From NCBI GenBank assembly GCA_041661505.1, contig JBAZUF010000004.1, positions 68,861-132,860 of the forward strand: a stretch of DNA of 64,000 nucleotides. The letters are read 5' to 3'. A program made the translations under genes and the position numbers. Numbering within the stretch: position 1 is the stretch's first letter; the number at the start of each line of letters is the position of its first letter. This stretch comes from Patescibacteria group bacterium. GTDB taxonomy: Bacteria; Patescibacteriota; Patescibacteriia; Patescibacteriales; JBAZCA01. The notes beneath the pieces are model-generated. The model searched no databases. It worked only from the letters and a program-made list of their open reading frames with translations, and had not been told where the DNA came from. Of this stretch, positions 1-64,000 are shown one piece after another.

Positions 1-189
<189 letters not shown>

Positions 190-232
190 TTTAGACAGTC
201 ATTATTAATTGGCGCCCAATAAATTTTCAAAT

Positions 233-2683
233 ATGCATTTATCGCTAAACTGGTTAAAAGATTTTGTCGATTTGCCGAAAAAAATAGATCCCCGGGAGCT
301 GGGGCGGCTTTTGACTTTGCATACGGTTGAGATAGAAAGCGCCGCCAGCCAGGCGGATAAGTTTGATAAAATCATTGTCGGAAAAATATTGGAAGTGAAA
401 AAACATCCTAACGCCGACCGCTTGCAATTGGCTTTAGTGGATTCAGGGAAGGAAAAGCTGGAAATCGTTTGCGGGGCGCCGAATATCAAACCCGGCCAGA
501 TGGTTCCCTTGGCTTTAATCGGGGCGGTTATGCCTAATGGCCTGGAAATCAAGGAAGTGGATGTCCGCGGGATAAAATCCCAAGGCATGCTCTCGGCGCC
601 GGACGAACTCGGTTTAGGAGAAGACCATTCCGGAATTTTGATTTTGGACAAAAAAGCCAAATTGGGCCAGTCCTTTTCCGATTACCTGGGGCTCTATGAC
701 GTCATTTTAGAAGTGGATAATAAATCCATTACCCACCGGCCGGACCTTTGGTCGCATTTGGGCATTGCCCGGGAAATTTCCGCTTTTTTAAACGTAAAGC
801 TTACAAAGAAAGCTGATAAATTGGCAGGCGGCGGGACAAAGATCACGGCCGACAACAAATACGTTGACCTGAAGGTAAAAGTTTTAGACGAAAAATTATG
901 CCCGCGGTATATGGCCGTAGCTTTGGACAGGATTAAGATCGCCCAGTCGCCAAAATGGATGGAAGACCGCCTCGTCGCCGCCGGCGTCCGACCGGTGAAT
1001 AATATCGTTGATGTTACTAATTATGTCATGCTCGAAATCGGCCAGCCAATGCATGCTTTTGATTTGGTTAAAATCTGCCCGGGCGGAAAGGATGAAAAAA
1101 TCGGCTGTGAAATAAAGGTGAGAAGAGCGGCCAAAGGAGAGGTTATGATGACTTTGGACGGGAAAGAAAGGGAATTGCATGAAAATATGCTCGTCATTGC
1201 CGATAAGGAAAAAGCGATTGCCGTTGCCGGCGTGATGGGCGGAGGCGCGTCCGAGATTTCATCCGACACGGATTCAATAGTCCTTGAGTCAGCCAGCTTT
1301 GATTATATATCCATAAGAAAAACTTCCCGCGATTTGGGGCTTCGCTCCGAATCGTCCATGCGTTTTGAAAAGTCTTTGGATCCGAATTTGGCCGAGGCGG
1401 CCTTATCCCGGGCGGTAGAGCTAATTAAAGAGATTTGTCCGGGCGCGAGAGTTGTCAGCCAGACAGCCGACGAAAAAAATTTCAAATTAAATACCAGCCC
1501 GCTAAAAATCAGTTTAAACTGGCTTAACGAAAAAGTCGGGCAGGTAATTGATTGGCGGGAAATAGAGAGGATCCTAAAGAGCCTGGGATTCGGGCTAGTG
1601 AAAAAAGGCGATGAACTTACTATCGCCATTCCTTCCTGGCGGGCGACCCGCGATATAAGCATTAAGGAAGATATTGTTGAAGAGGTGGCAAGGATTCATG
1701 GCTACGAAAAACTGGCTCCGGCTTTGCCCGAAATAAATCTCGCGCCCCAGCCAAAGGAGAAAAATCAGGAATTAAAAAGGAGGGCCAGAAAAATTTTATA
1801 TTTAGGCGCCCGGCTAACCGAAATATATAACTATTCTTTCGTCGGTGAAGCCGAGCTCGCCAAATTGAATATAGAGCCGGCCGGCCATATTAAACTTTTG
1901 AACCCGATTGCTTCCAACCAGGCGCTTCTTCGCCAAAGTTTGACGCCCAATTTGATTGAAAATATAAGAAAAAACCAAAGCCGCTACCCGGAAATGGGAA
2001 TTTTTGAGATCGGAAATATTTTTTCCAGCCTGCCGGGCGACCTAGCCTTGGACGATAAAGGCGAAGGACGCCTGCCGTTCCAGGAAGAATGCCTGGGAAT
2101 CGTAGTGTACGGCACAGGGAGCGAAGAGCTTTTTTTGAAAATAAAAGGGATTATTACTTATCTTCTTTTTAATTTAGGATTGCCTGCTAAGTATGTCCCT
2201 TTGGAAGAAAAACCGGGCTGGATGGATAAAAACGCGGCGGCCGGAATAGAAATTGGAGAAGTATCAATCGGTTCGGCCGGGGTATTGGACGGCCGGATTG
2301 CCAAAGCCAGCGGGATAAAGCGGGAAGCGGCAATCGCGGAAATCAGCCTGAAGAAACTTGAAAATTTCTTCCCGCCAAGAACTAATTACCGGGAAATCGA
2401 AAAATATCCTTCGGTTATCCGCGACTTGTCTTTTGTCCTGCCGAAGAATATATTGTATAATAAAATAAAAGATGAGATAGAAAATTTTTCCGAGCTTATT
2501 AAGTCGGTTGAACTTTTCGATGTTTATGAGGGAGAAAAGTTCGGCGCCGGAAAAAAGAGCCTGGCTTTCCAGGTATACTATTCAGCCCAAAGGACTTTGA
2601 CTTCGGAAGAAGTGGAGGAAGTGCAAAAGAAGCTGGTCAAGCATCTGGAAGATAAATTCGAGGCCAAGCTAAGGGACTTTTAG
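233..2683 (+). CDS. pheT: Phenylalanine--tRNA ligase beta subunit
   Basis: The track ORF is 209..2683. The canonical N-terminus MHLSLNWLKDF starts at ATG 233; position 209 is a TTG. A tRNA-binding domain, B3/4, B5 and a C-terminal FDX-ACB-like region are recognisable. Confidence 0.93.
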   Translation: MHLSLNWLKDFVDLPKKIDPRELGRLLTLHTVEIESAASQADKFDKIIVGKILEVKKHPNADRLQLALVDSGKEKLEIVCGAPNIKPGQMVPLALIGAVMPNGLEIKEVDVRGIKSQGMLSAPDELGLGEDHSGILILDKKAKLGQSFSDYLGLYDVILEVDNKSITHRPDLWSHLGIAREISAFLNVKLTKKADKLAGGGTKITADNKYVDLKVKVLDEKLCPRYMAVALDRIKIAQSPKWMEDRLVAAGVRPVNNIVDVTNYVMLEIGQPMHAFDLVKICPGGKDEKIGCEIKVRRAAKGEVMMTLDGKERELHENMLVIADKEKAIAVAGVMGGGASEISSDTDSIVLESASFDYISIRKTSRDLGLRSESSMRFEKSLDPNLAEAALSRAVELIKEICPGARVVSQTADEKNFKLNTSPLKISLNWLNEKVGQVIDWREIERILKSLGFGLVKKGDELTIAIPSWRATRDISIKEDIVEEVARIHGYEKLAPALPEINLAPQPKEKNQELKRRARKILYLGARLTEIYNYSFVGEAELAKLNIEPAGHIKLLNPIASNQALLRQSLTPNLIENIRKNQSRYPEMGIFEIGNIFSSLPGDLALDDKGEGRLPFQEECLGIVVYGTGSEELFLKIKGIITYLLFNLGLPAKYVPLEEKPGWMDKNAAAGIEIGEVSIGSAGVLDGRIAKASGIKREAAIAEISLKKLENFFPPRTNYREIEKYPSVIRDLSFVLPKNILYNKIKDEIENFSELIKSVELFDVYEGEKFGAGKKSLAFQVYYSAQRTLTSEEVEEVQKKLVKHLEDKFEAKLRDF

Positions 2684-2725
2684 ATAATTAGCCGCGCGTT
2701 TTTTAAAAGCCAGTCGAATAGCGCT

Positions 2726-3043
2726 ATGACGGAGATTAAAAAAATCCATAAAACAACTTTGGCCAAAATTATCGGCGCCATATACGGGACTCTTGGGTTT
2801 TTTATCAGCATAATCCTTGCGGCGCTGGTAGGCGGGAATATAGTATCCCGCGCGGACTTTACCGGCAGCGCTATAACGGTTTTGCTTTTTCATATCGGCG
2901 GCGGAATGCTTTTTGGCGCCTTAACCTTTTTCATCGCCGGAGCGATCGGCTGGGTAATCGGCTACATCATCGCCTCGATTTACAACTTTGCCGCCAAAAA
3001 AATCGGCGGAGTGAAGATTGAAATCGAAGAGAGCCTTGATTAA
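2726..3043 (+). CDS. Small polytopic membrane protein, unknown function
   Basis: 105-aa ORF with 3 Gly/Ala/Ile-rich hydrophobic segments. It is co-directional with pheT. No family recognised. Confidence 0.55.
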   Translation: MTEIKKIHKTTLAKIIGAIYGTLGFFISIILAALVGGNIVSRADFTGSAITVLLFHIGGGMLFGALTFFIAGAIGWVIGYIIASIYNFAAKKIGGVKIEIEESLD

Positions 3044-3096
3044 TCGATTAGCCGGAATTAATTTGTTTTTAATCTCATCAATTTAATTTTAATAGT

Positions 3097-3408
3097 ATGT
3101 TTGAAACCAGCCGCGACATTTTGAATATCGTCTTAGCCGTCTCAATCGGCGCCGTAGCTTTTTTTATCTGTTGGTTCATGTTTTACCTGGTGATGTCCTT
3201 TAGAAATGTCTATAAGGTAACCCGGGAAATCCGCGAAACTTTGGGCGAAGTGAAAAACACTGTTTTAGCATTCAAAGACAAAGTAAAAGAAGCCGCCGCT
3301 TTTTTCGTTATGGCTACTGACGGGTTTAAACGGGTAATGGATTATATTAAAGATAAGGGCGAGAAGAAAGAAAAGAAAAAGAAGGGTGGAAAGGGAGATG
3401 AGGAGTAA
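3097..3408 (+). CDS. Membrane-anchored small protein with Lys/Glu-rich tail, unknown function
   Basis: 103-aa ORF with one N-terminal TM segment (ILNIVLAVSIGAVAFFICWFMFYLV) and a C-terminal KGEKKEKKKKGGKGDEE tail. Confidence 0.5.
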   Translation: MFETSRDILNIVLAVSIGAVAFFICWFMFYLVMSFRNVYKVTREIRETLGEVKNTVLAFKDKVKEAAAFFVMATDGFKRVMDYIKDKGEKKEKKKKGGKGDEE

Positions 3409-3433
3409 TAGATAAAGAAAATATTGAGTATTC

Positions 3434-3460
3434 AAAAATCCCGCCAAAACGGGATTTTTT
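3434..3460. terminator. Bidirectional intrinsic terminator between convergent genes
   Basis: Hairpin aaatcccg-ccaaaa-cgggattt (3436-3457), flanked by an A-run upstream and a T-run downstream. It sits between the + strand 3097..3408 ORF and minus-strand topA. Confidence 0.6.
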
Positions 3461-3478
3461 GCATAATATGTTTTTTCT

Positions 3479-5770
3479 TTACTTTTTATACCCGCATTCT
3501 TTGTTTGAGCACTTCACTCCGCCGTCTTTAGCTTCGACTAATAACGATCCGCAATCCGGGCAGACTTCGCCGGTCGGCTTGGTGGCAAATGAGGTTTTGC
3601 AATCCGGGTATTGGTCGCAGGCGTAAAAGGACCCGCGGCGGCTGCGTTTCATAACGATTTCGCCTTTGCCGCAGACCGGGCATTTAATTCCGGTGGAGCC
3701 GGAATTTTCCGAAATGCTTTTTATGTTTTTGCATTTGGGATAGGCCGAGCAGGCTAAGAAGGGGCCAAAGCGGCCGTTTCGGATTACCATTGGCGAACCG
3801 CACTTATCGCAAACCTCATCTTTATATTTTTCCTGGAGCTCTTTTACTTTTTCGCTCACCTCGGCGGATTTAGTCCCTTTTTCTCCGGGCAGGCTTTTTA
3901 TGTTTTTGCATTTCGGAAAGCCGGAGCAGGCGAGGTAACGGCCGTAGCGTCCGGTTTTAATAATCATCGGTGAACCGCATTTATCGCATACTTCCTCCGA
4001 CTTTTCTTCGGGCATAATATCGGTTTTTTTCAGCTCTTTCTGCTTGAGCTCCAAATTATCATGAAAAGGGTTGTAAAAGCCTTTTATTACCGGCTGCCAC
4101 TTTTCTTTCCCGTCCGCGATTTCATCTAAGTCATTTTCCATCTGGGCGGTAAATTCGAAATCAACGATTTTCGGAAAGTGGGCGACCAGTAAGTCATTAA
4201 CGACAAAAGCGATATCAGTCGGTTTTAACTTTTTATTTTCATCCCGTTCGACGTAGTTCCGCGCTTCAATCGTCGCGATTGTCGGCGCGTAAGTCGACGG
4301 CCGGCCAATGCCGTGCTTTTCCAAAATTTTAACCAGCCCGGCGTCCGAGTACCTGGCCGGCGGTTTGGTAAAATGCTCTACGCCGTCAATTTTTTCCAAA
4401 TCCAATTTTTCTTTTTCTTTTAATTCCGGCAAATCGAGCTCCGTACTTTTCTCCGGATAAACTTTCAGGAAACCCGGGAATTTTAAGACCTGGCCCGTAG
4501 CCCGGAACTGGTATTTTAATTCCGCGCCTTTTATGGCGGACTGGACCGGACTGCTATCAGGCTCTGCGTCTATATCCAAAGTCGTCGCGTCGAACTCGGC
4601 TTCCGGCATCTGCGAAGCGACAGCGCGCTGCCAAATCAATTTATATAGCCGGTATTGGTTCGGCTGCAAAGATTCTTTTAAGGACTCCGGGTGGCGGCTC
4701 ACTTCAGTCGGCCGGATAGCTTCGTGGGCTTCCTGGGCGCCCTTGGATTTAGTTTTAAACCGGCGCGGAGCCGCTAGGGCATATTCAGATCCAAATTCTT
4801 CCGTTAGATAGGTTTTAGCCTCGTCTAAGAATTTTTCCGATAAATTAAGCGAATCGGTTCGCATGTAAGTAATTAAACCGACTTGGCCTTCGCCTTTTAT
4901 TTCCGTACCTTCATATAATTTCTGGGCAGTCATCATGGTTTGCTTGGCGGAAAATCCCAGCCAGCGGTTAGCGGTTTGCTGTAAGGTTGAAGTAGTAAAC
5001 GGCGATGGCGCCTTCCGCTTCACCTGCTTTTTTTCAATTTGAGAAACAATATATTCGGCGCCTTTTAGGCCGGCCAAAATTTGATCAGCTTCCTCTTTAT
5101 TTTTAATATGAAGCTTACTTATAACCTTGCCGTCAATTTTATTGAGCTTAGCCAGAAAAGGCACGGAATCTGCGTTAATTTTCTTCAGCAAAGCTTCAAC
5201 ACTCCAATATTCATCCTGCTTAAAATCCTTAATTTCCCGCTCCCGCTCGACTATAAGTCTGACCGCGACCGATTGCACCCGGCCGGCCGATAATCCCCGG
5301 GCGACTTTTTTCCATAAAAAAGGCGATAGTTCGTAGCCGACCAGCCGGTCTAAGACCCGGCGGGCCTGCTGGGCGTCGACCAAGTCTTCGTTTAGTTTTC
5401 TCGGGTTTTCCAAAGCCTGGATTATGGCGGTTTTGGTTATTTCATGAAAAACAATCCGATCGATTTGTTTTTCGTCCAAATCCAGGGCTTCGGTAAGATG
5501 CCAGGCAATCGCCTCTCCTTCGCGGTCTTCGTCGGAGGCCAGTATGACTCTTTCCGCCTTTTTCGCGAGAGTCTTAAGCTTGGTCACCGTTTTCCGGCTT
5601 TTCATCGGAATAACGTATTTAGGCTTAAAATTATTTTCAATATCAATCCCCATTTCCTTAACCGGAAGATCGCGAATATGGCCGAATGAGGATTCGACCT
5701 TGTAATCTTTGGAAATGAATTTTGAAATCGTTTTGGCCTTAGTAGGGGATTCGACGATGATTAGTTTCAT
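3479..5770 (-). CDS. topA: DNA topoisomerase I
   Basis: Toprim N-terminus MKLIIVESPTKAKTI, SDEDREGE, and active-site Tyr context YMRTDS. The C-terminus carries four C4 zinc ribbons (for example CDKCGSPMIIKTGRYGRYLACSGFPKC). Confidence 0.95.
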   Translation of the reverse strand: MKLIIVESPTKAKTISKFISKDYKVESSFGHIRDLPVKEMGIDIENNFKPKYVIPMKSRKTVTKLKTLAKKAERVILASDEDREGEAIAWHLTEALDLDEKQIDRIVFHEITKTAIIQALENPRKLNEDLVDAQQARRVLDRLVGYELSPFLWKKVARGLSAGRVQSVAVRLIVEREREIKDFKQDEYWSVEALLKKINADSVPFLAKLNKIDGKVISKLHIKNKEEADQILAGLKGAEYIVSQIEKKQVKRKAPSPFTTSTLQQTANRWLGFSAKQTMMTAQKLYEGTEIKGEGQVGLITYMRTDSLNLSEKFLDEAKTYLTEEFGSEYALAAPRRFKTKSKGAQEAHEAIRPTEVSRHPESLKESLQPNQYRLYKLIWQRAVASQMPEAEFDATTLDIDAEPDSSPVQSAIKGAELKYQFRATGQVLKFPGFLKVYPEKSTELDLPELKEKEKLDLEKIDGVEHFTKPPARYSDAGLVKILEKHGIGRPSTYAPTIATIEARNYVERDENKKLKPTDIAFVVNDLLVAHFPKIVDFEFTAQMENDLDEIADGKEKWQPVIKGFYNPFHDNLELKQKELKKTDIMPEEKSEEVCDKCGSPMIIKTGRYGRYLACSGFPKCKNIKSLPGEKGTKSAEVSEKVKELQEKYKDEVCDKCGSPMVIRNGRFGPFLACSAYPKCKNIKSISENSGSTGIKCPVCGKGEIVMKRSRRGSFYACDQYPDCKTSFATKPTGEVCPDCGSLLVEAKDGGVKCSNKECGYKK

Positions 5771-5811
5771 AATATGTTGAAAGTTTAAAAAATAATTTAT
5801 TTTTTAAACTT

Positions 5812-6897
5812 TTAGATTAATACATACTCCATTCCGCCCAGATTCTTGATCATGCCTTTCATTTCCATGAGGGTTAAGGTACTCGATACTACGGATGCTG
5901 TCAAATTGGAAAGGCGGATTAAGTCGTTAATGTGCGCCGCCTCTTTTCCTAAAAAAGAAAGAAGGATTTCTTCTTCTTTGGTTTCAGGGACCGCGGATTT
6001 AGCTTTAATATATAAGGATACGCGATTAAGGTCAAGCGCTTCAATAATTTCCGAGCCGCTTCGGACTAAAAGAGCCCCCTGTTTTATGAGCTCGTTCGTG
6101 CCTACCGAAACCGGGGAATAGATGCTCCCGGGAACGGCGAAAACTTCGCGGTTAAAGTCTAGCGCAAAACGCGCGGTAATAAGCGCGCCGGATTTTTCCG
6201 CCGCCTCAATTACCAATGTGCCGCGGGTCAGTCCGGCAATTATGCGGTTTCTTTGGGGGAAATAAAAGGGCATGGCTTTGGTGCCCAAAGGAAATTCGGA
6301 TATTATGGCGCCGCCTGACCCAATAATTTTTTCCGCCAGATTTCGGTTGGCTACCGGATAGATGCTTTCTTTATCGACGCCAGACCCTAAAACTCCGATA
6401 GTCCGGCCGTTTGATTTAACCGTGGCGATATGAGAGATAGCATCAATCCCCAAGGCCAATCCGCTGACGATGACAATTCGGCCGCCGGCCAGCTCTTTAA
6501 CTATATCATCCGTTGCCTGGCGGCCATAAGTGGAAAACTTCCTTGATCCGACAATTGCCACGCTATATTTATCCTCTTCTTTTAATTCGCCGCGCAAATA
6601 CAAAAGGGCAGGCGGGTCGGGAATCTCTTTTAAAAGGGAGGGATAAGCCGGGTCATTTTGCGCGACCAGCTTAATATTTTCCCTGTATATATTTTCCATT
6701 AGCTCATCCGGGTTGATATTTTTCCTATGAAGAGAAAATTCTAAAGCGATTTTTTCATCAATTCCGGCTTGCATTAATTCACTTGAGTTCGCGTTAAAAG
6801 CCGCCTGCCAGGAAGGGAAGTAAACCTTTAATTTTTTCGTCCTAACCGGCCCGAATTTGGGAAAAGTGTTAAGAGCGGCAAGATACTTAATATCCAT
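5812..6897 (-). CDS. dprA: DNA processing protein DprA
   Basis: Rossmann-like core VIVSGLALGIDAISH...GVLGSGVD...FPLGT...FPQRNRIIAGL with a C-terminal winged-helix-like tail. Confidence 0.9.
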   Translation of the reverse strand: MDIKYLAALNTFPKFGPVRTKKLKVYFPSWQAAFNANSSELMQAGIDEKIALEFSLHRKNINPDELMENIYRENIKLVAQNDPAYPSLLKEIPDPPALLYLRGELKEEDKYSVAIVGSRKFSTYGRQATDDIVKELAGGRIVIVSGLALGIDAISHIATVKSNGRTIGVLGSGVDKESIYPVANRNLAEKIIGSGGAIISEFPLGTKAMPFYFPQRNRIIAGLTRGTLVIEAAEKSGALITARFALDFNREVFAVPGSIYSPVSVGTNELIKQGALLVRSGSEIIEALDLNRVSLYIKAKSAVPETKEEEILLSFLGKEAAHINDLIRLSNLTASVVSSTLTLMEMKGMIKNLGGMEYVLI

Positions 6898-6956
6898 TTT
6901 AGAATTTGTTTAATTTTAGCTAAAATTCATCAAAGATGGATGAGCCATAATTAGCC

Positions 6957-6985
6957 TTGACATTACTTTAAAGTCGTGATATAGT
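6957..6985 (+). promoter_or_regulatory. Near-consensus sigma70-type promoter (TTGACA-17 nt-TATAGT) with no downstream + strand CDS
   Basis: TTGACA at 6957-6962, a 17-nt spacer, and TATAGT at 6980-6985. It lies in the dprA/pth intergenic region, where both flanking genes are on the minus strand. Confidence 0.5.
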
Positions 6986-6989
6986 TCAG

Positions 6990-7162
6990 AGTCATTAAAA
7001 TACAAAAATAGTACCTGGCTTACTACTTGTCGGAGGGCATCAATTATATAAGCTGGGTTCCCTCCTTGCCTACTTATAGACTGAAGTCCCTCGCTGGCAA
7101 GTAGTAAATCGGGTAATATTTACCCTTGCAAATTTAACTCCAGCTTTGTGGCTGGAGTTTTT
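6990..7162 (+). ncRNA. Candidate structured small RNA, family not recognised
   Basis: The stretch lies between the promoter at 6957-6985 and the hairpin ctccagc-tttgtg-gctggag plus TTTTT (7138-7162). Internal helices are ttactacttgtcgg (7020-7033) with ctggcaagtagtaa (7094-7107), ggaggg (7032-7037) with ccctcc (7060-7065), and gggtaa/ttaccc (7111-7125). There is no ORF. Confidence 0.35.
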
Positions 7163-7175
7163 GTATGAAAAATTT

Positions 7176-7727
7176 TTAGGCGGATTCATTAACAATTTCT
7201 TTGATTACCGCATTAATAATTTTTAACTCGTCTGCTGAAAATTTCATGAGAACAAACTTATCAGCCGGAATTTTGTCTAAAGCCTGACTGCGAATTCCTA
7301 TTCGGACGCGCTTAAAGTTTTTGGTTTTAATATGGTCAATTATGTCCTGTACTCCTCTGTGTCCGGCACTCCTTGAATCCAGCGAAATTTTATACTTTCC
7401 CAGTTCAATATCTAAGTCATCATGAATAACAGTTAGAACGTCAGCCAGCGGCGCGTCGTGGACTGAAAGAAAACCGAGGCGCTTAGGCAAAAGGTGATAA
7501 TAATTTAAAACGGCCGCGACTGCAACGCCTGAATTGTTCATGAAAGTCTGGGGCTTAACTAATAGCGTGCCATCAGGAAGCTGGCAAATCTCTGATTTAA
7601 ATTTTTTATTGTAAGCCCACTGGCAATCATGCTTTTTGGCAATTTCATCCACTCCTAAAAATCCGGCGTTGTGCCTGGTATTTTTATATTTATCGCCTGG
7701 ATTTCCCAAGCCAATTATGACGCGCAT
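7176..7727 (-). CDS. pth: Peptidyl-tRNA hydrolase
   Basis: MRVIIGLGNPGDKYKNTRHNAGF and GHRGVQDII motifs; 183 aa. Confidence 0.93.
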   Translation of the reverse strand: MRVIIGLGNPGDKYKNTRHNAGFLGVDEIAKKHDCQWAYNKKFKSEICQLPDGTLLVKPQTFMNNSGVAVAAVLNYYHLLPKRLGFLSVHDAPLADVLTVIHDDLDIELGKYKISLDSRSAGHRGVQDIIDHIKTKNFKRVRIGIRSQALDKIPADKFVLMKFSADELKIINAVIKEIVNESA

Positions 7728-7765
7728 AAATTTAAGCCAGAGCTAATGAAAAAACTGTTAAATAA

Positions 7766-9292
7766 CTATTCTTCATTAAGAATGTTTTTTGACTGGCCAT
7801 GCACAAAACTGCCTTTTTTTACCCGGACGGAAATTGGCGTGCCTAAAAACCCGAATTGGCCGCGAAGCTGATTTTCAATAAAGCGAAGATAAGGCGAGGT
7901 GATGCTTTCTTTAGCGCCGATCAGGATTTGAATTTCCGGCGGGTAAGAGGCCGCTTGTTTGATTTTTTTAATATAAGGATATTTATCCGAAGCCTTATAG
8001 CGGGTGGGCCGGTGGATTTTAACGATCCGCTTCAAAAATTTATCCAATTCTTTTTCGCTTAATTCGCGCGCCCGCTGGCGGTTTATGTCTAGAACTAAAT
8101 CCATAACGTCATTGGTTTTTCTCCCGGTAAGGGCTGAAACGAAAATAATCGGCGCCCATTTTACAAAAGGCAGATGATAATTTATATACTCGGTGAATTT
8201 TTTCGTATCCTTTTCTAAAATCAAATCCCATTTGTTGGCGATTATAATCAGGCTTTTTTTCCGGCCGATAATTTCATCGGCGATTTTTTGGTCTTGCCGG
8301 GTGATGTCTTCGGAGATATCCAAAACCAAAAGGGCGATATCGGATCGGTTAAGGCTTCTAAACGACCGTTCTATCCCTTCTTTTTCCAGATCGATTTTAT
8401 TTCTCGTTTTTTTGCTCTTGGTCGCGTTTTTCGAAATTCCGGCCGTATCGACCAAAACGATTTTTTTCCCCGCGTAATCTAGGTCCGTATCCTGGGGCTC
8501 CCGGGTCGTATGGGGCACCGAGCTGACGATCACCCGGTCCTGGCCTAAAATGGAATTAATCAGGCTTGATTTTCCGACATTGGGCTTTCCTAAAATGCTT
8601 ACCCGAACCGGATCATTTTCGTTGTAGGGTCTGCGGCGGCCGCGAATTTTCTTTTCACCCTCCTCGTCCCCCGCGCTTTCTTCTCCGTAGCCGATAAAAT
8701 CAGCCAGCCGGTTTATTAATTTTTTCCGCTTGGGCTGGCGGCGGATTATTTCGTCGACTATCAAATCCAAAAGATCGCCGGTTCCGGAGCCGGTAGCGGC
8801 CGAGATCGGCAAAGGGTCGCCCAGCCCCAGCTTATAGAATTCGGGCACCTTGTAATTTTCCTTGGGCGAGTCGGTTTTGTTGGCTACTAAAATAACTTTT
8901 TTCTCCGGCGTTTTTTCTTTTAAAAACAAAGCCAGCTTACGGTCATCCGGCAAGAGTCCGGCTTTGGTATCGACTAAAAATAAAATTAAATCAGCCCGCT
9001 CTAAGCTCCCGCGGGCTTGCATCTGGACTTTCCGGTCGATGGTTTCGCGATCCAGAGCGATTCTTATTTTTTCCGAAGAAGTGAATTCTTTTAGGTTGAT
9101 TACTCCGCCGGTATCGACAAGCTCCAGGTCATACCCTCTCCAGTTTATCAGGCTGTAATTAGCGTCGCGGGTGGTTCCGGGAAGGTCGGCGGTAAGGGCC
9201 CTTTTTTCTTCGATTAAACGGTTAAAAAGGGTGGACTTACCGACGTTAGTCCGGCCGAAAATTACGATTTGTGGAATTTTATTTGTTGGCAT
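7766..9292 (-). CDS. der: Ribosome-associated GTPase Der (EngA)
   Basis: Two tandem G domains (GRTNVGKSTLFN and GKPNVGKSSLIN; DTGG and DTAG; NKTD and NKWD) plus a KH-like C-terminus. A charged linker separates the G domains. Confidence 0.93.
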   Translation of the reverse strand: MPTNKIPQIVIFGRTNVGKSTLFNRLIEEKRALTADLPGTTRDANYSLINWRGYDLELVDTGGVINLKEFTSSEKIRIALDRETIDRKVQMQARGSLERADLILFLVDTKAGLLPDDRKLALFLKEKTPEKKVILVANKTDSPKENYKVPEFYKLGLGDPLPISAATGSGTGDLLDLIVDEIIRRQPKRKKLINRLADFIGYGEESAGDEEGEKKIRGRRRPYNENDPVRVSILGKPNVGKSSLINSILGQDRVIVSSVPHTTREPQDTDLDYAGKKIVLVDTAGISKNATKSKKTRNKIDLEKEGIERSFRSLNRSDIALLVLDISEDITRQDQKIADEIIGRKKSLIIIANKWDLILEKDTKKFTEYINYHLPFVKWAPIIFVSALTGRKTNDVMDLVLDINRQRARELSEKELDKFLKRIVKIHRPTRYKASDKYPYIKKIKQAASYPPEIQILIGAKESITSPYLRFIENQLRGQFGFLGTPISVRVKKGSFVHGQSKNILNEE

Positions 9293-10733
9293 CTTCGCCT
9301 AGTATCAATATGAAATCCGGCGTGTTAATATCGGTTTTGCCGGCGTTGTCATTTTTTAGCTCCTCGGTAAGCCAGTCAGGCACGTCAAAGGAAACGTTGG
9401 CGCCGGTTTTTTCTTTAAGGATTCCCAAAGAATCTTTTTTGGCTCCGAAAGTAAGGTCGTATATTACCGACTTTTGGAAATTTTGATGGCTGGAATTGCT
9501 TATCCTGGTTATTTCAAAGCCGTATTTTTCCAAGTCAACCGATACCTGCCCGGCCAAGCCGTTGATCCAGGTTCCGTTTTTCAGTTCGACTTTAGTTTTT
9601 TCGACATCAACTTTATGGCTATCCTCGGCCGGCGGGGCGGAAAATGCGTTCTGGACCATATAGCGGATTTCTTTGAAATCACCTGACTTCGGCTGGAGGA
9701 TATAGGCGCCGTCCTGTCCTACGGCGTTGACCAAAAGCCCGCCCGCCCGGTTGTCAAGGACTTGATTAGTAATATTGGCTTTATCCACGTCCTTGACCAG
9801 ATCCCAGAACTTGTAGACTTCCCAAATCTCGATATCGGTGCTGATATGTTCGCTTAAATCGGATATGATATTCTTAATCGCCATTGGCTTGAAAATCATA
9901 TTAATGGAAAGGATTTTTTCTTTGGCGGCTTCAATGATTTTTTGCTGCCTTTTCGCGCGGGCGAAATCCGACCCTTCGACTCCGGCGGCATGCCGCGAAC
10001 GGGCGTATTTTAAAGCTAGAGAGCCGTTCATTTCCTGCCAGCCCTGTTCAACATGCAGATGCTCATAGCGGGAATTCCACGGGCCGTCTTCGTTGCCTAA
10101 AACCGGATAAGAATAATCGTCCAAAGTATTATCAACATAAACTTTAACTCCGCCCAGCTCGTCGATAATTTTAGTAAAGCCGGCAAAATCAACGCGGACA
10201 AAATAATGGATCGGTATTCCCAAAAGGTCGCCGACGGCCTGGGAAGCGGCCTGGCCGCCAGAGCCCGGGGTTTTCATTTCGGCGTATGAGCCGACGGAAT
10301 TTATTTTTTTCCATCCCATGCCTTCTACCGGAACTACTAAATCGCGGGGAATGGAAAGAAGAAATACTTTTTTGGTGGACGGTTCGATGCTCGCCAGCAT
10401 CATCGTATCAGTCAAATAAGCCCCGTCATGGCCTTTGCCGCCGATTCCCAAAAGAAGGATATTGATTCGGTTTTCTTCTTCGCCTTTCAGCTTCCGATCC
10501 GCGCTTTCGACCAAGGTGTTAAATTGTTCTAAAATCGGCATGTGCTTTATCCAGGAATAGGAGCTTTTTTCAGAAATTAGGGTCTGGGAAAAAAAGAACG
10601 CAAGGCTTACGCCGAGGAAAACAAAAAAATAAACGGCTTTTTTGAGCCAGTTTTTTTTCTTTTCGACAGGCGGGGCTATTACGGCCTCATTGTCTTGGCT
10701 GCCGAATGGCTGGTTGTTTGGCTTCTCTAGCAT
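9279..10733 (-). CDS. LytR-CpsA-Psr (LCP) family cell-envelope phosphotransferase
   Basis: N-terminal TM segment, LCP core INILLLGIGGKGHDGAYLTDTMMLASI...SIPRDL...RSRH, and a LytR_C-like C-terminal domain. It overlaps the der start by 14 nt. Confidence 0.85.
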   Translation of the reverse strand: MLEKPNNQPFGSQDNEAVIAPPVEKKKNWLKKAVYFFVFLGVSLAFFFSQTLISEKSSYSWIKHMPILEQFNTLVESADRKLKGEEENRINILLLGIGGKGHDGAYLTDTMMLASIEPSTKKVFLLSIPRDLVVPVEGMGWKKINSVGSYAEMKTPGSGGQAASQAVGDLLGIPIHYFVRVDFAGFTKIIDELGGVKVYVDNTLDDYSYPVLGNEDGPWNSRYEHLHVEQGWQEMNGSLALKYARSRHAAGVEGSDFARAKRQQKIIEAAKEKILSINMIFKPMAIKNIISDLSEHISTDIEIWEVYKFWDLVKDVDKANITNQVLDNRAGGLLVNAVGQDGAYILQPKSGDFKEIRYMVQNAFSAPPAEDSHKVDVEKTKVELKNGTWINGLAGQVSVDLEKYGFEITRISNSSHQNFQKSVIYDLTFGAKKDSLGILKEKTGANVSFDVPDWLTEELKNDNAGKTDINTPDFILILGEDANK

Positions 10734-11022
10734 ACTGAAAAATAATGTTTTTATCTTAGCCCGGCGAAATTAATTTAAAATTAAAACACGAAAATCAGAT
10801 TTTTCAAGTCCTTTCCTATTATATCATAAGATTTGCGTATTTAACAAGCCGCCGAATTTTAGGCCAATTTTATCCGCCGATCTTCTTTAACCGGCCGGAT
10901 TTGCCAAATTAATTTTTTAATGTTATATTTATCCAATAAAGAAAAGCCCCTTAATCTTATTTGGCCGGAAGGGCTGTTTAAGTATTTTTGTATCGGCCGT
11001 TTTAAAATAATTTACCTTATAT

Positions 11023-11595
11023 ATGGCAAGAAATTTTTTTTCTTTTGTTTTGGAATTAGTTAAAATCGTCGTAATATCCTTGGTGATAATCATCCCGGTC
11101 AGGCAGTTTTTAATCCAGCCTTTTTACGTTAAAGGAGCTTCAATGGAACCGAGTTTTTATGACCAGGAATATTTGATAATTGATGAATTGTCTTACCATT
11201 TAAAGACTCCGCAGCGGGGCGATATCATCGTCTTTCGCTATCCCAAGAACCCTCAGGAATTTTTTATTAAACGGGTAATCGGCCTGCCGGGGGAAAAAGT
11301 CCAGATTAAAGACGGAGGCGTATATATTATAAATAAAAAGAATCCTGACGGAATAGCCCTTGACGAGCCTTATTTGACGTCCGGCGTGAAAACTTACGGC
11401 TACTCGGACAATGAAATTACGAGTCTGGGGGATAATGAGTATTATGTTATGGGAGACAACCGCGGCTCTTCCAAAGATTCAAGAAGCTTCGGGCCGGTCA
11501 ACAAAAGCTTCATCATCGGAAAAGTATTTTTCCGGGGATGGCCGTTTGATAAAGTAAAAGTATTTAATAGCGACCCGGCGTATAACGGCGTATAG
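11023..11595 (+). CDS. lepB: Signal peptidase I
   Basis: N-terminal TM segment, Ser box GASMEPSF, Lys box KRVIGLPGE, and box E GDNRGSSKDSR. Confidence 0.9.
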   Translation: MARNFFSFVLELVKIVVISLVIIIPVRQFLIQPFYVKGASMEPSFYDQEYLIIDELSYHLKTPQRGDIIVFRYPKNPQEFFIKRVIGLPGEKVQIKDGGVYIINKKNPDGIALDEPYLTSGVKTYGYSDNEITSLGDNEYYVMGDNRGSSKDSRSFGPVNKSFIIGKVFFRGWPFDKVKVFNSDPAYNGV

Positions 11596-11690
11596 CCATT
11601 AATTTTTCAATTCTCAAACAATAATTGTCGATTGCCGATTAAACTGCCTGATGCGGGCGGACAGAAAGGCGATTGCCGATTGGATAAATT

Positions 11691-13121
11691 ATGCCAAGAG
11701 GAAAAGCTAAAAAAGAGGACAAATCAAAAGATAAAAATGCTAAGGCTCCCCGGGAAAGGACTTACAGCCGCTTAAGGGGAATGAAAGATATTCTTTTCGA
11801 CGAGTATAGATATTTTGATTTGGTCATCCAAAAGGCCAAAGATCTGGCGGAAACTTACGGTTTTAACCAGATTGAAACCCCGATTTTGGAAAGAGCCGAG
11901 CTTTATGAGCGGGCTACGGGAAAAACTACCGACATAGTATCCAAGGAGATGTATGTCTTCGCCGATAAAAACGGCGAACGGATAGCCCTGCGGCCGGAAC
12001 TGACTCCGAGCCTGGTCCGAACCTATATTGAGCATGGAATGTTCAACCTTCCCCAGCCGGTAAAAATGTTTTTAATCGGCTCGAATTTCCGCCACGAAAA
12101 ACCCCAGTCCGGACGCCAGCGCCAGCACCACCAGTTTGGTTTGGAAATGTTCGGGGAGGAAAAGCCGGCGGCCGACGCCCAGGTAATTTTAATCGCTTAT
12201 AATTTTTTCAAAGAACTGCAAGTAAGCGTCCAGGTCCAGATTAATTCAATCGGCTGTAAAGAGTGCCGGGCGGAATACGAAAAAAAATTGATTGAGTTCT
12301 ATAATGAAAGAGGGAAGCGCTCCAAGCTTTGCCCGGACTGCAAAAAGCGGCTCCGAAAAAATCCTTTGCGCCTTTTGGACTGCAAAGAGCCGGGCTGTGT
12401 TCTGGTCCGCCAAGACGCGCCCCAAATTGTTGATTTTCTTTGCGAGCCGTGCAAGAATCATTTTATTAAAGTTTTGGAATTTTTGGATGAATTGAACGTA
12501 CCCTATAATCTTAATCCTTATCTGGTCCGCGGACTGGACTATTATAACCGGACAGTCTTTGAAATTTGGCCTGCCCACGCTGAAGCTTCGGCGGGCGAAC
12601 CCGCGAGCGAAACCCCTGCAATAGAAGCCGGAAAGGGCAAGCCATCGGGAGAAGAGCGGACGGCTGACTTGCCCCGGCAAGCGGCTTTAGGCGGCGGCGG
12701 GCGTTATGACGGACTGGTTGAGTATATGGGCGGCCGGCCGACTCCGGGTTTAGGTTTTGGATTGGGTTTGGAACGGACCATCGCCAAAATTAAGGAGAAG
12801 AATATCCCTTTGAAAAAAAACGGAGAGCCGATTGTATTTATCGCCCAATTAGGCGACGCCTCAAAAAGAAAAGCCATGGCGCTTTTTGAAGATTTGCGGC
12901 GCGCCGGAATTTCGGTCAGACAGGCTTTTACCAAGGATTCGTTAAAATCCCAGCTCGAAGAAGCTAACCGGCTGGAATCGAAGTTCAGCTTGATTTTAGG
13001 GCAAAAGGAAGTGGTTGACGGGACGGTTTTAATCCGCGATATGGAATCAGGCATCCAGGAAGTGATCGATTATAATAAAATAAAAGGGGAAATCACCAAA
13101 AGAATTTCAGAAAAAAAATAA
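11691..13121 (+). CDS. hisS: Histidine--tRNA ligase
   Basis: RGMKDIL, motif 2 FRHEKPQSGRQRQHHQFGLEMFG, motif 3 GGGGRYDGL, and an anticodon-binding C-terminus. It also has a Lys-rich N-terminal extension, a Cys-rich insertion domain and a low-complexity insert (see findings). Confidence 0.93.
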   Translation: MPRGKAKKEDKSKDKNAKAPRERTYSRLRGMKDILFDEYRYFDLVIQKAKDLAETYGFNQIETPILERAELYERATGKTTDIVSKEMYVFADKNGERIALRPELTPSLVRTYIEHGMFNLPQPVKMFLIGSNFRHEKPQSGRQRQHHQFGLEMFGEEKPAADAQVILIAYNFFKELQVSVQVQINSIGCKECRAEYEKKLIEFYNERGKRSKLCPDCKKRLRKNPLRLLDCKEPGCVLVRQDAPQIVDFLCEPCKNHFIKVLEFLDELNVPYNLNPYLVRGLDYYNRTVFEIWPAHAEASAGEPASETPAIEAGKGKPSGEERTADLPRQAALGGGGRYDGLVEYMGGRPTPGLGFGLGLERTIAKIKEKNIPLKKNGEPIVFIAQLGDASKRKAMALFEDLRRAGISVRQAFTKDSLKSQLEEANRLESKFSLILGQKEVVDGTVLIRDMESGIQEVIDYNKIKGEITKRISEKK

Positions 13122-13216
13122 TTTTGAATGGCTAAAAGATCCGGCCTTGGATGAGCATAAATAATGCGGTTCCGGGGGAGGATAAGGCGGCCATACAGCA
13201 GAACGGAGGTGAAACT

Positions 13217-13447
13217 ATGGTAGAATTCAGAAGAAAAAAAGGCGAGAGTTTTGAAAGTTTCCTTAGGCGTTTTAACCGAAGGCTGGTTCAATCTGGGAAA
13301 CTCCTGGAAGCCCGGGCTAAACAGCGCCATAGCGGAAAGAAAAGCCGGAACCTGGTAAAAAAATCCGCCCTGATCCGGTTAAAATATAAATCCCAGCAGG
13401 AATATTTAAGAAAGACCGGAAAGCTGAAAGAAGACGACTTCCGATAA
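13217..13447 (+). CDS. rpsU: 30S ribosomal protein S21
   Basis: MVEFRRKKGESFESFLRRFNRRLVQSGKLLEARAKQRH fits the S21 pattern. ATG 13217 is preceded by GGAGGTG, so the track start at 13151 is probably too far upstream. Confidence 0.8.
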   Translation: MVEFRRKKGESFESFLRRFNRRLVQSGKLLEARAKQRHSGKKSRNLVKKSALIRLKYKSQQEYLRKTGKLKEDDFR

Positions 13448-13460
13448 TCGCAAGCAAGTA

Positions 13461-13497
13461 AAAACGCCCCGCATAATTATTATGCGGGGCGTTTTTT
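13461..13497. terminator. Bidirectional intrinsic terminator (rpsU / rel), carrying the CCCCGCA...TGCGGGG palindrome
   Basis: aaaacgccccgcataa-tta-ttatgcggggcgtttt forms a 16-bp stem with an A-run and a T-run on either side. Confidence 0.7.
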
Positions 13498-13532
13498 GCT
13501 GTAAGTTTTTTCAAAGCTCATTAAGGGAAAAT

Positions 13533-15017
13533 TTAACCTTTCATTCCCGGGATGTATTTTTTTATGCTTTTTAACTGTTCAAACCTGGAAGTCTTGACGA
13601 ATTGCTTTATCCGGCCCCGGGCTTTTCCCGTCTTGACGAATTTCAGCCAGTCTGAATTAGGGGATTTCCGATTTTTGTCGATAATGATTTCTACCAAATC
13701 GCCGTTTAAAAGTTCCGAATCGAGCGGCGCGATTTTGTCGTTCACCAAAGCCCCGACGCATTTATTTCCGATATCCGAATGGACTTCATAGGCAAAATCG
13801 ACCGGGGTTGAGCCTTCAGGCAAATCATAAACATCGCCTTTGGGGGTAAAAACAAAAATCCTATTTTTGAAAATATTAAACTTTAAGTCCTTGATGAAAT
13901 CGTGCGAAGTGACGGCGTGGCGCTGGATCTCTAAAATTTCTTTAACCCAAACCGGCTGGGAGGCGGCTATCTCTTTATGCCCGCCTTCTTTCTGCTTATA
14001 ATACCAATGAGCCGAGATTCCGTATAAAGCCTCTTCGTTCATCATCCGGTTTCTAATTTGGAATTCGGTCAATTTTCCGCCCGGACCGAAAACGGTCGTA
14101 TGCAAGCTCTGGTATCCGTTTGGTTTCGGCAGGGCGATATAATCTTTGAAGCGGTCTTTTTTCGGCTTCCATAAAGAATGGATGACGCCCAGGGTTTTAT
14201 AACAGTCCTCGATTGAATCGACGACGACCCTTAAAGCGAACACGTCCGAAATCTCGTTGAACTTCCGGTCTTTTATCTGCATTTTTTTATAGATGCTGTA
14301 CAGGTGCTTGAACCGGCCTTCAATTTCCGGGTTGATGCCGACTTTTTTCAGCTCGCGCCCCAAAAGGTTTTTTATTTTCTGGATGTACTGGTTGCGCTCG
14401 ACTTTCTTTTCCACTTCGTATATGTATTGGAGTTTTTTGTATTCTTCGGGATAAAGAAATTTAAAGCAGATGTCTTCCATCTGCCATTTTAATCTCCAGA
14501 TTCCCAAGAGCCCCGCGATCGGCGCGTAAATTTCCATAGTCTCTCTCGCGATCCGCTCCTGCTTTTCCGGCGGCAGGGCGTCAAGCGTCCGCAAATTATG
14601 CAGGCGGTCGGCAAACTTTATCAAGATAACGCGCAGGTCGTTGGCCATGGCGATAAACATCTTCCTTAAGCTCTCGAGATACCTTTCGACGCCGCGGTAT
14701 TTGATTTTTGATAATTTAGTAATGCCTTCGACCAATAAAGCGATTTCTTTGCCGAAATTTTTTTCAACGTCAGCCAGGCTGTATTCCGTATCCTCGGGAA
14801 CGTCATGCAAAATACCGGCGGCTATCGTATTGATATCCGCCTTCATTTGCGCCAGAATAAAAGCGGTATGGAGCGAGTGCTCAATATACGGGTCGCCGTT
14901 TTTCCTTTTTTGCCGGCCATGGGCTTTGTTGGCAAAATCAAAAGCCAGTTCCAATATATCCGTATCAGCCCTTTCATCATTTTCCTTTACTTTAGCGATT
15001 ATTTGGCCAATAGTCAT
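13533..15017 (-). CDS. relA: RelA/SpoT homolog, bifunctional (p)ppGpp synthetase/hydrolase, short form (HD + synthetase + TGS only)
   Basis: HD domain HDVPEDT, synthetase core PKPNGYQSLHTTV...FQIRNRMMNEEALYGISAHWYYK, and TGS IFVFTPKGDVYDLPEGSTPVDFAY. The protein ends about 45 aa after TGS (494 aa total). Confidence 0.9.
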   Translation of the reverse strand: MTIGQIIAKVKENDERADTDILELAFDFANKAHGRQKRKNGDPYIEHSLHTAFILAQMKADINTIAAGILHDVPEDTEYSLADVEKNFGKEIALLVEGITKLSKIKYRGVERYLESLRKMFIAMANDLRVILIKFADRLHNLRTLDALPPEKQERIARETMEIYAPIAGLLGIWRLKWQMEDICFKFLYPEEYKKLQYIYEVEKKVERNQYIQKIKNLLGRELKKVGINPEIEGRFKHLYSIYKKMQIKDRKFNEISDVFALRVVVDSIEDCYKTLGVIHSLWKPKKDRFKDYIALPKPNGYQSLHTTVFGPGGKLTEFQIRNRMMNEEALYGISAHWYYKQKEGGHKEIAASQPVWVKEILEIQRHAVTSHDFIKDLKFNIFKNRIFVFTPKGDVYDLPEGSTPVDFAYEVHSDIGNKCVGALVNDKIAPLDSELLNGDLVEIIIDKNRKSPNSDWLKFVKTGKARGRIKQFVKTSRFEQLKSIKKYIPGMKG

Positions 15018-15139
15018 ATGATTAGATAAGCTTTTACAATTAGATGTTTTGTGATACTATATTAGTATAAATTCGCGCCGCAGTCAAAGTGAACAAAGCC
15101 CGCGGGCTTATTATAAAAAAGAATTATTAAAAACAAATT

Positions 15140-15988
15140 ATGTATAATATAATTCCTTTGGTATTAATCATGATCAGCTTGAGCATAATGCTAAGCATCG
15201 TAGTCCGGAAATTCTCGGCGCTCGCCAATTTGGACATCGAGAGCATGCCGGCGGAAAAGGAAAGCCGTTTTAAAGAGCGGATTATTTCCAACCGCCTGAA
15301 AAGGAATTTAACGAAATGGGGCGCGAGCCTTATGAAGGTTTTACGCTTTATCGCCCAGAATTTAGGCAAGGGTTTTTCTTACGTTTTGAGCCGGCTGGAT
15401 AAAATGAAAGACAAATATCAGGAAGAAAGCATCTTAAACAAAAAGAAGCAGGGCGACCCGGGGAAGCTGGCCGAACAGCTATTCCTTGATGCCGACGCCC
15501 TAATTAAAGACGGGTCGCTCGAGGAGGCCGAAAAGAAATTTATTGAAATCATCAGCCTCCAAAGCCGCAGCCTAAAGGCCTTTAAAAAATTAGCCGACTT
15601 GTATATTCTGAAAAAACAATTTGACGAAGCCAAACAGACTCTCGAGCATATTCTAAAATTGATTGAAGATGAGGAAGTGGTTTTGATGAAGAGTAAGGAT
15701 GAAGGTTCGGAAGACCAGTTAAAAACCCTAAACCTCGAACGGGGACAGATCCACTTTGATTTGGCGTCGGTTTTTCGGGGAAAAGAAAATTTGGAACAAG
15801 CGGGCAAAAGCATGAAAGAAGCGTTAAAAATCGAGCCGTCCAATCCGAAATACCTTGACACCATGATAGAAATTAGTATAATGGGAAAAGATAAAATTGC
15901 CGCGCTGGACGCTTTTAAAGCGCTGGAAAAAGCCAACCCGGAGAACCAGAAATTGGCCGAATTAAAAGAACAAATTAGCGAGTTATAG
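15140..15988 (+). CDS. Membrane-anchored TPR repeat protein
   Basis: N-terminal TM segment (IIPLVLIMISLSIMLSIVV) followed by TPR-like helical repeats (EEAEKKFIEIISLQSRSLKAFKKLADLYILKKQFDEAKQTLEHIL...). Confidence 0.7.
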   Translation: MYNIIPLVLIMISLSIMLSIVVRKFSALANLDIESMPAEKESRFKERIISNRLKRNLTKWGASLMKVLRFIAQNLGKGFSYVLSRLDKMKDKYQEESILNKKKQGDPGKLAEQLFLDADALIKDGSLEEAEKKFIEIISLQSRSLKAFKKLADLYILKKQFDEAKQTLEHILKLIEDEEVVLMKSKDEGSEDQLKTLNLERGQIHFDLASVFRGKENLEQAGKSMKEALKIEPSNPKYLDTMIEISIMGKDKIAALDAFKALEKANPENQKLAELKEQISEL

Positions 15989-16067
15989 AATTAAAGCACG
16001 TAGCCTGATGTTGCGCGGCAGAAGCCGCGTATTGCGGATTACGTGTTGTATATTTTTACGAAATAAT

Positions 16068-16136
16068 GCCGGCGTAGCTTCCGCCGCAGGCGGACAGGCA
16101 GCTGGTACCCCATTTCCGCAGAGCATGGTTATGAGT
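16068..16136 (+). pseudogene. tRNA-Thr-derived 5' fragment with hairpin insertions
   Basis: Composition is gccggcgtagct, a 19-nt insert, cagctggta, a 16-nt replacement, then catggttatgagt. The segments align with positions 1-12, 13-21 and 31-43 of the adjacent tRNA-Thr. There is no 3' half. Confidence 0.6.
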
Positions 16137-16148
16137 AAAAAATAATAT

Positions 16149-16221
16149 GCCGACGTAGCTCAGCTGGTAGAGCAACTCCATGGTAAGGAGTAGGTCCGCG
16201 GTTCGAATCCGCGCGTCGGCT
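16149..16221 (+). tRNA. tRNA-Thr (anticodon GGT)
   Basis: Hand-folded cloverleaf of 73 nt: acceptor gccgacg/cgtcggc, D stem gctc/gagc, anticodon stem actcc/ggagt with loop atGGTaa, and T arm cgcgg-ttcgaat-ccgcg. No CCA is encoded. Confidence 0.9.
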
Positions 16222-16238
16222 CAAAAAACACTAAATAT

Positions 16239-16312
16239 CAGCTGGTACCCCGCAGATGCGGGGCATGGTAAGGAGTAGGTCTGCCCCGCAAAATGCGGGG
16301 CGCGTCGGCTCA
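16239..16312 (+). pseudogene. tRNA-Thr-derived 3' fragment with stems replaced by GC-rich hairpins
   Basis: Composition is cagctggta, ccccgcagatgcgggg, catggtaaggagtaggtc (exact match to the tRNA), tgccccgcaaaatgcgggg (in place of the T arm), then cgcgtcggctca (exact 3' acceptor). Confidence 0.6.
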
Positions 16313-16317
16313 AGCAA

Positions 16318-16348
16318 AAACATCCTAAAACTAGGATGTTTTTATTTT
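16318..16348 (+). terminator. Intrinsic terminator closing the tRNA-Thr transcription unit
   Basis: aaacatccta-aaac-taggatgttt hairpin followed by ttattttg. Confidence 0.65.
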
Positions 16349-16361
16349 GCCGTGCCCGGAA

Positions 16362-16390
16362 TTGACAGCTTGGTCGTTTTTTGTTATATT
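16362..16390 (+). promoter_or_regulatory. Putative promoter TTGACA-17 nt-TATATT for the small membrane protein/lipoprotein/DUF2207 genes
   Basis: TTGACA at 16362-16367 and TATATT at 16385-16390. Confidence 0.45.
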
Positions 16391-16502
16391 TATTCGTTAT
16401 TCCTGCACATTTAAATAGGGTTAAAAATGAAACCAAATTTTATTATTGGTACTAGAATAGGGTATGAATTGGACAATTCAATTCAAGTTAAGGAGGAGAA
16501 AA

Positions 16503-16736
16503 ATGTTTTCTGTCTTTGTTCAGGTAATGCGCTGGGGGATCAAACCCCGGGGCGAAAATGAAAACCGGGGACGGTTTTACCTTCGAGCCGTCTTGGTTCA
16601 GTCGGCAAAGACGGCCGTAGTGGGCCTGGCAATCTCTTGGCTGGCCGCAGAATATGTTTCATTTACTGTTGCCGTAGCAATTTTTATTTGCTTCGTAGCG
16701 ATCGGCGTTATATTAGGGCTGGCCGTTTGCGGCTGA
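16503..16736 (+). CDS. Small membrane protein, unknown function
   Basis: ATG 16503 is preceded by AAGGAGGAG. The 77-aa product has two hydrophobic segments. The track start at 16464 lacks an RBS. Confidence 0.5.
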   Translation: MFSVFVQVMRWGIKPRGENENRGRFYLRAVLVQSAKTAVVGLAISWLAAEYVSFTVAVAIFICFVAIGVILGLAVCG

Positions 16737-16806
16737 TTAGTTAATGTTTTTTAACCAATTAAGAACACCTCGTTTTTCAACGGAAAGGAGTGTAGTGGTG
16801 AATAAA

Positions 16807-17139
16807 ATGTTGAGAGTGCTGGTTACGGCTGTTTTTATCGCCGGAGCTTCCATGCTTTCCGGCTGTGCCGGATTGGACCAGAGCCCGGACGGGAGGCAAT
16901 TCCAGCAAACCCCCGGAAAGCCAGCTGTTTCGCCGGCCGAACCAACCAAAAAAGCTCCGGTAACAATGGCCAGCCGCGGAGCCCAATCCAGGGCTTCTGG
17001 CACGGCGGCCTTTAACCCATTTACCTCTTTCCCGCGGCAGGCGGACTTCTGCTCCGATGGGAGAGAGTTATTCGGCTATGGCCGGGAAAAAAAACCGGCC
17101 AATTCTGACGTGGTCACTCCGCTTCCATACGAGAGGTGA
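16807..17139 (+). CDS. Putative lipoprotein, unknown function
   Basis: MLRVLVTAVFIAGASMLSGC carries a lipobox (LSGC) after a signal-like segment. AAGGAG lies upstream of ATG 16807. The mature part is Pro/Ala/Ser-rich. Confidence 0.6.
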   Translation: MLRVLVTAVFIAGASMLSGCAGLDQSPDGRQFQQTPGKPAVSPAEPTKKAPVTMASRGAQSRASGTAAFNPFTSFPRQADFCSDGRELFGYGREKKPANSDVVTPLPYER

Positions 17140-17268
17140 CCGCGTTAAGTTCGACCCGGAGGCTTGCGGCTGAAATCGCAAGTCCCCCGGGTTTCTTTAT
17201 TATTTGGCCAGGCTTAACACCCGGCTATTTTTTTTGTATAATGGAAGCGCTAACAATAAGGGAAATTT

Positions 17269-19062
17269 ATGTTAAATAAAAATGGGTCATTAAGTATTGT
17301 CTGCGCGGCGATTTTTGCCGCCTTTTTATTTTTTCCGTTAATATCAGCCTTTGCCCAGCCTCCAACGAGTGCCGCAATAATATCAAATGATCTACCGGCA
17401 GAAAGCGCTATACGCCAAAATGTTTCTGACTGGTATATAAAAAATTTCGATTCGAAAATAATCGTTAACAAGGATTCAACTTTGGACATAACCGAAGATA
17501 TTACGGCTGATTGCGGTACAGTAAGCGGAAAACACGGAATTTTCCGGATTCTGCCCGAGCGGATTAAGTTTAGTAACGGAGGCGCTATCAATACGCCGGT
17601 GGAACTCATAAGCATAACCGATTTTTCCGGCCGGAGTTTAAAATACTCGGAATCAAGAAACTTTTTCGACCGCACCGTCACCTGGAAAATCGGCGACCCG
17701 AAAAGGGAAGTCCAGAGCGTTAATAACTACCGGATCCATTATTTAGTAAAAAATGTTATCCGTTTTAATAAAGATTTCGACGAACTGTACTGGAATTTAA
17801 ACGGCAATTTTTGGGATTTGGAAACCGATCATTTCCACGCCAATATTATCTTTCCGGGCGAAGTGAATGAAAATAACAGCACCGTCGACTATTATACCGG
17901 GGCGCTCGGAAGCAAGTCCAAAGATTCAGCCGAGTATAAATGGAGCGTGGCGAGCACTTTAGAGTTTAATAGCACAAAAACTCTTTATAACCGGGAGGGT
18001 ATTACCGCTTCAATAATTTTCCCGAAAAATATTTTTACGACTTACCAGGCCGGATTTTTAGAGAGCTATGGCCAATATGCCTGGCTCATTATTCCGTTAA
18101 TTGTCTTTATCGTCTGCTTCCGCTTATGGTGGAAATACGGTAAAGACCCAAAAATGGACAAATCCATTATCCCCGAATACGAGGCGCCGGGAAAGCTCGC
18201 GCCGATGGAACTCGGGATGCTTATGACCAACGGCCGGTTTAGTAATAAATTAATTACGGCGGAAATAATTAATTTGGCCACGAAAAAATTAATCACCATA
18301 AAAGAGATTGATAATAAGATTTTGGTTTTCCATTCCAAGGATTTCGAATTGACGAAAAATTCTTCCCCCGATGCTGAAAGAATATTGACGCCGGCTGAAA
18401 AGGCGATTCTTGAAAGGATTTTTTTGGATGGAGATACGGTGAAGCTATCCGACTTAAAGAATGATTTTTACACCGCGATAAAATGGATTAAAGACAAGGC
18501 GCTTGGGCTTTTGGAAGAAAAGAAATTGTTAGTCGCTTCCAGCCGGCGCTACAGTATCGGCATGATAGTTATTGGCGCAATTCTTATTCCCGCCGCTTTT
18601 GTTTTTGCCGGCTGGTCGATATTTTTAAGCGCGAGCCTTATCGTCTCCGGAACAATCATTTTGATTTTCGGAGCAATAATGCCTAAAAGGACTTTAGCCG
18701 GAGCGGAATTAAACTGGGAAATAAAAGGTTTTAGAATGTTCATGGAAACGGTAGACAAGCACCGGGCCGAGTTTTACGAAAAAGAAAATATATTTGAAAA
18801 GTTTTTACCCTACGCCATAGTCTTTGGCATTACCGGGCTGTGGATTAAAAAAATGAAAGATATTTACGGCGAGGATTTTTATCGGACTTACGCGCCGGTT
18901 TGGTTTATCGGCAATATGGGCTCGTTTGACGCGGACAGTTTGAACGGCGCGATTTCCGGGCTATCGTCTTCAATCGCCTCAAACACTTCTTCGCCTTCTG
19001 GTTCCGGAGAAGCGGGAGGGGCTGGCGGTGGCGGAGGAGGCGGCGGTGGCGGAGGATGGTAA
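17269..19062 (+). CDS. DUF2207 domain-containing membrane protein
   Basis: Signal peptide, an N-terminal ...YIKNFDSKIIVNKDSTLDITEDITADCGTVSGKHGIFRILP... pattern, central TM helices, and a C-terminal poly-Gly tail (GGAGGGGGGGGGGGW). All are typical of the family as I remember it. Confidence 0.8.
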   Translation: MLNKNGSLSIVCAAIFAAFLFFPLISAFAQPPTSAAIISNDLPAESAIRQNVSDWYIKNFDSKIIVNKDSTLDITEDITADCGTVSGKHGIFRILPERIKFSNGGAINTPVELISITDFSGRSLKYSESRNFFDRTVTWKIGDPKREVQSVNNYRIHYLVKNVIRFNKDFDELYWNLNGNFWDLETDHFHANIIFPGEVNENNSTVDYYTGALGSKSKDSAEYKWSVASTLEFNSTKTLYNREGITASIIFPKNIFTTYQAGFLESYGQYAWLIIPLIVFIVCFRLWWKYGKDPKMDKSIIPEYEAPGKLAPMELGMLMTNGRFSNKLITAEIINLATKKLITIKEIDNKILVFHSKDFELTKNSSPDAERILTPAEKAILERIFLDGDTVKLSDLKNDFYTAIKWIKDKALGLLEEKKLLVASSRRYSIGMIVIGAILIPAAFVFAGWSIFLSASLIVSGTIILIFGAIMPKRTLAGAELNWEIKGFRMFMETVDKHRAEFYEKENIFEKFLPYAIVFGITGLWIKKMKDIYGEDFYRTYAPVWFIGNMGSFDADSLNGAISGLSSSIASNTSSPSGSGEAGGAGGGGGGGGGGGW

Positions 19063-19121
19063 AACTGGATGCGGATATTTGGATAAGAGGCAGTTCTATC
19101 TTTTTTAAACGCAAAAATAAA

Positions 19122-19144
19122 AGGCGCTCAAATAGCGTCTTTTT
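19122..19144 (+). terminator. Intrinsic terminator after the DUF2207 gene
   Basis: aggcgct-caaat-agcgtct (one G-T pair) followed by TTTT. Confidence 0.5.
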
Positions 19145-19159
19145 AGTTAAAAAATGGTG

Positions 19160-19203
19160 GGCGGGCTCCTTCCTCAAGGGAGACCCGCCGTTTTGTTGTT
19201 TTG
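19160..19203. terminator. Bidirectional GC-rich terminator between convergent units
   Basis: ggcgggctcc-ttcctcaag-ggagacccgcc (10 bp with one bulge). It is followed by gttttgttgtttt on the + strand and by attttttaac on the minus strand. Confidence 0.6.
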
Positions 19204-19275
19204 GTTCTGGGAGTAGGGCTAGTCCCTTCTCCAATCAGACCAATCGCTACCGCGACCGCGGAAAAAGAGCGGACG

Positions 19276-19419
19276 TCATCCGCCGTCGATGAGGACACGG
19301 AACTCGCCCCCTCCGACTTTTCGCCCACCGAGAACGCGATGGCGTTTGAGCATGGCCAGCGTGTCTTTTCCCAGTCCCAGCTCTTCGAGCCGGGACATGC
19401 CGTAATCGTAAGCGGTCAT
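19276..19419 (-). CDS. 47-aa ORF, possible excisionase/MerR-type HTH protein (absent from the ORF track, below its length cutoff)
   Basis: AGGAGG lies 6 nt upstream of ATG 19419, starting 4 nt after the aminotransferase stop. The peptide is MTAYDYGMSRLEELGLGKDTLAMLKRHRVLGGRKVGGGEFRVLIDGG. LGLGKDTLAMLKRH...GG.EFRV resembles the helix-turn-helix plus wing pattern of HTH_17-type proteins. Confidence 0.4.
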   Translation of the reverse strand: MTAYDYGMSRLEELGLGKDTLAMLKRHRVLGGRKVGGGEFRVLIDGG

Positions 19420-19435
19420 TTATTGCCTCCTGCGA

Positions 19436-20614
19436 CTAGCTGGCTTTTGCAAGCGCGGGATCTCTGACGAAAACGCGCGATTCTTGGCTGGCTTCTGATA
19501 TCGTTTTAATCGCCAGCTTATTGCCTTCAACTGTGTTGCTCCCGACCGGGAGTCGGGTTAGAAAAATGTTTCTGGCTTGGTAATACGCCCGGCGGTCAGG
19601 GGTGACGCAGTTACTGGCGTCAACGATTTTTACTGGGTGTTTTGCCACTTCGCGGATGAATTTTTCCGGGCTGGTAATACCCGGAATCTGAAGCAGGTTG
19701 AAGAAACCAGCATCCATCTTCCTGTGGCCGGGCATAAATTTGTCGAGCGCTTGATTATGCGCCTTCCTTCTGGCCGGATATATTTTGTGAAGGCAAGGAA
19801 TGAGAGTATTGTCCAGGATTCCGTTTTCCATAATCTCCAGTATTTGTGCCTGGACCAGGAAGTTGGTACAGAGGAAGGTGTTGGCGTTTAAGTGGGTGAA
19901 CAGGTCCAAATATTTTTGGTCGGCCAGGATTATACCGCCCGACCTCAACGCGGGAGTCCCGCCCGCCTTTGAATCTGAAACGATAAAGGACGTGCCCGGG
20001 CAGGCGTCAAATGGGAAGGCTTTGTAGCGCGGTAATTCGTCTTCATCAGCCGGAACCTCAAGGTAGGCGATATCAAGGGCGTGGAAAAATTTGCCTACGG
20101 CGCGTTCGGAAACCTTGATGATATTCTCGAATGGCGTCAGGATTCCGGTCGGATTTCCAATGAGCCCCTGGTACAGCGCGGCAACCTGGTTGTGCTTCAG
20201 GCAGTAATCCAGGTGGTCTAAATCCATGCCTTCGTCGGTAAGCCTTACGCCGATGACGGTAAGATCATGAATCTTCGCCGCTTGGAGAAAGCGATCGTAG
20301 GTGAATTCTTCAGCCAGGATTACTCCTTTCCTTGGCATTTTTTTAACAGCCAGAAGAATGGATTCGATAGCCCCCATCCCTCCGTGCGTCACGACCCATC
20401 GCCTCCAGTCTTCGATGCCGTAACGATCGGCCTTTGCCAGTCGCAAAGCGAACATGCCGTTATTGTCGCTCCAGTCGGCGGTAGGATATTGTCCGACCTT
20501 CGGTCCGTGCTTCTCCACCATTTCCCTCGGTGATGGCAGATCCAGGAGGGTTCTTTCTACGACAACGTCGTTTGGTTTTCCCCTCGTACCATCAAACAAG
20601 AAATCCGTGCTCAT
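19436..20614 (-). CDS. PLP-dependent aminotransferase, class I/II fold
   Basis: IGNPTG motif and Lys motif SDSKAGGTPALRSGG (S-x-S-K...R-x-G). ATG 20614 is preceded by AAGGAG, while the track start at 20665 has no RBS. Confidence 0.8.
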   Translation of the reverse strand: MSTDFLFDGTRGKPNDVVVERTLLDLPSPREMVEKHGPKVGQYPTADWSDNNGMFALRLAKADRYGIEDWRRWVVTHGGMGAIESILLAVKKMPRKGVILAEEFTYDRFLQAAKIHDLTVIGVRLTDEGMDLDHLDYCLKHNQVAALYQGLIGNPTGILTPFENIIKVSERAVGKFFHALDIAYLEVPADEDELPRYKAFPFDACPGTSFIVSDSKAGGTPALRSGGIILADQKYLDLFTHLNANTFLCTNFLVQAQILEIMENGILDNTLIPCLHKIYPARRKAHNQALDKFMPGHRKMDAGFFNLLQIPGITSPEKFIREVAKHPVKIVDASNCVTPDRRAYYQARNIFLTRLPVGSNTVEGNKLAIKTISEASQESRVFVRDPALAKAS

Positions 20615-20974
20615 GAAATACTCCTTTGTCAGTCTTGGGGTTAATTCCAGAGTTATGTATTTCACGCATGTTTAAATGCGGTTAAAAAAGTTTTGTAAAG
20701 GGCAATCTCCTTTCTATATTTAAAATCAAGGTTCAAAAAATTTCGAACCTTAACATAGATTATGCTTTTAAATTAAGGTAAAGTCAAGCCTCTAAAGACT
20801 GGCTTTAAGAGACGCAATTTAATATATGAGTTAAATCGTGATCAAGCTGATAGCTAATAATATGGTCAGAGCTATATTGTTCAGCTTTAGAATTTTTGGT
20901 ATAATTAAAAAAATACCATAATTTATTATATTTCTCGTCCCGCCATTAGACGGCTGGGGCTTGCAAAAAAAAGT

Positions 20975-22552
20975 ATGAAGCATCTCAAAAAGATGGTTTG
21001 CGTATTTTCGCTGGCGGCATTAGTACTCGGAGCTATGCCGGCTGGGGCATTTTATTTGGAAATGCCAAAAGCTCTCAAAGAAATTGGCGCTAAGCAGAAA
21101 GTTTTAGGCACTAAATTAACGCAAGAAAGCGGGGAAACTCCGGCTCCATCGGTCGAGCCAGTAGAACCGGCTCCTCCGGCTGATGGAGGAAATACCGGCA
21201 ATCCGCCAGCACCGCTCCAGCCAGTAGAACCTGCCAACCCTCCATCCCAGCCTGGCGCGACTTGCCGAATTGACGGCGTGGAACAGCCGGGAGCTTGCGA
21301 AAACAATAACCAGGGAGGGCAAAGCGGACAAAACAACAACCAATCCAATCCTCAAGACGAGGCGCGGCGCAAAACTCAAGACGCGCAACAGCTGAAAGAT
21401 ATCAAGCGCAATGTTAAAAGGATGGAAGTGGATCTGAAAAGATTTAAGTCCATGTACGGGAAAGCCAAAGGCATGGAGATGACGGCGGAGATCAAGGCCA
21501 ACTTAGATAAAGCCGACGCTATAATTAAGGAATTAAATAATGCCCAAACCGTGGATGAAATTCAAAACATAGATATGGGCGCTCTGGGCGATATTATTAA
21601 TGAGCTGGAAGGAAGCCGGCAGGACATCGAAGAAAACGTCAACCGCGTGCAGGACGTAAAGCGGGGAATAAAGGGCATGATGAACGGCATTAAAATGTAT
21701 GAAAGCCTGATAAAAAAACTGGTCAAGCAAAAAATTACCATACCGGAAGAAATTACCGCTAACCTGAAAAAAGCCAAAGAAATTTACGCCGCGGTCAATA
21801 AGGCCAAAAACTGGGATGAGATGGAAGCGGCCGGAGTTGAGGACTTGCAGGACATAATGGTTTCTTTGGAAGAAAACCGCGACAGTCTGGAGAAATTGGC
21901 GCGCTGGAATGAAACTGTTAAACAATCTGATAAGGAATTGAAAAGCATCGCCAGCGAACTAAAAAAAGCCAAGTCGTCTTTAGCCAGTCTGGCGAAAAAA
22001 GGCTTTGACATGAAAGCTGAATACGCGGAAGCCGAAGAGGCCTATAATAAGTTGAAGGCGGCCAGCGCCGAGGCCAAAAAGAAAATCGCGGCCGGCGAAG
22101 CGGACGACGCTTTTGACCTTATGGAAAACGACGTGTTCGGGCAGATGGAAGAGGTCTGGGGAAAAGTAAAAATAATATCCATGATGTCCAACCTCGGGCG
22201 GTTTGCTTCGGATTTCAAAAAACGGATCGCGGCCGGACAAAAAACAATCCGGGACTTAAAAAGGAAAAAGCTCGCGACCAAAGAGGCGGAAGTGAAATTG
22301 AATGAAATAAATATAAAGGGCAATGAAATTGTCGCCATGATAAAAACCAAGAAAATCGACGATGATATTTTAAGCGCCAAGTTCGACGAACTGGATTCTT
22401 TAGGCCAGGAATTTGAAGAAATTGTGAGCGAGTTAACCGGCGAGACGGAAGAAATGCCTTGGGATGCCGGAAAGGACCAGTTAAAATCCATGGACGTTGA
22501 CTGGAGCGTACTGCCGAAGAAGCAACCGATTATCGACGATACGAACGGTTAA
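20975..22552 (+). CDS. Secreted helical-repeat (coiled-coil-like) protein, unknown function
   Basis: Signal peptide MKHLKKMVCVFSLAALVLGAMPAGA, a Pro-rich spacer (PAPSVEPVEPAPPADGGNTGNPPAPLQPVEPANPPSQP), then four helical modules of about 80 aa. Confidence 0.75.
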   Translation: MKHLKKMVCVFSLAALVLGAMPAGAFYLEMPKALKEIGAKQKVLGTKLTQESGETPAPSVEPVEPAPPADGGNTGNPPAPLQPVEPANPPSQPGATCRIDGVEQPGACENNNQGGQSGQNNNQSNPQDEARRKTQDAQQLKDIKRNVKRMEVDLKRFKSMYGKAKGMEMTAEIKANLDKADAIIKELNNAQTVDEIQNIDMGALGDIINELEGSRQDIEENVNRVQDVKRGIKGMMNGIKMYESLIKKLVKQKITIPEEITANLKKAKEIYAAVNKAKNWDEMEAAGVEDLQDIMVSLEENRDSLEKLARWNETVKQSDKELKSIASELKKAKSSLASLAKKGFDMKAEYAEAEEAYNKLKAASAEAKKKIAAGEADDAFDLMENDVFGQMEEVWGKVKIISMMSNLGRFASDFKKRIAAGQKTIRDLKRKKLATKEAEVKLNEINIKGNEIVAMIKTKKIDDDILSAKFDELDSLGQEFEEIVSELTGETEEMPWDAGKDQLKSMDVDWSVLPKKQPIIDDTNG

Positions 22553-22726
22553 AATGCGGCGGACCAGCGTAAGCACTCTTATAAATCTAGAACGGATTTA
22601 CTCGCCGGGCGTAAAACCCCCGGTGAGTTTTTTACTTGAAAAAAAACGGGAATTGTGATATTAATAAATAATCAAAATAATGGCTGCCTCTAGAATGAAG
22701 GGCAGTCATTTAAGACAGTAAAAATC

Positions 22727-22809
22727 GGGTCGGTACCAAAGCGGTCAACTGGGGCAGACTGTAAATCTGCTGGCTTCGGCCTTCGGTGGTTCGAGTCCAC
22801 CCCGGCCCA
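22727..22809 (+). tRNA. tRNA-Tyr (anticodon GTA), class II with long variable arm
   Basis: Acceptor gggtcgg/ccggccc (one G-U pair), a 3-bp D stem, anticodon stem gcaga/tctgc with loop ctGTAaa, variable arm tggcttcggccttc, and T arm ggtgg-ttcgagt-ccacc. 83 nt. Confidence 0.9.
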
Positions 22810-22815
22810 CAAGAA

Positions 22816-22839
22816 AAACAGCCTAAAAAGCTGTTTTTT
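22816..22839 (+). terminator. Intrinsic terminator after tRNA-Tyr
   Basis: aaacagc-ctaaaaa-gctgttt followed by ttt. Confidence 0.6.
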
Positions 22840-22981
22840 ATTTTATTCGCATTTGACCGGTTATTGCGTAAGATTAAGAAAATTAGTATTGTTAAAGTTA
22901 GCTTAGAAAGTAAACAAGCGGCTCTTTTGGCTCTTTCAAAAAAGTATCCGATATAGGATTTACACTCAACTAAAGGGGGAA

Positions 22982-24391
22982 ATGATGATGGAACTTCCAA
23001 TAATACGTCAAGGAGGAATGGGTATTGATATCTCAATTCCATCCTTGGGCAACAAAGTGTCTCGGCTGGGTGGCTATGGCACGGTATCGGGGGTTGTCGC
23101 CGGTACTGTATTGGCGCGCCGATTACAGCTTGGCGACATCGGCGGACACTATCGTCGCGCTTTAGCTCATTTCCCCTTTCCGGAAATAGCTGAACAGGTT
23201 CTGGAAGCGTACTTTGTGGCCGGCGGTATTCTGCCTTGCGCACAGTTCAAGCCAGTTCCCATGTTCACCTTAAACCCATCCAATTTATTGATAGCGTTGA
23301 CGGTTTGCGCTAATTTTTGCCTGGTTTGGCTGGCAAAAGAGGGACATGGCGGGCCGATTGCAATAAATTTTTTGGAAAAGGTCCAGCTTAGCCTAATCTA
23401 CGGTTTGGTTGGCGCTATGCTGGCCGGTGTTGACGAGGTGACCGCGGGCGCGGGAATTCCTATCCAGATTCCCGGGATCTTGGACGCGATAGCCGCGGGC
23501 CGAAATCCTGCCTATGAGGTTGACGCAACGATAGCCGACAAAAAGGGGACAGTGCGGATAGAATTTGATCTTATAAAATTTTTCCGCAAACATCTTCCCA
23601 AGATGAAACGCCCAGGTTTTATTCCTATTATTGGCACGCACGTGCTGGCCGAATATTTGGCTAGCAAGTGCAGTAGTACAATAGAAGGATTTGTTGTCGA
23701 ACTGCCTCCGGCCGGCGGCCATGTTGTCCGGCCCAGGGGGATAATCCGGTATGATGATTTTGGCGAACCGATATACGACCCAATACGCGACATGCCAAAT
23801 TGGGGAAGAATGGTAAACTTGATGCGAAAGCTCGGGTTGCCTTGGTGGGTCGGCGGCGACTGCGCTTCGCCGGAAAAGTTGGCCTGGGCCAAAAGCATCG
23901 GAGCTACCGGCGTTCAGGTGGGCGGCATAATGGCTTCGAGCAGAGAATCGGGAGAGCGGGATGATTTGCGCCGAAGAAAAAATCGGCTCGCCTATCGCAA
24001 TGAACTATTAGTGAAAACCGATATGTCGGCCTCTCCAACCGGTTTTCCCTTTAAACTCACAAATCTTACCGACAGGGATCAGTTGGCGTTAAGGACGCCA
24101 AAGTGCACCCATGGCGCCCTCGTTGAAGTGTGCATTGACGAAAAAGGCCATGACTTCTACCGTTGTCCGGCTGAACCGATCAAGGATTACTTGCGCAAAG
24201 GCGGCAATATCGAAAAAACCAAAGGCGTGGTTTCCCTTTGTAACGGTTTATTCGGAAATTCACAAATCGGCGGCCCGGGAGAAATACCGACCCAGACCTA
24301 TAGCAGTAAATTTGCGTTTATACGCGAGTTACTCACCGACGAAAACGGTGATTACGGCGTAGAAGACGCCATGAACTATCTTTTGAGCTGA
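22982..24391 (+). CDS. Nitronate monooxygenase / 2-nitropropane dioxygenase-like FMN oxidoreductase (long form)
   Basis: The N-terminal LPIIRQGGMGIDIS...GGYGTVSG pattern is typical of the NMO (TIM-barrel FMN) family. 469 aa, with AAGGGGGA upstream of the ATG. Confidence 0.7.
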   Translation: MMMELPIIRQGGMGIDISIPSLGNKVSRLGGYGTVSGVVAGTVLARRLQLGDIGGHYRRALAHFPFPEIAEQVLEAYFVAGGILPCAQFKPVPMFTLNPSNLLIALTVCANFCLVWLAKEGHGGPIAINFLEKVQLSLIYGLVGAMLAGVDEVTAGAGIPIQIPGILDAIAAGRNPAYEVDATIADKKGTVRIEFDLIKFFRKHLPKMKRPGFIPIIGTHVLAEYLASKCSSTIEGFVVELPPAGGHVVRPRGIIRYDDFGEPIYDPIRDMPNWGRMVNLMRKLGLPWWVGGDCASPEKLAWAKSIGATGVQVGGIMASSRESGERDDLRRRKNRLAYRNELLVKTDMSASPTGFPFKLTNLTDRDQLALRTPKCTHGALVEVCIDEKGHDFYRCPAEPIKDYLRKGGNIEKTKGVVSLCNGLFGNSQIGGPGEIPTQTYSSKFAFIRELLTDENGDYGVEDAMNYLLS

Positions 24392-24420
24392 TGTGCTGCT
24401 CACTGATAACAGCGAAACCC

Positions 24421-24454
24421 GAGCCGTCCATGTTTTTTTTGGACGGCTCTTTTA
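24421..24454 (+). terminator. Intrinsic terminator after the NMO-like gene
   Basis: gagccgtcc-atgttttttt-ggacggctc followed by TTTT. Confidence 0.7.
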
Positions 24455-24521
24455 TTACCTTTGAATAATCAAGCTTTTGATAAAAAATAGCTTTTTTCTT
24501 TAGCCTTGATATAATAATACT

Positions 24522-25400
24522 ATGCCCGAACTGCCGGAAGTCGAAACTATTAAAGATGATTTAAACCGCAAAATTAAAGGCGCGGTGATTTTTGATTTTT
24601 GGACTGACTGGAAGAAGGGGATTAAGATGGATTTGGCGAAATTTAAAAAAAACATAACGGGGCGAAAAATTCTGGAAGTAAAAAGGCGGGGAAAAAATCT
24701 GCTCATATTTTTAAGCGGCAAACTGGTTATACATATCCACCTTAAGATGACCGGGCATTTATTAGTAAAGATGGCTGGCGGCCGGGAACAGGCAATTGAT
24801 AAAAATAGTCATTTTAGCGAAAAAGTAAACCAATACATCCATCATATCTGGTATCTTAAAAAAAACGGGAAAAAATTCCAGATGGATTTTTCCGATTTAA
24901 GGAAGTTCGCGAAGATCAGGTTAATGACAGCCGAAGAACTGGAAAGCGATAAAGAATTAAATAGCTTAGGGGTTGAGCCCTTGGCTCTGGATTTTACCCT
25001 GAATAAATTTAAAAAAATACTGGAGCGGAAGAACAATTGGTTTGTCCGGGATATTTTAATGGAACAGAATTTAATCGCCGGAATCGGGAATATTTACGTT
25101 TCGGAAATTTTATTTGAAGCCGGAGTGATGCCGAAAAGGCGGGCGCATGATTTATCTCTAGGCGAGGTGAAAAAGGTTTATTCGGCGATTAAAAGTGTGC
25201 TGAAAAAAGCCGTGGCCTTGCGCGGCACGTCGGATTCGGACTACCGCGATACTTCCGGCGCCAAGGGTCGGTTCCAGGAAGTTTTAAAAGTTTATAACCA
25301 GGAAGGGAAGAAATGCGCGCGCCTCCGATGCGCCGGAGTTGTTAAACGCGAAAAACACAAGCAAAGGAGCGCGTTTTTTTGCGAAGGATGCCAGCGTTAA
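24522..25400 (+). CDS. mutM: Formamidopyrimidine-DNA glycosylase
   Basis: MPELPEVETI N-terminus (catalytic Pro2/Glu3), an H2TH region, and a C-terminal zinc finger CARLRC...CEGCQ. Confidence 0.92.
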   Translation: MPELPEVETIKDDLNRKIKGAVIFDFWTDWKKGIKMDLAKFKKNITGRKILEVKRRGKNLLIFLSGKLVIHIHLKMTGHLLVKMAGGREQAIDKNSHFSEKVNQYIHHIWYLKKNGKKFQMDFSDLRKFAKIRLMTAEELESDKELNSLGVEPLALDFTLNKFKKILERKNNWFVRDILMEQNLIAGIGNIYVSEILFEAGVMPKRRAHDLSLGEVKKVYSAIKSVLKKAVALRGTSDSDYRDTSGAKGRFQEVLKVYNQEGKKCARLRCAGVVKREKHKQRSAFFCEGCQR

Positions 25401-25550
25401 AAGGGTGAAAAATATTCGGTTTTTCGCTGTGGAACCGCTTCAAATGTAACTAATTAATTCTTGCTTAATGGATGTTTGTCAATGATTTAATCTCACATTG
25501 GTATCTGGCTTAAGTCCTCGCTTCAAAACCGAATATTTTTTACCCTTTTA
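25398..25550. repeat. 26-bp terminal inverted repeat bracketing 101 bp (MITE-like element or long-stem RNA)
   Basis: Left arm 25398-25423 (taaaagggtgaaaaatattcggtttt) pairs with right arm 25525-25550 (aaaaccgaatattttttaccctttta). That is 25 Watson-Crick pairs plus one G-T. Confidence 0.6.
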
Positions 25551-25555
25551 CAGAT

Positions 25556-27628
25556 ATGTATTTTAATAAAGAAAAAATCATAATTATTTTAAAATCCCTC
25601 ATCTTAATTTTAATGCTGGCCTTGACCGGCTTGATTTTTTTTCAGGAAATTAATTTTACTTCGCTTGATTTAGGGAGGCATTTGGAAAACGGCAAGATAG
25701 TCTGGAGCGAGCCGCAGGTGCTATATAAAAATTTATATTCTTTTACCGAACCGGATCATCCTTTCGTAAACCACCATTGGCTCTCGGGCGTAGTTTACTA
25801 TGGATTGTATAAAATCGGCGGATTCAAAATTTTAAGCCTGTTAAATATTTTACTGGCTCTTCTTGCCGCCGGTTTTAGTTTTTTCCATGCCAAAAAAATG
25901 TCTGGTACGGCAATAGCCGCTATAATCGGCCTGCCGGCGATTATAATCATGAGCGAACGGACGGATATTCGGCCGGAAATGTTCAGCCTGTTTTTAATTG
26001 TTTTATTTTTTTGGCTTTTGGAAAAATGGCGGCAGAATGAAAGCCGGGGCCTTTCCAATAAGCGGATAATATATGCTTCGTCCTTAATAATGCTTTTTTG
26101 GGTGAATCTGCATATTTATTTTTTCGCCGGTCTTCTTCTAATAAGCCTTTTTTCAGCTCTTTCGCTAATTTTTTCGTTTCTTAAACAAAAAAGCAGGCCG
26201 CGCTTTAAAGAGACTGTTATTGCGAACAAGGATAAGATTTATTTGGCTCTTGGCGCCTGGGGGGCATGCCTCGCAAATCCCCGTTTCATCCAGGGGCTTA
26301 TTTATCCTTTAAATATTTTTAAGGCTTACGGCTACGAAATAGTCGAAAACAAATCGCCGTTTTTTTTAGAGAATTTAATGGTCGACCCGAATATTTTCGT
26401 ATTTAAGCTGATACTCGGACTGCTTGCTGCCAGCTTTATCGTAAAGACAGCTTTTATCATCCGGCGAAAAGAAAAAATCAGCGAAAGATTTATTTTTCAT
26501 TTTTTCGTTTCCATATTTTTTTCAGCGATTTCTTTTTTTGCTATCCGCAATTTGCCTGTTTTCGGGCTTATTTGCTGGCCGATTATTGCCTTGAATTTTA
26601 GTTCATTGAAAAAATGGCCCGGCTTCGCGGCCGGGCTTTCTCTGAAGGAAACCGATAATAAAAAAAGCGGGGGAAGCTTGAAAATAAACGCTATTACTAT
26701 AGCCGTGATTTTAATTGTTTACGCGTCGGCCTTAAATTACGTCATTAAGGACGAAAAAACCGATCAAAAAATTGTGAGAAATCCATTCGGTCTTGGCTTA
26801 AAAGCCGGGTCAGACCAATCCATAAAATTTTTTAAGGAAAATAATTTACCCGGACAGCCAAGCCGGTTAGCCGGCCCGATTTTTAATAACTATGATTTAG
26901 GCAGCGCCTTGGAATTTTGGCTTTATCCGGGCGAGCGGGTATTTACCGACAACCGGCCCGAGGCTTATACGGTTGAGTTCTTCCAGAACATCTATAAGCC
27001 CATGCAGACCTCAAAAGAGGCTTGGGAAAAATATTCTAAAGAGTATGGCATAAATTTAATTTATTTTTCCTACACTGATGGAACGCCCTGGGCTAGGCAG
27101 TTTTTGGCCGAACGGATGAAGGATGAAAATTGGCCGATGATTTATTTTGATAATTATACCGTGCTGATGGTAAAAAACGGCGAAAAAAACCGCGAGCTCA
27201 TTAATAGATATAAAATGGACGGGGAAAAATTTAAAAAGCGCTTTAAGCAACTGGCTGGCCTGGCCGGGGCGGACAAGATGCTTCTCGCGAATTTTGCCGA
27301 ACTCTATGGCGAAGACGGACTGGCGCAGGAAATATACGAGGGCGAGCTCGCAAAAAATCCGCAAGGCGGCAAGCAACTGGCTGGCCTGGCCGGAGTTTAT
27401 GCCGGCCGGCCCAAAGCCGAAGACCAAATAAAAGCCGTCGAGCTTTTCAAAAAGGCGGCTGAAAACGGCTACCGGCTTCCGGGAATTTACGTCCAAATCG
27501 GCCTTAGCTATTGGAGTTTGGGGGAATACGGGGAGGCTAAGAAAATGTGGGAAGAGGCTTTAAAAATCGATAAAGAAAACACCCATGCCCGATATTATCT
27601 AAACCAGGCTGGCGCCCTAATAAAATGA
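25556..27628 (+). CDS. Large polytopic membrane protein with extracytoplasmic domain and C-terminal TPR-like repeats (possible GT-C-type glycosyltransferase)
   Basis: About 12 predicted TM segments in the first ~390 aa, followed by a soluble domain. The C-terminal helical repeats include a duplicated KQLAGLAG motif. The GT-C assignment rests on topology only. Confidence 0.65.
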   Translation: MYFNKEKIIIILKSLILILMLALTGLIFFQEINFTSLDLGRHLENGKIVWSEPQVLYKNLYSFTEPDHPFVNHHWLSGVVYYGLYKIGGFKILSLLNILLALLAAGFSFFHAKKMSGTAIAAIIGLPAIIIMSERTDIRPEMFSLFLIVLFFWLLEKWRQNESRGLSNKRIIYASSLIMLFWVNLHIYFFAGLLLISLFSALSLIFSFLKQKSRPRFKETVIANKDKIYLALGAWGACLANPRFIQGLIYPLNIFKAYGYEIVENKSPFFLENLMVDPNIFVFKLILGLLAASFIVKTAFIIRRKEKISERFIFHFFVSIFFSAISFFAIRNLPVFGLICWPIIALNFSSLKKWPGFAAGLSLKETDNKKSGGSLKINAITIAVILIVYASALNYVIKDEKTDQKIVRNPFGLGLKAGSDQSIKFFKENNLPGQPSRLAGPIFNNYDLGSALEFWLYPGERVFTDNRPEAYTVEFFQNIYKPMQTSKEAWEKYSKEYGINLIYFSYTDGTPWARQFLAERMKDENWPMIYFDNYTVLMVKNGEKNRELINRYKMDGEKFKKRFKQLAGLAGADKMLLANFAELYGEDGLAQEIYEGELAKNPQGGKQLAGLAGVYAGRPKAEDQIKAVELFKKAAENGYRLPGIYVQIGLSYWSLGEYGEAKKMWEEALKIDKENTHARYYLNQAGALIK

Positions 27629-27707
27629 AATGCCCAGCCCTTTTCACAGCTTCGGATTTATGGGATAATTAAGGCAAGCTTTCAAACGGAAAGAATTTTT
27701 ATAATTT

Positions 27708-28106
27708 ATGCCAAAAAAAATATTCATCGTCGAAGATGACGCCAATATGCTTTTTAGCCTGCAGGCTAAATTAAGGGTCGCCGGTTTTGAAGTTATCATC
27801 AGCCAGGGCGACGAGACCGAAGAAAGGGTTGTGGAAAAAGTAAAGAGCTTTTTACCGGATTATCTTATTCTTGATCTTGTACTTCCGCAAACCGAAGGCT
27901 TTAAAATCTTATCCCTTTTAAAATCGAGCCGGGGACTGCCGAACCTGCCGGTATTTGTTTTTACCAATTTAAGCGATTCGGAAAGCCGGGAAAAGGCGGC
28001 CAGGCTCGGCGCCGTCCAGTTCATAAATAAAAATGAATTTAATATTGATGATTTTATAGAAAAAATAAAAAAGATTGTTTCCAATTTTGAAAAAACCAAA
28101 TGCTAA
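27708..28106 (+). CDS. Single-domain response regulator (receiver only)
   Basis: IFIVEDD, phospho-acceptor context YLILDLVLP, VFVFTNLSD, and a conserved Lys region. There is no output domain. The stop overlaps the next gene's start (ATGCTAA). Confidence 0.85.
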   Translation: MPKKIFIVEDDANMLFSLQAKLRVAGFEVIISQGDETEERVVEKVKSFLPDYLILDLVLPQTEGFKILSLLKSSRGLPNLPVFVFTNLSDSESREKAARLGAVQFINKNEFNIDDFIEKIKKIVSNFEKTKC

Positions 28107-30199
28107 GAATAATTTCCTGGATTAAGTCCTTATCGTTAAAAAAGAAAATATTGTTGGTATTAACGCTGGCCGTCATTATTATCGGAGCGTTTTTTGTTTT
28201 AAAGAAAAAGCCGGCGGCCGAGTATACGACCGCCAAAGCCGCCCTAGGAACCTTAAAGCAAACCGTATCGGAAACCGGAACGGTCGAGGCGCCGGAAGAT
28301 TTGAATTTAAGTTTTTTGGCTTCCGGGCGCTTGAATAAAATTTTAGTGAAAGAAGGGGAAAGGGTTTTTGGCGGCCAAGCTTTGGCCGAACTGGATTATG
28401 GCGCATTATCCATTAAGAAAAAAGAAGCCCAGGCCAGCCTGGATTCGGCTAATGCCAGTTTGGACAAACTTATTTCCGGGTCAACCGGATCAGAAATAAG
28501 AGTCGCCCGGGCTAATGTCAATCAGGCCAAAGCCAGCTATAACGCCGCGGTGGTTGACTTGGAAAAAACAAAAAATACCACGGCTGAAAACAACCGGCAG
28601 GCGCAAAAAAAGGTAAGTGACTTAACCTCGTCCGCGCCGACTGACGTTACTACTTATGAGCAGTCGGTAATCCAAGCGAAAACCGTCCTGGACAATACCA
28701 GATCTTCTTACGAAACGGCCTTAAAAAATTATCGCGCTGACGCCTTGTCCGCCGTTGAAGACAGTATTTTCGACGGTCAAACTGCTCTGGATAAAATTGA
28801 CGCGATTTTGCAGGATACGGACAAGATGGCCAACTTCAGCGTTAAAGATGCGTCTTTTATCGCGAAAACCAAAGATGGTTATACTGACGCCGGGGTTAAA
28901 AAAAATACGGCTAATACTGATCTTTCCGCCGGCAAATCTTCTAACCGGGACGCCGACATTAAAACGGCGTCTAATAGCGCCATCACTTTCCTTAACGCGG
29001 TTTTAAAAGCGCTTGATTACTGCTTTAAAGGACTGGAAAAAAGCTTGGCTACTTCGGATTATTCCCAAGCTACGCTGGATGCCGATAAAACATTAATTTC
29101 AACGCAAATAAGCACCATTACCGCGAGCATCTCGTCTCTGCAAACCGCCGGTCAGAATCTTAATACCGGAATCTTAAATTATGATACTAAAGTCCGGGAA
29201 GCTGAAGAAGACCTGGCCCAGGCGCAAGCCAGCCTGGATAACGCCGCTTTGGGCGCCCAAAACAGTTTAGACTCAACTAAATTAACCGGGGAGCAAAGCT
29301 TGGCGGCGGCAGAATCAAAAGTTGAAACGGCGCTTAAGGCTTACGACTCGGCGCAAGCCAGCCTGGATAAGGTTTTGGCTGGATCAAATAACTTCGATAT
29401 CCGCGCGGCCCAGGCCGGCTTTGCCCAGGCCGAAGCTAATTTAGAATCAATAAACAGGCAGATTGAAGACAGCGTCATCATCGCGCCGGTTTCCGGAACG
29501 GTAACCAAAATCGCCTACCAAATTGGTGAAACCGTTCAGGCGGCTTCGACCGCCATCTCAATGATCGGCGACAATGACTTTAATATAAAGATCGATATTT
29601 CTGAAATCGACGTCTCCAAAATAAGCGCGGGGAATGAATGCGAAATCACTTTCGATTCCTTTGGCGCGGAAAAGAAATTCGAGGGAATTGTTTATTTTAT
29701 TGACACGGCTCCGACCATAATCCAGGACGTAGTATATTACAAAGTGAAAGTCAAATTAAAAGGAACCGATGTTATGGACGAACTAACGGCGACGAGCACG
29801 GCTGGCGCCGTAGCTATTGGCGCGACATCTACGGCCCCTTTATTAGAAGGCTCTTCGGAAGCCGGAGAAGACCTGGAAAATCCGGCCGAGACCGCCGAAA
29901 ATGCCTCTGCCGCGAAAGCGGAGGCCGAGATGACTGAAGAATATTCCCGGATAAAACCCGGGATGACCGCCAACGTCGATATCTTTGCCGCCAAAAAAGA
30001 CGGAGTCCTGATTATGCCTTTGCGCGCGGTCGTTGATAAAAACGGATCAGGAAAGTACGTCCGCGTTATGGACGGCAAAACTCCGAAAGAAGTTCCGGTT
30101 GAAATCGGATTAAAAGGCGACGAAGGGATGGTCGAAGTGATTTCCGGGGTTAAAGAAGGCGACGAGGTAGTTACGTTCGTAAAAGAAAACGCGAAATAA
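28100..30199 (+). CDS. HlyD/MacA-type membrane-fusion (periplasmic adaptor) protein, unusually long
   Basis: N-terminal TM segment, lipoyl-like halves (GTVEAPEDLNLSF...GERVFGGQALAELD and IIAPVSGTVTKIAYQIGE), a helical region of about 360 aa between them, and beta-barrel/MP domains carrying an Ala/Glu-rich insert. Confidence 0.85.
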   Translation: MLRIISWIKSLSLKKKILLVLTLAVIIIGAFFVLKKKPAAEYTTAKAALGTLKQTVSETGTVEAPEDLNLSFLASGRLNKILVKEGERVFGGQALAELDYGALSIKKKEAQASLDSANASLDKLISGSTGSEIRVARANVNQAKASYNAAVVDLEKTKNTTAENNRQAQKKVSDLTSSAPTDVTTYEQSVIQAKTVLDNTRSSYETALKNYRADALSAVEDSIFDGQTALDKIDAILQDTDKMANFSVKDASFIAKTKDGYTDAGVKKNTANTDLSAGKSSNRDADIKTASNSAITFLNAVLKALDYCFKGLEKSLATSDYSQATLDADKTLISTQISTITASISSLQTAGQNLNTGILNYDTKVREAEEDLAQAQASLDNAALGAQNSLDSTKLTGEQSLAAAESKVETALKAYDSAQASLDKVLAGSNNFDIRAAQAGFAQAEANLESINRQIEDSVIIAPVSGTVTKIAYQIGETVQAASTAISMIGDNDFNIKIDISEIDVSKISAGNECEITFDSFGAEKKFEGIVYFIDTAPTIIQDVVYYKVKVKLKGTDVMDELTATSTAGAVAIGATSTAPLLEGSSEAGEDLENPAETAENASAAKAEAEMTEEYSRIKPGMTANVDIFAAKKDGVLIMPLRAVVDKNGSGKYVRVMDGKTPKEVPVEIGLKGDEGMVEVISGVKEGDEVVTFVKENAK

Positions 30200-30241
30200 T
30201 ATCCGCCGGACGGCGGAAAAATAAAATAGGAAATTGCCAAT

Positions 30242-30961
30242 ATGCCCGCTTTGATTAATATTAACGACCTTCATAAAATCTATAAATCCGAAGACATCGA
30301 AACCCACGTTCTGCGTGGGGTTAGTTTTAAAATCGAGAAAGGCGAATTTGTCTCGATTATGGGGCCGTCCGGCTCGGGAAAATCGACGCTTATGCATATC
30401 CTGGGGCTCCTTGACCGGGCGTCATCCGGCGTTTATGAATTCGAAGGAGTGAACGTAACCGAACTGTCGGACAATGAATTGGCTAAAATGCGTAATGAGA
30501 AAATCGGGTTTGTTTTTCAGGCTTTTAACCTGCTTCCGCGGACCAGCGTTTTGGAAAATGTAGTTCTGCCTTTGTCTTATTCGGCGAACAAGGCCGGCAT
30601 GCAGGGCCGGGCGAAAAAAGTTTTGGAAAGCGTCGGGCTGGGCCATCGCCTGCCATACTTCACTAACCAAATATCGGGCGGGGAAAAACAGCGCGTCGCC
30701 ATTGCCCGGGCTTTGGTCAATGAGCCGTCGATAATTTTTGCCGACGAGCCAACCGGAAATCTTGACTCAAAATCCGGCACCCAAATTATGGAAATACTCC
30801 AGCATTTGAATAATGAAGGCAATACGATTGTCATGGTAACGCACGAAACTTACACTTCCGAGCACGCGAAAAGAATTATAAAGATAAGAGACGGCGAAAT
30901 TGTCGATGACTATCTCGTGGAGCACCGCCGCATAGCCAAAGACGGCGTGATGCTCAAGTAG
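30242..30961 (+). CDS. ABC transporter ATP-binding protein (LolD/MacB-NBD type)
   Basis: Walker [11 protein letters not shown]-loop, signature [15 protein letters not shown], Walker [13 protein letters not shown], and H-loop VTHE. Confidence 0.93.
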
Positions 30962-31033
30962 AATTTTTGATATGGACGCGATAGATGTGATTGTCTGGCG
31001 ATGATAAAGACGGAAAAGTAAATATAAACGGCC

Positions 31034-32287
31034 ATGATTAATTTTTGCAAACAATGCGTAAAGAATTCTGTCCGGGCGCTTTTAGGAAATAAGATGAGGA
31101 GCTTTTTGACCATGCTCGGGATTATCATCGGCGTGTCGGCGGTAATTATTATCATGGCGGTCGGCGCCGGGGCTCAAAGCCTGATTTTAGATCAGATCAA
31201 AGGAATCGGTACGGATTTAATCGGTATTCAGCCGGGTAAAAGCGATTCTAAAGAGCCGCCGGCTTCGGTGATGGGAATCGTAATCGCCACTCTTACTTAC
31301 GAAGACGCTTTGGCGCTCGCGAAAGTGAATAATGTTCCGGACTTGACGAGCGTTGAAGCGACCGTTAAAGGAGTGGTTACGGTTTCATGGGAGAATAATG
31401 AAGTTGATACCAATTTAAACGGGACTATGGCTAGCTATCCGGAAGCCGAATCGCATGACGTGGAAGCCGGGCGGTTTTTTACGGCGGACGAAGAAAGGGG
31501 CATTGCCAAGGTAGTAGTGCTGGGCTCAAAAGTAAAAGACGATATTTTCGGCCAAAGCGACGCTATCGGGCAAAAGCTGAAAATTAAAAAACATACTTTC
31601 CAGGTAATCGGCGTTATGAAGAAAAAGGGAAGCGTAGCCTTCCAGGACTATGATGACCAAATTATGGTCCCGATTACCGCGGCCCAAAAGCTGATTCTGG
31701 GGATTAACTACGTCAACATGATCCGCGGCAAGGTAGATAGCGAAGACAATATTCCTAAAGCGACCGAGGATATAGAAAAGACGCTTCGCGAACGGCACGG
31801 AATAAGCGACCAATCCGGCGCCGGGGACGATTTTACGGTTCGAAACGCCGCCCAGGCGCTTGATATGGTAACGACGGTTACTGACGCGCTAAAATATTTT
31901 TTGGCGGCCATGGCGGCAATTTCCCTTGTGGTTGGCGGCATTGGCATTATGAATATAATGCTCGTGAGCGTTTCCGAGCGGACGCGCGAGATTGGGCTAA
32001 GAAAAGCAGTCGGCGCCAGGCGCTCGGATATCCTTATTCAATTTTTAACTGAATCGATAATTATTACCCTTACCGGAGGAATAATCGGCATTGCCGCCGG
32101 CGCGCTGGTTTCGCTTATAATCGCTTTGGGAGCCCATGCCATGAACTACCAATGGGATTACAGCGTTTCGTTTTTATCCATCGCCTTAGGCGTGGGAGTT
32201 TCCTCTTTTGTCGGTTTGGTGTTTGGAATTTACCCGGCCAGCAAAGCGGGGAAGCTTGACCCGATTGAAGCTTTGCGGTATGAATAG
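31034..32287 (+). CDS. ABC transporter permease, MacB-PCD + FtsX type (paralog 1)
   Basis: NKMRSFLTMLGIIIGVSAVI TM1, a periplasmic core domain, and FtsX motif LVVGGIGIMNIMLVSVSERTREIGLRKAVGA...PIEALRYE. Confidence 0.9.
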   Translation: MINFCKQCVKNSVRALLGNKMRSFLTMLGIIIGVSAVIIIMAVGAGAQSLILDQIKGIGTDLIGIQPGKSDSKEPPASVMGIVIATLTYEDALALAKVNNVPDLTSVEATVKGVVTVSWENNEVDTNLNGTMASYPEAESHDVEAGRFFTADEERGIAKVVVLGSKVKDDIFGQSDAIGQKLKIKKHTFQVIGVMKKKGSVAFQDYDDQIMVPITAAQKLILGINYVNMIRGKVDSEDNIPKATEDIEKTLRERHGISDQSGAGDDFTVRNAAQALDMVTTVTDALKYFLAAMAAISLVVGGIGIMNIMLVSVSERTREIGLRKAVGARRSDILIQFLTESIIITLTGGIIGIAAGALVSLIIALGAHAMNYQWDYSVSFLSIALGVGVSSFVGLVFGIYPASKAGKLDPIEALRYE

Positions 32288-32322
32288 CTTGGCGCATGAA
32301 TAAAAAATAAAATTCACATTTT

Positions 32323-32394
32323 GCCTTCGTCGTTCAATGGATAGGACGCAAGTTTCCGGAACTTGTGATGCAGGTTCGATTCCTGCCGAGGGCA
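32323..32394 (+). tRNA. tRNA-Arg (anticodon CCG)
   Basis: Acceptor gccttcg/cgagggc (one G-U pair), D stem gttc/ggac, anticodon stem caagt/acttg with loop ttCCGga, and T arm gcagg-ttcgatt-cctgc. 72 nt. It lies between the two permease genes. Confidence 0.9.
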
Positions 32395-32429
32395 CAAAAA
32401 TTCACGGCTCTTTAGAGCCGGAAATTTTT

Positions 32430-32500
32430 GTTCTTCGGCGGTTGCGAGGACCTGCCGTTTTGCAGGGGGCTTCCGCCCCTTCGATTCCTGCCGAGGGCAC
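32430..32500 (+). pseudogene. tRNA-Arg-derived tRNA-like fragment (no anticodon arm, 13-nt hairpin inserted in the T stem)
   Basis: The 21-nt sequence ttcgattcctgccgagggcac occurs exactly twice (32375-32395 and 32480-32500). Here it is preceded by gcagg plus the insert gggcttccgcccc, a degenerate D-arm (..ggac) and a degenerate acceptor 5' strand (ttcttcg). Confidence 0.55.
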
Positions 32501-32504
32501 CAAT

Positions 32505-33761
32505 ATGTTTTCATCCCTTAAAACCGCCTTTAAGTCTTTACGCACCAACAAGGGCCGAACGGCTTTGGCGATTTTAGGCATAGTAATCGGCATAGCGTCG
32601 GTCATAATAGTCTTCTCGGCCGGCGAGGGAATCCGCCATCTGATTATCGGGCAGGTAGAATCCTTTGGAACCAATATTATTGAATCAGAGCCGCGGGTGC
32701 CGAAAAAAACCGCTAAAGGAAGAGCCTCGGACACCGAACAGGGCATGGCGGCGGCTCAAGGCGTCCAGGTTACTTCCATGAAATTGAAAGATATGGATGA
32801 TATTGATAAATTGCCGAACGTAAAAGAAAGCTATGGCGCGGTTTTAGGCCAGGAGCAGGCCAGCTACGGCAATGAACTTAAAAAAGTTTTTGTCGAAGGA
32901 GTAAGCGCGAGCTACATTGACATTGACCAAAGCGAAATCGACTCCGGCCGTTTTTTTACCGATGCCGAAGACCGCTCATTGGCCGAGGTGGCGGTTCTTG
33001 GTTCGGAAATCAGTAATCAGCTGTTCGGCGATTCTGACCCTTTGGACAAGTGGATAAGGGTAAGAAAACAAAAATTCCGGATTATCGGCGTCTTAAAAGA
33101 ACGGGGTTCAATGGGCGGAGTAATGAATTTCGACCAATTTGTTTTTATCCCGCTTCGCACCCTGCAAAAAAAGATTATGGGCATTGACCATGTATTATAT
33201 ATGATCCATGAGCTAAATGACGTAAGTCTGGCAGATGAAACCGCCGCCGAAATAAAAACGATTTTAAGAACCAATCATAACATCACCGATCCGGACCGGG
33301 ATGATTTTGCCGTTACTACCATGGCCGAGATGATGAAAATTTTGGGGACTGTTACCAACGCCATTACCCTTTTACTTCTAACTATTGTCGCCATATCATT
33401 AGTCGTCGGCGGCGTTGGCGTTATGAATATTATGTACGTAATGGTTTCCGAGCGGACGCCGGAAATTGGATTGCGCAAATCAATCGGCGCGAAATTTTCG
33501 GATATCATGGGCCAGTTTTTGTTTGAATCAATCCTTATCACCCTTACGGGCGCGATTGTGGGAATCGTTCTCGGGGTGTTATTATCATTTTTAATCGCGC
33601 TCGCGGCCAGAGGCTTTGGACTGGCCTGGGAATTTGCCGTTCCGCTTCGCGCTTATCCCGTGGCCATAGGTTTTTCTTTATTATTCGGCTTGGCCTTCGG
33701 CCTGTATCCGGCGAGGAAGGCGGCGCGTCTTGACCCGGTTGAAGCTTTGCGCCGCGAATAA
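32505..33761 (+). CDS. ABC transporter permease, MacB-PCD + FtsX type (paralog 2)
   Basis: The family-typical N-terminus MFSSLKTAFKSLRTNKGRTALAILGIVIGIASVI starts at ATG 32505, and the FtsX motif is LVVGGVGVMNIMYVMVSERTPEIGLRKSIGA...PVEALRRE. The track start at 32337 would read through the tRNA gene. Confidence 0.88.
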   Translation: MFSSLKTAFKSLRTNKGRTALAILGIVIGIASVIIVFSAGEGIRHLIIGQVESFGTNIIESEPRVPKKTAKGRASDTEQGMAAAQGVQVTSMKLKDMDDIDKLPNVKESYGAVLGQEQASYGNELKKVFVEGVSASYIDIDQSEIDSGRFFTDAEDRSLAEVAVLGSEISNQLFGDSDPLDKWIRVRKQKFRIIGVLKERGSMGGVMNFDQFVFIPLRTLQKKIMGIDHVLYMIHELNDVSLADETAAEIKTILRTNHNITDPDRDDFAVTTMAEMMKILGTVTNAITLLLLTIVAISLVVGGVGVMNIMYVMVSERTPEIGLRKSIGAKFSDIMGQFLFESILITLTGAIVGIVLGVLLSFLIALAARGFGLAWEFAVPLRAYPVAIGFSLLFGLAFGLYPARKAARLDPVEALRRE

Positions 33762-33839
33762 GGCAAAGTTGCCGGATAGCCAGGCAAAGGATGGATGCGT
33801 GGGCGGTAATACAGGGACAGAGTAAAAAGACCGGCGGTA

Positions 33840-33867
33840 TTGAAAAGTTAGGATTAAGTGCTATAAT
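33840..33867 (+). promoter_or_regulatory. Putative promoter TTGAAA-16 nt-TATAAT in front of the tandem hairpin leader
   Basis: TTGAAA at 33840-33845 and TATAAT at 33862-33867. Confidence 0.45.
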
Positions 33868-33999
33868 CGCATTGAGTGAGGAAATGGAGCTTGCTCCAAT
33901 TTCCGAGCGAAGAAGACTATGTCTTTTTGACATAATCGCATTGAGTGAGCCCCGCACCATGCGGGACGAGCGAACAAGACTATGTCATCGGACATAATC
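33863..33999 (+). repeat. Tandem modular repeat (69-nt and 62-nt units), each with conserved arms and a different internal hairpin
   Basis: ataatcgcattgagtgag occurs at 33863 and 33932, and ataatc again at 33994. gagcgaa(g/c)aagactatgtc occurs at 33905 and 33968. The variable hairpins are ggaaatggag-cttg-ctccaatttcc and ccccgca-cca-tgcggg. The conserved hairpin gactatgtc-N4/5-gacataatc appears twice. Confidence 0.7.
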
Positions 34000-34054
34000 T
34001 AAAACGGTTTATTTAAGTAAAAATTGATGGGACCGGCATTTTGTCCCATATTTT

Positions 34055-36178
34055 ATGTTTTACCGCAAAGAGAAAAAAATAGATTTTTCCAAAGCTTTTG
34101 AAAAAGTTAAGGACGAAGCGGCCGATATTGGCGAGCTGGCAAAAATTGAGGCAAAAGAACTCGTTTCGTACGTAAAAAACCAGGAAGAAAAAATCGTATC
34201 CGAAGCCAGGGAAATCTATAGCGAAGCGCCGCTGGTTAAGAAAAAAAAGCAAAGAATTAAGGCGGCTAAAATCGTCCGGCTGGCCGCGCCGCTTTTAATC
34301 GGTTTTTTTGCCTTGTTCATAATTCTCGCCGGCATTTCTTTTTGGATGTTCGCGAAGATCTATTTTGAAGCCATGCGCGGCAAAGCCAATATCGAGCAAT
34401 CGGTCGCCTTCATTGGGCAGGGCGATTTTGAAAGTTCAATATCCTTTTCCAAACAAGCCGAAATAAATTTCAAGAACGCGCTCATCATGGCCAATGAAAT
34501 GGACGGGAGCGCCATAAAATACCTGCCGCTTATCGGCTCATCGGTTTCGGACGCTAAATATCTTCTTTCCACCGCCAGCATCTTAAGCCGCACTGTTACC
34601 GAAGGCGTTACAATTTCTAAAGGCATGGAGAGCTTGGTTAAAAAATCAAGCGCCAGTTTTTCAAAGTTCACTCCGGAAGAAAAAGGAAAAGTGCTTGCCT
34701 ATCTTTACCAAAGCTCCCCGGAACTGGTCGGGCTAAAGGCCAACCTTGATTTAGCCAGCCTGAACCTGGAAAAAATAAAATTTTCATTTCTTTTGTTTCC
34801 GATAAAAGGCAAAATTGAAAGCTTAAAAGAGCGCCTGGATCTGGGGCGGGAAATTTTAGAGCGGGCGATTCCGGCTTCGAAATTTTTACCCGAACTGGCC
34901 GGTTTTCCCGAAAAAAGGCGCTTTCTGTTTCTGCTCCAGAATTCCGACGAGCTCCGGCCTACCGGAGGATTTATCGGCAACTACGGAATCATCGAAACTC
35001 AAAACGGCGATATTGTCCGGTTCGACACCGACGACTCCTATCATCTTGATATGCCGGTCAAAGATAAATTGAATATCGATCCGCCGGCGCCGGTAAAAGA
35101 ATATCTGGCTAAGAAATGGTATTTTAGGGATTCTAACTGGCAGCCGGATTTTACCGCGGCCGCGAAGACGTCTGAATGGTTTTTTAAGCAGGAGTCCGGG
35201 CTGGCTCAAAGCAAGGAAAATACGGATTTTTCCGGAATTATCGCCATCACTCCGAAATTCATCACTGATTTATTGGCCATTACCGGACCGATTATCCTTG
35301 AGGGGCATGAATACAACAAAGACAATTTTTCCGAGCTTTTGGAATACCGGGTGGAAATGGGCTACAAGGAAATGGGGGAGTCTTCCTGGAACCGCAAACA
35401 GATGGTGGGAAAAATCGCCAATGAGCTGAAGACAAGGATTTTCGACCTGCCGATGGACCGCTGGGAAGAAATTTTTAAAGCCATAGCCAACAATATCGAT
35501 GAGAAAAATATTTTGGTCTACTTTAATGATTGCGACTTGGAAGAGCTGGCGGTCGAAGAGGGAATTGCCGGCGAGCAGAAAGCGGCCGATAACGATTATT
35601 TAATGGTCGTTGATTCCAATATGGGCTCGTTTAAGACCGATTCAGTAATGAATAAAAATATAATCTATAAGCTGGAAGAAAAAACCGGCGGCCTGTTCGC
35701 CAAAGTTACCGCCTATTATTCCCATCAGGGGACCAGAGACTGGCGGACAACCGATTACCGGACTTATACCAGGGTTTACGTTCCGCAGGGTTCAAGGCTG
35801 GTGAGTTCCGAAGGCTTTTTAAGCGAAGTTACGGCCGGACAGGACGAGGATTATATTGTTCAAACTTGCTCCAAAACCGAAAAAGACAAGATGTTCTTCG
35901 GCGGATTCTTGAAAATCGCGCCGGGAAAAATCGGGAATTTTACCATCGAATACCAGTTGCCGGACAGACTGTACAGGAAATTAGACCAGGGAGAATATAA
36001 ATTAACCCTGCAGAAACAGCCGGGCAACCGGGTATCAGAAGTCCAGGTGGATATAAAACCGGACCGGACTATAAAAGCCTACATCCCGACCGGATTTTCC
36101 GCGGACAAAATTTCAAGCGGCGAAATCATCTGGAAAACGGATTTAACTACGGACAAGTCTTTTGAGGTGAAATTATAA
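34055..36178 (+). CDS. DUF4012 domain-containing membrane-anchored protein
   Basis: N-terminal TM segment and the motif FLFLLQNSDELRPTGGFIGNYGI, which I recall as the DUF4012 hallmark (N-x-E-L-R-x-T-GG). 707 aa, with an envelope-locus context. Confidence 0.75.
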   Translation: MFYRKEKKIDFSKAFEKVKDEAADIGELAKIEAKELVSYVKNQEEKIVSEAREIYSEAPLVKKKKQRIKAAKIVRLAAPLLIGFFALFIILAGISFWMFAKIYFEAMRGKANIEQSVAFIGQGDFESSISFSKQAEINFKNALIMANEMDGSAIKYLPLIGSSVSDAKYLLSTASILSRTVTEGVTISKGMESLVKKSSASFSKFTPEEKGKVLAYLYQSSPELVGLKANLDLASLNLEKIKFSFLLFPIKGKIESLKERLDLGREILERAIPASKFLPELAGFPEKRRFLFLLQNSDELRPTGGFIGNYGIIETQNGDIVRFDTDDSYHLDMPVKDKLNIDPPAPVKEYLAKKWYFRDSNWQPDFTAAAKTSEWFFKQESGLAQSKENTDFSGIIAITPKFITDLLAITGPIILEGHEYNKDNFSELLEYRVEMGYKEMGESSWNRKQMVGKIANELKTRIFDLPMDRWEEIFKAIANNIDEKNILVYFNDCDLEELAVEEGIAGEQKAADNDYLMVVDSNMGSFKTDSVMNKNIIYKLEEKTGGLFAKVTAYYSHQGTRDWRTTDYRTYTRVYVPQGSRLVSSEGFLSEVTAGQDEDYIVQTCSKTEKDKMFFGGFLKIAPGKIGNFTIEYQLPDRLYRKLDQGEYKLTLQKQPGNRVSEVQVDIKPDRTIKAYIPTGFSADKISSGEIIWKTDLTTDKSFEVKL

Positions 36179-36194
36179 AACCGGAAAGGGAAAT

Positions 36195-37214
36195 TTGAAA
36201 AAATTTATGTTTATTAAAAGAGTCGGAATTGATTTAGGGACAACATACACGCTGGTTTACCTGCCGAAGCGCGGGATTGTAATAAACGAGCCTTCGGTCG
36301 TCGCGGTATCTATGGTGGACCGGAAAGTTTTGGCAGTGGGGAATGAAGCCAAGGATATGCTGGGCCGGACTCCGGACACGATTATCGCCCTGAAGCCGTT
36401 AAAAGACGGCGTGATTGCCGATTATCGGACTACCGAGGCGATGCTTAGGTATTTTATCAATAAAGCTACCGGCGGGATAAAACTTTTTCGGCCCGAAGTT
36501 ATGGTAGCCGTACCGGCGGGAATATCATCAACCGAGCGGCGCGCCGTAATCGACGCCACTATTGCCGCCGGCGCCAAAGCCGCCTACATAATTAAAGAGC
36601 CGGTGGCGGCCGCGATCGGCGCCGACATCCCGATCGGCTCGGCTTCAGGGCACATGATAATCGATATCGGCGGCGGAACTTCGGAAATGGCGGTAATATC
36701 TTTGGGCGGAATCGTCACCTCAACTTCAGTCCGGGTCGGCGGCAATAAATTCGACGCGGCCTTAATCGAATTTATCAGAAGAAAATATAATTTGGCGATC
36801 GGCGAGCGCACGGCCGAAGACGTAAAAATAAATATCGGATCGGCTCTATACTTGGAAGACAAACTAACCATGGAAGTCCGGGGCCGCGATTTAATAACCG
36901 GACTGCCGCGCACTATCACCGTGAAATCGGATGATGTTACCGAGGCCATCCAAAATGAACTGGAAGCGATCGTCAATTCGGCTAAAAGAGTCTTGCACGA
37001 CACGCCGCCGGAATTAGCCGCCGATATTATGGACAAGGGGATCGTTATGTCCGGCGGAAGCTCACTTTTGCGAAATATCGACCAGCTGGTCTCCCGGACC
37101 ACCGGCGTTCCGGCTTACGTCGCTGATGATTCGCTTTTATGCGTCGCTAAAGGAACCGGAATCGCGCTAGATAATTTGGATTCATACAAAAGATCTATCC
37201 TGGCTACTAAATAA
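36195..37214 (+). CDS. mreB: Rod shape-determining protein MreB
   Basis: GIDLGTTYTLVY, NEPSVVA, DIGGGTSEMAVISLGG and GIVMSGGSSLLRNID motifs. The start is either TTG 36195 or ATG 36207. Confidence 0.93.
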   Translation: MKKFMFIKRVGIDLGTTYTLVYLPKRGIVINEPSVVAVSMVDRKVLAVGNEAKDMLGRTPDTIIALKPLKDGVIADYRTTEAMLRYFINKATGGIKLFRPEVMVAVPAGISSTERRAVIDATIAAGAKAAYIIKEPVAAAIGADIPIGSASGHMIIDIGGGTSEMAVISLGGIVTSTSVRVGGNKFDAALIEFIRRKYNLAIGERTAEDVKINIGSALYLEDKLTMEVRGRDLITGLPRTITVKSDDVTEAIQNELEAIVNSAKRVLHDTPPELAADIMDKGIVMSGGSSLLRNIDQLVSRTTGVPAYVADDSLLCVAKGTGIALDNLDSYKRSILATK

Positions 37215-37220
37215 TATAAA

Positions 37221-38525
37221 ATGTTAATTGGCATTGACGCGTCCAGGGCAAACCGCGAGCACCGAGGAGGGCCTGAATGGTATTCGTACTACTTGATAAA
37301 ATACTTTGCCCGCCTGGACAAAAAAAACCAATATATCCTTTTTTCCGACCGGCCGCTTACCGGCGGGCTTATGGATTTGACATGCCCGGAGCTAGCAAAA
37401 AATCCGGCCGGCGAAATAAAATTAGACCGCAGAGGCTTTCAGGCTATAAAGAGTCCCTATAATAATTTCCGGGCCAAGGTTCTTTCCTGGCCTTTTAATT
37501 TTTTATGGACTCAAGGCCGGCTGTCGATTGCGATGCTAAAAAGAAAAATTGTCCGGCTGGACGCCCTTTTTATTCCGGCCCACACATTGCCTTTTTTCCA
37601 CCCCGGCCGATCGATTGTTACTATCCATGATATCGGCTTTCAGCATGACCGCCGCTTTTATGATTTTGAGCGGGAAGGACCGGAAAACCTCCGGGTCCAA
37701 AGCCTAACCGACCTTTTCGTCCGGATTTTTACTTTAGGAAAATATGGGGCCAATTCTTTAGACTACCAAAACTGGGCGGTAGGTTATGCTTTACGGCACG
37801 CGAAAATAATCCTTTGCCCGTCCGAATTTACTAAAAAAGAGATCATGAGGATTTATAAGGCGCGGGGAGAAAAAATTAAAGTTATCGCTAATGGCTATAA
37901 TAATGAAGCTTATAACGCCGAGGCCAGCGCAACCCGCGTTGCGGCGGCTTTGGAAAAATACGGCCTAAAGAAGCCGTATTTTTTTTATTGCGGCCGCCTG
38001 GAAAGAAAGAAAAATATTTCCGCTTTGGTTGAAGCCTACGGGATCATGAAAAATAAGCATCCCGAGGTAGAGCATAAATTGGTCCTGGCCGGAGACGCCG
38101 GATCCGGTTATGATGAAGTGAATTTTATGGCTTCCGAGTATGACGTGGAAAAGGAGGTAATTATGACGGGCTGGGTTGAAGAAAGGGATTTGCCGTTTTT
38201 ATATAAGGGCGCCGACGCCTTTGTTTTTCCGTCGCGCTATGAAGGCTTCGGCATTCCGCTTTTGCAGGCTATGGCGACCGGCATTCCGATTGCCGCTTCT
38301 GATTTTGGTCCGATTCCTGAAGTAGTCGGCGACGCGGCGTTGTTTTACAATAGTGAAGATCCCTACGCCATGGCCGAGCGCCTTTATGAAATAATAATTG
38401 ACCAGGAATTAAGGAAAAAATTGATTGCCCGGGGGCTTTCGCGGGCCAAGGATTTTAGCTGGGAAAAATGCGCCCGGGAGACGCTTGAAATTATCGAAGG
38501 CTTGGCCAGACGAAATATCAGTTGA
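37221..38525 (+). CDS. Glycosyltransferase family 4 (GT-B)
   Basis: C-terminal E-x7-E region FPSRYEGFGIPLLQAMATGIPIAASDFGPIPEVVGDAA. Confidence 0.85.
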   Translation: MLIGIDASRANREHRGGPEWYSYYLIKYFARLDKKNQYILFSDRPLTGGLMDLTCPELAKNPAGEIKLDRRGFQAIKSPYNNFRAKVLSWPFNFLWTQGRLSIAMLKRKIVRLDALFIPAHTLPFFHPGRSIVTIHDIGFQHDRRFYDFEREGPENLRVQSLTDLFVRIFTLGKYGANSLDYQNWAVGYALRHAKIILCPSEFTKKEIMRIYKARGEKIKVIANGYNNEAYNAEASATRVAAALEKYGLKKPYFFYCGRLERKKNISALVEAYGIMKNKHPEVEHKLVLAGDAGSGYDEVNFMASEYDVEKEVIMTGWVEERDLPFLYKGADAFVFPSRYEGFGIPLLQAMATGIPIAASDFGPIPEVVGDAALFYNSEDPYAMAERLYEIIIDQELRKKLIARGLSRAKDFSWEKCARETLEIIEGLARRNIS

Positions 38526-38559
38526 CAGAATTTTTAGATGTGGTAGTATAATAATAATC

Positions 38560-38685
38560 AGCCGCAGAAAGCAGGCGCAGAGGTAAGTCCTGCCGAGGCA
38601 AAAACATTCGGATTTTAGGATGTTTGTTGTACTCGCACTGTGGTTATCCACAGTTTTTTATTTAATCTAAGCTAAATTTTAAAAT
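38560..38685 (+). promoter_or_regulatory. Probable ribosomal protein L10 leader / attenuator
   Basis: TTGACA (overlapping the GT4 stop) and TAGTAT/TATAAT lie upstream. The structured leader (gcagg...cctgc and aaacat...atgttt helices) ends in the hairpin ctgtgg-ttat-ccacag plus TTTTTT (38638-38659), 27 nt before the rplJ ATG. Confidence 0.4.
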
Positions 38686-39216
38686 ATGCCAAAAACCAGA
38701 GAGCAAAAATCGGAAATTTTAAGGACCCTAATAGAAAAAATAAAAAAATCCAAATCTTTATTTTTCACCAAATACACCGGCATGACGGTGGAAGACAGTG
38801 AAAAGTTAAGGAATGATTTGAAAAAAAACGACGCGGAATTTTTAGTAGCTAAGAAAACTCTTATTAACCTGGCTTTAAAAGAAAATAAGATTGAGGGAGT
38901 GGACGCGAAGGCGCTTGACGGCCAGGTAGGTTTGATTTTCGGCTACGGCGATGAGATCGTCCCGGTAAGGGAAGCCGACAAGTATGCCCGGGAAAAGGAT
39001 GCTAAGCTCCAGTTTTTGGCCGGCATCTTAGACGGGAAACTGATTAGCGCTATGGAGGTAAAGCAGTTAGCAAATCTGCCTTCCAAACAGGAATTGTATG
39101 CCAGGCTTGTCGGATCGATTAATTCTCCTGTTTCCGGATTCGTAAACGCCTTAGCCGGCAACATTCGGAATTTGGTTTATGCCTTAAAAGCGATTGAGGA
39201 AAAAAAGACCAGTTAA
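38686..39216 (+). CDS. rplJ: 50S ribosomal protein L10
   Basis: 176 aa with a typical L10 N-terminus (REQKSEIL...LFFTKYTGMTVEDSEKLRNDLKK), followed by rplL. Confidence 0.93.
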   Translation: MPKTREQKSEILRTLIEKIKKSKSLFFTKYTGMTVEDSEKLRNDLKKNDAEFLVAKKTLINLALKENKIEGVDAKALDGQVGLIFGYGDEIVPVREADKYAREKDAKLQFLAGILDGKLISAMEVKQLANLPSKQELYARLVGSINSPVSGFVNALAGNIRNLVYALKAIEEKKTS

Positions 39217-39332
39217 TATAATTAACAATTTAATATAATTAATTTACAATTAGCTTTAAAAGCATTTTTAATAATTACGAATTAATGAATTATTGAAAAT
39301 TGCGAATTGATAATTGATAATTAAAAAACAAT

Positions 39333-39779
39333 ATGGCAGACGAAATCAAAAATCCCGCCTCCGAAACTGCGGCGGGCAAGGAAGAAACTCCGGTCGAAGT
39401 GCCGGAAAAATTCAAAACTTTAGTTGAAACCGTCGAAAAAATGTCGGTGCTCGACTTGGCCGAATTGGTCAAAATTTTAGAAAAGAAATTCGGCGTATCC
39501 GCCGCCGCTCCGGCTATGATGATGGCCGCGCCGGGCGCCGGAAACGGAGCCCCGGCCGCTGAAGAAAAGACCAGCTTTGACGTTGAGATTACCGAAGCCG
39601 GCGCCAATAAAATCGCCGTCATTAAAGTAGTCCGCGAAGTCACCGAGATGGGATTAAAAGACGCTAAAGACTTGGTTGACGGAGCCCCGAAAATGATCAA
39701 AGAAGGCATAAAGAAAGAGGATGCCGAGGCTATAAAAAAGAAATTGGAAGAAGCCGGCGCCAAAGTAACTTTAAAATAA
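39333..39779 (+). CDS. rplL: 50S ribosomal protein L7/L12
   Basis: [21 protein letters not shown], an Ala-rich hinge, and C-terminal [52 protein letters not shown]. Confidence 0.95.
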
Positions 39780-39798
39780 GGCTACAACCGCAAGTTTT

Positions 39799-39832
39799 AA
39801 AACACCCTGCTTATTTTGAGCGGGGTGTTTTG
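39799..39832 (+). terminator. Probable terminator after rplL
   Basis: aacaccc...gggtgtt stem followed by ttg. The T-run partly lies within the stem. Confidence 0.5.
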
Positions 39833-39901
39833 CATATTGCAAGCCATAAAATAATAAAATTGTCCGCGAAAAAAATTTCGGAACAGTCTGTTATTTTTCT
39901 A

Positions 39902-39952
39902 ACAAAATTTCAAACTCCCCCGCAAATGCGGGGTCAAACAGTGAAATTTTGT
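39902..39952. repeat. Composite nested hairpin containing the CCCCGCA...TGCGGGG palindrome
   Basis: Outer 11-bp stem acaaaatttca (39902-39912) pairs with tgaaattttgt (39942-39952). The inner stem is ccccgc-aaat-gcgggg (39918-39933). The element sits between convergent rplL and the 753-aa gene. Confidence 0.55.
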
Positions 39953-40005
39953 AAAGAAAAATTCCAGCCTGTTTTTCCCTCAATTTTTTAATGCGCGCAA
40001 TTTTA

Positions 40006-42267
40006 TTATTTTATAGTTTGCAGATCAACCTCGTATACAATCGCGCCGTTTAAGAAATAAATTTTTTTAGCTTTTTCGTCGACGAAAAAGTCTTTTAACT
40101 TATCGAACTTGTCTGACTGGTATTGCATGGCGTATTGCCCGGATTTGTCAAAGACTATAAGCCGCCTATTTTTAGCTTCAAGGATGTAGATATACCCGCC
40201 GTCCGAGGGCGTAACCTGGATGGCATCCGCTTCTTCAATCGGCCGGGTTAAGGCGTCAAGCTTTAAGACCACGGATTTTCCCGAGTAAAATTTTTGGATA
40301 TAGCCGTCCTTATAAAGCACGTAAACATTGCCGTCGATATCAATATCCACCGCGTCATTAAAATTAACCGCGTCAGTAAGCCAATTCATGCTCTCGCTAT
40401 AGGCGGCGCCGTTTTGCTTAAAGCGGACAATCTCATTTTTAGTTTTAGCTAAAAAGTAAAGCCGGTTATTATAAATGGAAAAATTTCCTAAGCTGGAAGT
40501 GTCCGGATAGTCAAGCGGCCGGCTTTCCCATTTCTCCGTGGCCGGATCTAATGCCGCTATTATCCCCCCGGTTTTAAACAGCGCGCTCCCGCCTTTATCC
40601 AGGCTCGGAGAAGACAACCCTTGGTATTCCGCGGGCAGGGGGAGAGAGGTGGCGGCTTTTCCCAAGTCGACTTTAAAAAGAAGCGAGTTGGGAGAATCGA
40701 CCGAAAATATCTTATTGCCCGATTTAATGATATTGGAAGGATGGGGCGCGGCCGCCACTAAGGAAAAATTGGCAATCTCTTTGGGATTTTCAATATTGAC
40801 CAGATGGCTTAACTTAATTTCTTCGGCGTCGAATTTGGCCTTTAGTTCGGCATACTTATTTTGCTGGTCTTTTGTCTTCTGGGGAATCTGGCCAAGCAGG
40901 TTTTTTATTTCCAATAATAGCTCCTTGGCGCCTTTTTCGTTGCCGTAAAGCAGGTTAGCTTCAATCTGGTTCTGCTTTTGCGCGACATCTTCGGCCAATT
41001 GAGTAAAATTCCTTTCCTCTTCGGCGCCTTTTTTCTTATTAGAAAGCCAGAAAAGGTTTAGCGAAAAAAGGATTAAACAAATAATCCCCGCGCCAAGCAA
41101 TCCTTTGCTTATCGGTTTTAAATTTTTTAGCCAAATTACTCCGCTTATTATTGCCGCGATGGTTTTTTTTCCGGCGCGGACAATCGAAGCCAAAGCGGCG
41201 CGCGGCGAAAAGCGGATTTTTGACGCGTGATACCAGCCAAACCCGGCTAGCCTCATCGCCGCCGTCTTCGTCCCCTGGAAGGCTTTTTTCGGAGAAAACG
41301 GATTAGCCCTTCTTTTTGAAATTATTTTTTCTCCCAATAAGATAAACCGGTCGTTTTTCGGAAGAAATTTTTTCGACCGGGATTGAAGGGCTGAAATAAT
41401 TTTTTGCCCCCATTTTTTAACCGGGATCAATCCGGACGGGCTTAAGAAGGTTTCGGTTTGCTTTTCGGTCTTATCGAGATAAGAAAGAGAAGCGCTCGGC
41501 TCGGCCGGGCCGTTAATCAAGAGGCTTTCCTGGGTTGTTTTTTCAGTTTTTAAATTTTTTATAATTAACCCAAGAAAGGAAGAGTAGGTGTTGATGTTTG
41601 ATAAGTCGTTTTTTATTTGTTCGGCGGCGCCGGCCGGAGGCAGGGTGGCGATAATGTCCGATAATTTTTTTTCGCTAAAGTATTCGGGCAAGGCTTCGTT
41701 AGTGAAGAAGGCATAGGATCCGCGCCTCAAGGGCCCGGAAATGATATGGGAAAAAAGGTATTTTTTTGATTCGGTTTCCGGAACCGAGCCCTTGCTTTCA
41801 TCCAGGATATTCATGAGCTTGTTCTTCAGCTGGTCTTTTTCTAAAACTTTGGCGACCAGGAAGGCTTTATTTTTCCCGGTAACGGAAAAATACAAAAAGT
41901 CCTTATGGACTACCCCGACGGTAAGATTGAAATTTTTTCGGATAACCGGGATTTTCTGCTCCGAAGAAAATTTAACCAGCGCTTTGTTAGTATCGGCCAG
42001 CGCGGCTTCCAAGAGATGGTCGATTTTTAAGAGGCCGGCCTCCTTAAAAAAGTATCTTTCGTTTTGATAATAATTTTTCGAAATCTCGGCCAATAGAAAA
42101 TTAATAAGCTTCAAGCCGTCGTTCCGGTTTGAATCTATTTCCACCAGCACGAAAAGCTTTCCCATTCGCAATTCCTTATCAACATCCACTTCGGCAAGAA
42201 AAATATCGCTAAAAGACTTGGCATTGCCCCGGGAAGCCAGGTTTATTTGCGCAAATTTATAATTCAT
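40006..42267 (-). CDS. Membrane protein with cytoplasmic N-terminal domain, coiled coil and C-terminal beta-propeller-like repeats, unknown function
   Basis: 753 aa with a TM segment near residues 370-400 (LLGAGIICLILFSLNLFWL). C-terminal repeats such as NRLYFLAKTKNEIVRF, GNVYVLYKDGYIQKF and GYIYILEAKNRRLIVFD resemble NHL/propeller blades. Confidence 0.7.
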   Translation of the reverse strand: MNYKFAQINLASRGNAKSFSDIFLAEVDVDKELRMGKLFVLVEIDSNRNDGLKLINFLLAEISKNYYQNERYFFKEAGLLKIDHLLEAALADTNKALVKFSSEQKIPVIRKNFNLTVGVVHKDFLYFSVTGKNKAFLVAKVLEKDQLKNKLMNILDESKGSVPETESKKYLFSHIISGPLRRGSYAFFTNEALPEYFSEKKLSDIIATLPPAGAAEQIKNDLSNINTYSSFLGLIIKNLKTEKTTQESLLINGPAEPSASLSYLDKTEKQTETFLSPSGLIPVKKWGQKIISALQSRSKKFLPKNDRFILLGEKIISKRRANPFSPKKAFQGTKTAAMRLAGFGWYHASKIRFSPRAALASIVRAGKKTIAAIISGVIWLKNLKPISKGLLGAGIICLILFSLNLFWLSNKKKGAEEERNFTQLAEDVAQKQNQIEANLLYGNEKGAKELLLEIKNLLGQIPQKTKDQQNKYAELKAKFDAEEIKLSHLVNIENPKEIANFSLVAAAPHPSNIIKSGNKIFSVDSPNSLLFKVDLGKAATSLPLPAEYQGLSSPSLDKGGSALFKTGGIIAALDPATEKWESRPLDYPDTSSLGNFSIYNNRLYFLAKTKNEIVRFKQNGAAYSESMNWLTDAVNFNDAVDIDIDGNVYVLYKDGYIQKFYSGKSVVLKLDALTRPIEEADAIQVTPSDGGYIYILEAKNRRLIVFDKSGQYAMQYQSDKFDKLKDFFVDEKAKKIYFLNGAIVYEVDLQTIK

Positions 42268-42389
42268 AATAGTTTTGACTGTTTACTGGTTTTATTATAC
42301 TATAAATACATAAATAGATAAAAGGGCCGCCCGATACGATTTTTGCCGGCAGAGCTTGGGCGGATAAAATTTGTGAACAGGGAAATATT

Positions 42390-43073
42390 ATGCTTACAAA
42401 ACTTTTCGGATCCAAAGCAAGAGTTTCCATACTAAAACTTTTTTTTCTTAACCCGAAAGAAAAGTTTTATGTCCGCCAAATAGCCAGGCGCCTTGGCCTG
42501 CAGGTCAATGCCGCTAAAAGGGAATTGGATAATTTGGAAAAGCTGGGCCTTTTAAAATCGCAATTAGAAACCGTAAATCCGAACGAATCGAAGCCGGATG
42601 TGGATACAGAGCCGGATAATGGGAAAAAATCCGGCAAAGCTCCAATAAAAATTTTGGCCGGCATAACCCAGGCAAGAACGGCTCCCAGCCAAATAAGGAA
42701 ATATTACCAAATCAATCTGGATTTTGTTTTACTGGATGAACTAAAGAATCTCATTATCCACGCCCAAGTGCTTTATGAAAAAGATTTTACGGAAAAAATC
42801 AAAAAAGCCGGATTGATTAAACTTTTGATTTTTACCGGCGTCTTTGCCGGAAACGGGAATTCTCCGGTTGATATTCTGATTGTCGGCAAAGTCAACAAGG
42901 GAAAATTAAATCTTTTAATCGGCGAAATGGAAAAAGAGCTGGAAAAAGAGCTGAACTTTACCGTTATGGACTATAATGAGTTTAAGTACCGGAGAGATAT
43001 TACCGACGTTTTTCTTTATAATATACTGGAAGGAAAGAAGATGGTTATTATTGACGAAACCGGCCAGATGTAG
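42390..43073 (+). CDS. Putative winged-helix transcriptional regulator with uncharacterised C-terminal domain
   Basis: The N-terminus SKARVSILKLFFLNPKEKFYVRQIARRLGLQVNAAKRELDNLEKLGLLKS fits an ArsR/MarR-type wHTH. Confidence 0.6.
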   Translation: MLTKLFGSKARVSILKLFFLNPKEKFYVRQIARRLGLQVNAAKRELDNLEKLGLLKSQLETVNPNESKPDVDTEPDNGKKSGKAPIKILAGITQARTAPSQIRKYYQINLDFVLLDELKNLIIHAQVLYEKDFTEKIKKAGLIKLLIFTGVFAGNGNSPVDILIVGKVNKGKLNLLIGEMEKELEKELNFTVMDYNEFKYRRDITDVFLYNILEGKKMVIIDETGQM

Positions 43074-43259
43074 CGCAATATAAAATCATTATTAGATAAA
43101 TCTTCTAATATTAGCTCAAATTTACCAATAATTTGGGCTTTTTGTGTATATTTGATTTTTTTAAAAAATAGTGTTCTTGTAGTGTTGACTTTTGGACTCG
43201 AAAATGATAAGGTGATGAGTCAAATTAAATAACGCAAAAGATAATTATTTCCAATTTTT

Positions 43260-44144
43260 ATGGATCTAATTTTACTAAAAAATAAAAAAGGGACCCTGGC
43301 AACCATTATCGCTCTATTTTTGATTTTTAGAATCGGCTTAAGCCTGGTCCAAACTCTGAAATACGGTTCAGAATCAAAAATTTTGGTTTACCAAAAATTC
43401 CCCGGCGGAACGGACATTTATACTATCAACCGCTCGAATGAATATCTAAGCGGAGTTTTGGCGAGCGTAATTTCGTCTGACTCGTTTTACGAGGAGGTGA
43501 AAAACGCCGGCTTTAATATTGATCTTAAATATTTTACCAAAGAAGGCGCGGGGAAAGACGAGCTGAAAAAATGGGAAAAGACAGTGGCGGCAAAATCGCT
43601 GGCTGATTCGGGAATCATGCAAGTAGATGTTTACCACCCGGACCGCTATCAAGCCGAGCAGATCTCGCGGGCGGTGAATTTCGTTCTAATAACCAAGAAT
43701 CAGAATTACCACGGCGGCGGGGATAATGTTGTTGTTAAAGTAATCGACAAGCCGGCGGTTTCCAATTGGCCGGTCAAACCGAATATCTTTTTGAATGTGG
43801 CCTTGGCATTAGTTTTCGGGCTAATCCTCGGGCTTACTTATACTTATCTTTTTCCCGAGAAGAGATACGATCTAGGTTTTTGGCCTTCCCGCCGGCCAGG
43901 CCGGGCTAAAAACAGGGAAAAAATTCAGACTTCAAAACAATATGAAAACAATTTTAATAATTTTAGCGAGCCAAAAGATAATTGGACTCCTCTTGCTAAT
44001 ATACTTGAGGCTAAAAAAGAAGGACCAAGCGATTTGGGATTTTTTGAGGAAGCTGGCCCGGAAAACATTCCTTACCCTGAAGCAGGCCAGGCAGGGTATG
44101 AAGATATTCTAACCCAGGGGAGAATGGAAAATCTAAGGAATTAA
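43260..44144 (+). CDS. Wzz/PCP-like polysaccharide chain-length determinant protein
   Basis: Two TM segments flank a domain of about 150 aa. The Pro-rich motif KPAVSNWPVKPN lies just before TM2 (IFLNVALALVFGLILGL), matching Wzz-type topology. Confidence 0.6.
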   Translation: MDLILLKNKKGTLATIIALFLIFRIGLSLVQTLKYGSESKILVYQKFPGGTDIYTINRSNEYLSGVLASVISSDSFYEEVKNAGFNIDLKYFTKEGAGKDELKKWEKTVAAKSLADSGIMQVDVYHPDRYQAEQISRAVNFVLITKNQNYHGGGDNVVVKVIDKPAVSNWPVKPNIFLNVALALVFGLILGLTYTYLFPEKRYDLGFWPSRRPGRAKNREKIQTSKQYENNFNNFSEPKDNWTPLANILEAKKEGPSDLGFFEEAGPENIPYPEAGQAGYEDILTQGRMENLRN

Positions 44145-44262
44145 CAGCTAACTTCCCGAGAAAGGCTTATTAAAGAGGAATTAAAGTTCCTCTTTTTTGC
44201 TGGCAATTGCTAGGTCTTCTTATTTTTGGTATAATTTCAGTATAAAAGCTAACATCAACTTT

Positions 44263-44568
44263 ATGGGCAACGACTCCAAAGACTTAGTAAAATACGCCGA
44301 AGAGCTAGGGAAGAAAATCGGTTTTTTAATAGCGGCTTTGAATATTCCGGATGAAGCTAAGGACGCATTTATGGAAATTATCGCTGATTTTTCGCTGGCC
44401 CAGCTTGAACGGCTAGCCGGCATACTGGAAACCCGCCTGATAAATGATGAAACCGGCCAGATTGAAGACGAGTTAAGAAAAGAGCTGGAAAAAATCCGGA
44501 GCGACTATTTTAAGGAGGAGAAAGCCTTGAATCAAGAGACCGCGGACAAACTAAAAGCGTTATTATAA
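44263..44568 (+). CDS. Small helical protein, unknown function
   Basis: ATG 44263 lies downstream of the promoter TTGCTA-17 nt-TATAAT with an extended TG (about 44202-44235). The 101-aa product is acidic and helical. It ends 19 nt before the giant ORF. Confidence 0.5.
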   Translation: MGNDSKDLVKYAEELGKKIGFLIAALNIPDEAKDAFMEIIADFSLAQLERLAGILETRLINDETGQIEDELRKELEKIRSDYFKEEKALNQETADKLKALL

Positions 44569-44587
44569 ATTATTTAACAATACTCAT

Positions 44588-47500
44588 ATGAGTTCAGGCG
44601 CAACATTCAGCCCGGAAATGCCGTTCCAGCTTAAACCGAAAAAACCGAAGGAAAATAAGCTTGAGGTAAACGCACGCCAAGAGAATGGAGTGAATATTGA
44701 AAGTAAGTCTTTTTTGTCCGGAATGTATGAAAAGGCCAAAGGAATGTATGACCGGGCTTTTGGCGCGCGCCGCGAAGAGAATTTTAACGATCCGGCGGAC
44801 ATGGAAAGCGCGGCTGGCTCAAAACCCGAAAGTCGGCTGCAAAGAATCGGAAAATTTTTAACCAAAGAGAGGGAAAACGCTATCGTAACTAAGGGCGGAA
44901 AGATCGGTTATGACACTATTGCTTCGATTGCCGGAGTAAAAGGAATTGTCGACTGGTCTTTGTATGGGTTATCCAAGCTGGGAGTTAAGACTTCCATGCG
45001 CGGCGATGTCCATAAGCATTTTACGGAGAACGCGGTGGAAAGGACTTTGCTTGGCGTTAATAACAGGGCCATTGATCTCCGTCAGCGGGCCAAGGGCAGA
45101 GGAGGATTCGGGTCATTATCAAAGGAAGAGCAAAAAGAAATAACTACGGCCGGAAAAGAGTACCGCGATACGGTTCGGGAGGTTAAAGCTAAGATTGATG
45201 ACGTAAATTTGCCTGAAGCCAAGAGATTGGAACTAAGGAAAAATCTTTTAGAAATAATGCGCGGGCATAAGTTAAAGGAAACGAGCCTGCAAAAAGGGCA
45301 AAGCGATGAATATGAAGGTGCATTGCGGAAATATACCGGACAGAAGGTAAATGCTTTCCGGCTGGGCCGGGATGCGGTTAATTCAGTCTTGACTTGCACG
45401 GGATTTTTTATGCTAAGAGGGATTACATATGGCGCTTTCGCGGCCTTAGACCGGGGAAAATCGGAATGGGATAAATATTCAAGATCAGCCTTTAAAAAAA
45501 AGCAGGAGAGCGGCGAGGATGCGGGTGACTGGAAAAGCGCTCATAACGAAGTATCGGCCGAAAAATTCAGGGAAGTGTTAAAAGGTACAACGGTTACGGC
45601 GGCCCGGGAAACATATAATGAATTAAGGCATGGAAGAAAAGAAGGGAGGCTGAACCCTGAACAAATAAAGAAAAAATTGGAATTTGAAAAAGCCGAAATG
45701 GAAAAGCTGGAAGAGGCCGGCGTCGGCCAGTTCGGCAAAGCTTGGCATAAAATAAAAATGCGCTCACCGGAGATTCTAGCGAGAATGAGAGCTCTGGGAA
45801 CTCTAACAAGGGCGTTTGGCATTGGCGGAACGTCCGTTATGGCTTACGCCACCGAAGGCGCTTCATTAGTGCAGCCATACAATCATCTACTGGATAATCT
45901 TGAACATCAAGGCGTCATGGATACTGCCACCGGAAATATTGCCGGTGGCGTTGATCGGTTTATGAAGTTGTATGACCTGGAGGAATGGAAAAAGCGCGGT
46001 GAGGTTATAGGCCGCGGCGCTGATATAGCCAGCCAGAAAATGACCGGGCGAACTTTAGGCGGCAACATAGCATTTTTACAGGAATCGTTTAGAAATTCCG
46101 GTATAGCTGTTGCAGCGCCAATTTATCCTTCCTTCTTGACTCACGAAGGATTAATAAGGCATAACCGGGAGATGCTGGACAAGCTGCCGGAAGGCGATCC
46201 GCGCAGAAAAAAAATTGAAGAGCTGATAAAAGATTTGAAAGAAAGCCAGAAGGCTTCCGCACGACCAAAAACAACAGAAGCTATGAAAGAAAAAATAGAG
46301 GGCGAGCCTGAAGAAAATCCGGGCAAGGAGGAGTCTCGCGAGGCAGTAGAAACTCCAAGGGGGCCGAGAGTAAAAGCCCGGCCGGAAATGATTGAAATTG
46401 AAATAGTTTACCAGAATAACGAGCTTAAGCACCGGGAATTTTTGGATAATTTGTCGGATCAGGAAAAAGAGTATTTAAAGGCAATGAAAAAGATGGCGTC
46501 GTTAAAGACTGACGATCCGGCTTATGCCGAGGCTAAGGCGGATGCCGATAAGAAAGAAGGAATTTTTGATGAGCTGCAGAATAAAAAAGCCGAAGAAGAA
46601 AGGCTTTATATGGAGAAAAAAAGCCGGCTTAGTGAACAGCTAAAAGAAACAATATCATCAGAATGGAAGGCAAAAGGAGATGCTGAAGCGGGACAAAAAG
46701 GCGAGGCTAGGGCGGAGGGAGATATCTCTGTTGACGAAAAAGCGCGAGAATTGCAGAAGCAATGGGACAAAGCTATGGCCAAAGAGCCGGATGCAAAAAT
46801 TGAGCCCGCCCCCGAAGATAAACCATCTCATCCTGAAGAGGGTTCTCTTGAGCCGCATGAGCCGGAAGCGGTCAAAGCCGAAAAAACAGAGCCGGAAGCT
46901 TTAAAAGAAAAGGATAAGATAGAGCCAAAGGCCGAAGAGCCGAAAAAAGAAGCGGCGAAAATTGAAGAGCCCAAGGAAGGCAAGCAGATTAAGGTTGAAC
47001 AAAGCGCTCCAGCCGAGCCTCAAAGCGAGAAAAACGAAGAAATCGATAGCGCTAAAAAGATATTAATGGAAAAGGGCGCTTTAAGCGAAGAGCTGGCTAA
47101 TAAAATGGCGCGAGGCTTGGCGGATGGCAATAAAATAAAAATTTTTAACGAGATTGCCGAATTAACCAATAATAAAAAGGGTTTTGGACCCGAATTTTAT
47201 GACAATCTTGCCGAAAAGGACATTGATAAGGATTCGGTAAGCGCTTTAAAATATATTTTGGACGGAAAAAATAATATTGCCGGAGCCGGAGGAAGCAAGA
47301 AATTAAGAGAATCGATTTTAGAGAATATTAAAAAGACCGGGAATATTGAAGCCAGCATCGCGACGGTTTATAAAGGCGAAGGAATCGAGCATTCCTTGAG
47401 GCGCCAAATTGAAGCCAATCCGGAAAAATTCGGATTTGGGAAAACCCTTGATGATTTTAAAGGAAACCGGAAATTATTTACTAAAGCTGTTAGGGATTTT

Positions 47501-49078
47501 TCCGGCCGCCAGGCGCACGAGATTGCCCTAAAAGGAGGATTAACCGCGCCGGCCGGCAAGGGGAAATTAATGCAGTTTTCTGTCGCCAGGCCCGATAGCG
47601 TATCCATTGAAGTATTTTCCACGGAAGTTAAAGAAGGCAAATTGGCGGAAGCTAAAATTTTGATATCTGGCCGTTCCGTTGACGACCGAGTCGTAAGTTA
47701 CGAGCCAAAGCTAATGGCGGAAGGCGGGAAAGTCAAGGAAGCTGAAGGATTGGAAATAGATAAAAAATATATCGGCAAGAGCCTGTCTGAAGCAATGAGG
47801 GCAGAAAATTTTGGCAAGGCTAAAGTGATTGATATGGCCGCCGAGAGGGAAAAACGGGCAAAATTAGCTGAAGAGAAAAAACTTCAGGATACTAAACGCG
47901 AGGAAGGAATGAAAAAGGAAGGAGAATTGAAGAAAGCGGTTGGCGCGGAGAACATTGGACAACCGGAAGCAAAGGAAACTCAAAAAGTTCCTGCCAAGAA
48001 AGAAGCCCAAGAGATTATCGCCCAGGAAAAGAAAGAGGATCCCGGTAATCGCGGCAAGGTTAGAGAAACTCTTGAGCGAGTAGCGGAAACCACTGCCGTC
48101 CAACCCCCGGAAACCGGGAAAAAACCGAGCGAAGTCCAGATGAAAGTTAATGAGCACGCGGTAATAAAGCATTTTGATATCAACCCGGCCGACTATAATA
48201 AGATTAAAGACATAACGGCGGCTGAATTCGCCGAGCTCATAAACCAGCGGGACGCCGGAGTGAAAGTGAAAATTCCCTATAACGGCTGGTGGTATGGCAA
48301 GAAAGAAAAAGCCGCGCACGGACATTTAAGGGACTATATAATGAAGTACAAGGCGGAAACGAGCGATATGACGGTGGAGCAGGTTTTAAAAACTTACGGA
48401 ATCAGCCAAGGCGGGGCCGGAACTAGACCCGAGCGGGGCAAGGCTTTGCGGGCAGGGGCGGAAGCCGTAAGAGGCATGCCTTTGACCGAGAAAGAAGGCG
48501 CGGATTTATATAAAAGGCAAAGCGAGCGCCAGGCTTCGCAAGAAGCCGGAGAAATCCGTCCGCCAAAGCCAGGCCCGGGAGAAACGGAAGGCAAGAAAAC
48601 CGGAGCGCAAAGAGAATCAATAGTGCCTAAGTCAAAAGATTGGGGGGGCGATAGGGAAGATAAAGGCGGAATTCCGAATACTGGATCAAAAGGGAAAACT
48701 AAAAGCCTGCTAAAAGAATTAGTTGAGAGAGCCTCGGGAATTGAGAAAACCGAAACTCCGGCTTTGAATCTATCTCCGCAAAAATTGCATATGCTTGATG
48801 AGATTGTGTCCGGCAGAGCAAAAGAAAATGAAAAAGTGATGAATATAAAAAAGGCGATTGAGGCTGGCAGTTTGACCGGAAAAGATTTTGCTGAATTTTG
48901 CGTTTCAAAGTTTTCCGAAGAAAACGCGAATAATAAAGAAATTCTTAGAAATAACGTAAAAATGTATTTAGATATGCTATGCGACCCGGCAATCGCGGAA
49001 AAGACAACGAAAAAATCGAGGTCTGAAGCAATTAGATATATTAAGAACGTCATTTTGGCTGTTCAGGAAAGCAAGTAG
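44588..49078 (+). CDS. Giant (1496 aa) Lys/Glu-rich protein with N-terminal hydrophobic segments, unknown function
   Basis: A single uninterrupted ORF. Hydrophobic segments lie near residues 100-130, 270-290 and 400-420. It has long charged low-complexity tracts (EPK/KE-rich, residues ~560-830). No catalytic motif recognised. Confidence 0.8.
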   Translation: MSSGATFSPEMPFQLKPKKPKENKLEVNARQENGVNIESKSFLSGMYEKAKGMYDRAFGARREENFNDPADMESAAGSKPESRLQRIGKFLTKERENAIVTKGGKIGYDTIASIAGVKGIVDWSLYGLSKLGVKTSMRGDVHKHFTENAVERTLLGVNNRAIDLRQRAKGRGGFGSLSKEEQKEITTAGKEYRDTVREVKAKIDDVNLPEAKRLELRKNLLEIMRGHKLKETSLQKGQSDEYEGALRKYTGQKVNAFRLGRDAVNSVLTCTGFFMLRGITYGAFAALDRGKSEWDKYSRSAFKKKQESGEDAGDWKSAHNEVSAEKFREVLKGTTVTAARETYNELRHGRKEGRLNPEQIKKKLEFEKAEMEKLEEAGVGQFGKAWHKIKMRSPEILARMRALGTLTRAFGIGGTSVMAYATEGASLVQPYNHLLDNLEHQGVMDTATGNIAGGVDRFMKLYDLEEWKKRGEVIGRGADIASQKMTGRTLGGNIAFLQESFRNSGIAVAAPIYPSFLTHEGLIRHNREMLDKLPEGDPRRKKIEELIKDLKESQKASARPKTTEAMKEKIEGEPEENPGKEESREAVETPRGPRVKARPEMIEIEIVYQNNELKHREFLDNLSDQEKEYLKAMKKMASLKTDDPAYAEAKADADKKEGIFDELQNKKAEEERLYMEKKSRLSEQLKETISSEWKAKGDAEAGQKGEARAEGDISVDEKARELQKQWDKAMAKEPDAKIEPAPEDKPSHPEEGSLEPHEPEAVKAEKTEPEALKEKDKIEPKAEEPKKEAAKIEEPKEGKQIKVEQSAPAEPQSEKNEEIDSAKKILMEKGALSEELANKMARGLADGNKIKIFNEIAELTNNKKGFGPEFYDNLAEKDIDKDSVSALKYILDGKNNIAGAGGSKKLRESILENIKKTGNIEASIATVYKGEGIEHSLRRQIEANPEKFGFGKTLDDFKGNRKLFTKAVRDFSGRQAHEIALKGGLTAPAGKGKLMQFSVARPDSVSIEVFSTEVKEGKLAEAKILISGRSVDDRVVSYEPKLMAEGGKVKEAEGLEIDKKYIGKSLSEAMRAENFGKAKVIDMAAEREKRAKLAEEKKLQDTKREEGMKKEGELKKAVGAENIGQPEAKETQKVPAKKEAQEIIAQEKKEDPGNRGKVRETLERVAETTAVQPPETGKKPSEVQMKVNEHAVIKHFDINPADYNKIKDITAAEFAELINQRDAGVKVKIPYNGWWYGKKEKAAHGHLRDYIMKYKAETSDMTVEQVLKTYGISQGGAGTRPERGKALRAGAEAVRGMPLTEKEGADLYKRQSERQASQEAGEIRPPKPGPGETEGKKTGAQRESIVPKSKDWGGDREDKGGIPNTGSKGKTKSLLKELVERASGIEKTETPALNLSPQKLHMLDEIVSGRAKENEKVMNIKKAIEAGSLTGKDFAEFCVSKFSEENANNKEILRNNVKMYLDMLCDPAIAEKTTKKSRSEAIRYIKNVILAVQESK

Positions 49079-49100
49079 GGTAAAAAATCAAGAGTTTAAA

Positions 49101-49131
49101 GAATCCGTAGTATTTTTACGGGTTCTTTTTT
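49101..49131 (+). terminator. Intrinsic terminator after the giant ORF
   Basis: gaatccgta-gtatttt-tacgggttc (one G-T pair) followed by TTTTTT. Confidence 0.65.
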
Positions 49132-49532
49132 ATTTAAGAAAAAAAAGTTGAGCTCTTAAATCAGCGGAAGAGATTGGAATTTATGTGAAAATTAATTTAA
49201 TATTAGCCAAATTATTAAAATGAGCTTAGTATTGACGTATAGCCGAAAATATGCTAAGGTTTCGAGTTAAAATTGCGCGCATTATGTACATATGGTTTAT
49301 CCCGAAATTCAATAAAAATCCACCAAATACGGTTAAAATTTAGCCAAATTTTTTCTTTTTTTGCTTTTGCGTTTTTACGAACTCAAAAGTAAAGGGGGAA
49401 CTTGTCCTTTGACAATATTGTATAGTAAATTAACCGTCGGAAATTTCACTTCCGCAAAGGGCGGAGTGATAGCCCGCAGAGTTCGGGTTCCGGCATCTGA
49501 TCCAGGTAGCGTTCCGGGAGAAAGGCTAGAAA

Positions 49533-50969
49533 ATGAAAAAGTTTCTATCGTTGGCTATGGCGATTCCGTTCGTCGCGGTTCTTGGCGGCTTGAGCGGAAT
49601 TTTACCCACCCTTTGGTGGGAAAAACATCGGCCAGAAGTAGTGGCCGGCTACCTCGTCATCGTAGTAATCGGCCTGATATTCTTGCAGTGCCGAAAAATT
49701 AAACCTCTTAAACCAAAACCGGCTTTCCCGCGCATGGCGGTCATTACTTTCGAGATTAATGGCCCGGGTGGATGCGACGAGGTCGAGGTTTGGGTGATTA
49801 GGCTGACCGAGGTTTCTCTCGGGAGATTCTTATCTCCATTACCACCGAACGAAGAGCCCAAGTCGGGGAAGGAAGTAGTAAAAGAACTTCGGCGCGGGAT
49901 GAGGAAATACTGGGCGGGAGAAAAAAATTCACTCACCAAGAAGACGAAGGGACTTTTGAGGAAAAAAGTCCTCGAGAGGAAAGGGACAAGATCTTCTGTC
50001 CCGGCTGAATATAGGAAAATCAATACTGTCAACATTTGCGCCGCAACGCGGTTGGCGGCGATTTTGACGCTTGTTGTTTTTGTTGCGTCAGCCTGCGGGC
50101 CGACTCCGATGAATCTGTCGGATATGTACAAGGTGCCGATGCCCGAGGGCCTGCCACAGGCTTCCATCCTCGTCACTTACGTTGCGAATCCTAGTATGGC
50201 AATAGCTGATAGTGATAAAAAAGGAAAAGCTATCGGCTGGCCTGGAATTCTTGTAGCTCCGGACGGTTCATACACCGAAGAGCCCGGCCTCCTTCGAGAG
50301 ATAGGTGGGGTGCCGCACTTTGTTTATATGCTTCCTTACGACCTTGCGTCAAAAAGGGAGTATAGATTCTTCGTCGCTGACCATGCGATGAAGAGATTGG
50401 CAAATCACGCTGGCGAAATCCTCCCGTTAAGGACAAATATGTCCGGCAGAAAATTGGACATAAAAAAGTACGGGGATTTTCTCCCAACGCTTGGCGTCCT
50501 GGAAAGCCAGGAATTCGTAGCCGCCCTGGAAAAGGGAACCCAGCTTTTCGAAGGGCTTAATCAGCTTATTGAGAAGATGGGAATCCATAAGGTGGCGGAT
50601 TTGAAATATGCACGAGGCCGCTACGGAGTGATTGGTTCCAATCTTACCCCCGAGATGCTCGAACAGGTGGCTAAAGACGATAAGATCGTCAGCCGTCTCA
50701 AAAAGTACCTGGGGAAAGATTGGCAGATATTCTTCACCATTCCGGTGACTTCGTCGACCGGCTTGGGCGGGATGATCCTGTTCTCCAAGCTGATGAAGGC
50801 GCCTGGAGATTTGTTCTCGGTCGATACGAATCGGCCGGGATACATGGATGCCAAGGCATCCCGGGAAGATGTGTATTACATCGTAGTCAACATCCTCAAA
50901 AAGCTTGGCGTTGATCCGAATAATAAGGCTCTTTGGGATCACATGATGAAAGATCTCGAAAGCTATTAG
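49533..50969 (+). CDS. Membrane protein (three hydrophobic segments, internal lipobox-like VASAC), unknown function; GC-rich island gene 1
   Basis: 478 aa with GGAGAAAGG upstream of the ATG. Two N-terminal TM segments, a third at residues ~172-190 ending in ...FVASACG, then a soluble domain of about 290 aa. Confidence 0.65.
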   Translation: MKKFLSLAMAIPFVAVLGGLSGILPTLWWEKHRPEVVAGYLVIVVIGLIFLQCRKIKPLKPKPAFPRMAVITFEINGPGGCDEVEVWVIRLTEVSLGRFLSPLPPNEEPKSGKEVVKELRRGMRKYWAGEKNSLTKKTKGLLRKKVLERKGTRSSVPAEYRKINTVNICAATRLAAILTLVVFVASACGPTPMNLSDMYKVPMPEGLPQASILVTYVANPSMAIADSDKKGKAIGWPGILVAPDGSYTEEPGLLREIGGVPHFVYMLPYDLASKREYRFFVADHAMKRLANHAGEILPLRTNMSGRKLDIKKYGDFLPTLGVLESQEFVAALEKGTQLFEGLNQLIEKMGIHKVADLKYARGRYGVIGSNLTPEMLEQVAKDDKIVSRLKKYLGKDWQIFFTIPVTSSTGLGGMILFSKLMKAPGDLFSVDTNRPGYMDAKASREDVYYIVVNILKKLGVDPNNKALWDHMMKDLESY

Positions 50970-50984
50970 TATTAGGAGGAGATT

Positions 50985-52523
50985 GTGAACAAAAAGTTTT
51001 TCTGTCTGGTAATCGCTGTCGGGCTCGCCTTCATAGGTTTGAGCCTGACGACTACAGTCGCTTTGGCGGCTTCAACCCTCCCCGATATCGTAGTAAAAAC
51101 CGAAATCGGGGAAATCACGTTTGAACCTTGGGAGAGGATTAGCGACCGCGCCGTTCAACTCGGCCGGAAGCTTGGCCAAGAACTCTCCAAGCGGGATAAG
51201 GCCGAACTTTCTGTCGTCGGCACAACCGCTGATGAAATGAAGGAGCTTGAGGTTTTGGCGGGAGATTACTCCCGGTCAAAAAGCTATGCTCCTGGGTGCG
51301 CCGAAGGAAGTCTTGTCCGAGGCGACCTTGTTGCGACGGTTATGAAGCGCGGTGGAAAACTCACCCGGGTTTACAAATATGTAGCCTGGGACGAAACCGA
51401 GAAAGGGGTTGAGTTTACTCTTTCAACCGGCGTCAAGTTCGTGTTTCCGCGATGCGGAAACTGGACTCGCCGGGTAGGAAGAATTCCCGAGCCGCCGCCT
51501 CCAGTCGAGCCGCCACCGCCTCCTCCGCCAGAAAGCGTCCGGACGCCCGAAGCCGCCCGCGCAAGAATCAAGGCGGGTTTTGAGAAAGACACCGCTGCTT
51601 ACGTCGGTTATATATTCTCGGAAAAGGGGCACGCCACGCTGTATTGGGGTGCGAATTTTACCCTATACACCCCCCGCCGAGAAATAGGGAGCGGAGCCGC
51701 CACGATACAGGGTGGCGTTCGTTTCTCCTACGGTGGATGGAGCGGTACCCCGGGAAGCATCTACCCGAAGTTGAAAGACGCCAAATACGGCGGATATCAA
51801 CTGGCGACCCAGGGCGGCGGACGGCTTATTAACGGGCCGGACAACGTCCAGGTTTTCGGGGGATACGCGCGGAGGGATGATTCCTTCAGCGCTAAGCAAG
51901 TCGACGGGCGGTCAGAAAGTAGCCAGACCGCCGGACAGATTTCCTTGTTCTCGAGCGCCGACCTGCGGACTCCGAGACTGGGGCCGATAAAACGCATTGA
52001 GGCTTACCTCCAGGGGAACCTTGAACTCTCTCGGGAAGTCAAGGCAACCTGGAATGGGAAAAAAGTTGATGACGCCACCGGATTTGAAACAACGAATATC
52101 GGCGGCGGAATCGACGCTACCCTGTACGAAGGGAAAAAGATTGACGCCGGCGTTGGAGTTCATGGCTCGCATGACTTTAACGACGATGACACAACGGGGC
52201 TTGAATTACGGCTTTTTGGGTCGACCAAGAATCGGGCCATAAAGCTGGGCGCAGGAGCGGGCTATGCCTGGAGCAAGCCAGGCAACGGTCCATTCGGCAA
52301 TCTTATAGCGTCAAGCGACCTGGATCCGATCACTGATTGGTTATGGGATCGTTTGACAGGGGCCGCAAAACCTGCGCCAAAAAATCCGGTCGCGCCCGCG
52401 GTCGAGGTTGCGCCGACAACGCCTGATTCTGTCGTTGCCGCTCCTCCCGTAGCTCCTGTTTCTGTTTCCGCCCCATCGGAACCGGTTTTCACTGGAATGT
52501 CGAGTCACCGGGCGGATCCGTGA
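50985..52523 (+). CDS. Secreted protein: N-terminal domain, poly-Pro linker, beta-rich Gly/aromatic domain, Pro/Ala-rich tail; GC-rich island gene 2
   Basis: Signal peptide MNKKFFCLVIAVGLAFIGLSLTTTVALA, linker PEPPPPVEPPPPPPPE, then about 11 amphipathic strand-like segments (AYVGYIFS, TLYWGANFTLYT, GGVRFSYGGW, VQVFGGYARR, LELRLFGS, IKLGAGAGYAW...). Confidence 0.7.
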   Translation: MNKKFFCLVIAVGLAFIGLSLTTTVALAASTLPDIVVKTEIGEITFEPWERISDRAVQLGRKLGQELSKRDKAELSVVGTTADEMKELEVLAGDYSRSKSYAPGCAEGSLVRGDLVATVMKRGGKLTRVYKYVAWDETEKGVEFTLSTGVKFVFPRCGNWTRRVGRIPEPPPPVEPPPPPPPESVRTPEAARARIKAGFEKDTAAYVGYIFSEKGHATLYWGANFTLYTPRREIGSGAATIQGGVRFSYGGWSGTPGSIYPKLKDAKYGGYQLATQGGGRLINGPDNVQVFGGYARRDDSFSAKQVDGRSESSQTAGQISLFSSADLRTPRLGPIKRIEAYLQGNLELSREVKATWNGKKVDDATGFETTNIGGGIDATLYEGKKIDAGVGVHGSHDFNDDDTTGLELRLFGSTKNRAIKLGAGAGYAWSKPGNGPFGNLIASSDLDPITDWLWDRLTGAAKPAPKNPVAPAVEVAPTTPDSVVAAPPVAPVSVSAPSEPVFTGMSSHRADP

Positions 52524-52643
52524 GACTGCTGACACGTTCTTTATTTACGCTTGATTTTCTTTAGGCTTTCTGTTATTGTAGAGAGTCCTGAAATTCAGCG
52601 CTAAAACGCGCAAGGAAAATTAGGCGTATTCCTACATTTCAAC

Positions 52644-52679
52644 CAGGCGAACTAAAATCTTCGGATTTTAGTTCGCCTG
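52644..52679 (+). terminator. Perfect 16-bp hairpin with TTCG loop (probable terminator or stability element)
   Basis: caggcgaactaaaatc-ttcg-gattttagttcgcctg. A T-run (tattttttg) begins 9 nt downstream. Confidence 0.5.
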
Positions 52680-52980
52680 TCAATATATTTTTTGCAACGC
52701 TTAGCCTATGGAAGATAATGCCATTTCAAGAATTATGGCTGAACTTAATGGAAAATTAAGAATTTCAAAAGAGAATGAGATTGGATAGGATAATATCCAA
52801 TGCCATGCTCTTTGGAAAAATATACCAGAAAACCCGGTCAAACTGGCATTCAGATATTTATATGGAAAAATTTTTCATCTAAATACCTGAATGTCAGGGC
52901 GGTGGGAAGGCCTAGCGGGTCTTTTCTCCCGCCAGGCACTTCCATTTTTTTCACTCTTTTCTCTTTATTGGAGGAATCTC

Positions 52981-53385
52981 ATGATACACAAGGCTCTTTG
53001 TTTTCTGGTTTTCGTGGCGCTGGCCGCATTTTTTACCGCGGCCCCGGTAATGGCGCAGGACTACGGGTGCAGGAACGCCGGAGACGGAGTGGAGTTTTTC
53101 GTCTCCAAATCCTTGGCCGCCAAGTACCTCGGCGGCGGCGTACCGGTATTCGGCGCGGAGATTGAGGGGTGGGACAACAACACCCCAATGACCGCGGCTG
53201 GAGATTACTGGGTGGCCAAAGTCAAGGGGTCCTCCTCGGGAACCCAAGACTGGGGCTTTGGCCGCAAGAAGGACGGGTACCCCTGGTACCCGTCGAAAAA
53301 GATGGTCGCCGACGGGGCGGTAAAGCAGGGGGACGTCGTTGACAACGGGTTCAACGCGTTTAATTTCCGGACTACCTGCAGGTAG
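52981..53385 (+). CDS. Small secreted protein (134 aa, two Cys), unknown function; GC-rich island gene 3
   Basis: GGAGGA lies upstream of ATG 52981. The signal peptide is MIHKALCFLVFVALAAFFTAAPVMA. The mature part is Gly/Trp/Asp-rich (GDYWVAKVKG, DWGFGRKKDGYPWYP). Confidence 0.65.
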   Translation: MIHKALCFLVFVALAAFFTAAPVMAQDYGCRNAGDGVEFFVSKSLAAKYLGGGVPVFGAEIEGWDNNTPMTAAGDYWVAKVKGSSSGTQDWGFGRKKDGYPWYPSKKMVADGAVKQGDVVDNGFNAFNFRTTCR

Positions 53386-53547
53386 CCGCCCGGGCCCGGC
53401 GCCAAACGGCGGATAATCCCGCCACAAACTAGAGTGGGGGCGCGAGAGACTTTTGTCTTTTCGCGCTCCCACCAACCCAACTCCCATGAACGGGAAAGAC
53501 GGCAAAGGCGAAGCGAAAAATTGAGTTTTCCAAATAAGATTATTAAC

Positions 53548-54963
53548 ATGTTAAATACTTTAAAAATTAGCGAAAACCGGCAGCCGCTAATAATTGCTAT
53601 AAGCGCGTTTTTTATATTAGCGCTCCTTGCGGCCGCCTATTTTCCTCTAAAATCAATCGCGGTTTTGGGCCTGGCTTCGTTTATAATTATTACCGCCATA
53701 AAACCTGAATTCGGCTTATATCTTGTGGCCTTATTTTTGCCGGTAATATTTTGGCAGCCTTTATATCCGGATTTCAAAATTGAAACCTCATTTTTAGATT
53801 TACTGGCCGCCGCGGCGCTTTTCAGTTTTTTTTTAAGGATCGCTTATTTAAAAGTGATAGCCGGAGAAAAAGTTAAGCTTGAATTGCCGCTTATTATGCC
53901 GTTCCTGTTTTTCTTCGGCGCGGCTTTTTTTTCCGGAGTTTTTTCAGATAACAGCTATAACAGCATAATTTACAGCGCCCGCTGGGTGTTATTTCCTTAT
54001 ATTGCTTTTGTTTTCTTTCCGGCCAACGTTATTAAAGATAAAAAAATTCTCCGCAACACGATTGTCTTCCTCCTTATTTCGGTTTTATACGCCGCGTTGA
54101 TGGCGCTTTTTTCCGTCCAGGAACAAAACATTTCTTTGCTTGATGATATCTTCCAGGGGAAATTTTTCCGCCTCCGCCTTATTAAAATTTTCGGCATTTA
54201 TCCTTTAGGGGACTTCCAAAATCTTTTAGCCGAGGTGATGCTGCCGGGCATATTCTTTATATTATCTTTGAAGTACTGGATTAAAAGCGAAAGAGCCAAA
54301 AGATTCATTAATCTGGGCATGATTTTTTTCACTTTGATTCTTATCGCAACTTTTTCCCGGGGCGCCTGGATCTCGGTAGTTTTAGCGTCAGTGGCCTATT
54401 TATTTTACGGCCACCGGGAAAACTTAAAAAAATATCTTGTTTACGCCTTATTTATTTTAATGCTTTCCATTCCGGCCTGGATAAACATGTATAAAATCCA
54501 GACCTACTATTATATCGGCGGCCTTTCCAACCAGCAAAAAGTTTTGATGCTTTCTATCGCCTGGAAGGCTTTTAGCGAAAATCCGATTATCGGCCAGGGT
54601 TCCGGTGAATTTGTGCATTTGGTCGAGAACAACATCACCTATATGACAAGATACGGAGAAGTTCTTGATTCGCACGGCGTAGTCCAAAAAATAATGGCCG
54701 AAAACGGCAGTCTGGGGCTCATCGCTTTTTTCATTTACTCTTTAGCAATATTTTTATTGTTTTCAAGGACAATTAAAAATAATAAAAATGAGCTAAAGTT
54801 ATTTTTGCCATTAGCCGCCGGGAGTTTAGGAGTCTTTATAATGGAATTTTTCAATACTTCCTATTACCAGGGAAAACTTTGGCTGCCGATCGGCATAACC
54901 TTAGCGGCAATAAAATTGCTGGATAATAATAAACAAATAGAAAATAGCGCGCCACTTTCATGA
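53548..54963 (+). CDS. O-antigen ligase / Wzy_C family polytopic membrane protein
   Basis: About 11 TM segments, the loop motif TFSRGAWISV, and C-terminal GQGSGEF...DSHGVVQKIMAENGSLGLIAFF (the H-N/G...E-x-G-x-x-G pattern of the family). Start chosen at MLNTLK (ATG 53548). Confidence 0.8.
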   Translation: MLNTLKISENRQPLIIAISAFFILALLAAAYFPLKSIAVLGLASFIIITAIKPEFGLYLVALFLPVIFWQPLYPDFKIETSFLDLLAAAALFSFFLRIAYLKVIAGEKVKLELPLIMPFLFFFGAAFFSGVFSDNSYNSIIYSARWVLFPYIAFVFFPANVIKDKKILRNTIVFLLISVLYAALMALFSVQEQNISLLDDIFQGKFFRLRLIKIFGIYPLGDFQNLLAEVMLPGIFFILSLKYWIKSERAKRFINLGMIFFTLILIATFSRGAWISVVLASVAYLFYGHRENLKKYLVYALFILMLSIPAWINMYKIQTYYYIGGLSNQQKVLMLSIAWKAFSENPIIGQGSGEFVHLVENNITYMTRYGEVLDSHGVVQKIMAENGSLGLIAFFIYSLAIFLLFSRTIKNNKNELKLFLPLAAGSLGVFIMEFFNTSYYQGKLWLPIGITLAAIKLLDNNKQIENSAPLS

Positions 54964-56078
54964 AAAGCGAACAAAAAAAAATTAAAATCATCTACGCTTT
55001 GCCCGGCCTCCGCATCGGCGGCGCCGAGAGATTTACGATTGATCTAATAAAAAATTTAGACAAGGAGAAATTTGAAGCAAAATTACTAATACTTGAAGGG
55101 GCGAGCGAGGAAGCCGAGGACTGGAGGCGGGAGCTGGAAAACGAAAGAGTTGAGATACTGGATTTAAAAAAAAGGAAAGGCAAAGACAAAATAAAATGCC
55201 TGATAAGGTACTATAAAGCGCTTAAGGCCGAGAATCCGGATATTCTCCACGCCCAGCTGTTTACAGCCGATCTTTTCGGCCGCCTGGCCGCCGGACTGGC
55301 CGGGATTCCTTTAGTAATCACCGAACAGAATCTTAATTATGTTGACAGCTGGCCGAGGATAATCCTAAAAAGGCTTACTTCGTTCTTGTCAGCTAGGGTA
55401 GTCGCCATATCCGAAGCCGTAAGAAATTATCTAATAAAACGCGAGGGAGTGCCGGAAGATAAATTGACGGTGATTTATAACGGGACGGAAACCGAAAAAT
55501 ACGCGTTTAACGAAAGAAGCTATGAGCAAAAAGATAAAATAATAATCGGTTCGGTTGGACGGCTGACCCGGCAAAAAGGCTTTGAATATTTAATCGAAGC
55601 GGTTAGCAAGCTGGAATCAGGAATAGAAATTGAATGCCTGATTGCCGGAGACGGGGAAGAAAGGGCTAACCTTGAAATGCTTATAAATAAGCATGGGCTT
55701 CAAAACCGGGTAAAATTAATCGGCTGGCAGAAGGCAGGGGAATTTTTAAAAAAGATCGATATTTTTGTTTTGCCTTCCGTATGGGAGGGTTTGGGGATAG
55801 CCGTTATCGAAGCCGGACTTTCGGGTTTGCCGGTTATAGCCTCGGATATTGACGGCTTAAGGGAAATTATAACCGATTCTAATCAAGGATGTCTGTTTAA
55901 GCCGGGAGACGCGAATGATTTAAAAGAAAAGCTGGAATACCTGATAGGGAATGCTGACGAGAGAAAAAGACTGGGCTGCGGTCTGCAAAGAAATTTACGC
56001 GAAAAGTTTTCTATTAAAAAGATCGCCGGAGAGTATGAAGAATTATACCGGAAAATTTTGAATGGCGATAGAAATTAA
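54960..56078 (+). CDS. Glycosyltransferase family 4
   Basis: GGAERF N-terminus, GRLTRQKG, and the E-x7-E region PSVWEGLGIAVIEAGLSGLPVIASDIDGLREII. The start overlaps the upstream stop (ATGA). Confidence 0.88.
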   Translation: MKSEQKKIKIIYALPGLRIGGAERFTIDLIKNLDKEKFEAKLLILEGASEEAEDWRRELENERVEILDLKKRKGKDKIKCLIRYYKALKAENPDILHAQLFTADLFGRLAAGLAGIPLVITEQNLNYVDSWPRIILKRLTSFLSARVVAISEAVRNYLIKREGVPEDKLTVIYNGTETEKYAFNERSYEQKDKIIIGSVGRLTRQKGFEYLIEAVSKLESGIEIECLIAGDGEERANLEMLINKHGLQNRVKLIGWQKAGEFLKKIDIFVLPSVWEGLGIAVIEAGLSGLPVIASDIDGLREIITDSNQGCLFKPGDANDLKEKLEYLIGNADERKRLGCGLQRNLREKFSIKKIAGEYEELYRKILNGDRN

Positions 56079-56093
56079 GCCTTTTGACATGCT

Positions 56094-57089
56094 ATGAAAT
56101 TAAATAAATTCGAAAAATTCAGCGCCTATCCGATTATCCGAAGGCATTTAAAAACCTCGCTTCCTTTCCTTAACGCGAGGAAAATTTTTAATATCGCCAT
56201 GTCAAAATTTGAAGAAAAAACCGGAAAAACCGTTTTATCTTCTAAGCCGTTTTTTATTAAAATCGAGCCGACCAACCTCTGTAATTTGAAATGCAAGGGC
56301 TGTTTTCATTCGGAGGAAAAAAGGACTTTGGAGAAAATGAATATGCTGGGCGATATGGATTTTGAGATGTTCAAGGGAATTATCGGCGGGCTGGACAAAT
56401 ATTTGGTTAAAGTATCTCTTTACTCGATGGGCGAGCCGCTATTATGCGGGAATATTGTAAAGATGGTTCAATACCTAACCGAGAAAAGAATCGCGAGCGT
56501 CATAAGCTCAAATTTAAATTATTTAACTCCGGAATTAGCCGAAGGCTTGGTAAGGGCCAAGCTTACGCATCTTATTATTTCACTTGATGGTTATGATGAA
56601 AAATCCTATTTAAGCTACCGGGAAGGCGGCGATTTTAATAAACTGCTGGAAAACATTAAGCTTATACAGGAGAAAAAAAGAAAAGCCGGATCTAAATATC
56701 CGCAAATCGAAATTCAAAGCATCCACTTTAAGGAATACGCGGAAAAGGATATTAAAAAAATCAAAGCTCTGGCCGCGGGCTTAAAGCCGGACGTTTTTAC
56801 CTTAAGGGATGACTATTCTATTTATCTAGGCGACCGGGACAAAGTAAAAGCCAAGAGGTGTTTTTGGCTTTACGGGCATCCGATGTTCCGCTTTGACGGC
56901 GTTGTCCAGCCTTGCTGTTTTTATTACCTGGATGAAAAAAATAATTTTGGAAATGTAAAAGACATGGAAGCTGAAAAAATCTGGAATAACGAAAAATTCA
57001 AAAAAGCGAGGGAATATTTTAATGCCGGTAAAGCGTCCGGGGAGCTAAAGTGTGAATCCTGCGATTATTTTAAATATGAAAGCCAATAG
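56094..57089 (+). CDS. Radical SAM enzyme with SPASM/twitch-like C-terminal Cys motif (rSAM-1)
   Basis: CNLKCKGC (C-x3-C-x2-C), SMGEPLL and SLDG motifs. The C-terminus has CFWLYGHPMFRFDGVVQPCC (C-x12-G-x4-C) and CESC. Confidence 0.85.
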   Translation: MKLNKFEKFSAYPIIRRHLKTSLPFLNARKIFNIAMSKFEEKTGKTVLSSKPFFIKIEPTNLCNLKCKGCFHSEEKRTLEKMNMLGDMDFEMFKGIIGGLDKYLVKVSLYSMGEPLLCGNIVKMVQYLTEKRIASVISSNLNYLTPELAEGLVRAKLTHLIISLDGYDEKSYLSYREGGDFNKLLENIKLIQEKKRKAGSKYPQIEIQSIHFKEYAEKDIKKIKALAAGLKPDVFTLRDDYSIYLGDRDKVKAKRCFWLYGHPMFRFDGVVQPCCFYYLDEKNNFGNVKDMEAEKIWNNEKFKKAREYFNAGKASGELKCESCDYFKYESQ

Positions 57090-57105
57090 GTTTGCATAAA
57101 TATTT

Positions 57106-58092
57106 ATGAATAAGGCCATTCCAAAAGATTTAACCATTGCCATAACTTATCGCTGTAACTTGCGCTGTGCGATGTGCAATATTTGGGCTGTGGAAAATCC
57201 GGAGGAATTGCCCCTGGAATTTTTTTCCAATCTAAGCCCGGATTTAAGATACGTAAATATTAGCGGAGGCGAGCCATTCTTGCATCCGCAGATTACCGAA
57301 ATCATAAAAGCCGTTAAGGAAATTAGCCCTAAGGCAAAAATTATTATTTCCACCAATGGCTTCGCGGTTTCCCTAATAACGAAGAAAATGGCGGAGATTT
57401 TAAAAATTGACCCGAAAATCGGCGTTAGAGTGTCAATCGACGGCAGGCGGGAAGTGCACGACGAGATCAGGGGCTTTATTGGTGCATACGATCAGGCGAT
57501 GGCCGCCATTAACGAACTAAAAGCCATGGGGGTAAAAAATTTAGGCATCGGTTTTACCGCTATGGACAAAAACGTCGGAGAGATTGCCTTGGTTTACGAT
57601 TTGGCAAAAAAGATGAAGATTCAATTCGCTATCGGCCTGGTTCAGAGTTCTGAAAGCTATTTTAAAAAGAGTGATAACGAAATATTAAAAAAGGACGAGA
57701 TCGATCAAGGCTTGGATTATGTTATAAATTCGGAACTGCGAAGCAATAATATTAAGAAGTGGCTAAGAGCTTATTTCAGCTTCGGGTTAAAAAATTATTT
57801 GTTATATAAAAAGAATATCCTTCCCTGGCAGGCCGGCCTAGACTCATTGTTTATTTCTGCCGGCGGGGAGGTTTATCCTAATCATCTTATCGGCGTCAAA
57901 ATCGGAAACTTAAAAAATGAGCCGCTTGAATCAATTTGGAATTCAGCCGAAGCGCGAAAATTCAGGAAAGAAATGAGGGCGGGAAAATTCGGAGAAAAAT
58001 GGGTGATGTGCGCGGTTCGGCAGGCAATGAAAAAGAACTGGCCGAGGGTTGGGCTTTGGATCGCGGCCAATAAGCTAAAAAGAATTATATGA
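57106..58092 (+). CDS. Radical SAM enzyme lacking auxiliary-cluster cysteines (rSAM-2)
   Basis: CNLRCAMC (C-x3-C-x2-C), ISGGEPFLHP, and VSIDGRREVHDEIRG. The region equivalent to the SPASM motif (AGLDSLFISAGGEVYPN) has no Cys. Confidence 0.85.
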   Translation: MNKAIPKDLTIAITYRCNLRCAMCNIWAVENPEELPLEFFSNLSPDLRYVNISGGEPFLHPQITEIIKAVKEISPKAKIIISTNGFAVSLITKKMAEILKIDPKIGVRVSIDGRREVHDEIRGFIGAYDQAMAAINELKAMGVKNLGIGFTAMDKNVGEIALVYDLAKKMKIQFAIGLVQSSESYFKKSDNEILKKDEIDQGLDYVINSELRSNNIKKWLRAYFSFGLKNYLLYKKNILPWQAGLDSLFISAGGEVYPNHLIGVKIGNLKNEPLESIWNSAEARKFRKEMRAGKFGEKWVMCAVRQAMKKNWPRVGLWIAANKLKRII

Positions 58093-59204
58093 TAAGCGCC
58101 GTCAGAGTTAAAAAATATATAAGAATCGGTTTTAACCGGATAACGCAGGATCTCGCGACCCGCTTCTTTTTACTGTCAGGAATTAAAATGCCCAATCCGA
58201 AACGGGCGTATTATTTTATGACCAGTAAGTGTAATTTTCAGTGCGGGATGTGCCCGCAGTGGAAAATCGGGCTGGAAGAAAAGGCGGAAGAATATATTTC
58301 CGAATCCCGAATGCTCGAGCTAATGGACGAAATGGCCGGCGCCGGAATAAAAGAAATCGGTTTTTCCGGAGGCGAGCCGTTAATTTACTCGGACAAGCTG
58401 TTGCGCCTTCTGGCTCACGCTAGCCGAAAAGGCATGTATACGCACGTAGCCACCAACGGCAGTCTTATTACCCGCGAATTTTTAGGCGAGTATGATAAAA
58501 TCGGCGGCGGGCATATCTCTCTATCAATTGACGCTTTAGGGGAGCGGCATAATGAACTGCGCGGATTCGGCGGCGCGTTTTCCGGAACCGAGAACGTCCT
58601 TAAATTATTTGAAACCAATAATTACCGCAACATCTTACTAAAAATTAACCTTACTTTGACCGGCGAAAATTTGGGCGAAGCGCCGGCGGTAGTAAAAATG
58701 GCCGCGACTAAAAACGCGGTTGTCTTTATCCAGCCTTACGATCCGTATGATTACGCCCATTCGAATGACGCGGCTTATCTGGAAAGCCATTATCCTTTAT
58801 GGGTGAAGAAGAAAAACTACGGCGAACTGGAAAAGTCTTTGGATGAAATCATGGAAATAAAAAGAGACAGTCCGGAAATTATACTAAATAGCGAAGAGCA
58901 CTTAGCTGATATAAAACAATATTTTCAGGGCAGGAGAAACATAAAAAAAATATGCTTTTCCGGCTTGGACCAGATAAGTATTTTCCCCCGGGGCGAAATA
59001 ATGTTTTGTAAATACGGCGTAATTGGGGATTTGAAAAACGCGAGCCTTAAAGAATTTTTAGCAAGCGATAAAAGAAAAGAAGCGGTAATCTCCAGCCTCT
59101 CGTGCCCCGAAAATTGTCTTTTGGGCTGTATGTACCGCCCGCGGCTTGGCGATATGCTTAAAAGCGGCCTAAAGCAATTATATAAATTATCGAAAGTAAA
59201 CTAA
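58089..59204 (+). CDS. Radical SAM enzyme with SPASM-like C-terminal Cys motifs (rSAM-3)
   Basis: CNFQCGMC (C-x3-C-x2-C), FSGGEPLIY, LSIDALGERHNELRG, then CFSGLDQISIFPRGEIMFC (C-x12-G-x4-C) and CPENCLLGC. It overlaps rSAM-2 by 4 nt (ATGA). Confidence 0.85.
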   Translation: MISAVRVKKYIRIGFNRITQDLATRFFLLSGIKMPNPKRAYYFMTSKCNFQCGMCPQWKIGLEEKAEEYISESRMLELMDEMAGAGIKEIGFSGGEPLIYSDKLLRLLAHASRKGMYTHVATNGSLITREFLGEYDKIGGGHISLSIDALGERHNELRGFGGAFSGTENVLKLFETNNYRNILLKINLTLTGENLGEAPAVVKMAATKNAVVFIQPYDPYDYAHSNDAAYLESHYPLWVKKKNYGELEKSLDEIMEIKRDSPEIILNSEEHLADIKQYFQGRRNIKKICFSGLDQISIFPRGEIMFCKYGVIGDLKNASLKEFLASDKRKEAVISSLSCPENCLLGCMYRPRLGDMLKSGLKQLYKLSKVN

Positions 59205-60430
59205 TGAAAATTTTACAGATCAACAAATATTTTTATTTAAGAGGCGGAAGCGAACGCTACTTTTTCGGCTTGTCAAAAATATTGGAGAATAACGGCCACC
59301 AGGTGGCGCATTTTTCCATGAAACACGAGCGAAACCTGGAGTCAAAATACGCGAAATATTTTACGGAAAAGATTGAGCTTGATAAATTCAGCCTAAAGAG
59401 CATTATTAAAATATTTTATAACCATGACGCGGTAAACAAGCTGGATAAGCTAATGAATGACTTTAAGCCGGACGTAGCCCATTTGCATAACATCGACCGG
59501 CAATTAGGCCCGGCGATAATCAATCTTTTGAAGAAAAGGGGAATCCCGGTAGTTATGACTTTGCACGATTTTAAAGCCTTCTGCCCCAAGGGAACGCTTT
59601 ATAATAAGCGCGCGCATTGCCGCAAATGCCTGAACGGAAATTATTATAACTGTTTGAAAGATAAATGCATTAAAGAATCTTATCTGAAAAGCGCGCTGGG
59701 CATGCTGGAGTTTTATTGGCAAAGATTTTTCCTTATGGCCTACGGGAAAGTTGATACGTTCCACGCGCCGAGCCTTTACATGAAAAATATCGCCGTAAGT
59801 TCCGGAATTTCTTCGGAAAAAATATTCGATTTGGTTTACCCGATTGAAGCTCGGGAAGACAGTAATGGGACTGAAAAAGTAAATGAAGAGTATTTGTTAT
59901 ATTTCGGCCGGCTGTCTGAAGAGAAAGGAATTGATGTTTTAATAAGAGCGCTTAGCCGCACAAAAATCGGCATTAAACTAAAAATTGCCGGCGAGGGAGA
60001 GCTTAAGGATGGTTTAATGAAGATTTCTGATGCTTTGGGGCTCACTAAGAGAATCGAATTTCTCGGGTTTCAAAATGGCGAAAAACTTGAAAAACTGATC
60101 AGCGGCGCTGAAGCGGTTGTTATCCCTTCACTTTGGCCGGAGAATATGCCCTATAGCCTATTAGAATCAATGGCTTCCGGTAAAACGATTATCGCTTCAA
60201 AAACCGGAGGAATCCCGGAAAGGATAGTTGATGAATCTAGCGGGTATCTTTTTTCAATTGGCAATATTAACGAATTAGCGGAAAAAATAGATAGCGCCGT
60301 TAGCGAGAAAAATGCAATGCTGGGCCAAAAGGCGAGAGACAGTATAAAAAACTTTAATACTAAAAAACATTATGAGGAATTAGTCAAGATGTATAATTCG
60401 CTAATATTTGCTAAATTAAAGCATTATTAA
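59204..60430 (+). CDS. Glycosyltransferase family 4
   Basis: GGSERY N-terminus, GRLSEEKG, and the E-x7-E region PSLWPENMPYSLLESMASGKTIIASKTGGIPERI. The start shares 1 nt with the rSAM-3 stop (TAATG). Confidence 0.85.
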   Translation: MKILQINKYFYLRGGSERYFFGLSKILENNGHQVAHFSMKHERNLESKYAKYFTEKIELDKFSLKSIIKIFYNHDAVNKLDKLMNDFKPDVAHLHNIDRQLGPAIINLLKKRGIPVVMTLHDFKAFCPKGTLYNKRAHCRKCLNGNYYNCLKDKCIKESYLKSALGMLEFYWQRFFLMAYGKVDTFHAPSLYMKNIAVSSGISSEKIFDLVYPIEAREDSNGTEKVNEEYLLYFGRLSEEKGIDVLIRALSRTKIGIKLKIAGEGELKDGLMKISDALGLTKRIEFLGFQNGEKLEKLISGAEAVVIPSLWPENMPYSLLESMASGKTIIASKTGGIPERIVDESSGYLFSIGNINELAEKIDSAVSEKNAMLGQKARDSIKNFNTKKHYEELVKMYNSLIFAKLKHY

Positions 60431-60514
60431 GCTAACCCGGGATTCTTGAAATATTGCTGTGTTTATGTTAAGGTTTTAGCGAATTTCAATATAATCAAAT
60501 AATCAATAAAAACT

Positions 60515-61813
60515 ATGACAGTCAAAAAATCCGTGAAAATAATAATAATTTCTATCATAATCTGCTCTGCCAGCCTTGGGATGTTTTCGGTGCCTACAAG
60601 CCAAGCCAGAGTAAGCTCGTATTATTCAGGAGACGCGGCGGTTTATAATGGCCAAATAATTGTTGGTTCCACCAATATGGGCAAATTTGAATTGTTTAGA
60701 TGGGGTAATAACGGCCTCGTTAAAACCAGCACCTTAAGGCCCGAACCGCTGGAGGATTCCCAATTTTACGATTTGAAATTTAGCGAGGAAAACGGCAGCC
60801 TTAATGTTTACTTAACCAGCGGAAGATACTTATACAAATATAACATCGGCGACGTTTATAACCCTATTTTTATTAAAAAAGTTAAGGACAATTCGAACGA
60901 CGGATGGATTTCCGGCTTCGAAAAGTCCAGCGCGAGAATCGTAACTATCGGCACCAAAGAAACTAAAATTTGGAATGACAACCTTGAGATTATCGACAGT
61001 TTCAAAATAACCAATATTGACAACCCTTATAATATAAGATTTTCGGCTGACGGAAGATTTATTATTAACGTAAAAGAGGATAAGGCCGAAATTTTTGACA
61101 CTGCCGTAAGAAGGATTACCGGCGAAGTTCCGATAAAGACAAACAGCGCGCTGAACCGGAAAGTGTACGCCGGAGATTATATATACGCGGTCGATGACCA
61201 GCGGGTGATAGTGTTTGACTATGACGCGGAAATCGTGGGCTCATTTAAGCATACCTCGAATATGGGCTATGACGCGGACGCGATACCCGGAGGCAAGTAT
61301 GTTTATTTTTCCGACGGGAAAGGGATAGTCAAACTTGATCGGTCCGGTTTAACCGCGGCCGACTGGGTAAATATTGACAAGCTCCCCGTGCAATACGGCT
61401 GGGCGATGGGGATGAAAGTTCTGGAAGTGTCCGGCAAAAGTTATATCGTGGCTTTCTGCAATTCTTATATCGGGATATTCGATGAAAAATTAGACCTGGC
61501 GAGCTTTTACCGTTCAAGGGAAGAAACCTTCAGCCCGGTGGAAAAAGTTTATTTGGGAATTGACAAGGACCGGGCTCCGAGCGGAAGCCTTATCGCCATC
61601 CACGGCGGAGGTTACGGGCAATTCGAAAAGATTTATATTGATTTAGTATATAAACGGGTGGAGACTGTTGCGGGCGAGAAGGGGAGGTTTAGCATTGTAA
61701 CCGAGGTGCCTTGCGTCAACCTGCGGCCCGAAGAGAGGCCGTTAAAAACCGACATAAGGGTTACCGGCGCCTACACCGGCATAAGCTATAACCTCGGTTT
61801 TACCTTGGAATAG
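60515..61813 (+). CDS. Secreted/anchored beta-propeller-like protein, unknown function
   Basis: N-terminal signal/anchor KIIIISIIICSASLGMFSVPTSQA, followed by repeated beta-strand-rich blades (GQIIVGSTNMGKFELFRW, LNVYLTSGRYLYKYN, GDYIYAVDDQRVIVFD, GKYVYFSDGKGIVKLD). Confidence 0.7.
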   Translation: MTVKKSVKIIIISIIICSASLGMFSVPTSQARVSSYYSGDAAVYNGQIIVGSTNMGKFELFRWGNNGLVKTSTLRPEPLEDSQFYDLKFSEENGSLNVYLTSGRYLYKYNIGDVYNPIFIKKVKDNSNDGWISGFEKSSARIVTIGTKETKIWNDNLEIIDSFKITNIDNPYNIRFSADGRFIINVKEDKAEIFDTAVRRITGEVPIKTNSALNRKVYAGDYIYAVDDQRVIVFDYDAEIVGSFKHTSNMGYDADAIPGGKYVYFSDGKGIVKLDRSGLTAADWVNIDKLPVQYGWAMGMKVLEVSGKSYIVAFCNSYIGIFDEKLDLASFYRSREETFSPVEKVYLGIDKDRAPSGSLIAIHGGGYGQFEKIYIDLVYKRVETVAGEKGRFSIVTEVPCVNLRPEERPLKTDIRVTGAYTGISYNLGFTLE

Positions 61814-61841
61814 ATTAAGAGATGAGGCGCGAGCAAATTAT

Positions 61842-63026
61842 ATGAAAATAGCATTTATCGGACAAAAAGGGATGCCAGCCAAAGGCGGAGGCGTGGAAAA
61901 GCATGTTGAGGAGCTTTCCATCCGCCTGGTTAAGCGCGGCCATGAAGCAATTGTTTATACCCGGACAAACTATACTGAAAGGAAACTAGGCGCTTATAAA
62001 GGCGTTAAACTGGTTAGCCTGCCGAATATCAAAACCAAAAGCCTGGACGCTATTACCCATACATTTATGGCCTGCCTGGACGTAATTTTTAGAAAGGATA
62101 TCGATATCGTCCATTTTCATTCAATCGGCCCCTCTTCCTTGATCTGGCTAATAAAAATTTTTAAGCCAGGCACTCCGATTGTCGCTACTTTCCACAGCCA
62201 ATGCTATCTCCATAAGAAATGGGGATTGTTTGCCCGGCTGTATCTGAAATTCGGCGAGTATTCCTGCTGCAAATTTGCCGATAAAGTAATCGCCATTTCC
62301 GAATCATTAAAGAAAAGGACAGCGGAAGAATATAATGTCTTAAGCGAATATATCCCCAACGCGGTAATGATGAGGAAGAAAAAACTGCCGAAGATAATTA
62401 AAGCCAAGTGGGGGTTAGATAAGGATGGGTATATTTTGTCAGTCTCGCGCCTGGTCCCGGTTAAGGGCATACATTATATTATTGGCGCTTATAATGAATT
62501 AAAAACCAATAAAAAGCTGGTGATCGCCGGCGATGGAGCTTTTAACGGAGAATATATAGGGGAGCTTGAAAGAAAGTCCGGCGGCAATGAAAAAATAATT
62601 TTCACCGGCAACCTTTCCGGCAGAGAGCTGGATGAGCTTTATTCCAACGCCTGCTTATTTGTCCAGGCTTCCGAAGTTGAGGGCTTATCAATCGCCTTAT
62701 TAGAGGCAATGTCTTTTGATCTGCCGGTTCTGGTTAGCGATATTAGGGGAAATTTGGACGCTTTAGGCGGTAGAGGACTGACTTTTATAAATAAAAATAC
62801 CGATGACTTAAAGGAAAAGATAAAGTTTGCTTTAGCCAATCCAAAAGTAATCCATAAGCTGGCCAAGGAGGCAAAAAAGCGGGTGGTAAAGCATTATGAT
62901 TGGGAAGAAAATATTGAAGATGTAATAAGCGTTTACCATGAAGCTATGAGTTTAAAGCAGAAATCGTTTTTTAATAGTTTTTTTGTTTTTAAGGCAATCA
63001 AAAAAGTCGCTTTTAGGTGGAAATAA
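61842..63026 (+). CDS. Glycosyltransferase family 4 (DUF1972-like N-terminus)
   Basis: MKIAFIGQKGMPAKGGGVEKHVEELSIRL, and the C-terminal region VQASEVEGLSIALLEAMSFDLPVLVSDIRGN. Confidence 0.88.
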   Translation: MKIAFIGQKGMPAKGGGVEKHVEELSIRLVKRGHEAIVYTRTNYTERKLGAYKGVKLVSLPNIKTKSLDAITHTFMACLDVIFRKDIDIVHFHSIGPSSLIWLIKIFKPGTPIVATFHSQCYLHKKWGLFARLYLKFGEYSCCKFADKVIAISESLKKRTAEEYNVLSEYIPNAVMMRKKKLPKIIKAKWGLDKDGYILSVSRLVPVKGIHYIIGAYNELKTNKKLVIAGDGAFNGEYIGELERKSGGNEKIIFTGNLSGRELDELYSNACLFVQASEVEGLSIALLEAMSFDLPVLVSDIRGNLDALGGRGLTFINKNTDDLKEKIKFALANPKVIHKLAKEAKKRVVKHYDWEENIEDVISVYHEAMSLKQKSFFNSFFVFKAIKKVAFRWK

Positions 63027-63216
63027 TCAGTTCAATAGTTTTATATATTTTTTTTCGTTGGAGGGTTGAATTGTTTGTCAGCTCTTTTTATTTTTCAAGC
63101 GCCAGCCCGCCTTTGCAGACGGTTGCGTTTGGAATCAAGGATATTTGTCGTATGAATCGGTTTTCTCGTCGAGTTCAGATTTTGCCGTAAACCATGAAAT
63201 GAAGGAAAGGAAAAAA

Positions 63217-64000
63217 ATGAAGAAGATTCTGGCAGTTTTTTTATCCCTGGGATTCCTGGCGTTTGCATCAGAAGCGCTGGGTTATAACGAGTGGCCATTA
63301 AACGGAACCGCCGCGGGAACAGGCAGTTTCGGTTTTTCGAGTATCGCGGCGTCGGCTAACGCTTACGCCACGGGGTTTGGGCGGGACAGCGTCGAGAGCT
63401 ACGCTTCCGGCGATCGCTTCAGCCTGACCCTTACCTGGGTGTCGGGCACTGCCTCCGCGAATATCGCGGTCGAGGCGATGTTGTACAAAAACGCCTCGCC
63501 TTGGACGATAAGCGCCAGGCAAAGCGCAGTGCTTGCCGCCGGCAAGAGCGTCACGATCGTATTGTCGTGCACTGCTACCGAAGCCAGCGGAGCCCTGGGT
63601 GTTGCGTTAGGGTACGCGAGTAACGCTGGAAAGAGCGTTACTTTGAAGTATACCCTGACAAAGCTACCAAAGCTGACCGTCGTTTATCCCAATAAGGCGG
63701 TGAGCTTGTCGGCTGGCTCCCCAATTGAAATTAAATGGGAGAAGGGACCGACAATCTCGTCGGTCTATATTGATCTCTATGAAGGGGGAACCTTTAAGGG
63801 CCGGATTACTTCGTCGGCCACGGGGACCAGCTATTTCTGGACCCCGGGAAGTAAATTTCCCACCGGTAGCTACCAATTGAGAATTACCGGAGGCGGGGTT
63901 TATGATTTTAGCGACAAGCCATTCACCCTGGCTGGCGACGTAAAAATCGCCATCGAAACTCCTGTGGCGGGGACGAAAGTTACAAAGGGCACAAGCGCTT
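63217..64000 (+). CDS. Secreted protein, 3' end outside window (not in ORF track); contains a Kre9/KNH-like Ser/Thr-rich beta-sandwich-type segment
   Basis: ATG 63217 follows GGAAAGGAAAAAA. The signal peptide is MKKILAVFLSLGFLAFASEA and the frame stays open to the window end (261 codons). It includes the segment VVYPNKAVSLSAGSPIEIKWEKGPTISSVYIDLYEGGTFKGRITSSATGTSYFWTPGSKFPTGSYQLRI. The minus-strand track ORFs in this region are antisense artefacts. Confidence 0.7.
   Translation, partial: MKKILAVFLSLGFLAFASEALGYNEWPLNGTAAGTGSFGFSSIAASANAYATGFGRDSVESYASGDRFSLTLTWVSGTASANIAVEAMLYKNASPWTISARQSAVLAAGKSVTIVLSCTATEASGALGVALGYASNAGKSVTLKYTLTKLPKLTVVYPNKAVSLSAGSPIEIKWEKGPTISSVYIDLYEGGTFKGRITSSATGTSYFWTPGSKFPTGSYQLRITGGGVYDFSDKPFTLAGDVKIAIETPVAGTKVTKGTSA

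Follow-up and report, generated by a model that had tools for sequence, protein, structure and literature searches.

The window (the whole stretch of DNA analysed, 64 kb, from a Patescibacteria, Falkowbacteria-like, lineage) is densely coding: 91% codes, and 5,981 nt (9.3%) are intergenic. In these spacers one short, very stable GC-rich hairpin, CCCCGCA-loop-TGCGGGG, recurs, and the same genome carries two more copies past the window end, on locus L165. The copies, and the structures that hold them, are these:

13460-13497, no strand: copy 1, aaaaacGCCCCGCA-taattatta-TGCGGGGCgtttttt, a bidirectional intrinsic terminator
16068-16135, + strand: upstream degenerate 5' part of tRNA-Thr (first tRNA copy), holding TCCGCC-gca-GGCGGA (16080-16094)
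16149-16222: real tRNA-Thr, 17 nt upstream of the truncated copy
16240-16312, + strand: 5'-truncated tRNA-Thr(GGT) copy, D loop to 3' end, host to copies 2 and 3
16248-16263, + strand: copy 2, CCCCGCA-ga-TGCGGGG, in place of the D-stem 3' and anticodon-stem 5' strands (GAGCAACTC)
16283-16301, + strand: copy 3, GCCCCGCA-aaa-TGCGGGGC, at the T-arm position of the truncated copy
16317-16349: terminator 3' of the truncated tRNA-Thr copy
30202-30217, + strand: a second recurrent stem, TCCGCCG-ga-CGGCGGA, between HlyD-like and ABC ATPase genes
33869-33937 (unit A) and 33938-33999 (unit B), + strand: tandem units of a two-hairpin mini-element, each ~65 nt
33950-33965, + strand: copy 4, (C)CCCGCA-cca-TGCGGG, core hairpin of unit B, 6 pairs
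39902-39952, no strand: composite hairpin with an 11-bp AT-rich outer stem (39902-39912 with 39942-39952), internal loops and a GC apex
39918-39933, no strand: copy 5, CCCCGCA-aa-TGCGGGG, apex of the composite hairpin
L165 12526 (roughly window-equivalent 64367): copy 6, in a third copy of the mini-element
L165 15261: copy 7, a CCCCGC variant

An exact search of the window for CCCCGCA-N(2-10)-TGCGGGG returns 13467-13489, 16248-16263, 16284-16300 and 39918-39933, with loops of 2-9 nt (n=4); 100 dinucleotide-preserving shuffles return none. The 6-bp form, CCCGCA-N-TGCGGG, adds 33951-33965, for five matches against 0.06 expected; the initial annotation had given 33950-33965 with six pairs, correctly, because the C at 33950 faces an A. 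It is the pairing that is over-represented, not the word: 9 of the 10 CCCCGCA 7-mers on both strands fall within these hairpins, and ~11 would be expected overall. With three spurious ORFs set aside (16221-16436(-), 33791-33997(+) and 33544-33960(-)), every one of the five copies falls between genes, and none of the 31 GC-rich hairpins in the coding DNA of the window has this stem in this polarity. Among the eight perfect GC-rich hairpins between genes, five carry the CCCCGCA stem, a count that includes 13467, added by hand, and two the TCCGCC/GGCGGA stem (30202-30217 and 16080-16094; 0.09 expected in the window). The latter stem is also found in several relatives, in some cases inside TGTC elements.

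The initial annotation had claimed recurrence beyond chance, confined to spacers, and had named a frequency no higher than in shuffled controls, or equal presence in coding regions, as signs of an artefact; neither appeared in the window, and the pattern search it proposed, with its table of contexts, has been carried through 82.8 kb of the genome: seven copies, all intergenic. Chance or compositional artefact, for which the modest sample size can be cited and nothing more, is effectively refuted by four to five copies set against zero perfect matches in the shuffles, and by restriction to the small non-coding fraction.

Copy 1 is a bidirectional intrinsic terminator of ordinary type, and sister genomes have orthologues of it. 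It separates the convergent genes rpsU-like (13151-13447, +) and rel/spoT (13533-15017, -), with an A-run 5' and a T-run 3' of the stem; its folding energy is -28.4 kcal/mol on the + strand and -27.3 kcal/mol on the - strand (z about -6.9). At the same site L002 has GCGCCCCGCG-attt-CGCGGGGCGC and L037 has GCCCCGA..GGGACTG; the stem thus drifts among orthologues by compensatory change. A GC hairpin with a U-tract directly behind it, where a transcription unit ends, is found at 13467 alone: the window copies at 16248, 16284, 33951 and 39918 lack the U-tract and lie within larger structures, and copies 6 and 7 lack it too. The settings of these six are 5' UTRs, a tRNA trailer before a separate terminator, and an operon spacer; the genome's typical terminators carry other stems. 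The initial view that these are not five independent terminators therefore stands for four of the five, but 13467 is just such a terminator.

The tRNA-Thr locus holds a doublet. Copy 2 folds at -12.7 kcal/mol and copy 3 at -16.9 kcal/mol; their starts (16248 and 16284) are 36 nt apart, and L091 has a similar pair at 3010 and 3043. For a perfect palindrome, the orientation of such a doublet is undefined. The 16-mer of copy 2 occurs identically in L091, and L048 has a loop-inverted form of it extended by G...C. L002 has its own tRNA-Thr copy, with GCCCCGCA-gtt-TGCGGGGC at the copy-3 position: between the two genomes this pseudo-T-arm keeps 8/8 bp and differs at 3/3 loop positions; L037 has no copy. 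The 3' acceptor strand of each tRNA-Thr copy matches that of its own genome's tRNA (CGTCGGC in the window, CAACGGC in L002). The upstream 5' part at 16068-16135, absent from L002 and L037, also holds a disrupted CCCCGCA hairpin, CCCCATTTCCGCAGAG. The initial annotation was right to tie the hairpin to degenerate tRNA copies, and the sister species L002 has conserved one such hairpin.

The mini-element runs GCATTGAGTGAG-[core hairpin]-CGAGCGAAnAAGACTATGTC-loop-GACATAATC. The two units, A and B, differ only in the core hairpin, which in unit A is GAAATGGAGCTTGCTCCAATTTC, in one flank substitution, and by one base in the loop length of the second hairpin. They lie directly 3' of the promoter of the DUF4012 gene (TTGAAA-16-TATAAT, scoring 11/12; -10 box at 33862-33867), and in alignment with four orthologous promoters the insertion at 33869-33999 is present in the window only. 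The flanks of copy 4, GAGTGAG...ACGAGCGAA, are shared with the L165 copy at 12500-12560, ~0.4 kb beyond the window end. With ~30 nt of flank and the second AT hairpin common to both, copies 4 and 6 clearly derive from a single inserted element. The flank motifs have no occurrence in the other genomes examined, and no target-site duplication was established at any copy, except a regenerated ATAATC at the tandem units. An Rfam search gave nothing at E<=10 in 33700-34100; over the whole window tRNAs alone reach the gathering score, and nothing relevant was found in L002, L021 and L048. TIGR arrays consist of tandem units with variable dual spacers beside a Nop-domain Tas gene (PMC12045711); such a stem-loop array was considered here and rejected, as the neighbours are MacB and DUF4012, there are only two units, and the ‘spacer’ parts are identical.

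The composite hairpin has the rplL terminator (about 39805-39832) on one side and, on the other, the stop codon (40006) of a convergent gene of 753 aa. It folds at -22 kcal/mol (z -6.5), which bears out the 11-bp outer stem proposed earlier around 39918. The sister species L162 keeps the outer stem and flanks at >90% identity, but its apex, GCTCGGCTTCGCTTCGCTCT, forms no hairpin; the composite is absent from L164 and L171. Copies 4 and 6 apart, the copies have only the 7-8 bp stem in common. Because loops and flanks differ, common descent is demonstrable for copies 4 and 6 alone.

The initial annotation also raised conservation and copy number in relatives. L002 shares the tRNA-Thr hairpin, and L091 and L048 carry the hairpin as well; loci of five closer relatives (L162, L164, L171, L172 and L037) have none. 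Copies per genome are very uneven: seven in 82.8 kb here, five in L091 (within 13 kb), two in L048, one in L002; about 2 Mb of other loci yield only a few 6-bp variants (L021, L117, L132). L091 and L048 are two other Patescibacteria; both have REP-like elements with a TGTC tag and this hairpin as core, and in L091 these elements make up two distinct TGTC subfamilies. Identical 16-19-mers occur in the window and in L091/L048, two of them in loop-inverted or reverse-complement form. The outer stems of the host elements covary, with 19 of 21 unbiased pairs complementary (7 types). The hairpin is not a fixed part of the TGTC family, because the core is found in 0 of 154 TGTC elements from a broad sample of viral contigs.

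Two bacterial repeat classes invite comparison. REP and REPIN sequences are short, GC-rich extragenic palindromes with a conserved unit of 20-40 nt and a 5' GTAG tetranucleotide (Nunvar 2010; Bertels & Rainey 2011, PMC3116915); they are mobilised in trans by RAYT, a Y1 HUH enzyme whose gene is usually single-copy and flanked by its REPs. The present hairpin is similarly a GC-rich extragenic palindrome in many copies (seven in 82.8 kb) with conserved stem and variable loops, lying in transcribed spacers, with possible roles as terminator or mRNA stabiliser; its close pairs may correspond to the doublets of REPINs. Unlike a REP, it keeps a 7-8 bp stem only: no GTAG- or CGTC-type tag and no shared unit of 20-40 nt are present at the window copies, and several copies, instead of being free-standing, take the place of parts of other structures. 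Pfam scanning of about 40 window proteins found no RAYT/Y1_Tnp or other transposase, and no RAYT was seen across 83 kb of the genome. With E. coli RayT as tblastn query, Y1_Tnp (RAYT-like) genes turned up only in the related loci L095 and L083, where the hairpin does not flank them. The proposal of a dispersed REP-like element is therefore unproven: the stem alone is shared, the tag is absent, and the scanned proteins include no RAYT.

The CGTC/TGTC-tagged palindromic repeats, with Neisseria dRS3/NIME and Rickettsia RPE among their members (Di Nocera et al. 2013, PMC3733652), have a terminal tag, an AT-start stem of 8-9 bp, a loop of 4-5 nt and a short unpaired tail; they form head-to-head dimers about 100 bp apart, with no dedicated transposase nearby (PMC3733652). 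The host elements of L048 and L091 are alike in form, TGTC-AT-xyC-GA-[core]-GA-Gy'x'-AT-CT, and share the tag, the AT-start stem, the unpaired tail, the ~100-bp head-to-head dimers and the lack of a transposase nearby; like dRS3, they have conserved outer arms around a variable centre. They depart from the canonical family in nesting an inner hairpin where a simple 4-5 nt loop would be. The window copies depart further, with neither tag nor AT-start outer stem, and no GTCATnnCGA-type site with a hairpin is present in the window.

A more distant likeness is to the GC clusters of mitochondria, ultra-short palindromic invaders of AT-rich spacers and of variable regions in structural RNAs, with units of 30-40 nt. 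Small size, GC-rich palindromy, AT-rich surroundings and variable positions of structured RNA genes are common to both; the clusters belong to another domain of life, their units are larger, and their insertion signatures are not in evidence here.

One way to account for the copies is convergence alone, each having arisen independently as one of the best short, stable hairpins, with neither mobility nor shared recognition. The stem does enjoy a generic preference, being common in the intrinsic terminators of phages and bacteria: in phage contigs 93 of 121 occurrences of the hairpin are terminator-like, and the exact 18-mer is found 104 times, a count possibly inflated by related prophages, against 45, 22 and 3 for composition-matched palindromes. 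The initial estimate of chance took all 7-mers as equally likely stems; given this popularity, convergence is less improbable than was then assumed. The drifting orthologues of copy 1 fit convergence, as do the unlike loops and flanks of most copies. Against it stand the dominance of this stem among the intergenic GC-rich hairpins of a genome whose typical terminators use others, the demonstrable identity of copies 4 and 6 as one element, and the uneven spread over the four genomes; as the whole account, convergence is unlikely. Selection might instead install the stem at useful ends or barriers as the recognition hairpin of a lineage-specific RNA- or ssDNA-binding protein or RNase. A perfectly conserved stem with variable loops, the pseudo-T-arm shared with L002, and the positions in transcribed spacers all suit such a role. 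Yet a palindrome whose loop varies from 2 to 9 nt offers little for sequence-specific recognition, no candidate protein has been identified, and REP-like elements or hairpin-driven mutation would give the same pattern; this proposal is unlikely.

A further perspective supposes that the 16-19-nt palindrome is itself a mobile or templated unit, which replaces the apices of existing hairpins (tRNA-like arms, TGTC cores, AT-rich palindromes) by template switching, or by a hairpin-specific nuclease and repair. Three kinds of host structure have it at their variable apex or arm, with sequence replaced, not added; it serves two TGTC subfamilies in L091; and units A and B are near-identical outside the core hairpin. 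Each case can be explained more simply (by different master copies in tandem, independent insertions or drift), the sample is small, and no such mechanism is known for a unit of this size, making replacement of this kind quite unlikely. Very improbable is a core-type binding site for tRNA-targeting tyrosine integrases, left in att scars. Two copies do lie within a partial tRNA-Thr duplicate; the tRNA-Arg also has a 21-nt 3' repeat (32480-32500), and in L164, L171 and L172 integrase islands directly precede the second MacB gene, in the interval that holds tRNA-Arg in the window (of the three, L164 alone has tRNA-Arg itself there). Recombinase cores require a fixed overlap, and the variable arm spacer (2-9 nt) disfavours this reading; copies 1, 4, 5, 6 and 7 are away from tRNA genes, the relatives' islands hold other hairpins, and no integrase is present at the tRNA-Thr site.

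The reading preferred here, at a probability of about one half, is that of a GC-clamp hairpin, generically favoured, whose copy number has been raised in this lineage by palindromic elements and local duplication. Two processes would be at work: the stem is favoured as a strong hairpin wherever one is needed, 13467 being simply such a terminator; and small non-coding palindromic elements carrying it, together with local duplication, would raise its number in this genome. The probable carriers are the ~65-nt mini-element (33938-33999 and ~0.4 kb past the window), the tRNA-Thr doublet, and the apex at 39902-39952. In its favour are the insertion behind a promoter that four orthologous loci share, the apex that differs from L162 within flanks >90% identical, the TGTC-tagged elements of L091 and L048, and the Y1_Tnp genes of related loci. 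The recurrence, the confinement to spacers, insertion polymorphism relative to sister genomes and the homology of two copies are shown; the mobilising enzyme and the role at the RNA level are inferred. Several observations sit awkwardly with this account: most copies have just the stem in common; apart from the ATAATC of the tandem units no target-site duplication was established; the core is missing from the 154 viral TGTC elements; at 39918 and in the pseudo-tRNA, sequence has been replaced by the hairpin, which ordinary transposition leaves unexplained; and no transposase was found among the scanned window proteins, with 83 kb of the genome covered.

On the preferred reading, CCCCGCA-loop-TGCGGGG would be an interchangeable block in the non-coding DNA of this lineage. 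As DNA, its carriers would behave like miniature insertions of the REP/MITE type, mobilised in trans by an enzyme encoded outside the window; the obvious candidate, given the presence of such genes in related genomes, is a RAYT-like transposase of the Y1/HUH type. As RNA, each copy would form a stem-loop of -12 to -17 kcal/mol: joined to a U-tract, as in copy 1, it would terminate transcription; where it lies in a 5' UTR, a tRNA trailer or an operon spacer, its most likely role would be that of a structural barrier or stabiliser.

The palindrome recurs in the window well beyond chance. An exact search for CCCCGCA-N(2-10)-TGCGGGG returned four copies (13467-13489, 16248-16263, 16284-16300 and 39918-39933), with no perfect-hairpin match in 100 dinucleotide-preserving shuffles; the 6-bp form adds 33951-33965, for a total of five matches against 0.06 expected. 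What is unusual is the pairing and not the frequency of the word, since these hairpins account for nine of the window's ten CCCCGCA words and about 11 words are expected from composition. Outside these hairpins, CCCCGCA/TGCGGGG occurs once, with about 11 occurrences expected on the basis of dinucleotide shuffles; this scarcity may be avoidance in coding DNA or plain codon usage, the null being dinucleotide-based and not codon-aware. All five copies fall in the 5,981 nt (9.3% of the window) that a rough gene map leaves outside genes. Eight GC-rich perfect hairpins are intergenic: five have the CCCCGCA stem and two a TCCGCC/GGCGGA stem (16080 and 30202); the CCCCGCA stem, in this polarity, is found in 0 of the 31 GC-rich hairpins of coding DNA in the window. 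The initial annotation, which described a recurrent, non-random and wholly intergenic palindrome, was correct on these points. The source is a Falkowbacteria-like Patescibacteria MAG, whose sequence here is lengthened to 82.8 kb by identical contigs; the extension at the right end brings two further copies, one at about 64367 (window-equivalent) and a variant in the ftsL/ftsI spacer. The recurrence is real, yet the copies are of differing kinds:

13467-13489: bidirectional intrinsic terminator (A-run, GC stem, T-run) between the convergent rpsU-like and rel genes
16068-16135: degenerate 5' part of tRNA-Thr, 5' of the real tRNA, with a TCCGCC hairpin and a broken CCCCGCA hairpin
16240-16312: 5'-truncated copy of tRNA-Thr(GGT), 3' of the real tRNA (16149-16222) and 5' of a separate terminator; holds copies 16248 and 16284
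33869-33937 and 33938-33999: tandem units of the form GCATTGAGTGAG-core-CGAGCGAAnAAGACTATGTC-loop-GACATAATC; the second unit has copy 33951 as its core hairpin
39902-39952: composite hairpin with copy 39918 as its apex, between the rplL terminator and the convergent gene; -22 kcal/mol, z -6.5
about 64367, beyond the right end: copy in opposite orientation to the 33951 element, GAGCGAGAG-CCCCGCAggaTGCGGG-ACGAGCGAA, then an AT-rich hairpin
ftsL/ftsI spacer, beyond the right end: variant copy, CCCCGC-aatga-GCGGGG within a 14-bp stem

Just one window copy, 13467, fits the definition of a terminator. It folds at about -28 kcal/mol on either strand, and the orthologous sites of two closer relatives have drifted, related terminators (GCGCCCCGCG..CGCGGGGCGC in L002; GCCCCGA..GGGACTG in L037). 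The proposal that these are not five independent terminators stands for the set, whose members differ in kind, and falls for 13467, a textbook bidirectional example.

A second kind of copy is an insertion. A strong promoter (TTGAAA-16-TATAAT) precedes the tandem units, which directly follow its -10 box; each unit is closed by ATAATC, which restores the sequence preceding the insertion; the core hairpin of the first unit differs from that at 33951. Four orthologous loci keep the promoter (gcTATAATc) 5' of the DUF4012 gene, and the tandem insert is present in none of the four. The copy at about 64367 is 11 nt 5' of a gene of the TsaD family (Pfam PF00814); it has the same element form, inverted, plus the AT-rich hairpin, so that on their sequence it and 33951 are homologous copies of one small inserted element. 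The flanks of this element had no match in any fetched locus or in IMG/VR. Three other identities were tried for the tandem leader: a conserved leader or riboswitch of the DUF4012 gene was ruled out by its being missing from all orthologous loci, where the promoter alone is conserved; a TIGR-Tas stem-loop array, by the lack of a Nop/Tas gene and by identical ‘spacers’; and a hammerhead-like reading of the GAG-hairpin-CGAA flanks, by a core that misfits on inspection and the lack of an Rfam match.

Degenerate partial self-copies lie on both sides of tRNA-Thr(GGT) in the window, and the downstream one is orthologous in L002. Within this truncated copy, one of the hairpins 16248 and 16284 stands in for GAGCAACTC (the 3' strand of the D-stem plus the 5' strand of the anticodon stem), and the other occupies the place of the T-arm. 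L002, whose Rel protein is 89% identical, bears the same truncated copy (L002 8745-8817, minus strand), with GCCCCGCA-gtt-TGCGGGGC at the T-arm position and a TCCCGCC..GGCGGGA stem at the anticodon-arm position; the copy is missing from L037 (Rel 87% identical). The suggested tie between the palindrome and degenerate tRNA loci is thus borne out, by two hairpins in the window and by one at the same T-arm position in L002. The 3' acceptor strand of the L002 copy equals that of the real L002 tRNA (CAACGGC), and the window version is CGTCGGC; an acceptor strand that tracks each genome's real tRNA suggests either gene conversion or, in the precursor, pairing with the 5' strand of the tRNA. Folding indicates that the truncated copy can also adopt a long-range nested structure, because both hairpins share one stem.

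A related arrangement is seen at tRNA-Arg(CCG) (32323-32395), which lies between two MacB/FtsX genes and has a 21-nt repeat of its 3' end at 32480-32500, 84 nt downstream. Three relatives have tyrosine-integrase islands (L164 4863-8602; L171 1674-2486; L172 1858-2694) directly upstream of the second MacB gene, the interval where the window has its tRNA-Arg; at this site the window has the tRNA, the repeat and nothing else. Judged from these comparisons of sequence, the MacB/tRNA-Arg site is an integration hot spot, with what looks like an att-type scar in the window. Scars of this type, left by integrative elements, are the simplest reading of the degenerate tRNA copies, because relatives have islands where the window keeps tRNA and repeat; for the tRNA-Thr copy the reading would be by analogy. 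In another relative, a Y1_Tnp (RAYT-like) gene sits between the two MacB genes (L095 462-998), and the tRNA-Gln of L131 has a comparable 3' repeat. A GC-rich non-coding stretch (…ttcggatatcccgagttagacgatgtgtgcgag…gagcgagcacattttgtctaacg…) is conserved between the islands of L164 (4950-5250) and L171 (660-900); motifs of the GCGAGCGAAGCGAGC type are abundant in it and resemble the mini-element flanks of the window.

The composite hairpin has a counterpart in L162 (DUF4012 protein 65% identical), with more than 90% identity in the AT-rich outer stem and the flanks and with an apex, GCTCGGCTTCGCTTCGCTCT, that forms no hairpin; the entire element is missing in more distant relatives. The whole spacer 3' of rplL (39850-39985, against L162 15915-16045) is likewise more than 90% identical. 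Because this DNA identity is kept despite 65% identity of the DUF4012 proteins, the spacer is suggested to be a constrained non-coding element whose apex is free, either an sRNA or a terminator for the convergent gene.

The survey of relatives covered about 2.4 Mb: 80 genome loci anchored on Rel, 80 metagenome loci anchored on MreB (no close relative, MreB identity at most 90%; context only) and five loci anchored on DUF4012. The hairpin is very patchy: five copies in 13 kb of L091, two in L048, one in L002, and elsewhere merely a few 6-bp variants (L021, L117, L132). Each copy in L091 and L048, both from other Patescibacteria, is the inner core of a distinct, well-defined repeat, TGTC-AT-xyC-GA-(variable core)-GA-Gy'x'-AT-CT, frequently found as inverted pairs with a spacing of about 100 bp. 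The outer stem of this repeat shows covariation: of 21 pairs picked regardless of complementarity, 19 are complementary, in seven types (among them TG/CA, TT/AA, CT/AG, TC/GA and CC/GG). No Rfam family covers it. The CGTC/TGTC-tagged REP superfamily (Di Nocera et al., PMC3733652) has a TGTC tag, a stem starting with AT, head-to-head dimers and no adjacent transposase, all of which the L048 and L091 repeats share; these host elements qualify as TGTC-REPs, whereas the window copies do not. The TGTC repeat is widespread (L008, L013, L019, L034, L042, L045, L048, L088, L091 and others; IMG/VR loci L173-L292), and some relatives additionally bear dRS3-like GTCATTCCCGCGAAGGCGGGAATCC units.

The repeat is abundant in IMG/VR (more than 120 contigs), and the CCCCGCA hairpin is the core in 0 of 154 repeats there, so the hairpin is no intrinsic part of the TGTC-REP family. 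Particular versions are nevertheless shared: CCCCGCAAATGCGGGG and CCCCGCAAAATGCGGGG are common to L091 and the window, L091 has GCCCCGCAAAATGCGGGGC as its reverse complement, and CCCCGCAGATGCGGGG is in both, with a loop-inverted form in L048. The exact stem is frequent well beyond the Patescibacteria, too. In phage contigs, 93 of 121 occurrences of GCCCCGCA-N(2-5)-TGCGGGGC are terminator-like; the GA-loop 18-mer is found in 104 contigs, a count that prophage redundancy may inflate, against 45, 22 and 3 for three composition-matched palindromes. Two further mini-hairpins recur across genomes, TCCGCC(A)..(T)GGCGGA (16080-16094 and 30202-30217 in the window, in varied contexts) and CCTGCC(TGCC)GGCAGG(CAGG), the listed loci being L007, L034, L035, L067 and L133, and L002, L007, L011, L021, L044, L045, L055 and L164; both types are likewise sometimes the core of TGTC elements.

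A candidate cognate RAYT/TnpA(REP) protein was sought in the window and in the fetched loci. Pfam scans of roughly 40 proteins encoded in the window turned up no transposase, integrase or Nop-domain protein, and the Y1_Tnp genes located by tblastn with E. coli RayT on all fetched loci, followed by Pfam (L095 and L083), have no flanking CCCCGCA hairpin. A REP-like nature is supported in part, by the recurrent intergenic palindrome and the two copies of one inserted element; against it, the window copies lack the tag and the conserved unit of REP/RAYT systems. Riboswitches, ribozymes, TIGR arrays and CRISPR repeats were all considered and dropped: the host structures match no Rfam family at gathering or permissive thresholds, and for a CRISPR I-E-like repeat hairpin there is no array in the window and no cas-like gene among the scanned proteins. 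A role like that of DNA-uptake sequences was discarded because the 7-mer is not over-represented. Literature searches with sequence words (GTCATTGCGAG and others) gave primer coincidences only. About 4.6-9.8 kb 5' of the window start, the same genome has a defence/mobile-type cluster (L168 1-5234: GmrSD/HNH, RhuM, T5orf172, EcoRI-type methylase), 5' of a UvrD-PDDEXK helicase-nuclease (L168 5368-8418); the cluster contains no hairpin copy.

The most economical account combines two components. The stem would be a generically favoured strong hairpin, which would account for the copy that is a terminator and for some of the recurrence from genome to genome; in this lineage, small non-coding palindromic elements and local duplication would then have raised the copy number, an increase that is shown for 33951 and about 64367 and plausible for the tRNA-Thr doublet. 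The copies should act as REP-type stem-loops: terminators where U's follow the stem, otherwise barriers or stabilisers in 5' UTRs, tRNA trailers and operon spacers. Three observations are not fully explained in this way: in host structures that are unrelated to one another, the hairpin takes the place of apex or arm sequence; L002 and the window have a fully identical stem with a turned-over loop; and the two tandem units differ little except in the core. These leave room for the hairpin as a recognition site, as originally proposed, or, more speculatively, for a mechanism that installs this palindrome itself. The extreme form, in which the 16-19-nt palindrome is itself the propagating unit, a ‘homing hairpin’ overwriting the apex or arm of existing hairpins (pseudo-tRNA arms, TGTC-type REP cores, AT-rich palindromes) by means of template-switch repair or an ssDNA nuclease specific for hairpins, we regard as improbable; if true, the palindrome would be smaller than any mobile or convertible DNA module so far described from bacteria.

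Repeat-element biology would gain a new lower bound on size from a hairpin that is mobilised or installed alone; otherwise, the case advises caution, as identical short GC stems in spacers can mix a generic preference for terminators with a few real element copies. Patescibacteria genomes are tiny and gene-dense, and searches of the literature gave no account of REP- or MITE-like repeats in this group. Intergenic DNA here is remodelled by miniature hairpin elements: a tandem pair of one such element occupies the 5' UTR of a cell-surface gene, and tRNA-derived sequences have been rebuilt by others. Such remodelling bears on regulation and genome plasticity in these symbionts, and offers a handle for strain typing.

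Follow-up and report, generated by a model that had tools for sequence, protein, structure and literature searches.

The locus lies on the forward strand of the window, by which we mean the whole 64,000-nucleotide stretch of Patescibacteria DNA that was analysed, and consists of an intact tRNA-Thr(GGU) gene flanked by two partial copies of itself. The intact gene (16149..16221) was recovered by ARAGORN and by Rfam RF00005 with 68.9 bits, which confirms the canonical tRNA-Thr(GGU) described by the earlier note; CCA is not encoded. The upstream pseudo-copy (U, 16068..16136), defined by sequence comparison with the intact tRNA, contains tRNA positions 1-12 with one mismatch (16068-79), an inserted hairpin HpA of sequence TCCGCCgcaGGCGGA followed by CAGG (16080-98), the D-loop CAGCTGGTA (16099-107), the 16-nt segment CCCCATTTCCGCAGAG (16108-23) and CATGGTTATGAGT, which represents positions 31-43 with two mismatches (16124-36). 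An AT-rich 12-nt spacer, aaaaaataatat (16137..16148), leads from U to the tRNA and is similar to the native ...aaataat context 5' of the tRNA at related sites that are empty of such copies. The downstream pseudo-copy (D, 16239..16312) begins after a 17-nt gap and comprises the D-loop CAGCTGGTA (16239-47), the hairpin HpB of sequence CCCCGCAGATGCGGGG in place of positions 22-30 (16248-63), CATGGTAAGGAGTAGGTC, an exact copy of positions 31-48 (16264-81), the hairpin HpC of sequence GCCCCGCAAAATGCGGGGC in place of the T arm (16283-301) and an exact 3' acceptor strand (16302-12). An inverted repeat search placed an intrinsic terminator with a 12-bp stem and a T-run at 16316..16348, ending the U-tRNA-D (U-T-D) unit. 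All the elements listed by the earlier note, including a single terminator 3' of U, the tRNA and D, were found base for base.

The 16-nt segment of U matches the common HpB variant CCCCGCATCTGCGGGG at 10 of 16 positions, the four differences in its stem are all transitions, and the AAGGAG that is unaltered in D has changed to TATGAG in U. On sequence grounds, this segment is a decayed copy of the HpB hairpin, and the window thus carries a decaying U copy and an intact D copy. Chance was ruled out as an explanation by the observed and expected counts in 64 kb: CAGCTGGTA occurs three times, always at the locus (0.13 expected), the 18-mer CATGGTAAGGAGTAGGTC twice (0.00 expected) and the CCCCGC...GCGGGG hairpin three times (0.07 expected). 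Rfam searches at the gathering threshold and at E<=10 matched the tRNA alone at the locus, the tRNA model giving no match for U or D even at E<=10. Neither the covariance model nor covariation gives any indication that U and D are tRNAs (RF00005) or tRNA-like structured RNAs. In the predicted fold of the whole U-T-D transcript (z-score -5.3), the 5' strand of U pairs with the 3' strand of D and the cloverleaf stays intact. Much of this predicted fold is a necessary result of the tRNA strands being repeated. Positions 22-30 are absent from both U and D and the intact tRNA lies between them, which excludes a split or permuted tRNA gene. Several readings suggested by the anatomy were also dropped: a CRISPR-like one for want of cas genes, a type III antitoxin-like one for want of toxin genes, and an antisense guide because the module is patchy.

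The hairpin-bearing module was searched for with the replaced segment left unconstrained, using the pattern CAGCTGGTA-N12-30-CATGGTAAGGAGTAGGTC in 185,579 reference genomes and TGGTA-N12-30-CATGGTAAGGAGTAGGT in JGI metagenomes. The searches returned two loci in reference genomes and 20 on metagenome contigs. Every module found has the same layout, the D-loop followed by HpB and then by tRNA positions 31-48, and the gap is always a CCCCGC-N3-5-GCGGGG hairpin in place of positions 22-30. When loci found by way of their proteins are included, the modules amount to 34 distinct sequences with 13 different loops in ~17 lineages, these lineage counts being approximate and most of the loci short metagenome contigs. 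The HpB boundaries are identical in every lineage. Alignment of 32 intact modules showed invariant stems except for one G.U change; the 33rd row of the alignment is the decayed hairpin of the window's own U, which was added for comparison and alone supplies the unpaired cells. Compensatory changes number zero in the 32 intact modules and the window U. Stems that do not vary beside loops that do speak for selection acting either on a stable hairpin or on the hairpin sequence. The recurrence of one conserved hairpin in ~17 lineages also bears out the earlier claim that the replaced segment did not arise by random decay of tandem copies. An intact tRNA-Thr(GGU) lies within ~300 nt at every locus with enough flank, mostly in a Thr-Tyr-(Thr)-Trp tRNA cluster.

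The other hairpins of the window recur as well. Insertions of the HpA type after position 12 were found at five loci (L005, L006, L009, L010 and L013), with the variants TCCGCC..GGCGGA, CCCCGC..GCGGGG and CCACCGCC..GGCGGGG, and replacements of the T arm by HpC-type hairpins (CCCGCAAAATGCGGG and variants) at L010, L014/L021, L026 and L029. The layout of the window U is that of the U copies of L005, L009, L013 and L010, and D copies with both the HpB and the HpC of the window are present at L010, L014/L021 and L026. The window and L010, neither of which has an open reading frame (ORF) between the copies, share the HpA stem, HpB, and HpC including its loop, and have different tRNAs. The U-T-D form is thus a recurrent state and no local accident, being shared with L010 and seen also at L002 and L012. 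Viral contigs searched with the module pattern gave zero matches. Small hairpins similar to these (CCCCGCaaatGCGGGG and TCCGCC-N4-GGCGGA) are also found at sites unconnected with tRNAs, where they form terminator cores or intergenic palindromes, at 39918 and 30202 of the window, at position 4428 of L012 and at position 10725 of L007. With regard to a REP- or MITE-like family, the count is three CCCCGC...GCGGGG copies in 64 kb, with similar hairpins at terminators elsewhere.

At the homologous loci of ~11 lineages, an ORF of 85-102 aa encodes a GIY-YIG protein. The ORF follows a U-type copy and precedes the intact tRNA at L001, L004, L009, L011/L022, L014, L015/L019, L016, L023, L024 and L026, and at L006 it separates the tRNA from a D-type copy. 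L001 is labelled Thermodesulfovibrionia, yet it is syntenic with the Patescibacteria loci and is probably mis-binned. Pfam assigns PF01541 alone to the protein (E 1e-10 to 1e-16), and none of the 85-102 aa ORFs has a DNA-binding domain of the kind present in I-TevI and the Seg proteins. The nearest solved structures are those of the UPF0213 proteins 1zg2 (E 1.6e-5) and 1ywl (2e-3), with SLX1 (7wme) weakly matched (0.06). A search of 5.8 billion proteins gave 87 clusters, ~43 of them close (66-82% identity), and all the named ones among these ~43 are from Patescibacteria. Across 28 homologues, little or no variation is seen at R26, H30/N31, E62 and the tyrosine residues of the GIY and YIG motifs. 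The nuclease gene is therefore conserved and, from its retained catalytic-type residues, apparently functional.

The ORF is connected with tRNA-derived sequence in two respects. In six lineages (L004, L009, L014, L015, L024 and L026) the AAGGAG of the partial copy, which corresponds to the anticodon-stem 3' strand, is positioned 1-6 nt 5' of the ATG. The ORF itself brings no stop codon; it is closed by a TAG inside the tRNA, at tRNA positions 44-46 in the 98-aa class, the tail of which is ...AVVAQLVEQLHGKE, and at positions 8-10 in the 86-aa class. As both AAGGAG and TAG are derived from the tRNA, the ORF and the tRNA are probably contained in one transcript from a promoter upstream of U. Cleavage by RNase P at the 5' end of the tRNA would remove the stop codon from the nuclease mRNA. 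Some database gene calls (P0001, P0005 and P0017) start inside a hairpin or translate U.

The window itself contains no GIY-YIG ORF in its 64 kb by tblastn, the sole match being the tRNA-encoded tail. No ORF remnants were detectable at the ORF-less loci (the window, L002, L010 and L012), nor between U and the tRNA of the window. Its flanks are homologous to those of the ORF-bearing loci, with HpA, HpB and HpC in the same positions as at L005, L009, L010, L014 and L026.

Syntenic relatives were located through the TPR gene of the window (15140-15988), in the order HisRS-S21-RelA-TPR-tRNA-Thr. The closest ones, L027 and L028 (TPR identity 76% and 74%), have an identical tRNA and neither U nor D. 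L030 (67%) has the tRNA and likewise lacks both copies, and the single D-type copy of L029 (66%) has hairpins in place of both the anticodon arm and the T arm. The copies are thus present in some close relatives and absent from others, with empty sites at L027, L028 and L030 and one population that is itself polymorphic. The upstream flank of the window U aligns with the upstream flank of the tRNA at the empty sites L027 and L028, and the window terminator is orthologous to the one after the tRNA in L030 or after D in L029. U and D thus lie at both borders of the resident tRNA site, with the intact tRNA and its short flanks between them. Such orthology of the flanks is expected from insertion into the resident tRNA and from tandem amplification alike. 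The contigs L003, L005, L015, L017, L018 and L019 have identical flanking proteins and different structures of the locus, the polymorphic population comprising L003, L005, L015, L018 and L019. The earlier statement that an accessory region starts at the tRNA holds loosely: the gene content downstream does vary, but it varies across the whole clade.

Comparisons within and between populations showed that the arrays are unstable. Each side of the tRNA has anywhere from 0 to at least 4 hairpin copies, and the number differs within one population, the variants of which have one to three U units with or without the ORF, in structures such as U-U-U-tRNA without the ORF and (U-U'-ORF)x2-U-tRNA. The 427-nt tandem unit of the latter is identical between repeats at 422 of 427 positions, and an ORF-less spacer in this population retains the last 13 nt of the ORF. 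In L011 the ORF is present twice, the second copy being disrupted by a stop and a frameshift. In L014/L021, 71-nt D units stand in tandem, at least four of them, joined through the microhomology GCTCA that the 3' end of the tRNA has in common with the D arm. Two loci show signs of horizontal movement of the cassette. At L024, U and D share a 1-nt deletion in the D-loop and an identical hairpin, and their acceptor strands are complementary to each other (GCCGAGA/TCTCGGC) and differ from those of the enclosed tRNA (GCCGTCT/AGACGGC). At L005, the acceptor strand of the first U reads GCCGTTG and that of the tRNA in the same genome GCCGACG.

The same layout, a 5' tRNA copy with an inserted GC-rich hairpin followed by a GIY-YIG ORF and an intact tRNA, was found at tRNA-Tyr (L016), at tRNA-Trp (L001 and L031, the latter a Magasanikbacteria locus) and at tRNA-Pro(GGG) (L033), each of these with its own hairpins. 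ORF-less hairpin-bearing copies adjoin tRNA-Thr(UGU) at L001 and L016 and tRNA-Tyr at L005/L018. The window has a second case of its own, a pseudo-copy of tRNA-Arg(CCG) on the forward strand (32433..32502) located 38 nt downstream of the intact tRNA-Arg (32323-94), with hairpins at 32451-66 and 32466-79 followed by TTCGATTCCTGCCGAGGGCACCA. At L032, a related GIY-YIG ORF is inserted in a protein-coding gene within a perfect 15-bp inverted repeat (0 of 200 shuffles). The tRNA-linked ORFs have no significant bracketing inverted repeat beyond the acceptor strands.

In our reading, to which we assign a probability of about 0.68, U and D are what is left, without the ORF, of a tRNA-linked GIY-YIG nuclease cassette, or else a non-autonomous form of it. 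Such cassettes are widespread in Patescibacteria, though patchily distributed. A complete one consists of the tRNA promoter, an HpB-bearing partial copy of tRNA-Thr that often has extra hairpins, the GIY-YIG gene and the intact tRNA, usually followed by another hairpin-bearing copy. By sequence comparison, the U and D of the window are homologous to the flanks of the cassette, these flanks are linked to the nuclease gene, and the loci show that the cassette is polymorphic, has been amplified in tandem and decays in situ. The nuclease would be a free-standing, homing-type or recombination-stimulating selfish endonuclease resembling phage SegB. Breaks made by it, or the repeated tRNA sequence alone, may lead to unequal recombination and gene conversion, through which copies would be made, amplified and deleted. 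The window lineage would have gained the cassette and lost the gene, leaving U as a functionless leader and D as a functionless trailer, both co-transcribed with the tRNA. The loss is deduced, since no ORF trace is left in the window; the U-T-D unit could also have arrived in this lineage already without the gene. Site-specific homing is putative, as the nuclease is a bare catalytic domain without a DNA-binding domain. The intact tRNAs of occupied loci have the same 22-30 sequence as those of empty sites, so that a nuclease aimed at positions 22-30 would cut its own genome.

The role of the hairpins was considered in this light. The predicted unpaired probabilities of AAGGAG with HpB and with the native 22-30 segment are 0.40 and 0.39, 0.43 and 0.32, 0.51 and 0.60, 0.49 and 0.41, and 0.54 and 0.44 in five RNAfold comparisons; the predicted accessibility of AAGGAG differs little with and without HpB, and an unmasking of the ribosome-binding site by HpB did not emerge from the folding. 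An origin of the hairpins as joined terminal repeats of deleted elements fits L032 only and was rejected. Most likely, the hairpins prevent the additional copies from adopting a tRNA fold or acting as tRNAs. They would also confine homology with the essential tRNA to stretches of ~9-20 nt, and thereby reduce lethal gene conversion and loss of the cassette; this proposed role of the hairpins is the weakest step of the explanation and is put forward by inference alone.

The D copies never serve as the leader of a nuclease gene, yet they have perfect hairpins in every lineage, so a pure relic model leaves D unexplained. It is possible, though on balance improbable, that the hairpin copies are instead the working ends of an undescribed minimal class of mobile elements with a bare UPF0213/SLX1-like nuclease, of which the ORF-less units are non-autonomous members. 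The nuclease of such an element would act on the conserved hairpin or on tRNA DNA and copy itself between the tRNA promoter and the tRNA, the tRNA being regenerated by duplication, and ORF-less U-T-D units such as that of the window might be maintained or moved in trans.

The intact D at the ORF-less loci (the window, L002, L010 and L012) would also be expected if U and D were functional modules of the pre-tRNA, acting as a processing guide, a decoy or a regulator, and the nuclease an occasional passenger. The stems invariant in ~17 lineages with freely varying loops and the predicted U-T-D fold, with its z-score of -5.3, point in the same direction. However, the closest relatives have an identical tRNA and no fragments, copy number varies from 0 to at least 4 per side even within a population, compensatory changes are absent, the hairpin of the window U is broken, neither copy matches an Rfam family, and the predicted fold is largely due to the repeated tRNA strands. 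We consider this reading unlikely, and the functional processing or decoy modules suggested by the earlier note are not supported by the empty relatives, the lack of covariation and the decay of U.

There is likewise only a small chance that the hairpins are tiny mobile palindromes, or footprints of insertion and excision of a nuclease element, that prefer non-essential tRNA copies, the window then recording three independent insertions. The hairpins away from tRNAs, the varied hairpin positions in pseudo-copies of five tRNA species, and the related ORF within an inverted repeat at L032 are compatible with such mobility. However, the HpB boundaries are equal everywhere, indicating one origin followed by inheritance or transfer; inverted repeats beyond the acceptor strands are lacking around the tRNA-linked ORFs; and such hairpins number just three in 64 kb. 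Of the proposal that a palindromic element had colonised tRNA stems, what stands is that the hairpins are conserved palindromic modules, but they are fixed parts of a larger architecture and were not inserted independently.

Plain tandem duplication of the tRNA with neutral decay of the outer copies accounts for the outer flanks that these copies have kept and for microhomologies of the GCTCA type at junctions, but is very improbable, for it explains neither the same 16-nt hairpin with invariant stems and variable loops at the same position in ~17 lineages nor the linked nuclease gene. Scars of the attL/attR type from an integrase-mediated island are scarcely credible although tRNA genes are classic integration sites and the genes downstream of tRNA-Thr differ among relatives: a Pfam scan found no integrase in the neighbouring genes, the repeats lie 12-17 nt from the tRNA and not at a far island end, they hold 5' and internal tRNA parts beyond the 3' core, and the pattern is missing from viral contigs. 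The suggestion of recombination scars at a tRNA att site came closest in that it envisaged the remains of a mobile element, which would here be a GIY-YIG cassette without an integrase and without att duplications of the 3' end.

We accordingly assign the system, as a putative class, to free-standing GIY-YIG endonuclease cassettes at tRNA genes, with the window as an ORF-less remnant. The nearest analogue of the cassette is SegB, a free-standing GIY-YIG homing endonuclease of the phage T4/T6 tRNA gene cluster (PMC2330249, PMC13096335). SegB cuts inside tRNA genes, and by way of homologous recombination it drives tandem amplification of the tRNA-plus-segB unit into arrays that collapse when selection is absent (PMC13096335). 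The two systems are alike in having a GIY-YIG gene among tRNA genes, in tandem amplification of tRNA and nuclease with instability or collapse of the array, and in presence or absence between relatives. However, the cassette resides in the Patescibacteria chromosome and its module is absent from viral contigs, whereas SegB is in phage, and the cassette protein is, by its sequence, a bare catalytic domain of 85-102 aa, whereas SegB also has a DNA-binding part. Unlike segB, the cassette gene is wedged between a hairpin-substituted partial copy and an intact tRNA, with a ribosome-binding-site position derived from the tRNA in six lineages and a tRNA TAG stop in all. Stand-alone GIY-YIG proteins of the UPF0213/YhbQ type have the same size and domain content as the cassette ORF, and we know of no UPF0213 protein that is tRNA-linked or mobile. 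SLX1 requires a partner and acts on branched DNA.

Other elements resemble the cassette in part. Group I introns, some with homing endonuclease genes, are present in Patescibacteria tRNA genes, often in the anticodon region, and are thus selfish elements at tRNA genes of the same phylum; the terms GIY-YIG and 'hairpin' are absent from the paper describing them (PMC13011429). Unlike these introns, the cassette has no intron and no splicing and keeps the tRNA whole by duplication. Mobile elements that integrate at att sites also leave partial tRNA copies beside the intact gene, but the cassette has no integrase and its copies contain 5' and internal segments and substituted hairpins within tens of bases of the tRNA. 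REP/BIME palindromes are likewise short, GC-rich and recurrent in the intergenic DNA of an AT-richer genome; the cassette hairpins are far shorter (15-19 nt), have few copies and occupy fixed sites in tRNA-derived sequence, and no RAYT-type transposase was seen. A search of 8 million full texts brought up the work on SegB and on Patescibacteria tRNA introns, and gave no account of GIY-YIG genes in tRNA leaders with hairpin-substituted tRNA copies; searches covering UPF0213/YhbQ/COG2827 and GIY-YIG genes with CPR/Patescibacteria tRNAs likewise gave none of this arrangement.

Patescibacteria have tiny genomes, yet tolerate selfish elements in essential RNA genes, and introns are already known in their rRNA and tRNA genes. 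The locus points to a minimal nuclease gene lodged in the leader of an essential single-copy tRNA, which borrows the tRNA promoter, a tRNA-derived stop and, in several lineages, a tRNA-derived ribosome-binding site, while the tRNA is preserved through partial duplication. The hairpin module may serve as a simple annotation marker for relics of the cassette. If the nuclease is active, this would be the smallest tRNA-targeting homing-type system described, and a source of gene-calling artefacts, as several database proteins start or end in a hairpin or a tRNA. It would also be a natural source of rearrangements at tRNA loci and a bacterial counterpart of the SegB-driven amplification of phage tRNA genes.

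Hairpin-bearing pseudo-copies are not confined to tRNA-Thr. Downstream of the intact tRNA-Arg(CCG) gene of the window (32323-94) come a terminator-like 18-nt inverted repeat (32394-32431) and then a tRNA-Arg(CCG) pseudo-copy (32433-32502), in which CCTGCcgttttGCAGG stands in place of the anticodon arm and GGGGCttccGCCCC is inserted ahead of the T loop. The pseudo-copy ends in ...GGGCACCA with an encoded CCA, which the real tRNA-Arg gene lacks; 2 nt past this end, an FtsX/MacB-like permease gene has its ATG. A 3' pseudo-copy also follows tRNA-Tyr in two related loci, L005 (2574-2660, oriented) and L018 (380-470), where the T loop has taken up two hairpins, GTCCTGTCatccgaGACAGGAC and GCCACGTCggatGACGTGGC, between GGTTC and GAATCC.

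The gap between tRNA-Thr(GGU) and tRNA-Tyr is 0-130 nt in most related lineages, >400 nt in L006 and longer still in L024. In the window the two genes lie 6.5 kb apart (16350-22726), with small membrane ORFs, a DUF2207 gene, an aminotransferase gene and a 525-aa ORF between them, and there is no tRNA-Trp afterwards. The sequence downstream of tRNA-Thr is different in each of the four syntenic relatives (L027-L030).

The cassette, a GIY-YIG nuclease ORF between the upstream-type pseudo-copy (U) and the intact tRNA, occurs in L001 in the order TIM-TPR-[U-GIY-YIG-tRNA-Thr-D]-tRNA-Tyr-tRNA-Thr-GIY-YIG-tRNA-Trp, D being the downstream pseudo-copy. This contig (JAUXYI010000028) belongs to a MAG labelled Thermodesulfovibrionia; its gene order is of the Patescibacteria type, and the contig probably comes from a member of the Patescibacteria and was mis-binned. 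A second GIY-YIG copy in L011 (680-930), and likewise in L022, is flanked by two U copies; a stop codon and a frameshift interrupt it, so that the cassette is decaying where it stands. Because of the cassette layout, several public nuclease gene calls (P0001, P0005, P0017, P0019 and P0022) are annotation artefacts: they either start within the U copy or its hairpin (MRGMVRRR..., MVRSF...) or continue through a hairpin-bearing copy (...AQLVPRICGAW). A related 83-aa GIY-YIG ORF splits a His_Phos_1 (phosphoglycerate-mutase-like) gene in L032 (1249-2008) into 80-aa and 89-aa fragments, and about 25 host-protein residues seem to be absent at the junction. A perfect 15-bp inverted repeat, CCCCCACACCAATTG, encloses the ORF (0/200 shuffles).

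Hairpins of the same type are also found away from tRNAs. A third copy in the window (39918-39933, CCCCGCAAATGCGGGG), identical in sequence to the hairpin replacing tRNA positions 22-30 in L001, L004, L007 and L016, lies at the centre of a ~100-nt imperfect palindrome, probably a bidirectional terminator, in the interval where an rplL-like gene and a 753-aa ORF converge. In these genomes the small tetraloop hairpins TCCGCC-N4-GGCGGA and CCCCGC-N4-GCGGGG repeatedly form the cores of terminator-like sites off tRNAs (window 30202-30217; L007 10725; L012 4428), and such stable hairpins may serve as a common building block.

What the first reader, a model, noticed from the sequence alone, without database searches (positions are those of the whole stretch)
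32288..32510. tRNA-Arg embedded inside an ABC-efflux operon, followed by a tRNA-like pseudo-copy that abuts the next permease's start codon and supplies a GAGGG SD-like sequence
Seen in sequence:
- tRNA-Arg(CCG) (32323-32394) sits 35 nt after the stop of permease 1.
- A hairpin cggctc-ttta-gagccg follows at 32405-32420, then gaaattttt.
- A tRNA-like fragment follows at 32430-32500. It has an acceptor-like ttcttcg, a degenerate D arm and no anticodon arm. Its T stem gcagg is interrupted by a 13-nt mini-hairpin gggcttccgcccc. It then repeats the last 21 nt of the tRNA exactly (ttcgattcctgccgagggcac).
- The ATG of permease 2 (32505) lies 4 nt after this copy. The only Shine-Dalgarno-like sequence (GAGGG, 7-nt spacing) is the duplicated acceptor 3' strand.

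Inference: the tRNA and the tRNA-like module may act as RNase P/Z punctuation that separates the two permease cistrons, as in mitochondrial-style tRNA punctuation. Alternatively, the copy may be an att-type scar from acquisition of the second permease gene. The architecture parallels the tRNA-Thr locus (an intact tRNA plus a hairpin-bearing partial copy).
Basis: partly seen in the sequence, partly recalled or inferred. Interest (0 to 1): 0.65.

Follow-up and report, generated by a model that had tools for sequence, protein, structure and literature searches.

The report
Decayed duplicate of tRNA-Arg gene
An intact arginine tRNA gene between two transporter genes is followed by a broken, hairpin-riddled second copy of itself, which is most likely a local duplication scar at a rearrangement-prone spot and not a working tRNA-like signal or ribosome-binding site.

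Summary
tRNA-Arg(CCG) lies at 32323-32394, a terminator-like hairpin at 32405-32420, and a non-tRNA copy at 32430-32500. That copy repeats the last 21 nt of the tRNA exactly and ends 4 nt before the permease-2 ATG. A second assembly of the same species has the identical junction.

Comparative data change the interpretation. Outgroups have permease 1 and permease 2 adjacent with no tRNA, so permease 2 was not newly acquired. In two close relatives the real tRNA-Arg ends about 1-4 nt before the permease-2 ATG. The window's pseudo-copy therefore sits in the ancestral tRNA position.

Similarity extends beyond the 21-nt core into the T-stem, the acceptor/D region and the upstream leader. This fits an ~88-nt tandem duplication whose downstream copy decayed through hairpin insertions. 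Two other intergenic loci in this genome show the same pattern.

The SD idea is unsupported, because this genome barely uses SD sequences. The pseudo-copy scores as no tRNA, and a tRNA-like fold is 12.5 kcal/mol worse than its predicted fold. Sister lineages carry varied integrase islands at this site, so an att scar remains a rival. Processing by RNase P/Z is untested. This is an ordinary kind of feature, with some curious details.

The parts
31034..32287 (+). MacB/FtsX-type ABC permease 1 (417 aa)
   Evidence: Pfam MacB_PCD 7.9e-44 and FtsX 2.2e-21.
32309..32396 (+). Duplication unit 1 (about 88 nt): leader AAAATTCAC-ATTTT, the intact tRNA-Arg and about 2 nt beyond
   Evidence: The 9-mer AAAATTCAC recurs at 32397-32405, directly after the unit.
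32323..32394 (+). Intact tRNA-Arg(CCG), with no encoded CCA
   Evidence: ARAGORN. Rfam RF00005 60.9 bits. The body is identical to the tRNA-Arg of relatives L003, L005 and L092.
32394..32431 (+). Extended palindrome whose GC tip (32405-32420) is a terminator-like hairpin. About 18 nt (32406-32423) are inserted into the copy-2 leader.
   Evidence: Inverted repeat of 18 nt at 89%. Terminator-like on both strands. Insertion inferred from the alignment.
32397..32500 (+). Duplication unit 2, the decayed tRNA-Arg copy. The tRNA-derived part is 32430-32500. It contains an acceptor-like TTCTTCG (32431-32437) and a CCTGC-CGTTTT-GCAGG hairpin (32451-32466) in place of the anticodon arm. TGCAGG is at 32461-32466.
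   Evidence: Alignment upstream of the 21-nt core scores 15.5 against shuffles at -2.3 +/- 6.0; 7 of 2000 shuffles reach it. No tRNA hit. MFE -35.4 kcal/mol, z = -2.7.
32467..32479 (+). 13-nt GC-rich insert GGGCTTCCGCCCC between the T-stem 5' strand and the T-loop. It forms the hairpin GGGGC-TTCC-GCCCC at 32466-32479.
   Evidence: Read from the sequence. Listed in the hairpin scan.
32480..32500 (+). Exact 21-nt copy of the tRNA 3' end (T-loop, T-stem 3' strand, acceptor 3' strand, discriminator plus 1 nt). It is followed by CA, which gives an encoded ACCA, and then AT-ATG.
   Evidence: The same CCA-then-ATG context follows the real tRNA in L003.
32505..33761 (+). MacB/FtsX-type ABC permease 2 (418 aa)
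   Evidence: Pfam. The start is confirmed by N-terminal alignment with relatives and by the NCBI call in L169.

Best explanation
In the ancestor of this small Patescibacteria clade, a tRNA-Arg(CCG) gene lay between the two permease genes, with its 3' end about 1-4 nt from the permease-2 ATG.

In the window's lineage, an ~88-nt segment (a 14-nt A/T-rich leader plus the tRNA) was duplicated head-to-tail. The upstream copy stayed a working tRNA. The downstream copy, still in the ancestral position against the ATG, became redundant and was remodelled by several changes:
- an 18-nt GC hairpin inserted in its leader, which now looks like a terminator behind the good tRNA;
- replacement of the anticodon arm;
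- a 13-nt GC hairpin inserted at the T-loop;
- a few substitutions.

The result is a stable, non-tRNA, three-hairpin structure that serves as the 5' leader of permease 2.

Shown: the anatomy, the collinear homology, the ancestral position, the loss of tRNA character, and the same duplicate-plus-hairpin pattern elsewhere in this genome.

Inferred: the duplication mechanism (slippage or unequal exchange at a recombination-prone site). Also inferred is that only the intact tRNA is cut out by RNase P and RNase Z, and that the decayed copy has no tRNA-like role beyond being a structured leader.
For: 1. Homology is collinear and goes beyond the 21-nt core. The leader 9-mer AAAATTCAC (32309 and 32397), ATTTT, CTTCG-CG-TT, AGGAC and TGCAGG all match in order. 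The alignment scores 15.5 against -2.3 +/- 6.0, and 7 of 2000 shuffles reach it.
2. The ancestral state can be read from relatives. The real tRNA-Arg ends 1-2 nt (ARAGORN) before the permease-2 ATG in L003/L004 and in L005/L089. L003 shows the same ...GGCACCA(T)ATG context as the window's pseudo-copy.
3. Outgroups have no tRNA between the permeases.
4. The same process appears at other intergenic sites in this genome. At tRNA-Thr, decayed 5' and 3' copies with GC hairpins flank an intact tRNA. Relatives L170, L172 and L174 have a plain tRNA plus terminator there. At 33863-33995 a non-tRNA tandem duplicate differs between its two copies only in the internal hairpin.
5. The copy is no longer a tRNA.
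6. An identical junction is present in a second assembly.
Against: - The exact identity block starts precisely at the T-loop and runs to the 3' end. That is the classical position of a tyrosine-integrase att core.
- Sister lineages carry integrase-bearing islands at exactly this site.
- Short-range copies that begin in or at the end of the T-loop also occur next to tRNAs in three unrelated loci: L134, L067 and L040. This hints at a site-specific process.
- The 5' homology rests on a gap-rich alignment of A/T-rich and short motifs (p about 0.004).
- No intermediate relative at 90-99% identity was found that catches the duplication before decay.
- About five indels against about four substitutions is an odd ratio for neutral decay.
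Confidence: 0.6

Rival explanations
1. Integration scar. A tyrosine-integrase element inserted into the 3' end of tRNA-Arg, with the 21-27-nt block as core. This produced attL (the intact tRNA) and attR (the partial copy next to permease 2). The element was later deleted down to an 84-nt remnant.
For: - The repeat runs from the T-loop to just past the discriminator, with the intact copy on the left and the partial copy on the right. [quoted passage not shown]
- Empty sites exist in L003 and L005.
- L092 has perm1, tRNA-Arg, a 3.7-kb island with an integrase, then perm2.
- L001/L002 and L090/L091 have integrases directly upstream of perm2. These integrases are only 45-69% identical while perm2 is 95-99% identical, so the integrases turn over at this site.
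- T-loop-bounded short-range copies occur next to tRNAs in L134, L067 and L040.
Against: - The sequence directly after the intact tRNA matches the host leader upstream of that tRNA (AAAATTCAC). The supposed element arm aligns with the tRNA's acceptor/D region.
- There is no integrase in the 64-kb window (tblastn).
- The island-bearing relatives have no attR-like copy of the tRNA 3' end.
- The pseudo-copy-specific 21-mer has no match in viral contigs.
- The tRNA-Thr locus has a 5'-fragment copy upstream, and the 33863-33995 duplicate involves no tRNA at all. Neither fits 3'-end integration.
Confidence: 0.2
2. Functional tRNA-derived processing or stability module. The decayed copy is retained because RNase P/Z-type enzymes still recognise it, or because it is a protective 5' structure. 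It would define the 5' end of a near-leaderless permease-2 mRNA, like plant-mitochondrial t-elements.
For: - In relatives a real tRNA abuts the ATG, so tRNA 3' processing would leave a leader of a few nucleotides there. Such abutment is rare among the 36 tRNAs held.
- The genome is essentially SD-less with A/T-rich leaders. Permease 2 has the most GC-rich upstream 30 nt of 44 genes and one of the most structured start regions.
- The copy keeps 27 of 27 tRNA 3' nucleotides plus an encoded ACCA. Its predicted closing helix is 11-12 bp, the length of an acceptor/T-stem stack.
- The structure is more stable than shuffles, with z = -2.7 to -4.0.
- t-elements are a precedent (PMC1920247).
Against: - No tRNA-model hit.
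- The T-arm motif GGTTCGATTCC is split by 13 nt.
- A tRNA-like fold is 12.5 kcal/mol less stable than the MFE.
- An encoded CCA is an anti-determinant for RNase Z in bacteria where this has been studied (from memory).
- The element is found in one species only, so there is no conservation or covariation evidence.
- The same kind of decayed copy at tRNA-Thr is not next to any start codon.
Confidence: 0.12
3. GAGGG in the duplicated acceptor strand is the Shine-Dalgarno sequence of permease 2.
For: GAGGG lies 7 nt before the ATG. The relatives have GAAGG 5-6 nt before the ATG.
Against: - Only 5 of 44 genes have GGAG or GAGG upstream, close to chance. rplJ and rplL have none.
- The motif is simply the tRNA acceptor 3' strand.
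- It is base-paired in the predicted structure.
Confidence: 0.05

Closest known systems
Partial tRNA gene copies (tRNA gene fragments) next to complete tRNA genes in prokaryotes, usually from integration of mobile elements (PMC9897764)
   Same: [quoted passage not shown] The partial copy shares the 3' segment exactly. The site is a rearrangement hot spot, with integrase islands in sister lineages.
   Different: The copies are only 105 nt apart, start to start, with no element between them. The homology includes the 5' part of the tRNA and the upstream leader, which points to tandem duplication. The partial copy carries inserted GC hairpins.
Plant mitochondrial t-elements, which are tRNA-like structures that direct RNase P/Z cleavage to make mRNA ends (PMC1920247)
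   Same: It is a tRNA-derived structure directly upstream of a coding region. An acceptor-like helix is present.
   Different: The T-arm motif GGTTCRANYCC that defines t-elements is interrupted here. A cloverleaf-like fold is not favoured. No transcript ends are known.
Mixed tRNA-mRNA transcription units in bacteria, such as the E. coli thrU-tyrU-glyT-thrT-tufB operon, and the mitochondrial tRNA punctuation model (both recalled from memory, not tested here)
   Same: A tRNA gene lies on the same strand between or in front of protein genes, with no room for a separate promoter in relatives. Excision of the tRNA would separate the messages.
   Different: In the relatives the tRNA ends about 1-4 nt from the start codon, much closer than in the E. 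coli example. In the window a decayed copy, not a tRNA, occupies that position.
Small dispersed palindromic repeats in bacterial intergenic DNA, of the REP/MITE type (from memory)
   Same: The GC-rich hairpin CCCGCA-N(1-5)-TGCGGG occurs 4 times in 64 kb, always intergenic, and is nearly absent from 1.4 Mb of other loci.
   Different: The units are only 13-19 nt. They lie inside decayed duplicates or at the centres of larger palindromes. No transposase is linked to them, and mobility is not shown.

Membership tests
tRNA (Rfam RF00005), intact copy 32323-32394 | Cloverleaf covariance-model score above the gathering threshold, and an anticodon | tested here: met
   60.9 bits against a threshold of 29. 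ARAGORN calls Arg(CCG).
tRNA (Rfam RF00005), downstream copy 32430-32500 | Cloverleaf covariance-model score, and an anticodon arm | tested here: not met
   No RF00005 hit at E<=10 with permissive filters on 32250-32560. ARAGORN finds nothing there. The anticodon arm is absent.
Tandem duplication | Head-to-tail copies that are collinear over the whole unit, including flanking non-functional sequence | tested here: met
   The leader 9-mer and ATTTT, the acceptor/D motifs, TGCAGG and the 21-nt core all align in order. The alignment has p about 0.0035.
attL/attR scar of a tRNA-targeting tyrosine integrase | Direct repeat equal to a 3' segment of the tRNA, with the complete copy on one side and the partial copy on the other | tested here: met
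   21 nt exact, from the T-loop to the discriminator plus 1 nt.
attL/attR scar of a tRNA-targeting tyrosine integrase | Element DNA (integrase or a remnant of one) between the repeats, unrelated to the tRNA's own 5' part or leader | tested here: not met
   Only 84 nt lie between the repeats. No integrase is found in the window. The spacer aligns with the tRNA's leader and 5' part.
attL/attR scar of a tRNA-targeting tyrosine integrase | Occupied and empty versions of the same site in relatives, with the occupied ones flanked by the repeat | tested here: inconclusive
   Empty sites occur in L003 and L005. Islands with integrases occur in L092, L001 and L091. No attR-like repeat is found in the occupied ones.
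t-element-like RNase P/Z processing signal | Intact T-arm motif GGTTCRANYCC and an acceptor-like stem in a cloverleaf-like fold | tested here: not met
   The motif is split by a 13-nt insert. The tRNA-like fold is -22.9 kcal/mol against an MFE of -35.4 kcal/mol.
t-element-like RNase P/Z processing signal | Transcript ends that coincide with the element's ends | not testable with these tools
   No transcript data are available.
Shine-Dalgarno ribosome-binding site | The genome uses SD-led initiation, and the motif is accessible 5-10 nt upstream of the start | tested here: not met
   5 of 44 genes have GGAG or GAGG upstream, and rplJ and rplL have none. GAGGG is paired in the MFE and centroid structures. 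The 16S rRNA 3' end is not in the window.

The most novel reading that the evidence does not exclude
In an essentially SD-less Patescibacteria lineage, permease-2 expression depends on RNA processing at a tRNA that abuts its start codon. After duplication, the decayed copy was kept as a tRNA-derived minihelix. It has an 11-12-bp closing helix, an ACCA tail and internal hairpins. This structure would still direct or block RNase P/Z-type cleavage and would set the 5' end of a near-leaderless mRNA, making it a bacterial counterpart of plant-mitochondrial t-elements. Linked to this, the genome may have an active process that inserts 13-19-nt GC hairpins into redundant tRNA copies and into the centres of palindromes.
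Probability: 0.1. Interest if true: 0.7.

Novelty: new member of a known kind. Interest (0 to 1): 0.3.

Why it matters
As it stands, this is a well-documented example of how a tRNA gene fragment can arise without a resident mobile element. It also cautions against reading function (SD, tRNA mimicry) into such scars.

Three details could repay follow-up:
1. In close relatives a real tRNA ends about 1-4 nt from a start codon, in a genome that lacks SD sequences. tRNA 3' processing would then leave an almost leaderless message, which is a testable case of tRNA punctuation in a bacterium.
2. The tRNA/permease-2 junction is a hot spot. Near-identical genomes carry very different integrases there.
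3. This one genome shows repeated local duplication plus GC-hairpin insertion at three intergenic loci within 64 kb.

Tried and rejected
- Rfam at gathering and at E<=10 gave only the intact tRNA and chance-level hits in the region.
- The exact-product look-up of the JGI gene call P0001 found nothing. The same species was reached through permease 1 instead.
- The genome-collection survey (80 loci, best 57% identity) and the metagenome survey (80 loci) found no tRNA between the permeases outside the close clade.
- By eye, the sequence just after L092's tRNA (TTTTGCAGG..TTC..CCTGCC..GAGGGCA) looked like a shared pseudo-copy. Alignment statistics do not support this: 53 of 1000 shuffles reach the score against the 101 nt that follow the L092 tRNA, and larger targets give nothing. 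I dropped it.
- The search for an attR-like copy of the tRNA 3' end in the island-bearing relatives found none.
- The viral-contig scan with the 20-nt tRNA 3' end gave 60 hits. Fifty-six lie inside unrelated tRNA-Arg(UCU) genes, one inside a tRNA-Val gene, and three are fragments or contig-end truncations. The pseudo-copy-specific 21-mer gave 0 hits.
- The promoter scan found no sigma-70-like site between 32288 and 32504 on the + strand.
- Rfam on the inserts in L040, L067, L134 and L172 found no known RNA family.
Full report
**1. Observation**

The window holds three tRNA genes. tRNA-Arg(CCG) is at 32323-32394/5 (ARAGORN; Rfam RF00005 at 60.9 bits).

Pfam confirms the flanking genes. There is a response regulator (27708-28106), a HlyD-like fusion protein (28100-30199) and an ABC ATPase (30242-30961). 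Two MacB_PCD/FtsX permeases follow at 31034-32287 and 32505-33761. The permeases are 38% identical to each other.

The tRNA starts 35 nt after the permease-1 stop. The hairpin CGGCTC-TTTA-GAGCCG (32405-32420) followed by GAAATTTTTG is terminator-like. It forms the tip of an 18-nt inverted repeat.

The last 21 nt of the tRNA, TTCGATTCCTGCCGAGGGCAC, recur exactly at 32480-32500. There are 2 matches in the window against 0.03 expected by chance. The permease-2 ATG follows 4 nt later.

A second assembly of the same species (NCBI GCA_041664645.1, locus L169) is identical over the whole junction.

**2. What the relatives show**

The organism belongs to the Patescibacteria (source names).

The gene order RR, fusion protein, ATPase, permease 1, permease 2, DUF4012, MreB is conserved in outgroups at 65-66% permease-2 identity. 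There the two permeases are 43-98 nt apart with no tRNA. About 80 more distant loci also have no tRNA at that position. Permease 2 is therefore ancestral, and the tRNA is the newcomer in a small clade.

Within that clade (76-81% identity to the window) the junction takes several forms:
- L005/L089: the real tRNA-Arg ends 1-2 nt (by ARAGORN coordinates) before the permease-2 ATG (..CGAAGGCACATATG).
- L003/L004: the same, with an encoded CCA (..CGAAGGCACCATATG). A 4.5-kb glycosyltransferase/radical-SAM cassette is inserted between permease 1 and the tRNA.
- L092: permease 1 and tRNA-Arg are followed by a 3.7-kb island, then permease 2. The island carries NlpC/P60-like, PsbP-like and tyrosine-integrase genes.
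- L001/L002 and L090/L091: an integrase lies directly upstream of permease 2, and the contigs break shortly upstream.

The permease-2 proteins of L092, L001 and L091 are 95-99% identical, but their integrases are only 45-69% identical. The site is therefore a hot spot with integrase turnover.

The window's pseudo-copy, with its ...GAGGGCACCAATATG end, occupies the position that the real tRNA holds in L003 and L005.

**3. Origin of the pseudo-copy**

Similarity between the two units is not confined to the 21-nt core. Reading leftwards from the core:
- TGCAGG, the T-stem 5' strand, lies directly before a 13-nt insert (32467-32479).
- AGGAC and CTTCG-CG-TT match the D and acceptor regions.
- The leader AAAATTCAC...ATTTT that precedes the intact tRNA (32309-32322) recurs directly after it (32397-32405 and 32424-32429). 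In the second copy it is split by an 18-nt palindromic insert.

A global alignment of the parts upstream of the core scores 15.5, against -2.3 +/- 6.0 for shuffles. Only 7 of 2000 shuffles reach that score.

A match between the sequence that follows the intact tRNA and the host leader that precedes it is what a head-to-tail duplication predicts. The duplicated unit would be about 88 nt. Integration would not predict this match, because that sequence would be element DNA.

The copy then changed mainly through indels that create hairpins:
- the terminator-like hairpin in its leader;
- CCTGC-CGTTTT-GCAGG in place of the anticodon arm;
- GGGGC-TTCC-GCCCC at the T-loop.

**4. The same pattern elsewhere in this genome**

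At tRNA-Thr (16149-16222), a decayed 5' copy (16068-16137) and a decayed 3' copy (16240-16313) flank the intact gene. Their stems are replaced by GC hairpins.

Relatives L170, L172 and L174 have a plain tRNA-Thr plus terminator at this locus. The conserved upstream leader (..gaaataat) in the window precedes the decayed 5' copy. The decayed pieces therefore mark the ancestral gene boundaries, and the intact gene has its own short copy of the leader.

At 33863-33995 a non-tRNA tandem duplicate differs between its two copies only in its internal hairpin.

The hairpin CCCGCA-N(1-5)-TGCGGG occurs 4 times in the window against 0.03 expected. It occurs once in 1.4 Mb of other loci outside this species.

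Local duplication followed by hairpin remodelling is thus a property of this genome's intergenic DNA. It is not restricted to this junction.

**5. Is the copy functional?**

It is not a tRNA. There is no RF00005 hit at E<=10 and no ARAGORN call.

Its predicted fold is a 12-bp closing helix that encloses three small hairpins. In that helix the 5' strand UCUUCGGCGG pairs with the T-stem 3' strand and the acceptor 3' strand. The energy is -35.4 kcal/mol with z = -2.7, or -50 kcal/mol with z = -4.0 when the terminator-like hairpin is included. The best fold that keeps an acceptor stem and a T-arm is 12.5 kcal/mol weaker.

GAGGG is paired in the predicted fold. More importantly, this genome does not appear to use SD sequences. 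Only 5 of 44 genes have GGAG or GAGG within 25 nt upstream, and rplJ and rplL have none.

Permease 2 has the most GC-rich upstream 30 nt of the 44 genes (0.63 against a median of 0.30). Its start region is among the most structured.

No promoter-like site lies in the spacer, so co-transcription from upstream is likely.

From general knowledge, RNase P and RNase Z would excise the intact, CCA-less tRNA, which separates the two permease messages. In L003 and L005 the same processing would leave a permease-2 leader of only a few nucleotides. Such abutment is rare among the 36 tRNAs held.

Whether the decayed copy is still cut is unknown. The closest precedent is the plant-mitochondrial t-element (PMC1920247), but its defining T-arm motif is interrupted here.

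**6. Rivals**

An att scar is the main rival. Three points favour it:
- The identity block begins exactly at the T-loop.
- Integrase islands sit at this site in sister lineages.
- Short-range 3'-end copies that begin in or at the end of the T-loop occur beside tRNAs in three unrelated loci (L134, L067, L040). Integration is the usual source of partial tRNA genes (PMC9897764).

Five points count against it:
- The leader and 5' homology described in section 3.
- No integrase in the window.
- No attR in the occupied relatives.
- No viral match to the copy-specific sequence.
- The two non-conforming loci in the same genome (section 4).

My estimates are about 0.6 for duplication, about 0.2 for an att scar, about 0.12 for a retained processing or stability function, and about 0.05 for an SD role. 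The duplication and att-scar estimates concern how the copy arose. The other two concern a present-day role and could hold alongside either origin.

**7. Verdict**

The feature is real and correctly described. It is a tRNA gene fragment of a known general kind, and its origin is most likely a short tandem duplication at a recombination-prone junction. Interest is modest (0.3). The points worth following up are the tRNA-abuts-ATG arrangement in an SD-less genome and the lineage-specific hairpin insertions.

Noticed in passing
window 16068-16313: At the tRNA-Thr locus the intact tRNA (16149-16222) is nested between a decayed 5' copy (16068-16137) and a decayed 3' copy (16240-16313). Their stems are replaced by GC hairpins (TCCGCCGCAGGCGGA, CCCCGCAGATGCGGGG, GCCCCGCAAAATGCGGGGC). 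Relatives L170, L172 and L174 have only the tRNA plus a terminator.
   Followed up: partly
window 16249, 16285, 33951, 39919: A family of small GC hairpins, CCCGCA-N(1-5)-TGCGGG, occurs 4 times in 64 kb against 0.03 expected. All copies are intergenic. Only one copy was found in 1.4 Mb of loci from other organisms. It may be a lineage-specific REP-like mini-element. No transposase is linked to it.
   Followed up: partly
window 33863-33995: The permease-2/DUF4012 spacer holds a tandem duplicate, ATAATCGCATTGAGTGAG-[hairpin]-GAGCGAA(G/C)AAGACTATGTC. The internal hairpin differs completely between the two copies (GAAATGGAGCTTGCTCCAATTTCC against CCCCGCACCATGCGGGAC). This spacer is much shorter in relatives.
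   Followed up: partly
window, 25 nt upstream of 44 genes: The genome shows almost no Shine-Dalgarno motifs. Only 5 of 44 genes have GGAG or GAGG upstream, and rplJ (38686) and rplL (39333) have none. Leaders are A/T-rich, with a median GC of 0.30.
   Followed up: partly
L092 1162-4828; L001 1674-2486; L091 about 915-1739: Genomes whose permease 2 is 95-99% identical carry tyrosine integrases directly upstream of it that are only 45-69% identical. The stop codon is 1-2 nt from the ATG in L001 and L091. In L092 the integrase closes a 3.7-kb island that follows tRNA-Arg, and no att-like repeat is detectable.
   Followed up: partly
L003 1484-5895: A 4.5-kb cassette (GT2, radical SAM, GT2, PMT_2-family glycosyltransferase) is inserted between permease 1 and tRNA-Arg in one relative. 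Both sides of the tRNA are therefore insertion-prone.
   Followed up: no
L134 1820-2128: A tandem array with a 115-nt period has 2.7 copies at 98% identity. It starts inside the T-loop of tRNA-Asp. Each unit holds the last 19 nt of the tRNA, an A/T-rich spacer and a GC hairpin (CCCGCCGTATGGCGGG) directly before the next 3'-end copy. The hairpin-then-3'-end layout is the same as at the window's tRNA-Arg and tRNA-Thr.
   Followed up: partly
L040 924-1230; L067 422-660: Two further tRNAs (Met and Glu) in unrelated loci have short-range downstream copies of their 3' ends that begin in or at the end of the T-loop. They are 15 and 17 nt long, and in L040 the terminator is copied as well. GC-rich inserts of 120-140 nt separate the copies, and these inserts match no Rfam family.
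   Followed up: partly
L172 2873-3170: About 300 nt of GC-rich, apparently non-coding sequence lies directly after tRNA-Thr in one relative and ends in a terminator. It has no Rfam match at gathering thresholds.
   Followed up: partly
window 32273-32302: The last 14 nt of permease 1 (TTGCGGTATGAATA) are nearly repeated directly after its stop codon (TTGGCGCATGAATA, 79% identity). This could be another small local duplication, or chance.
   Followed up: no
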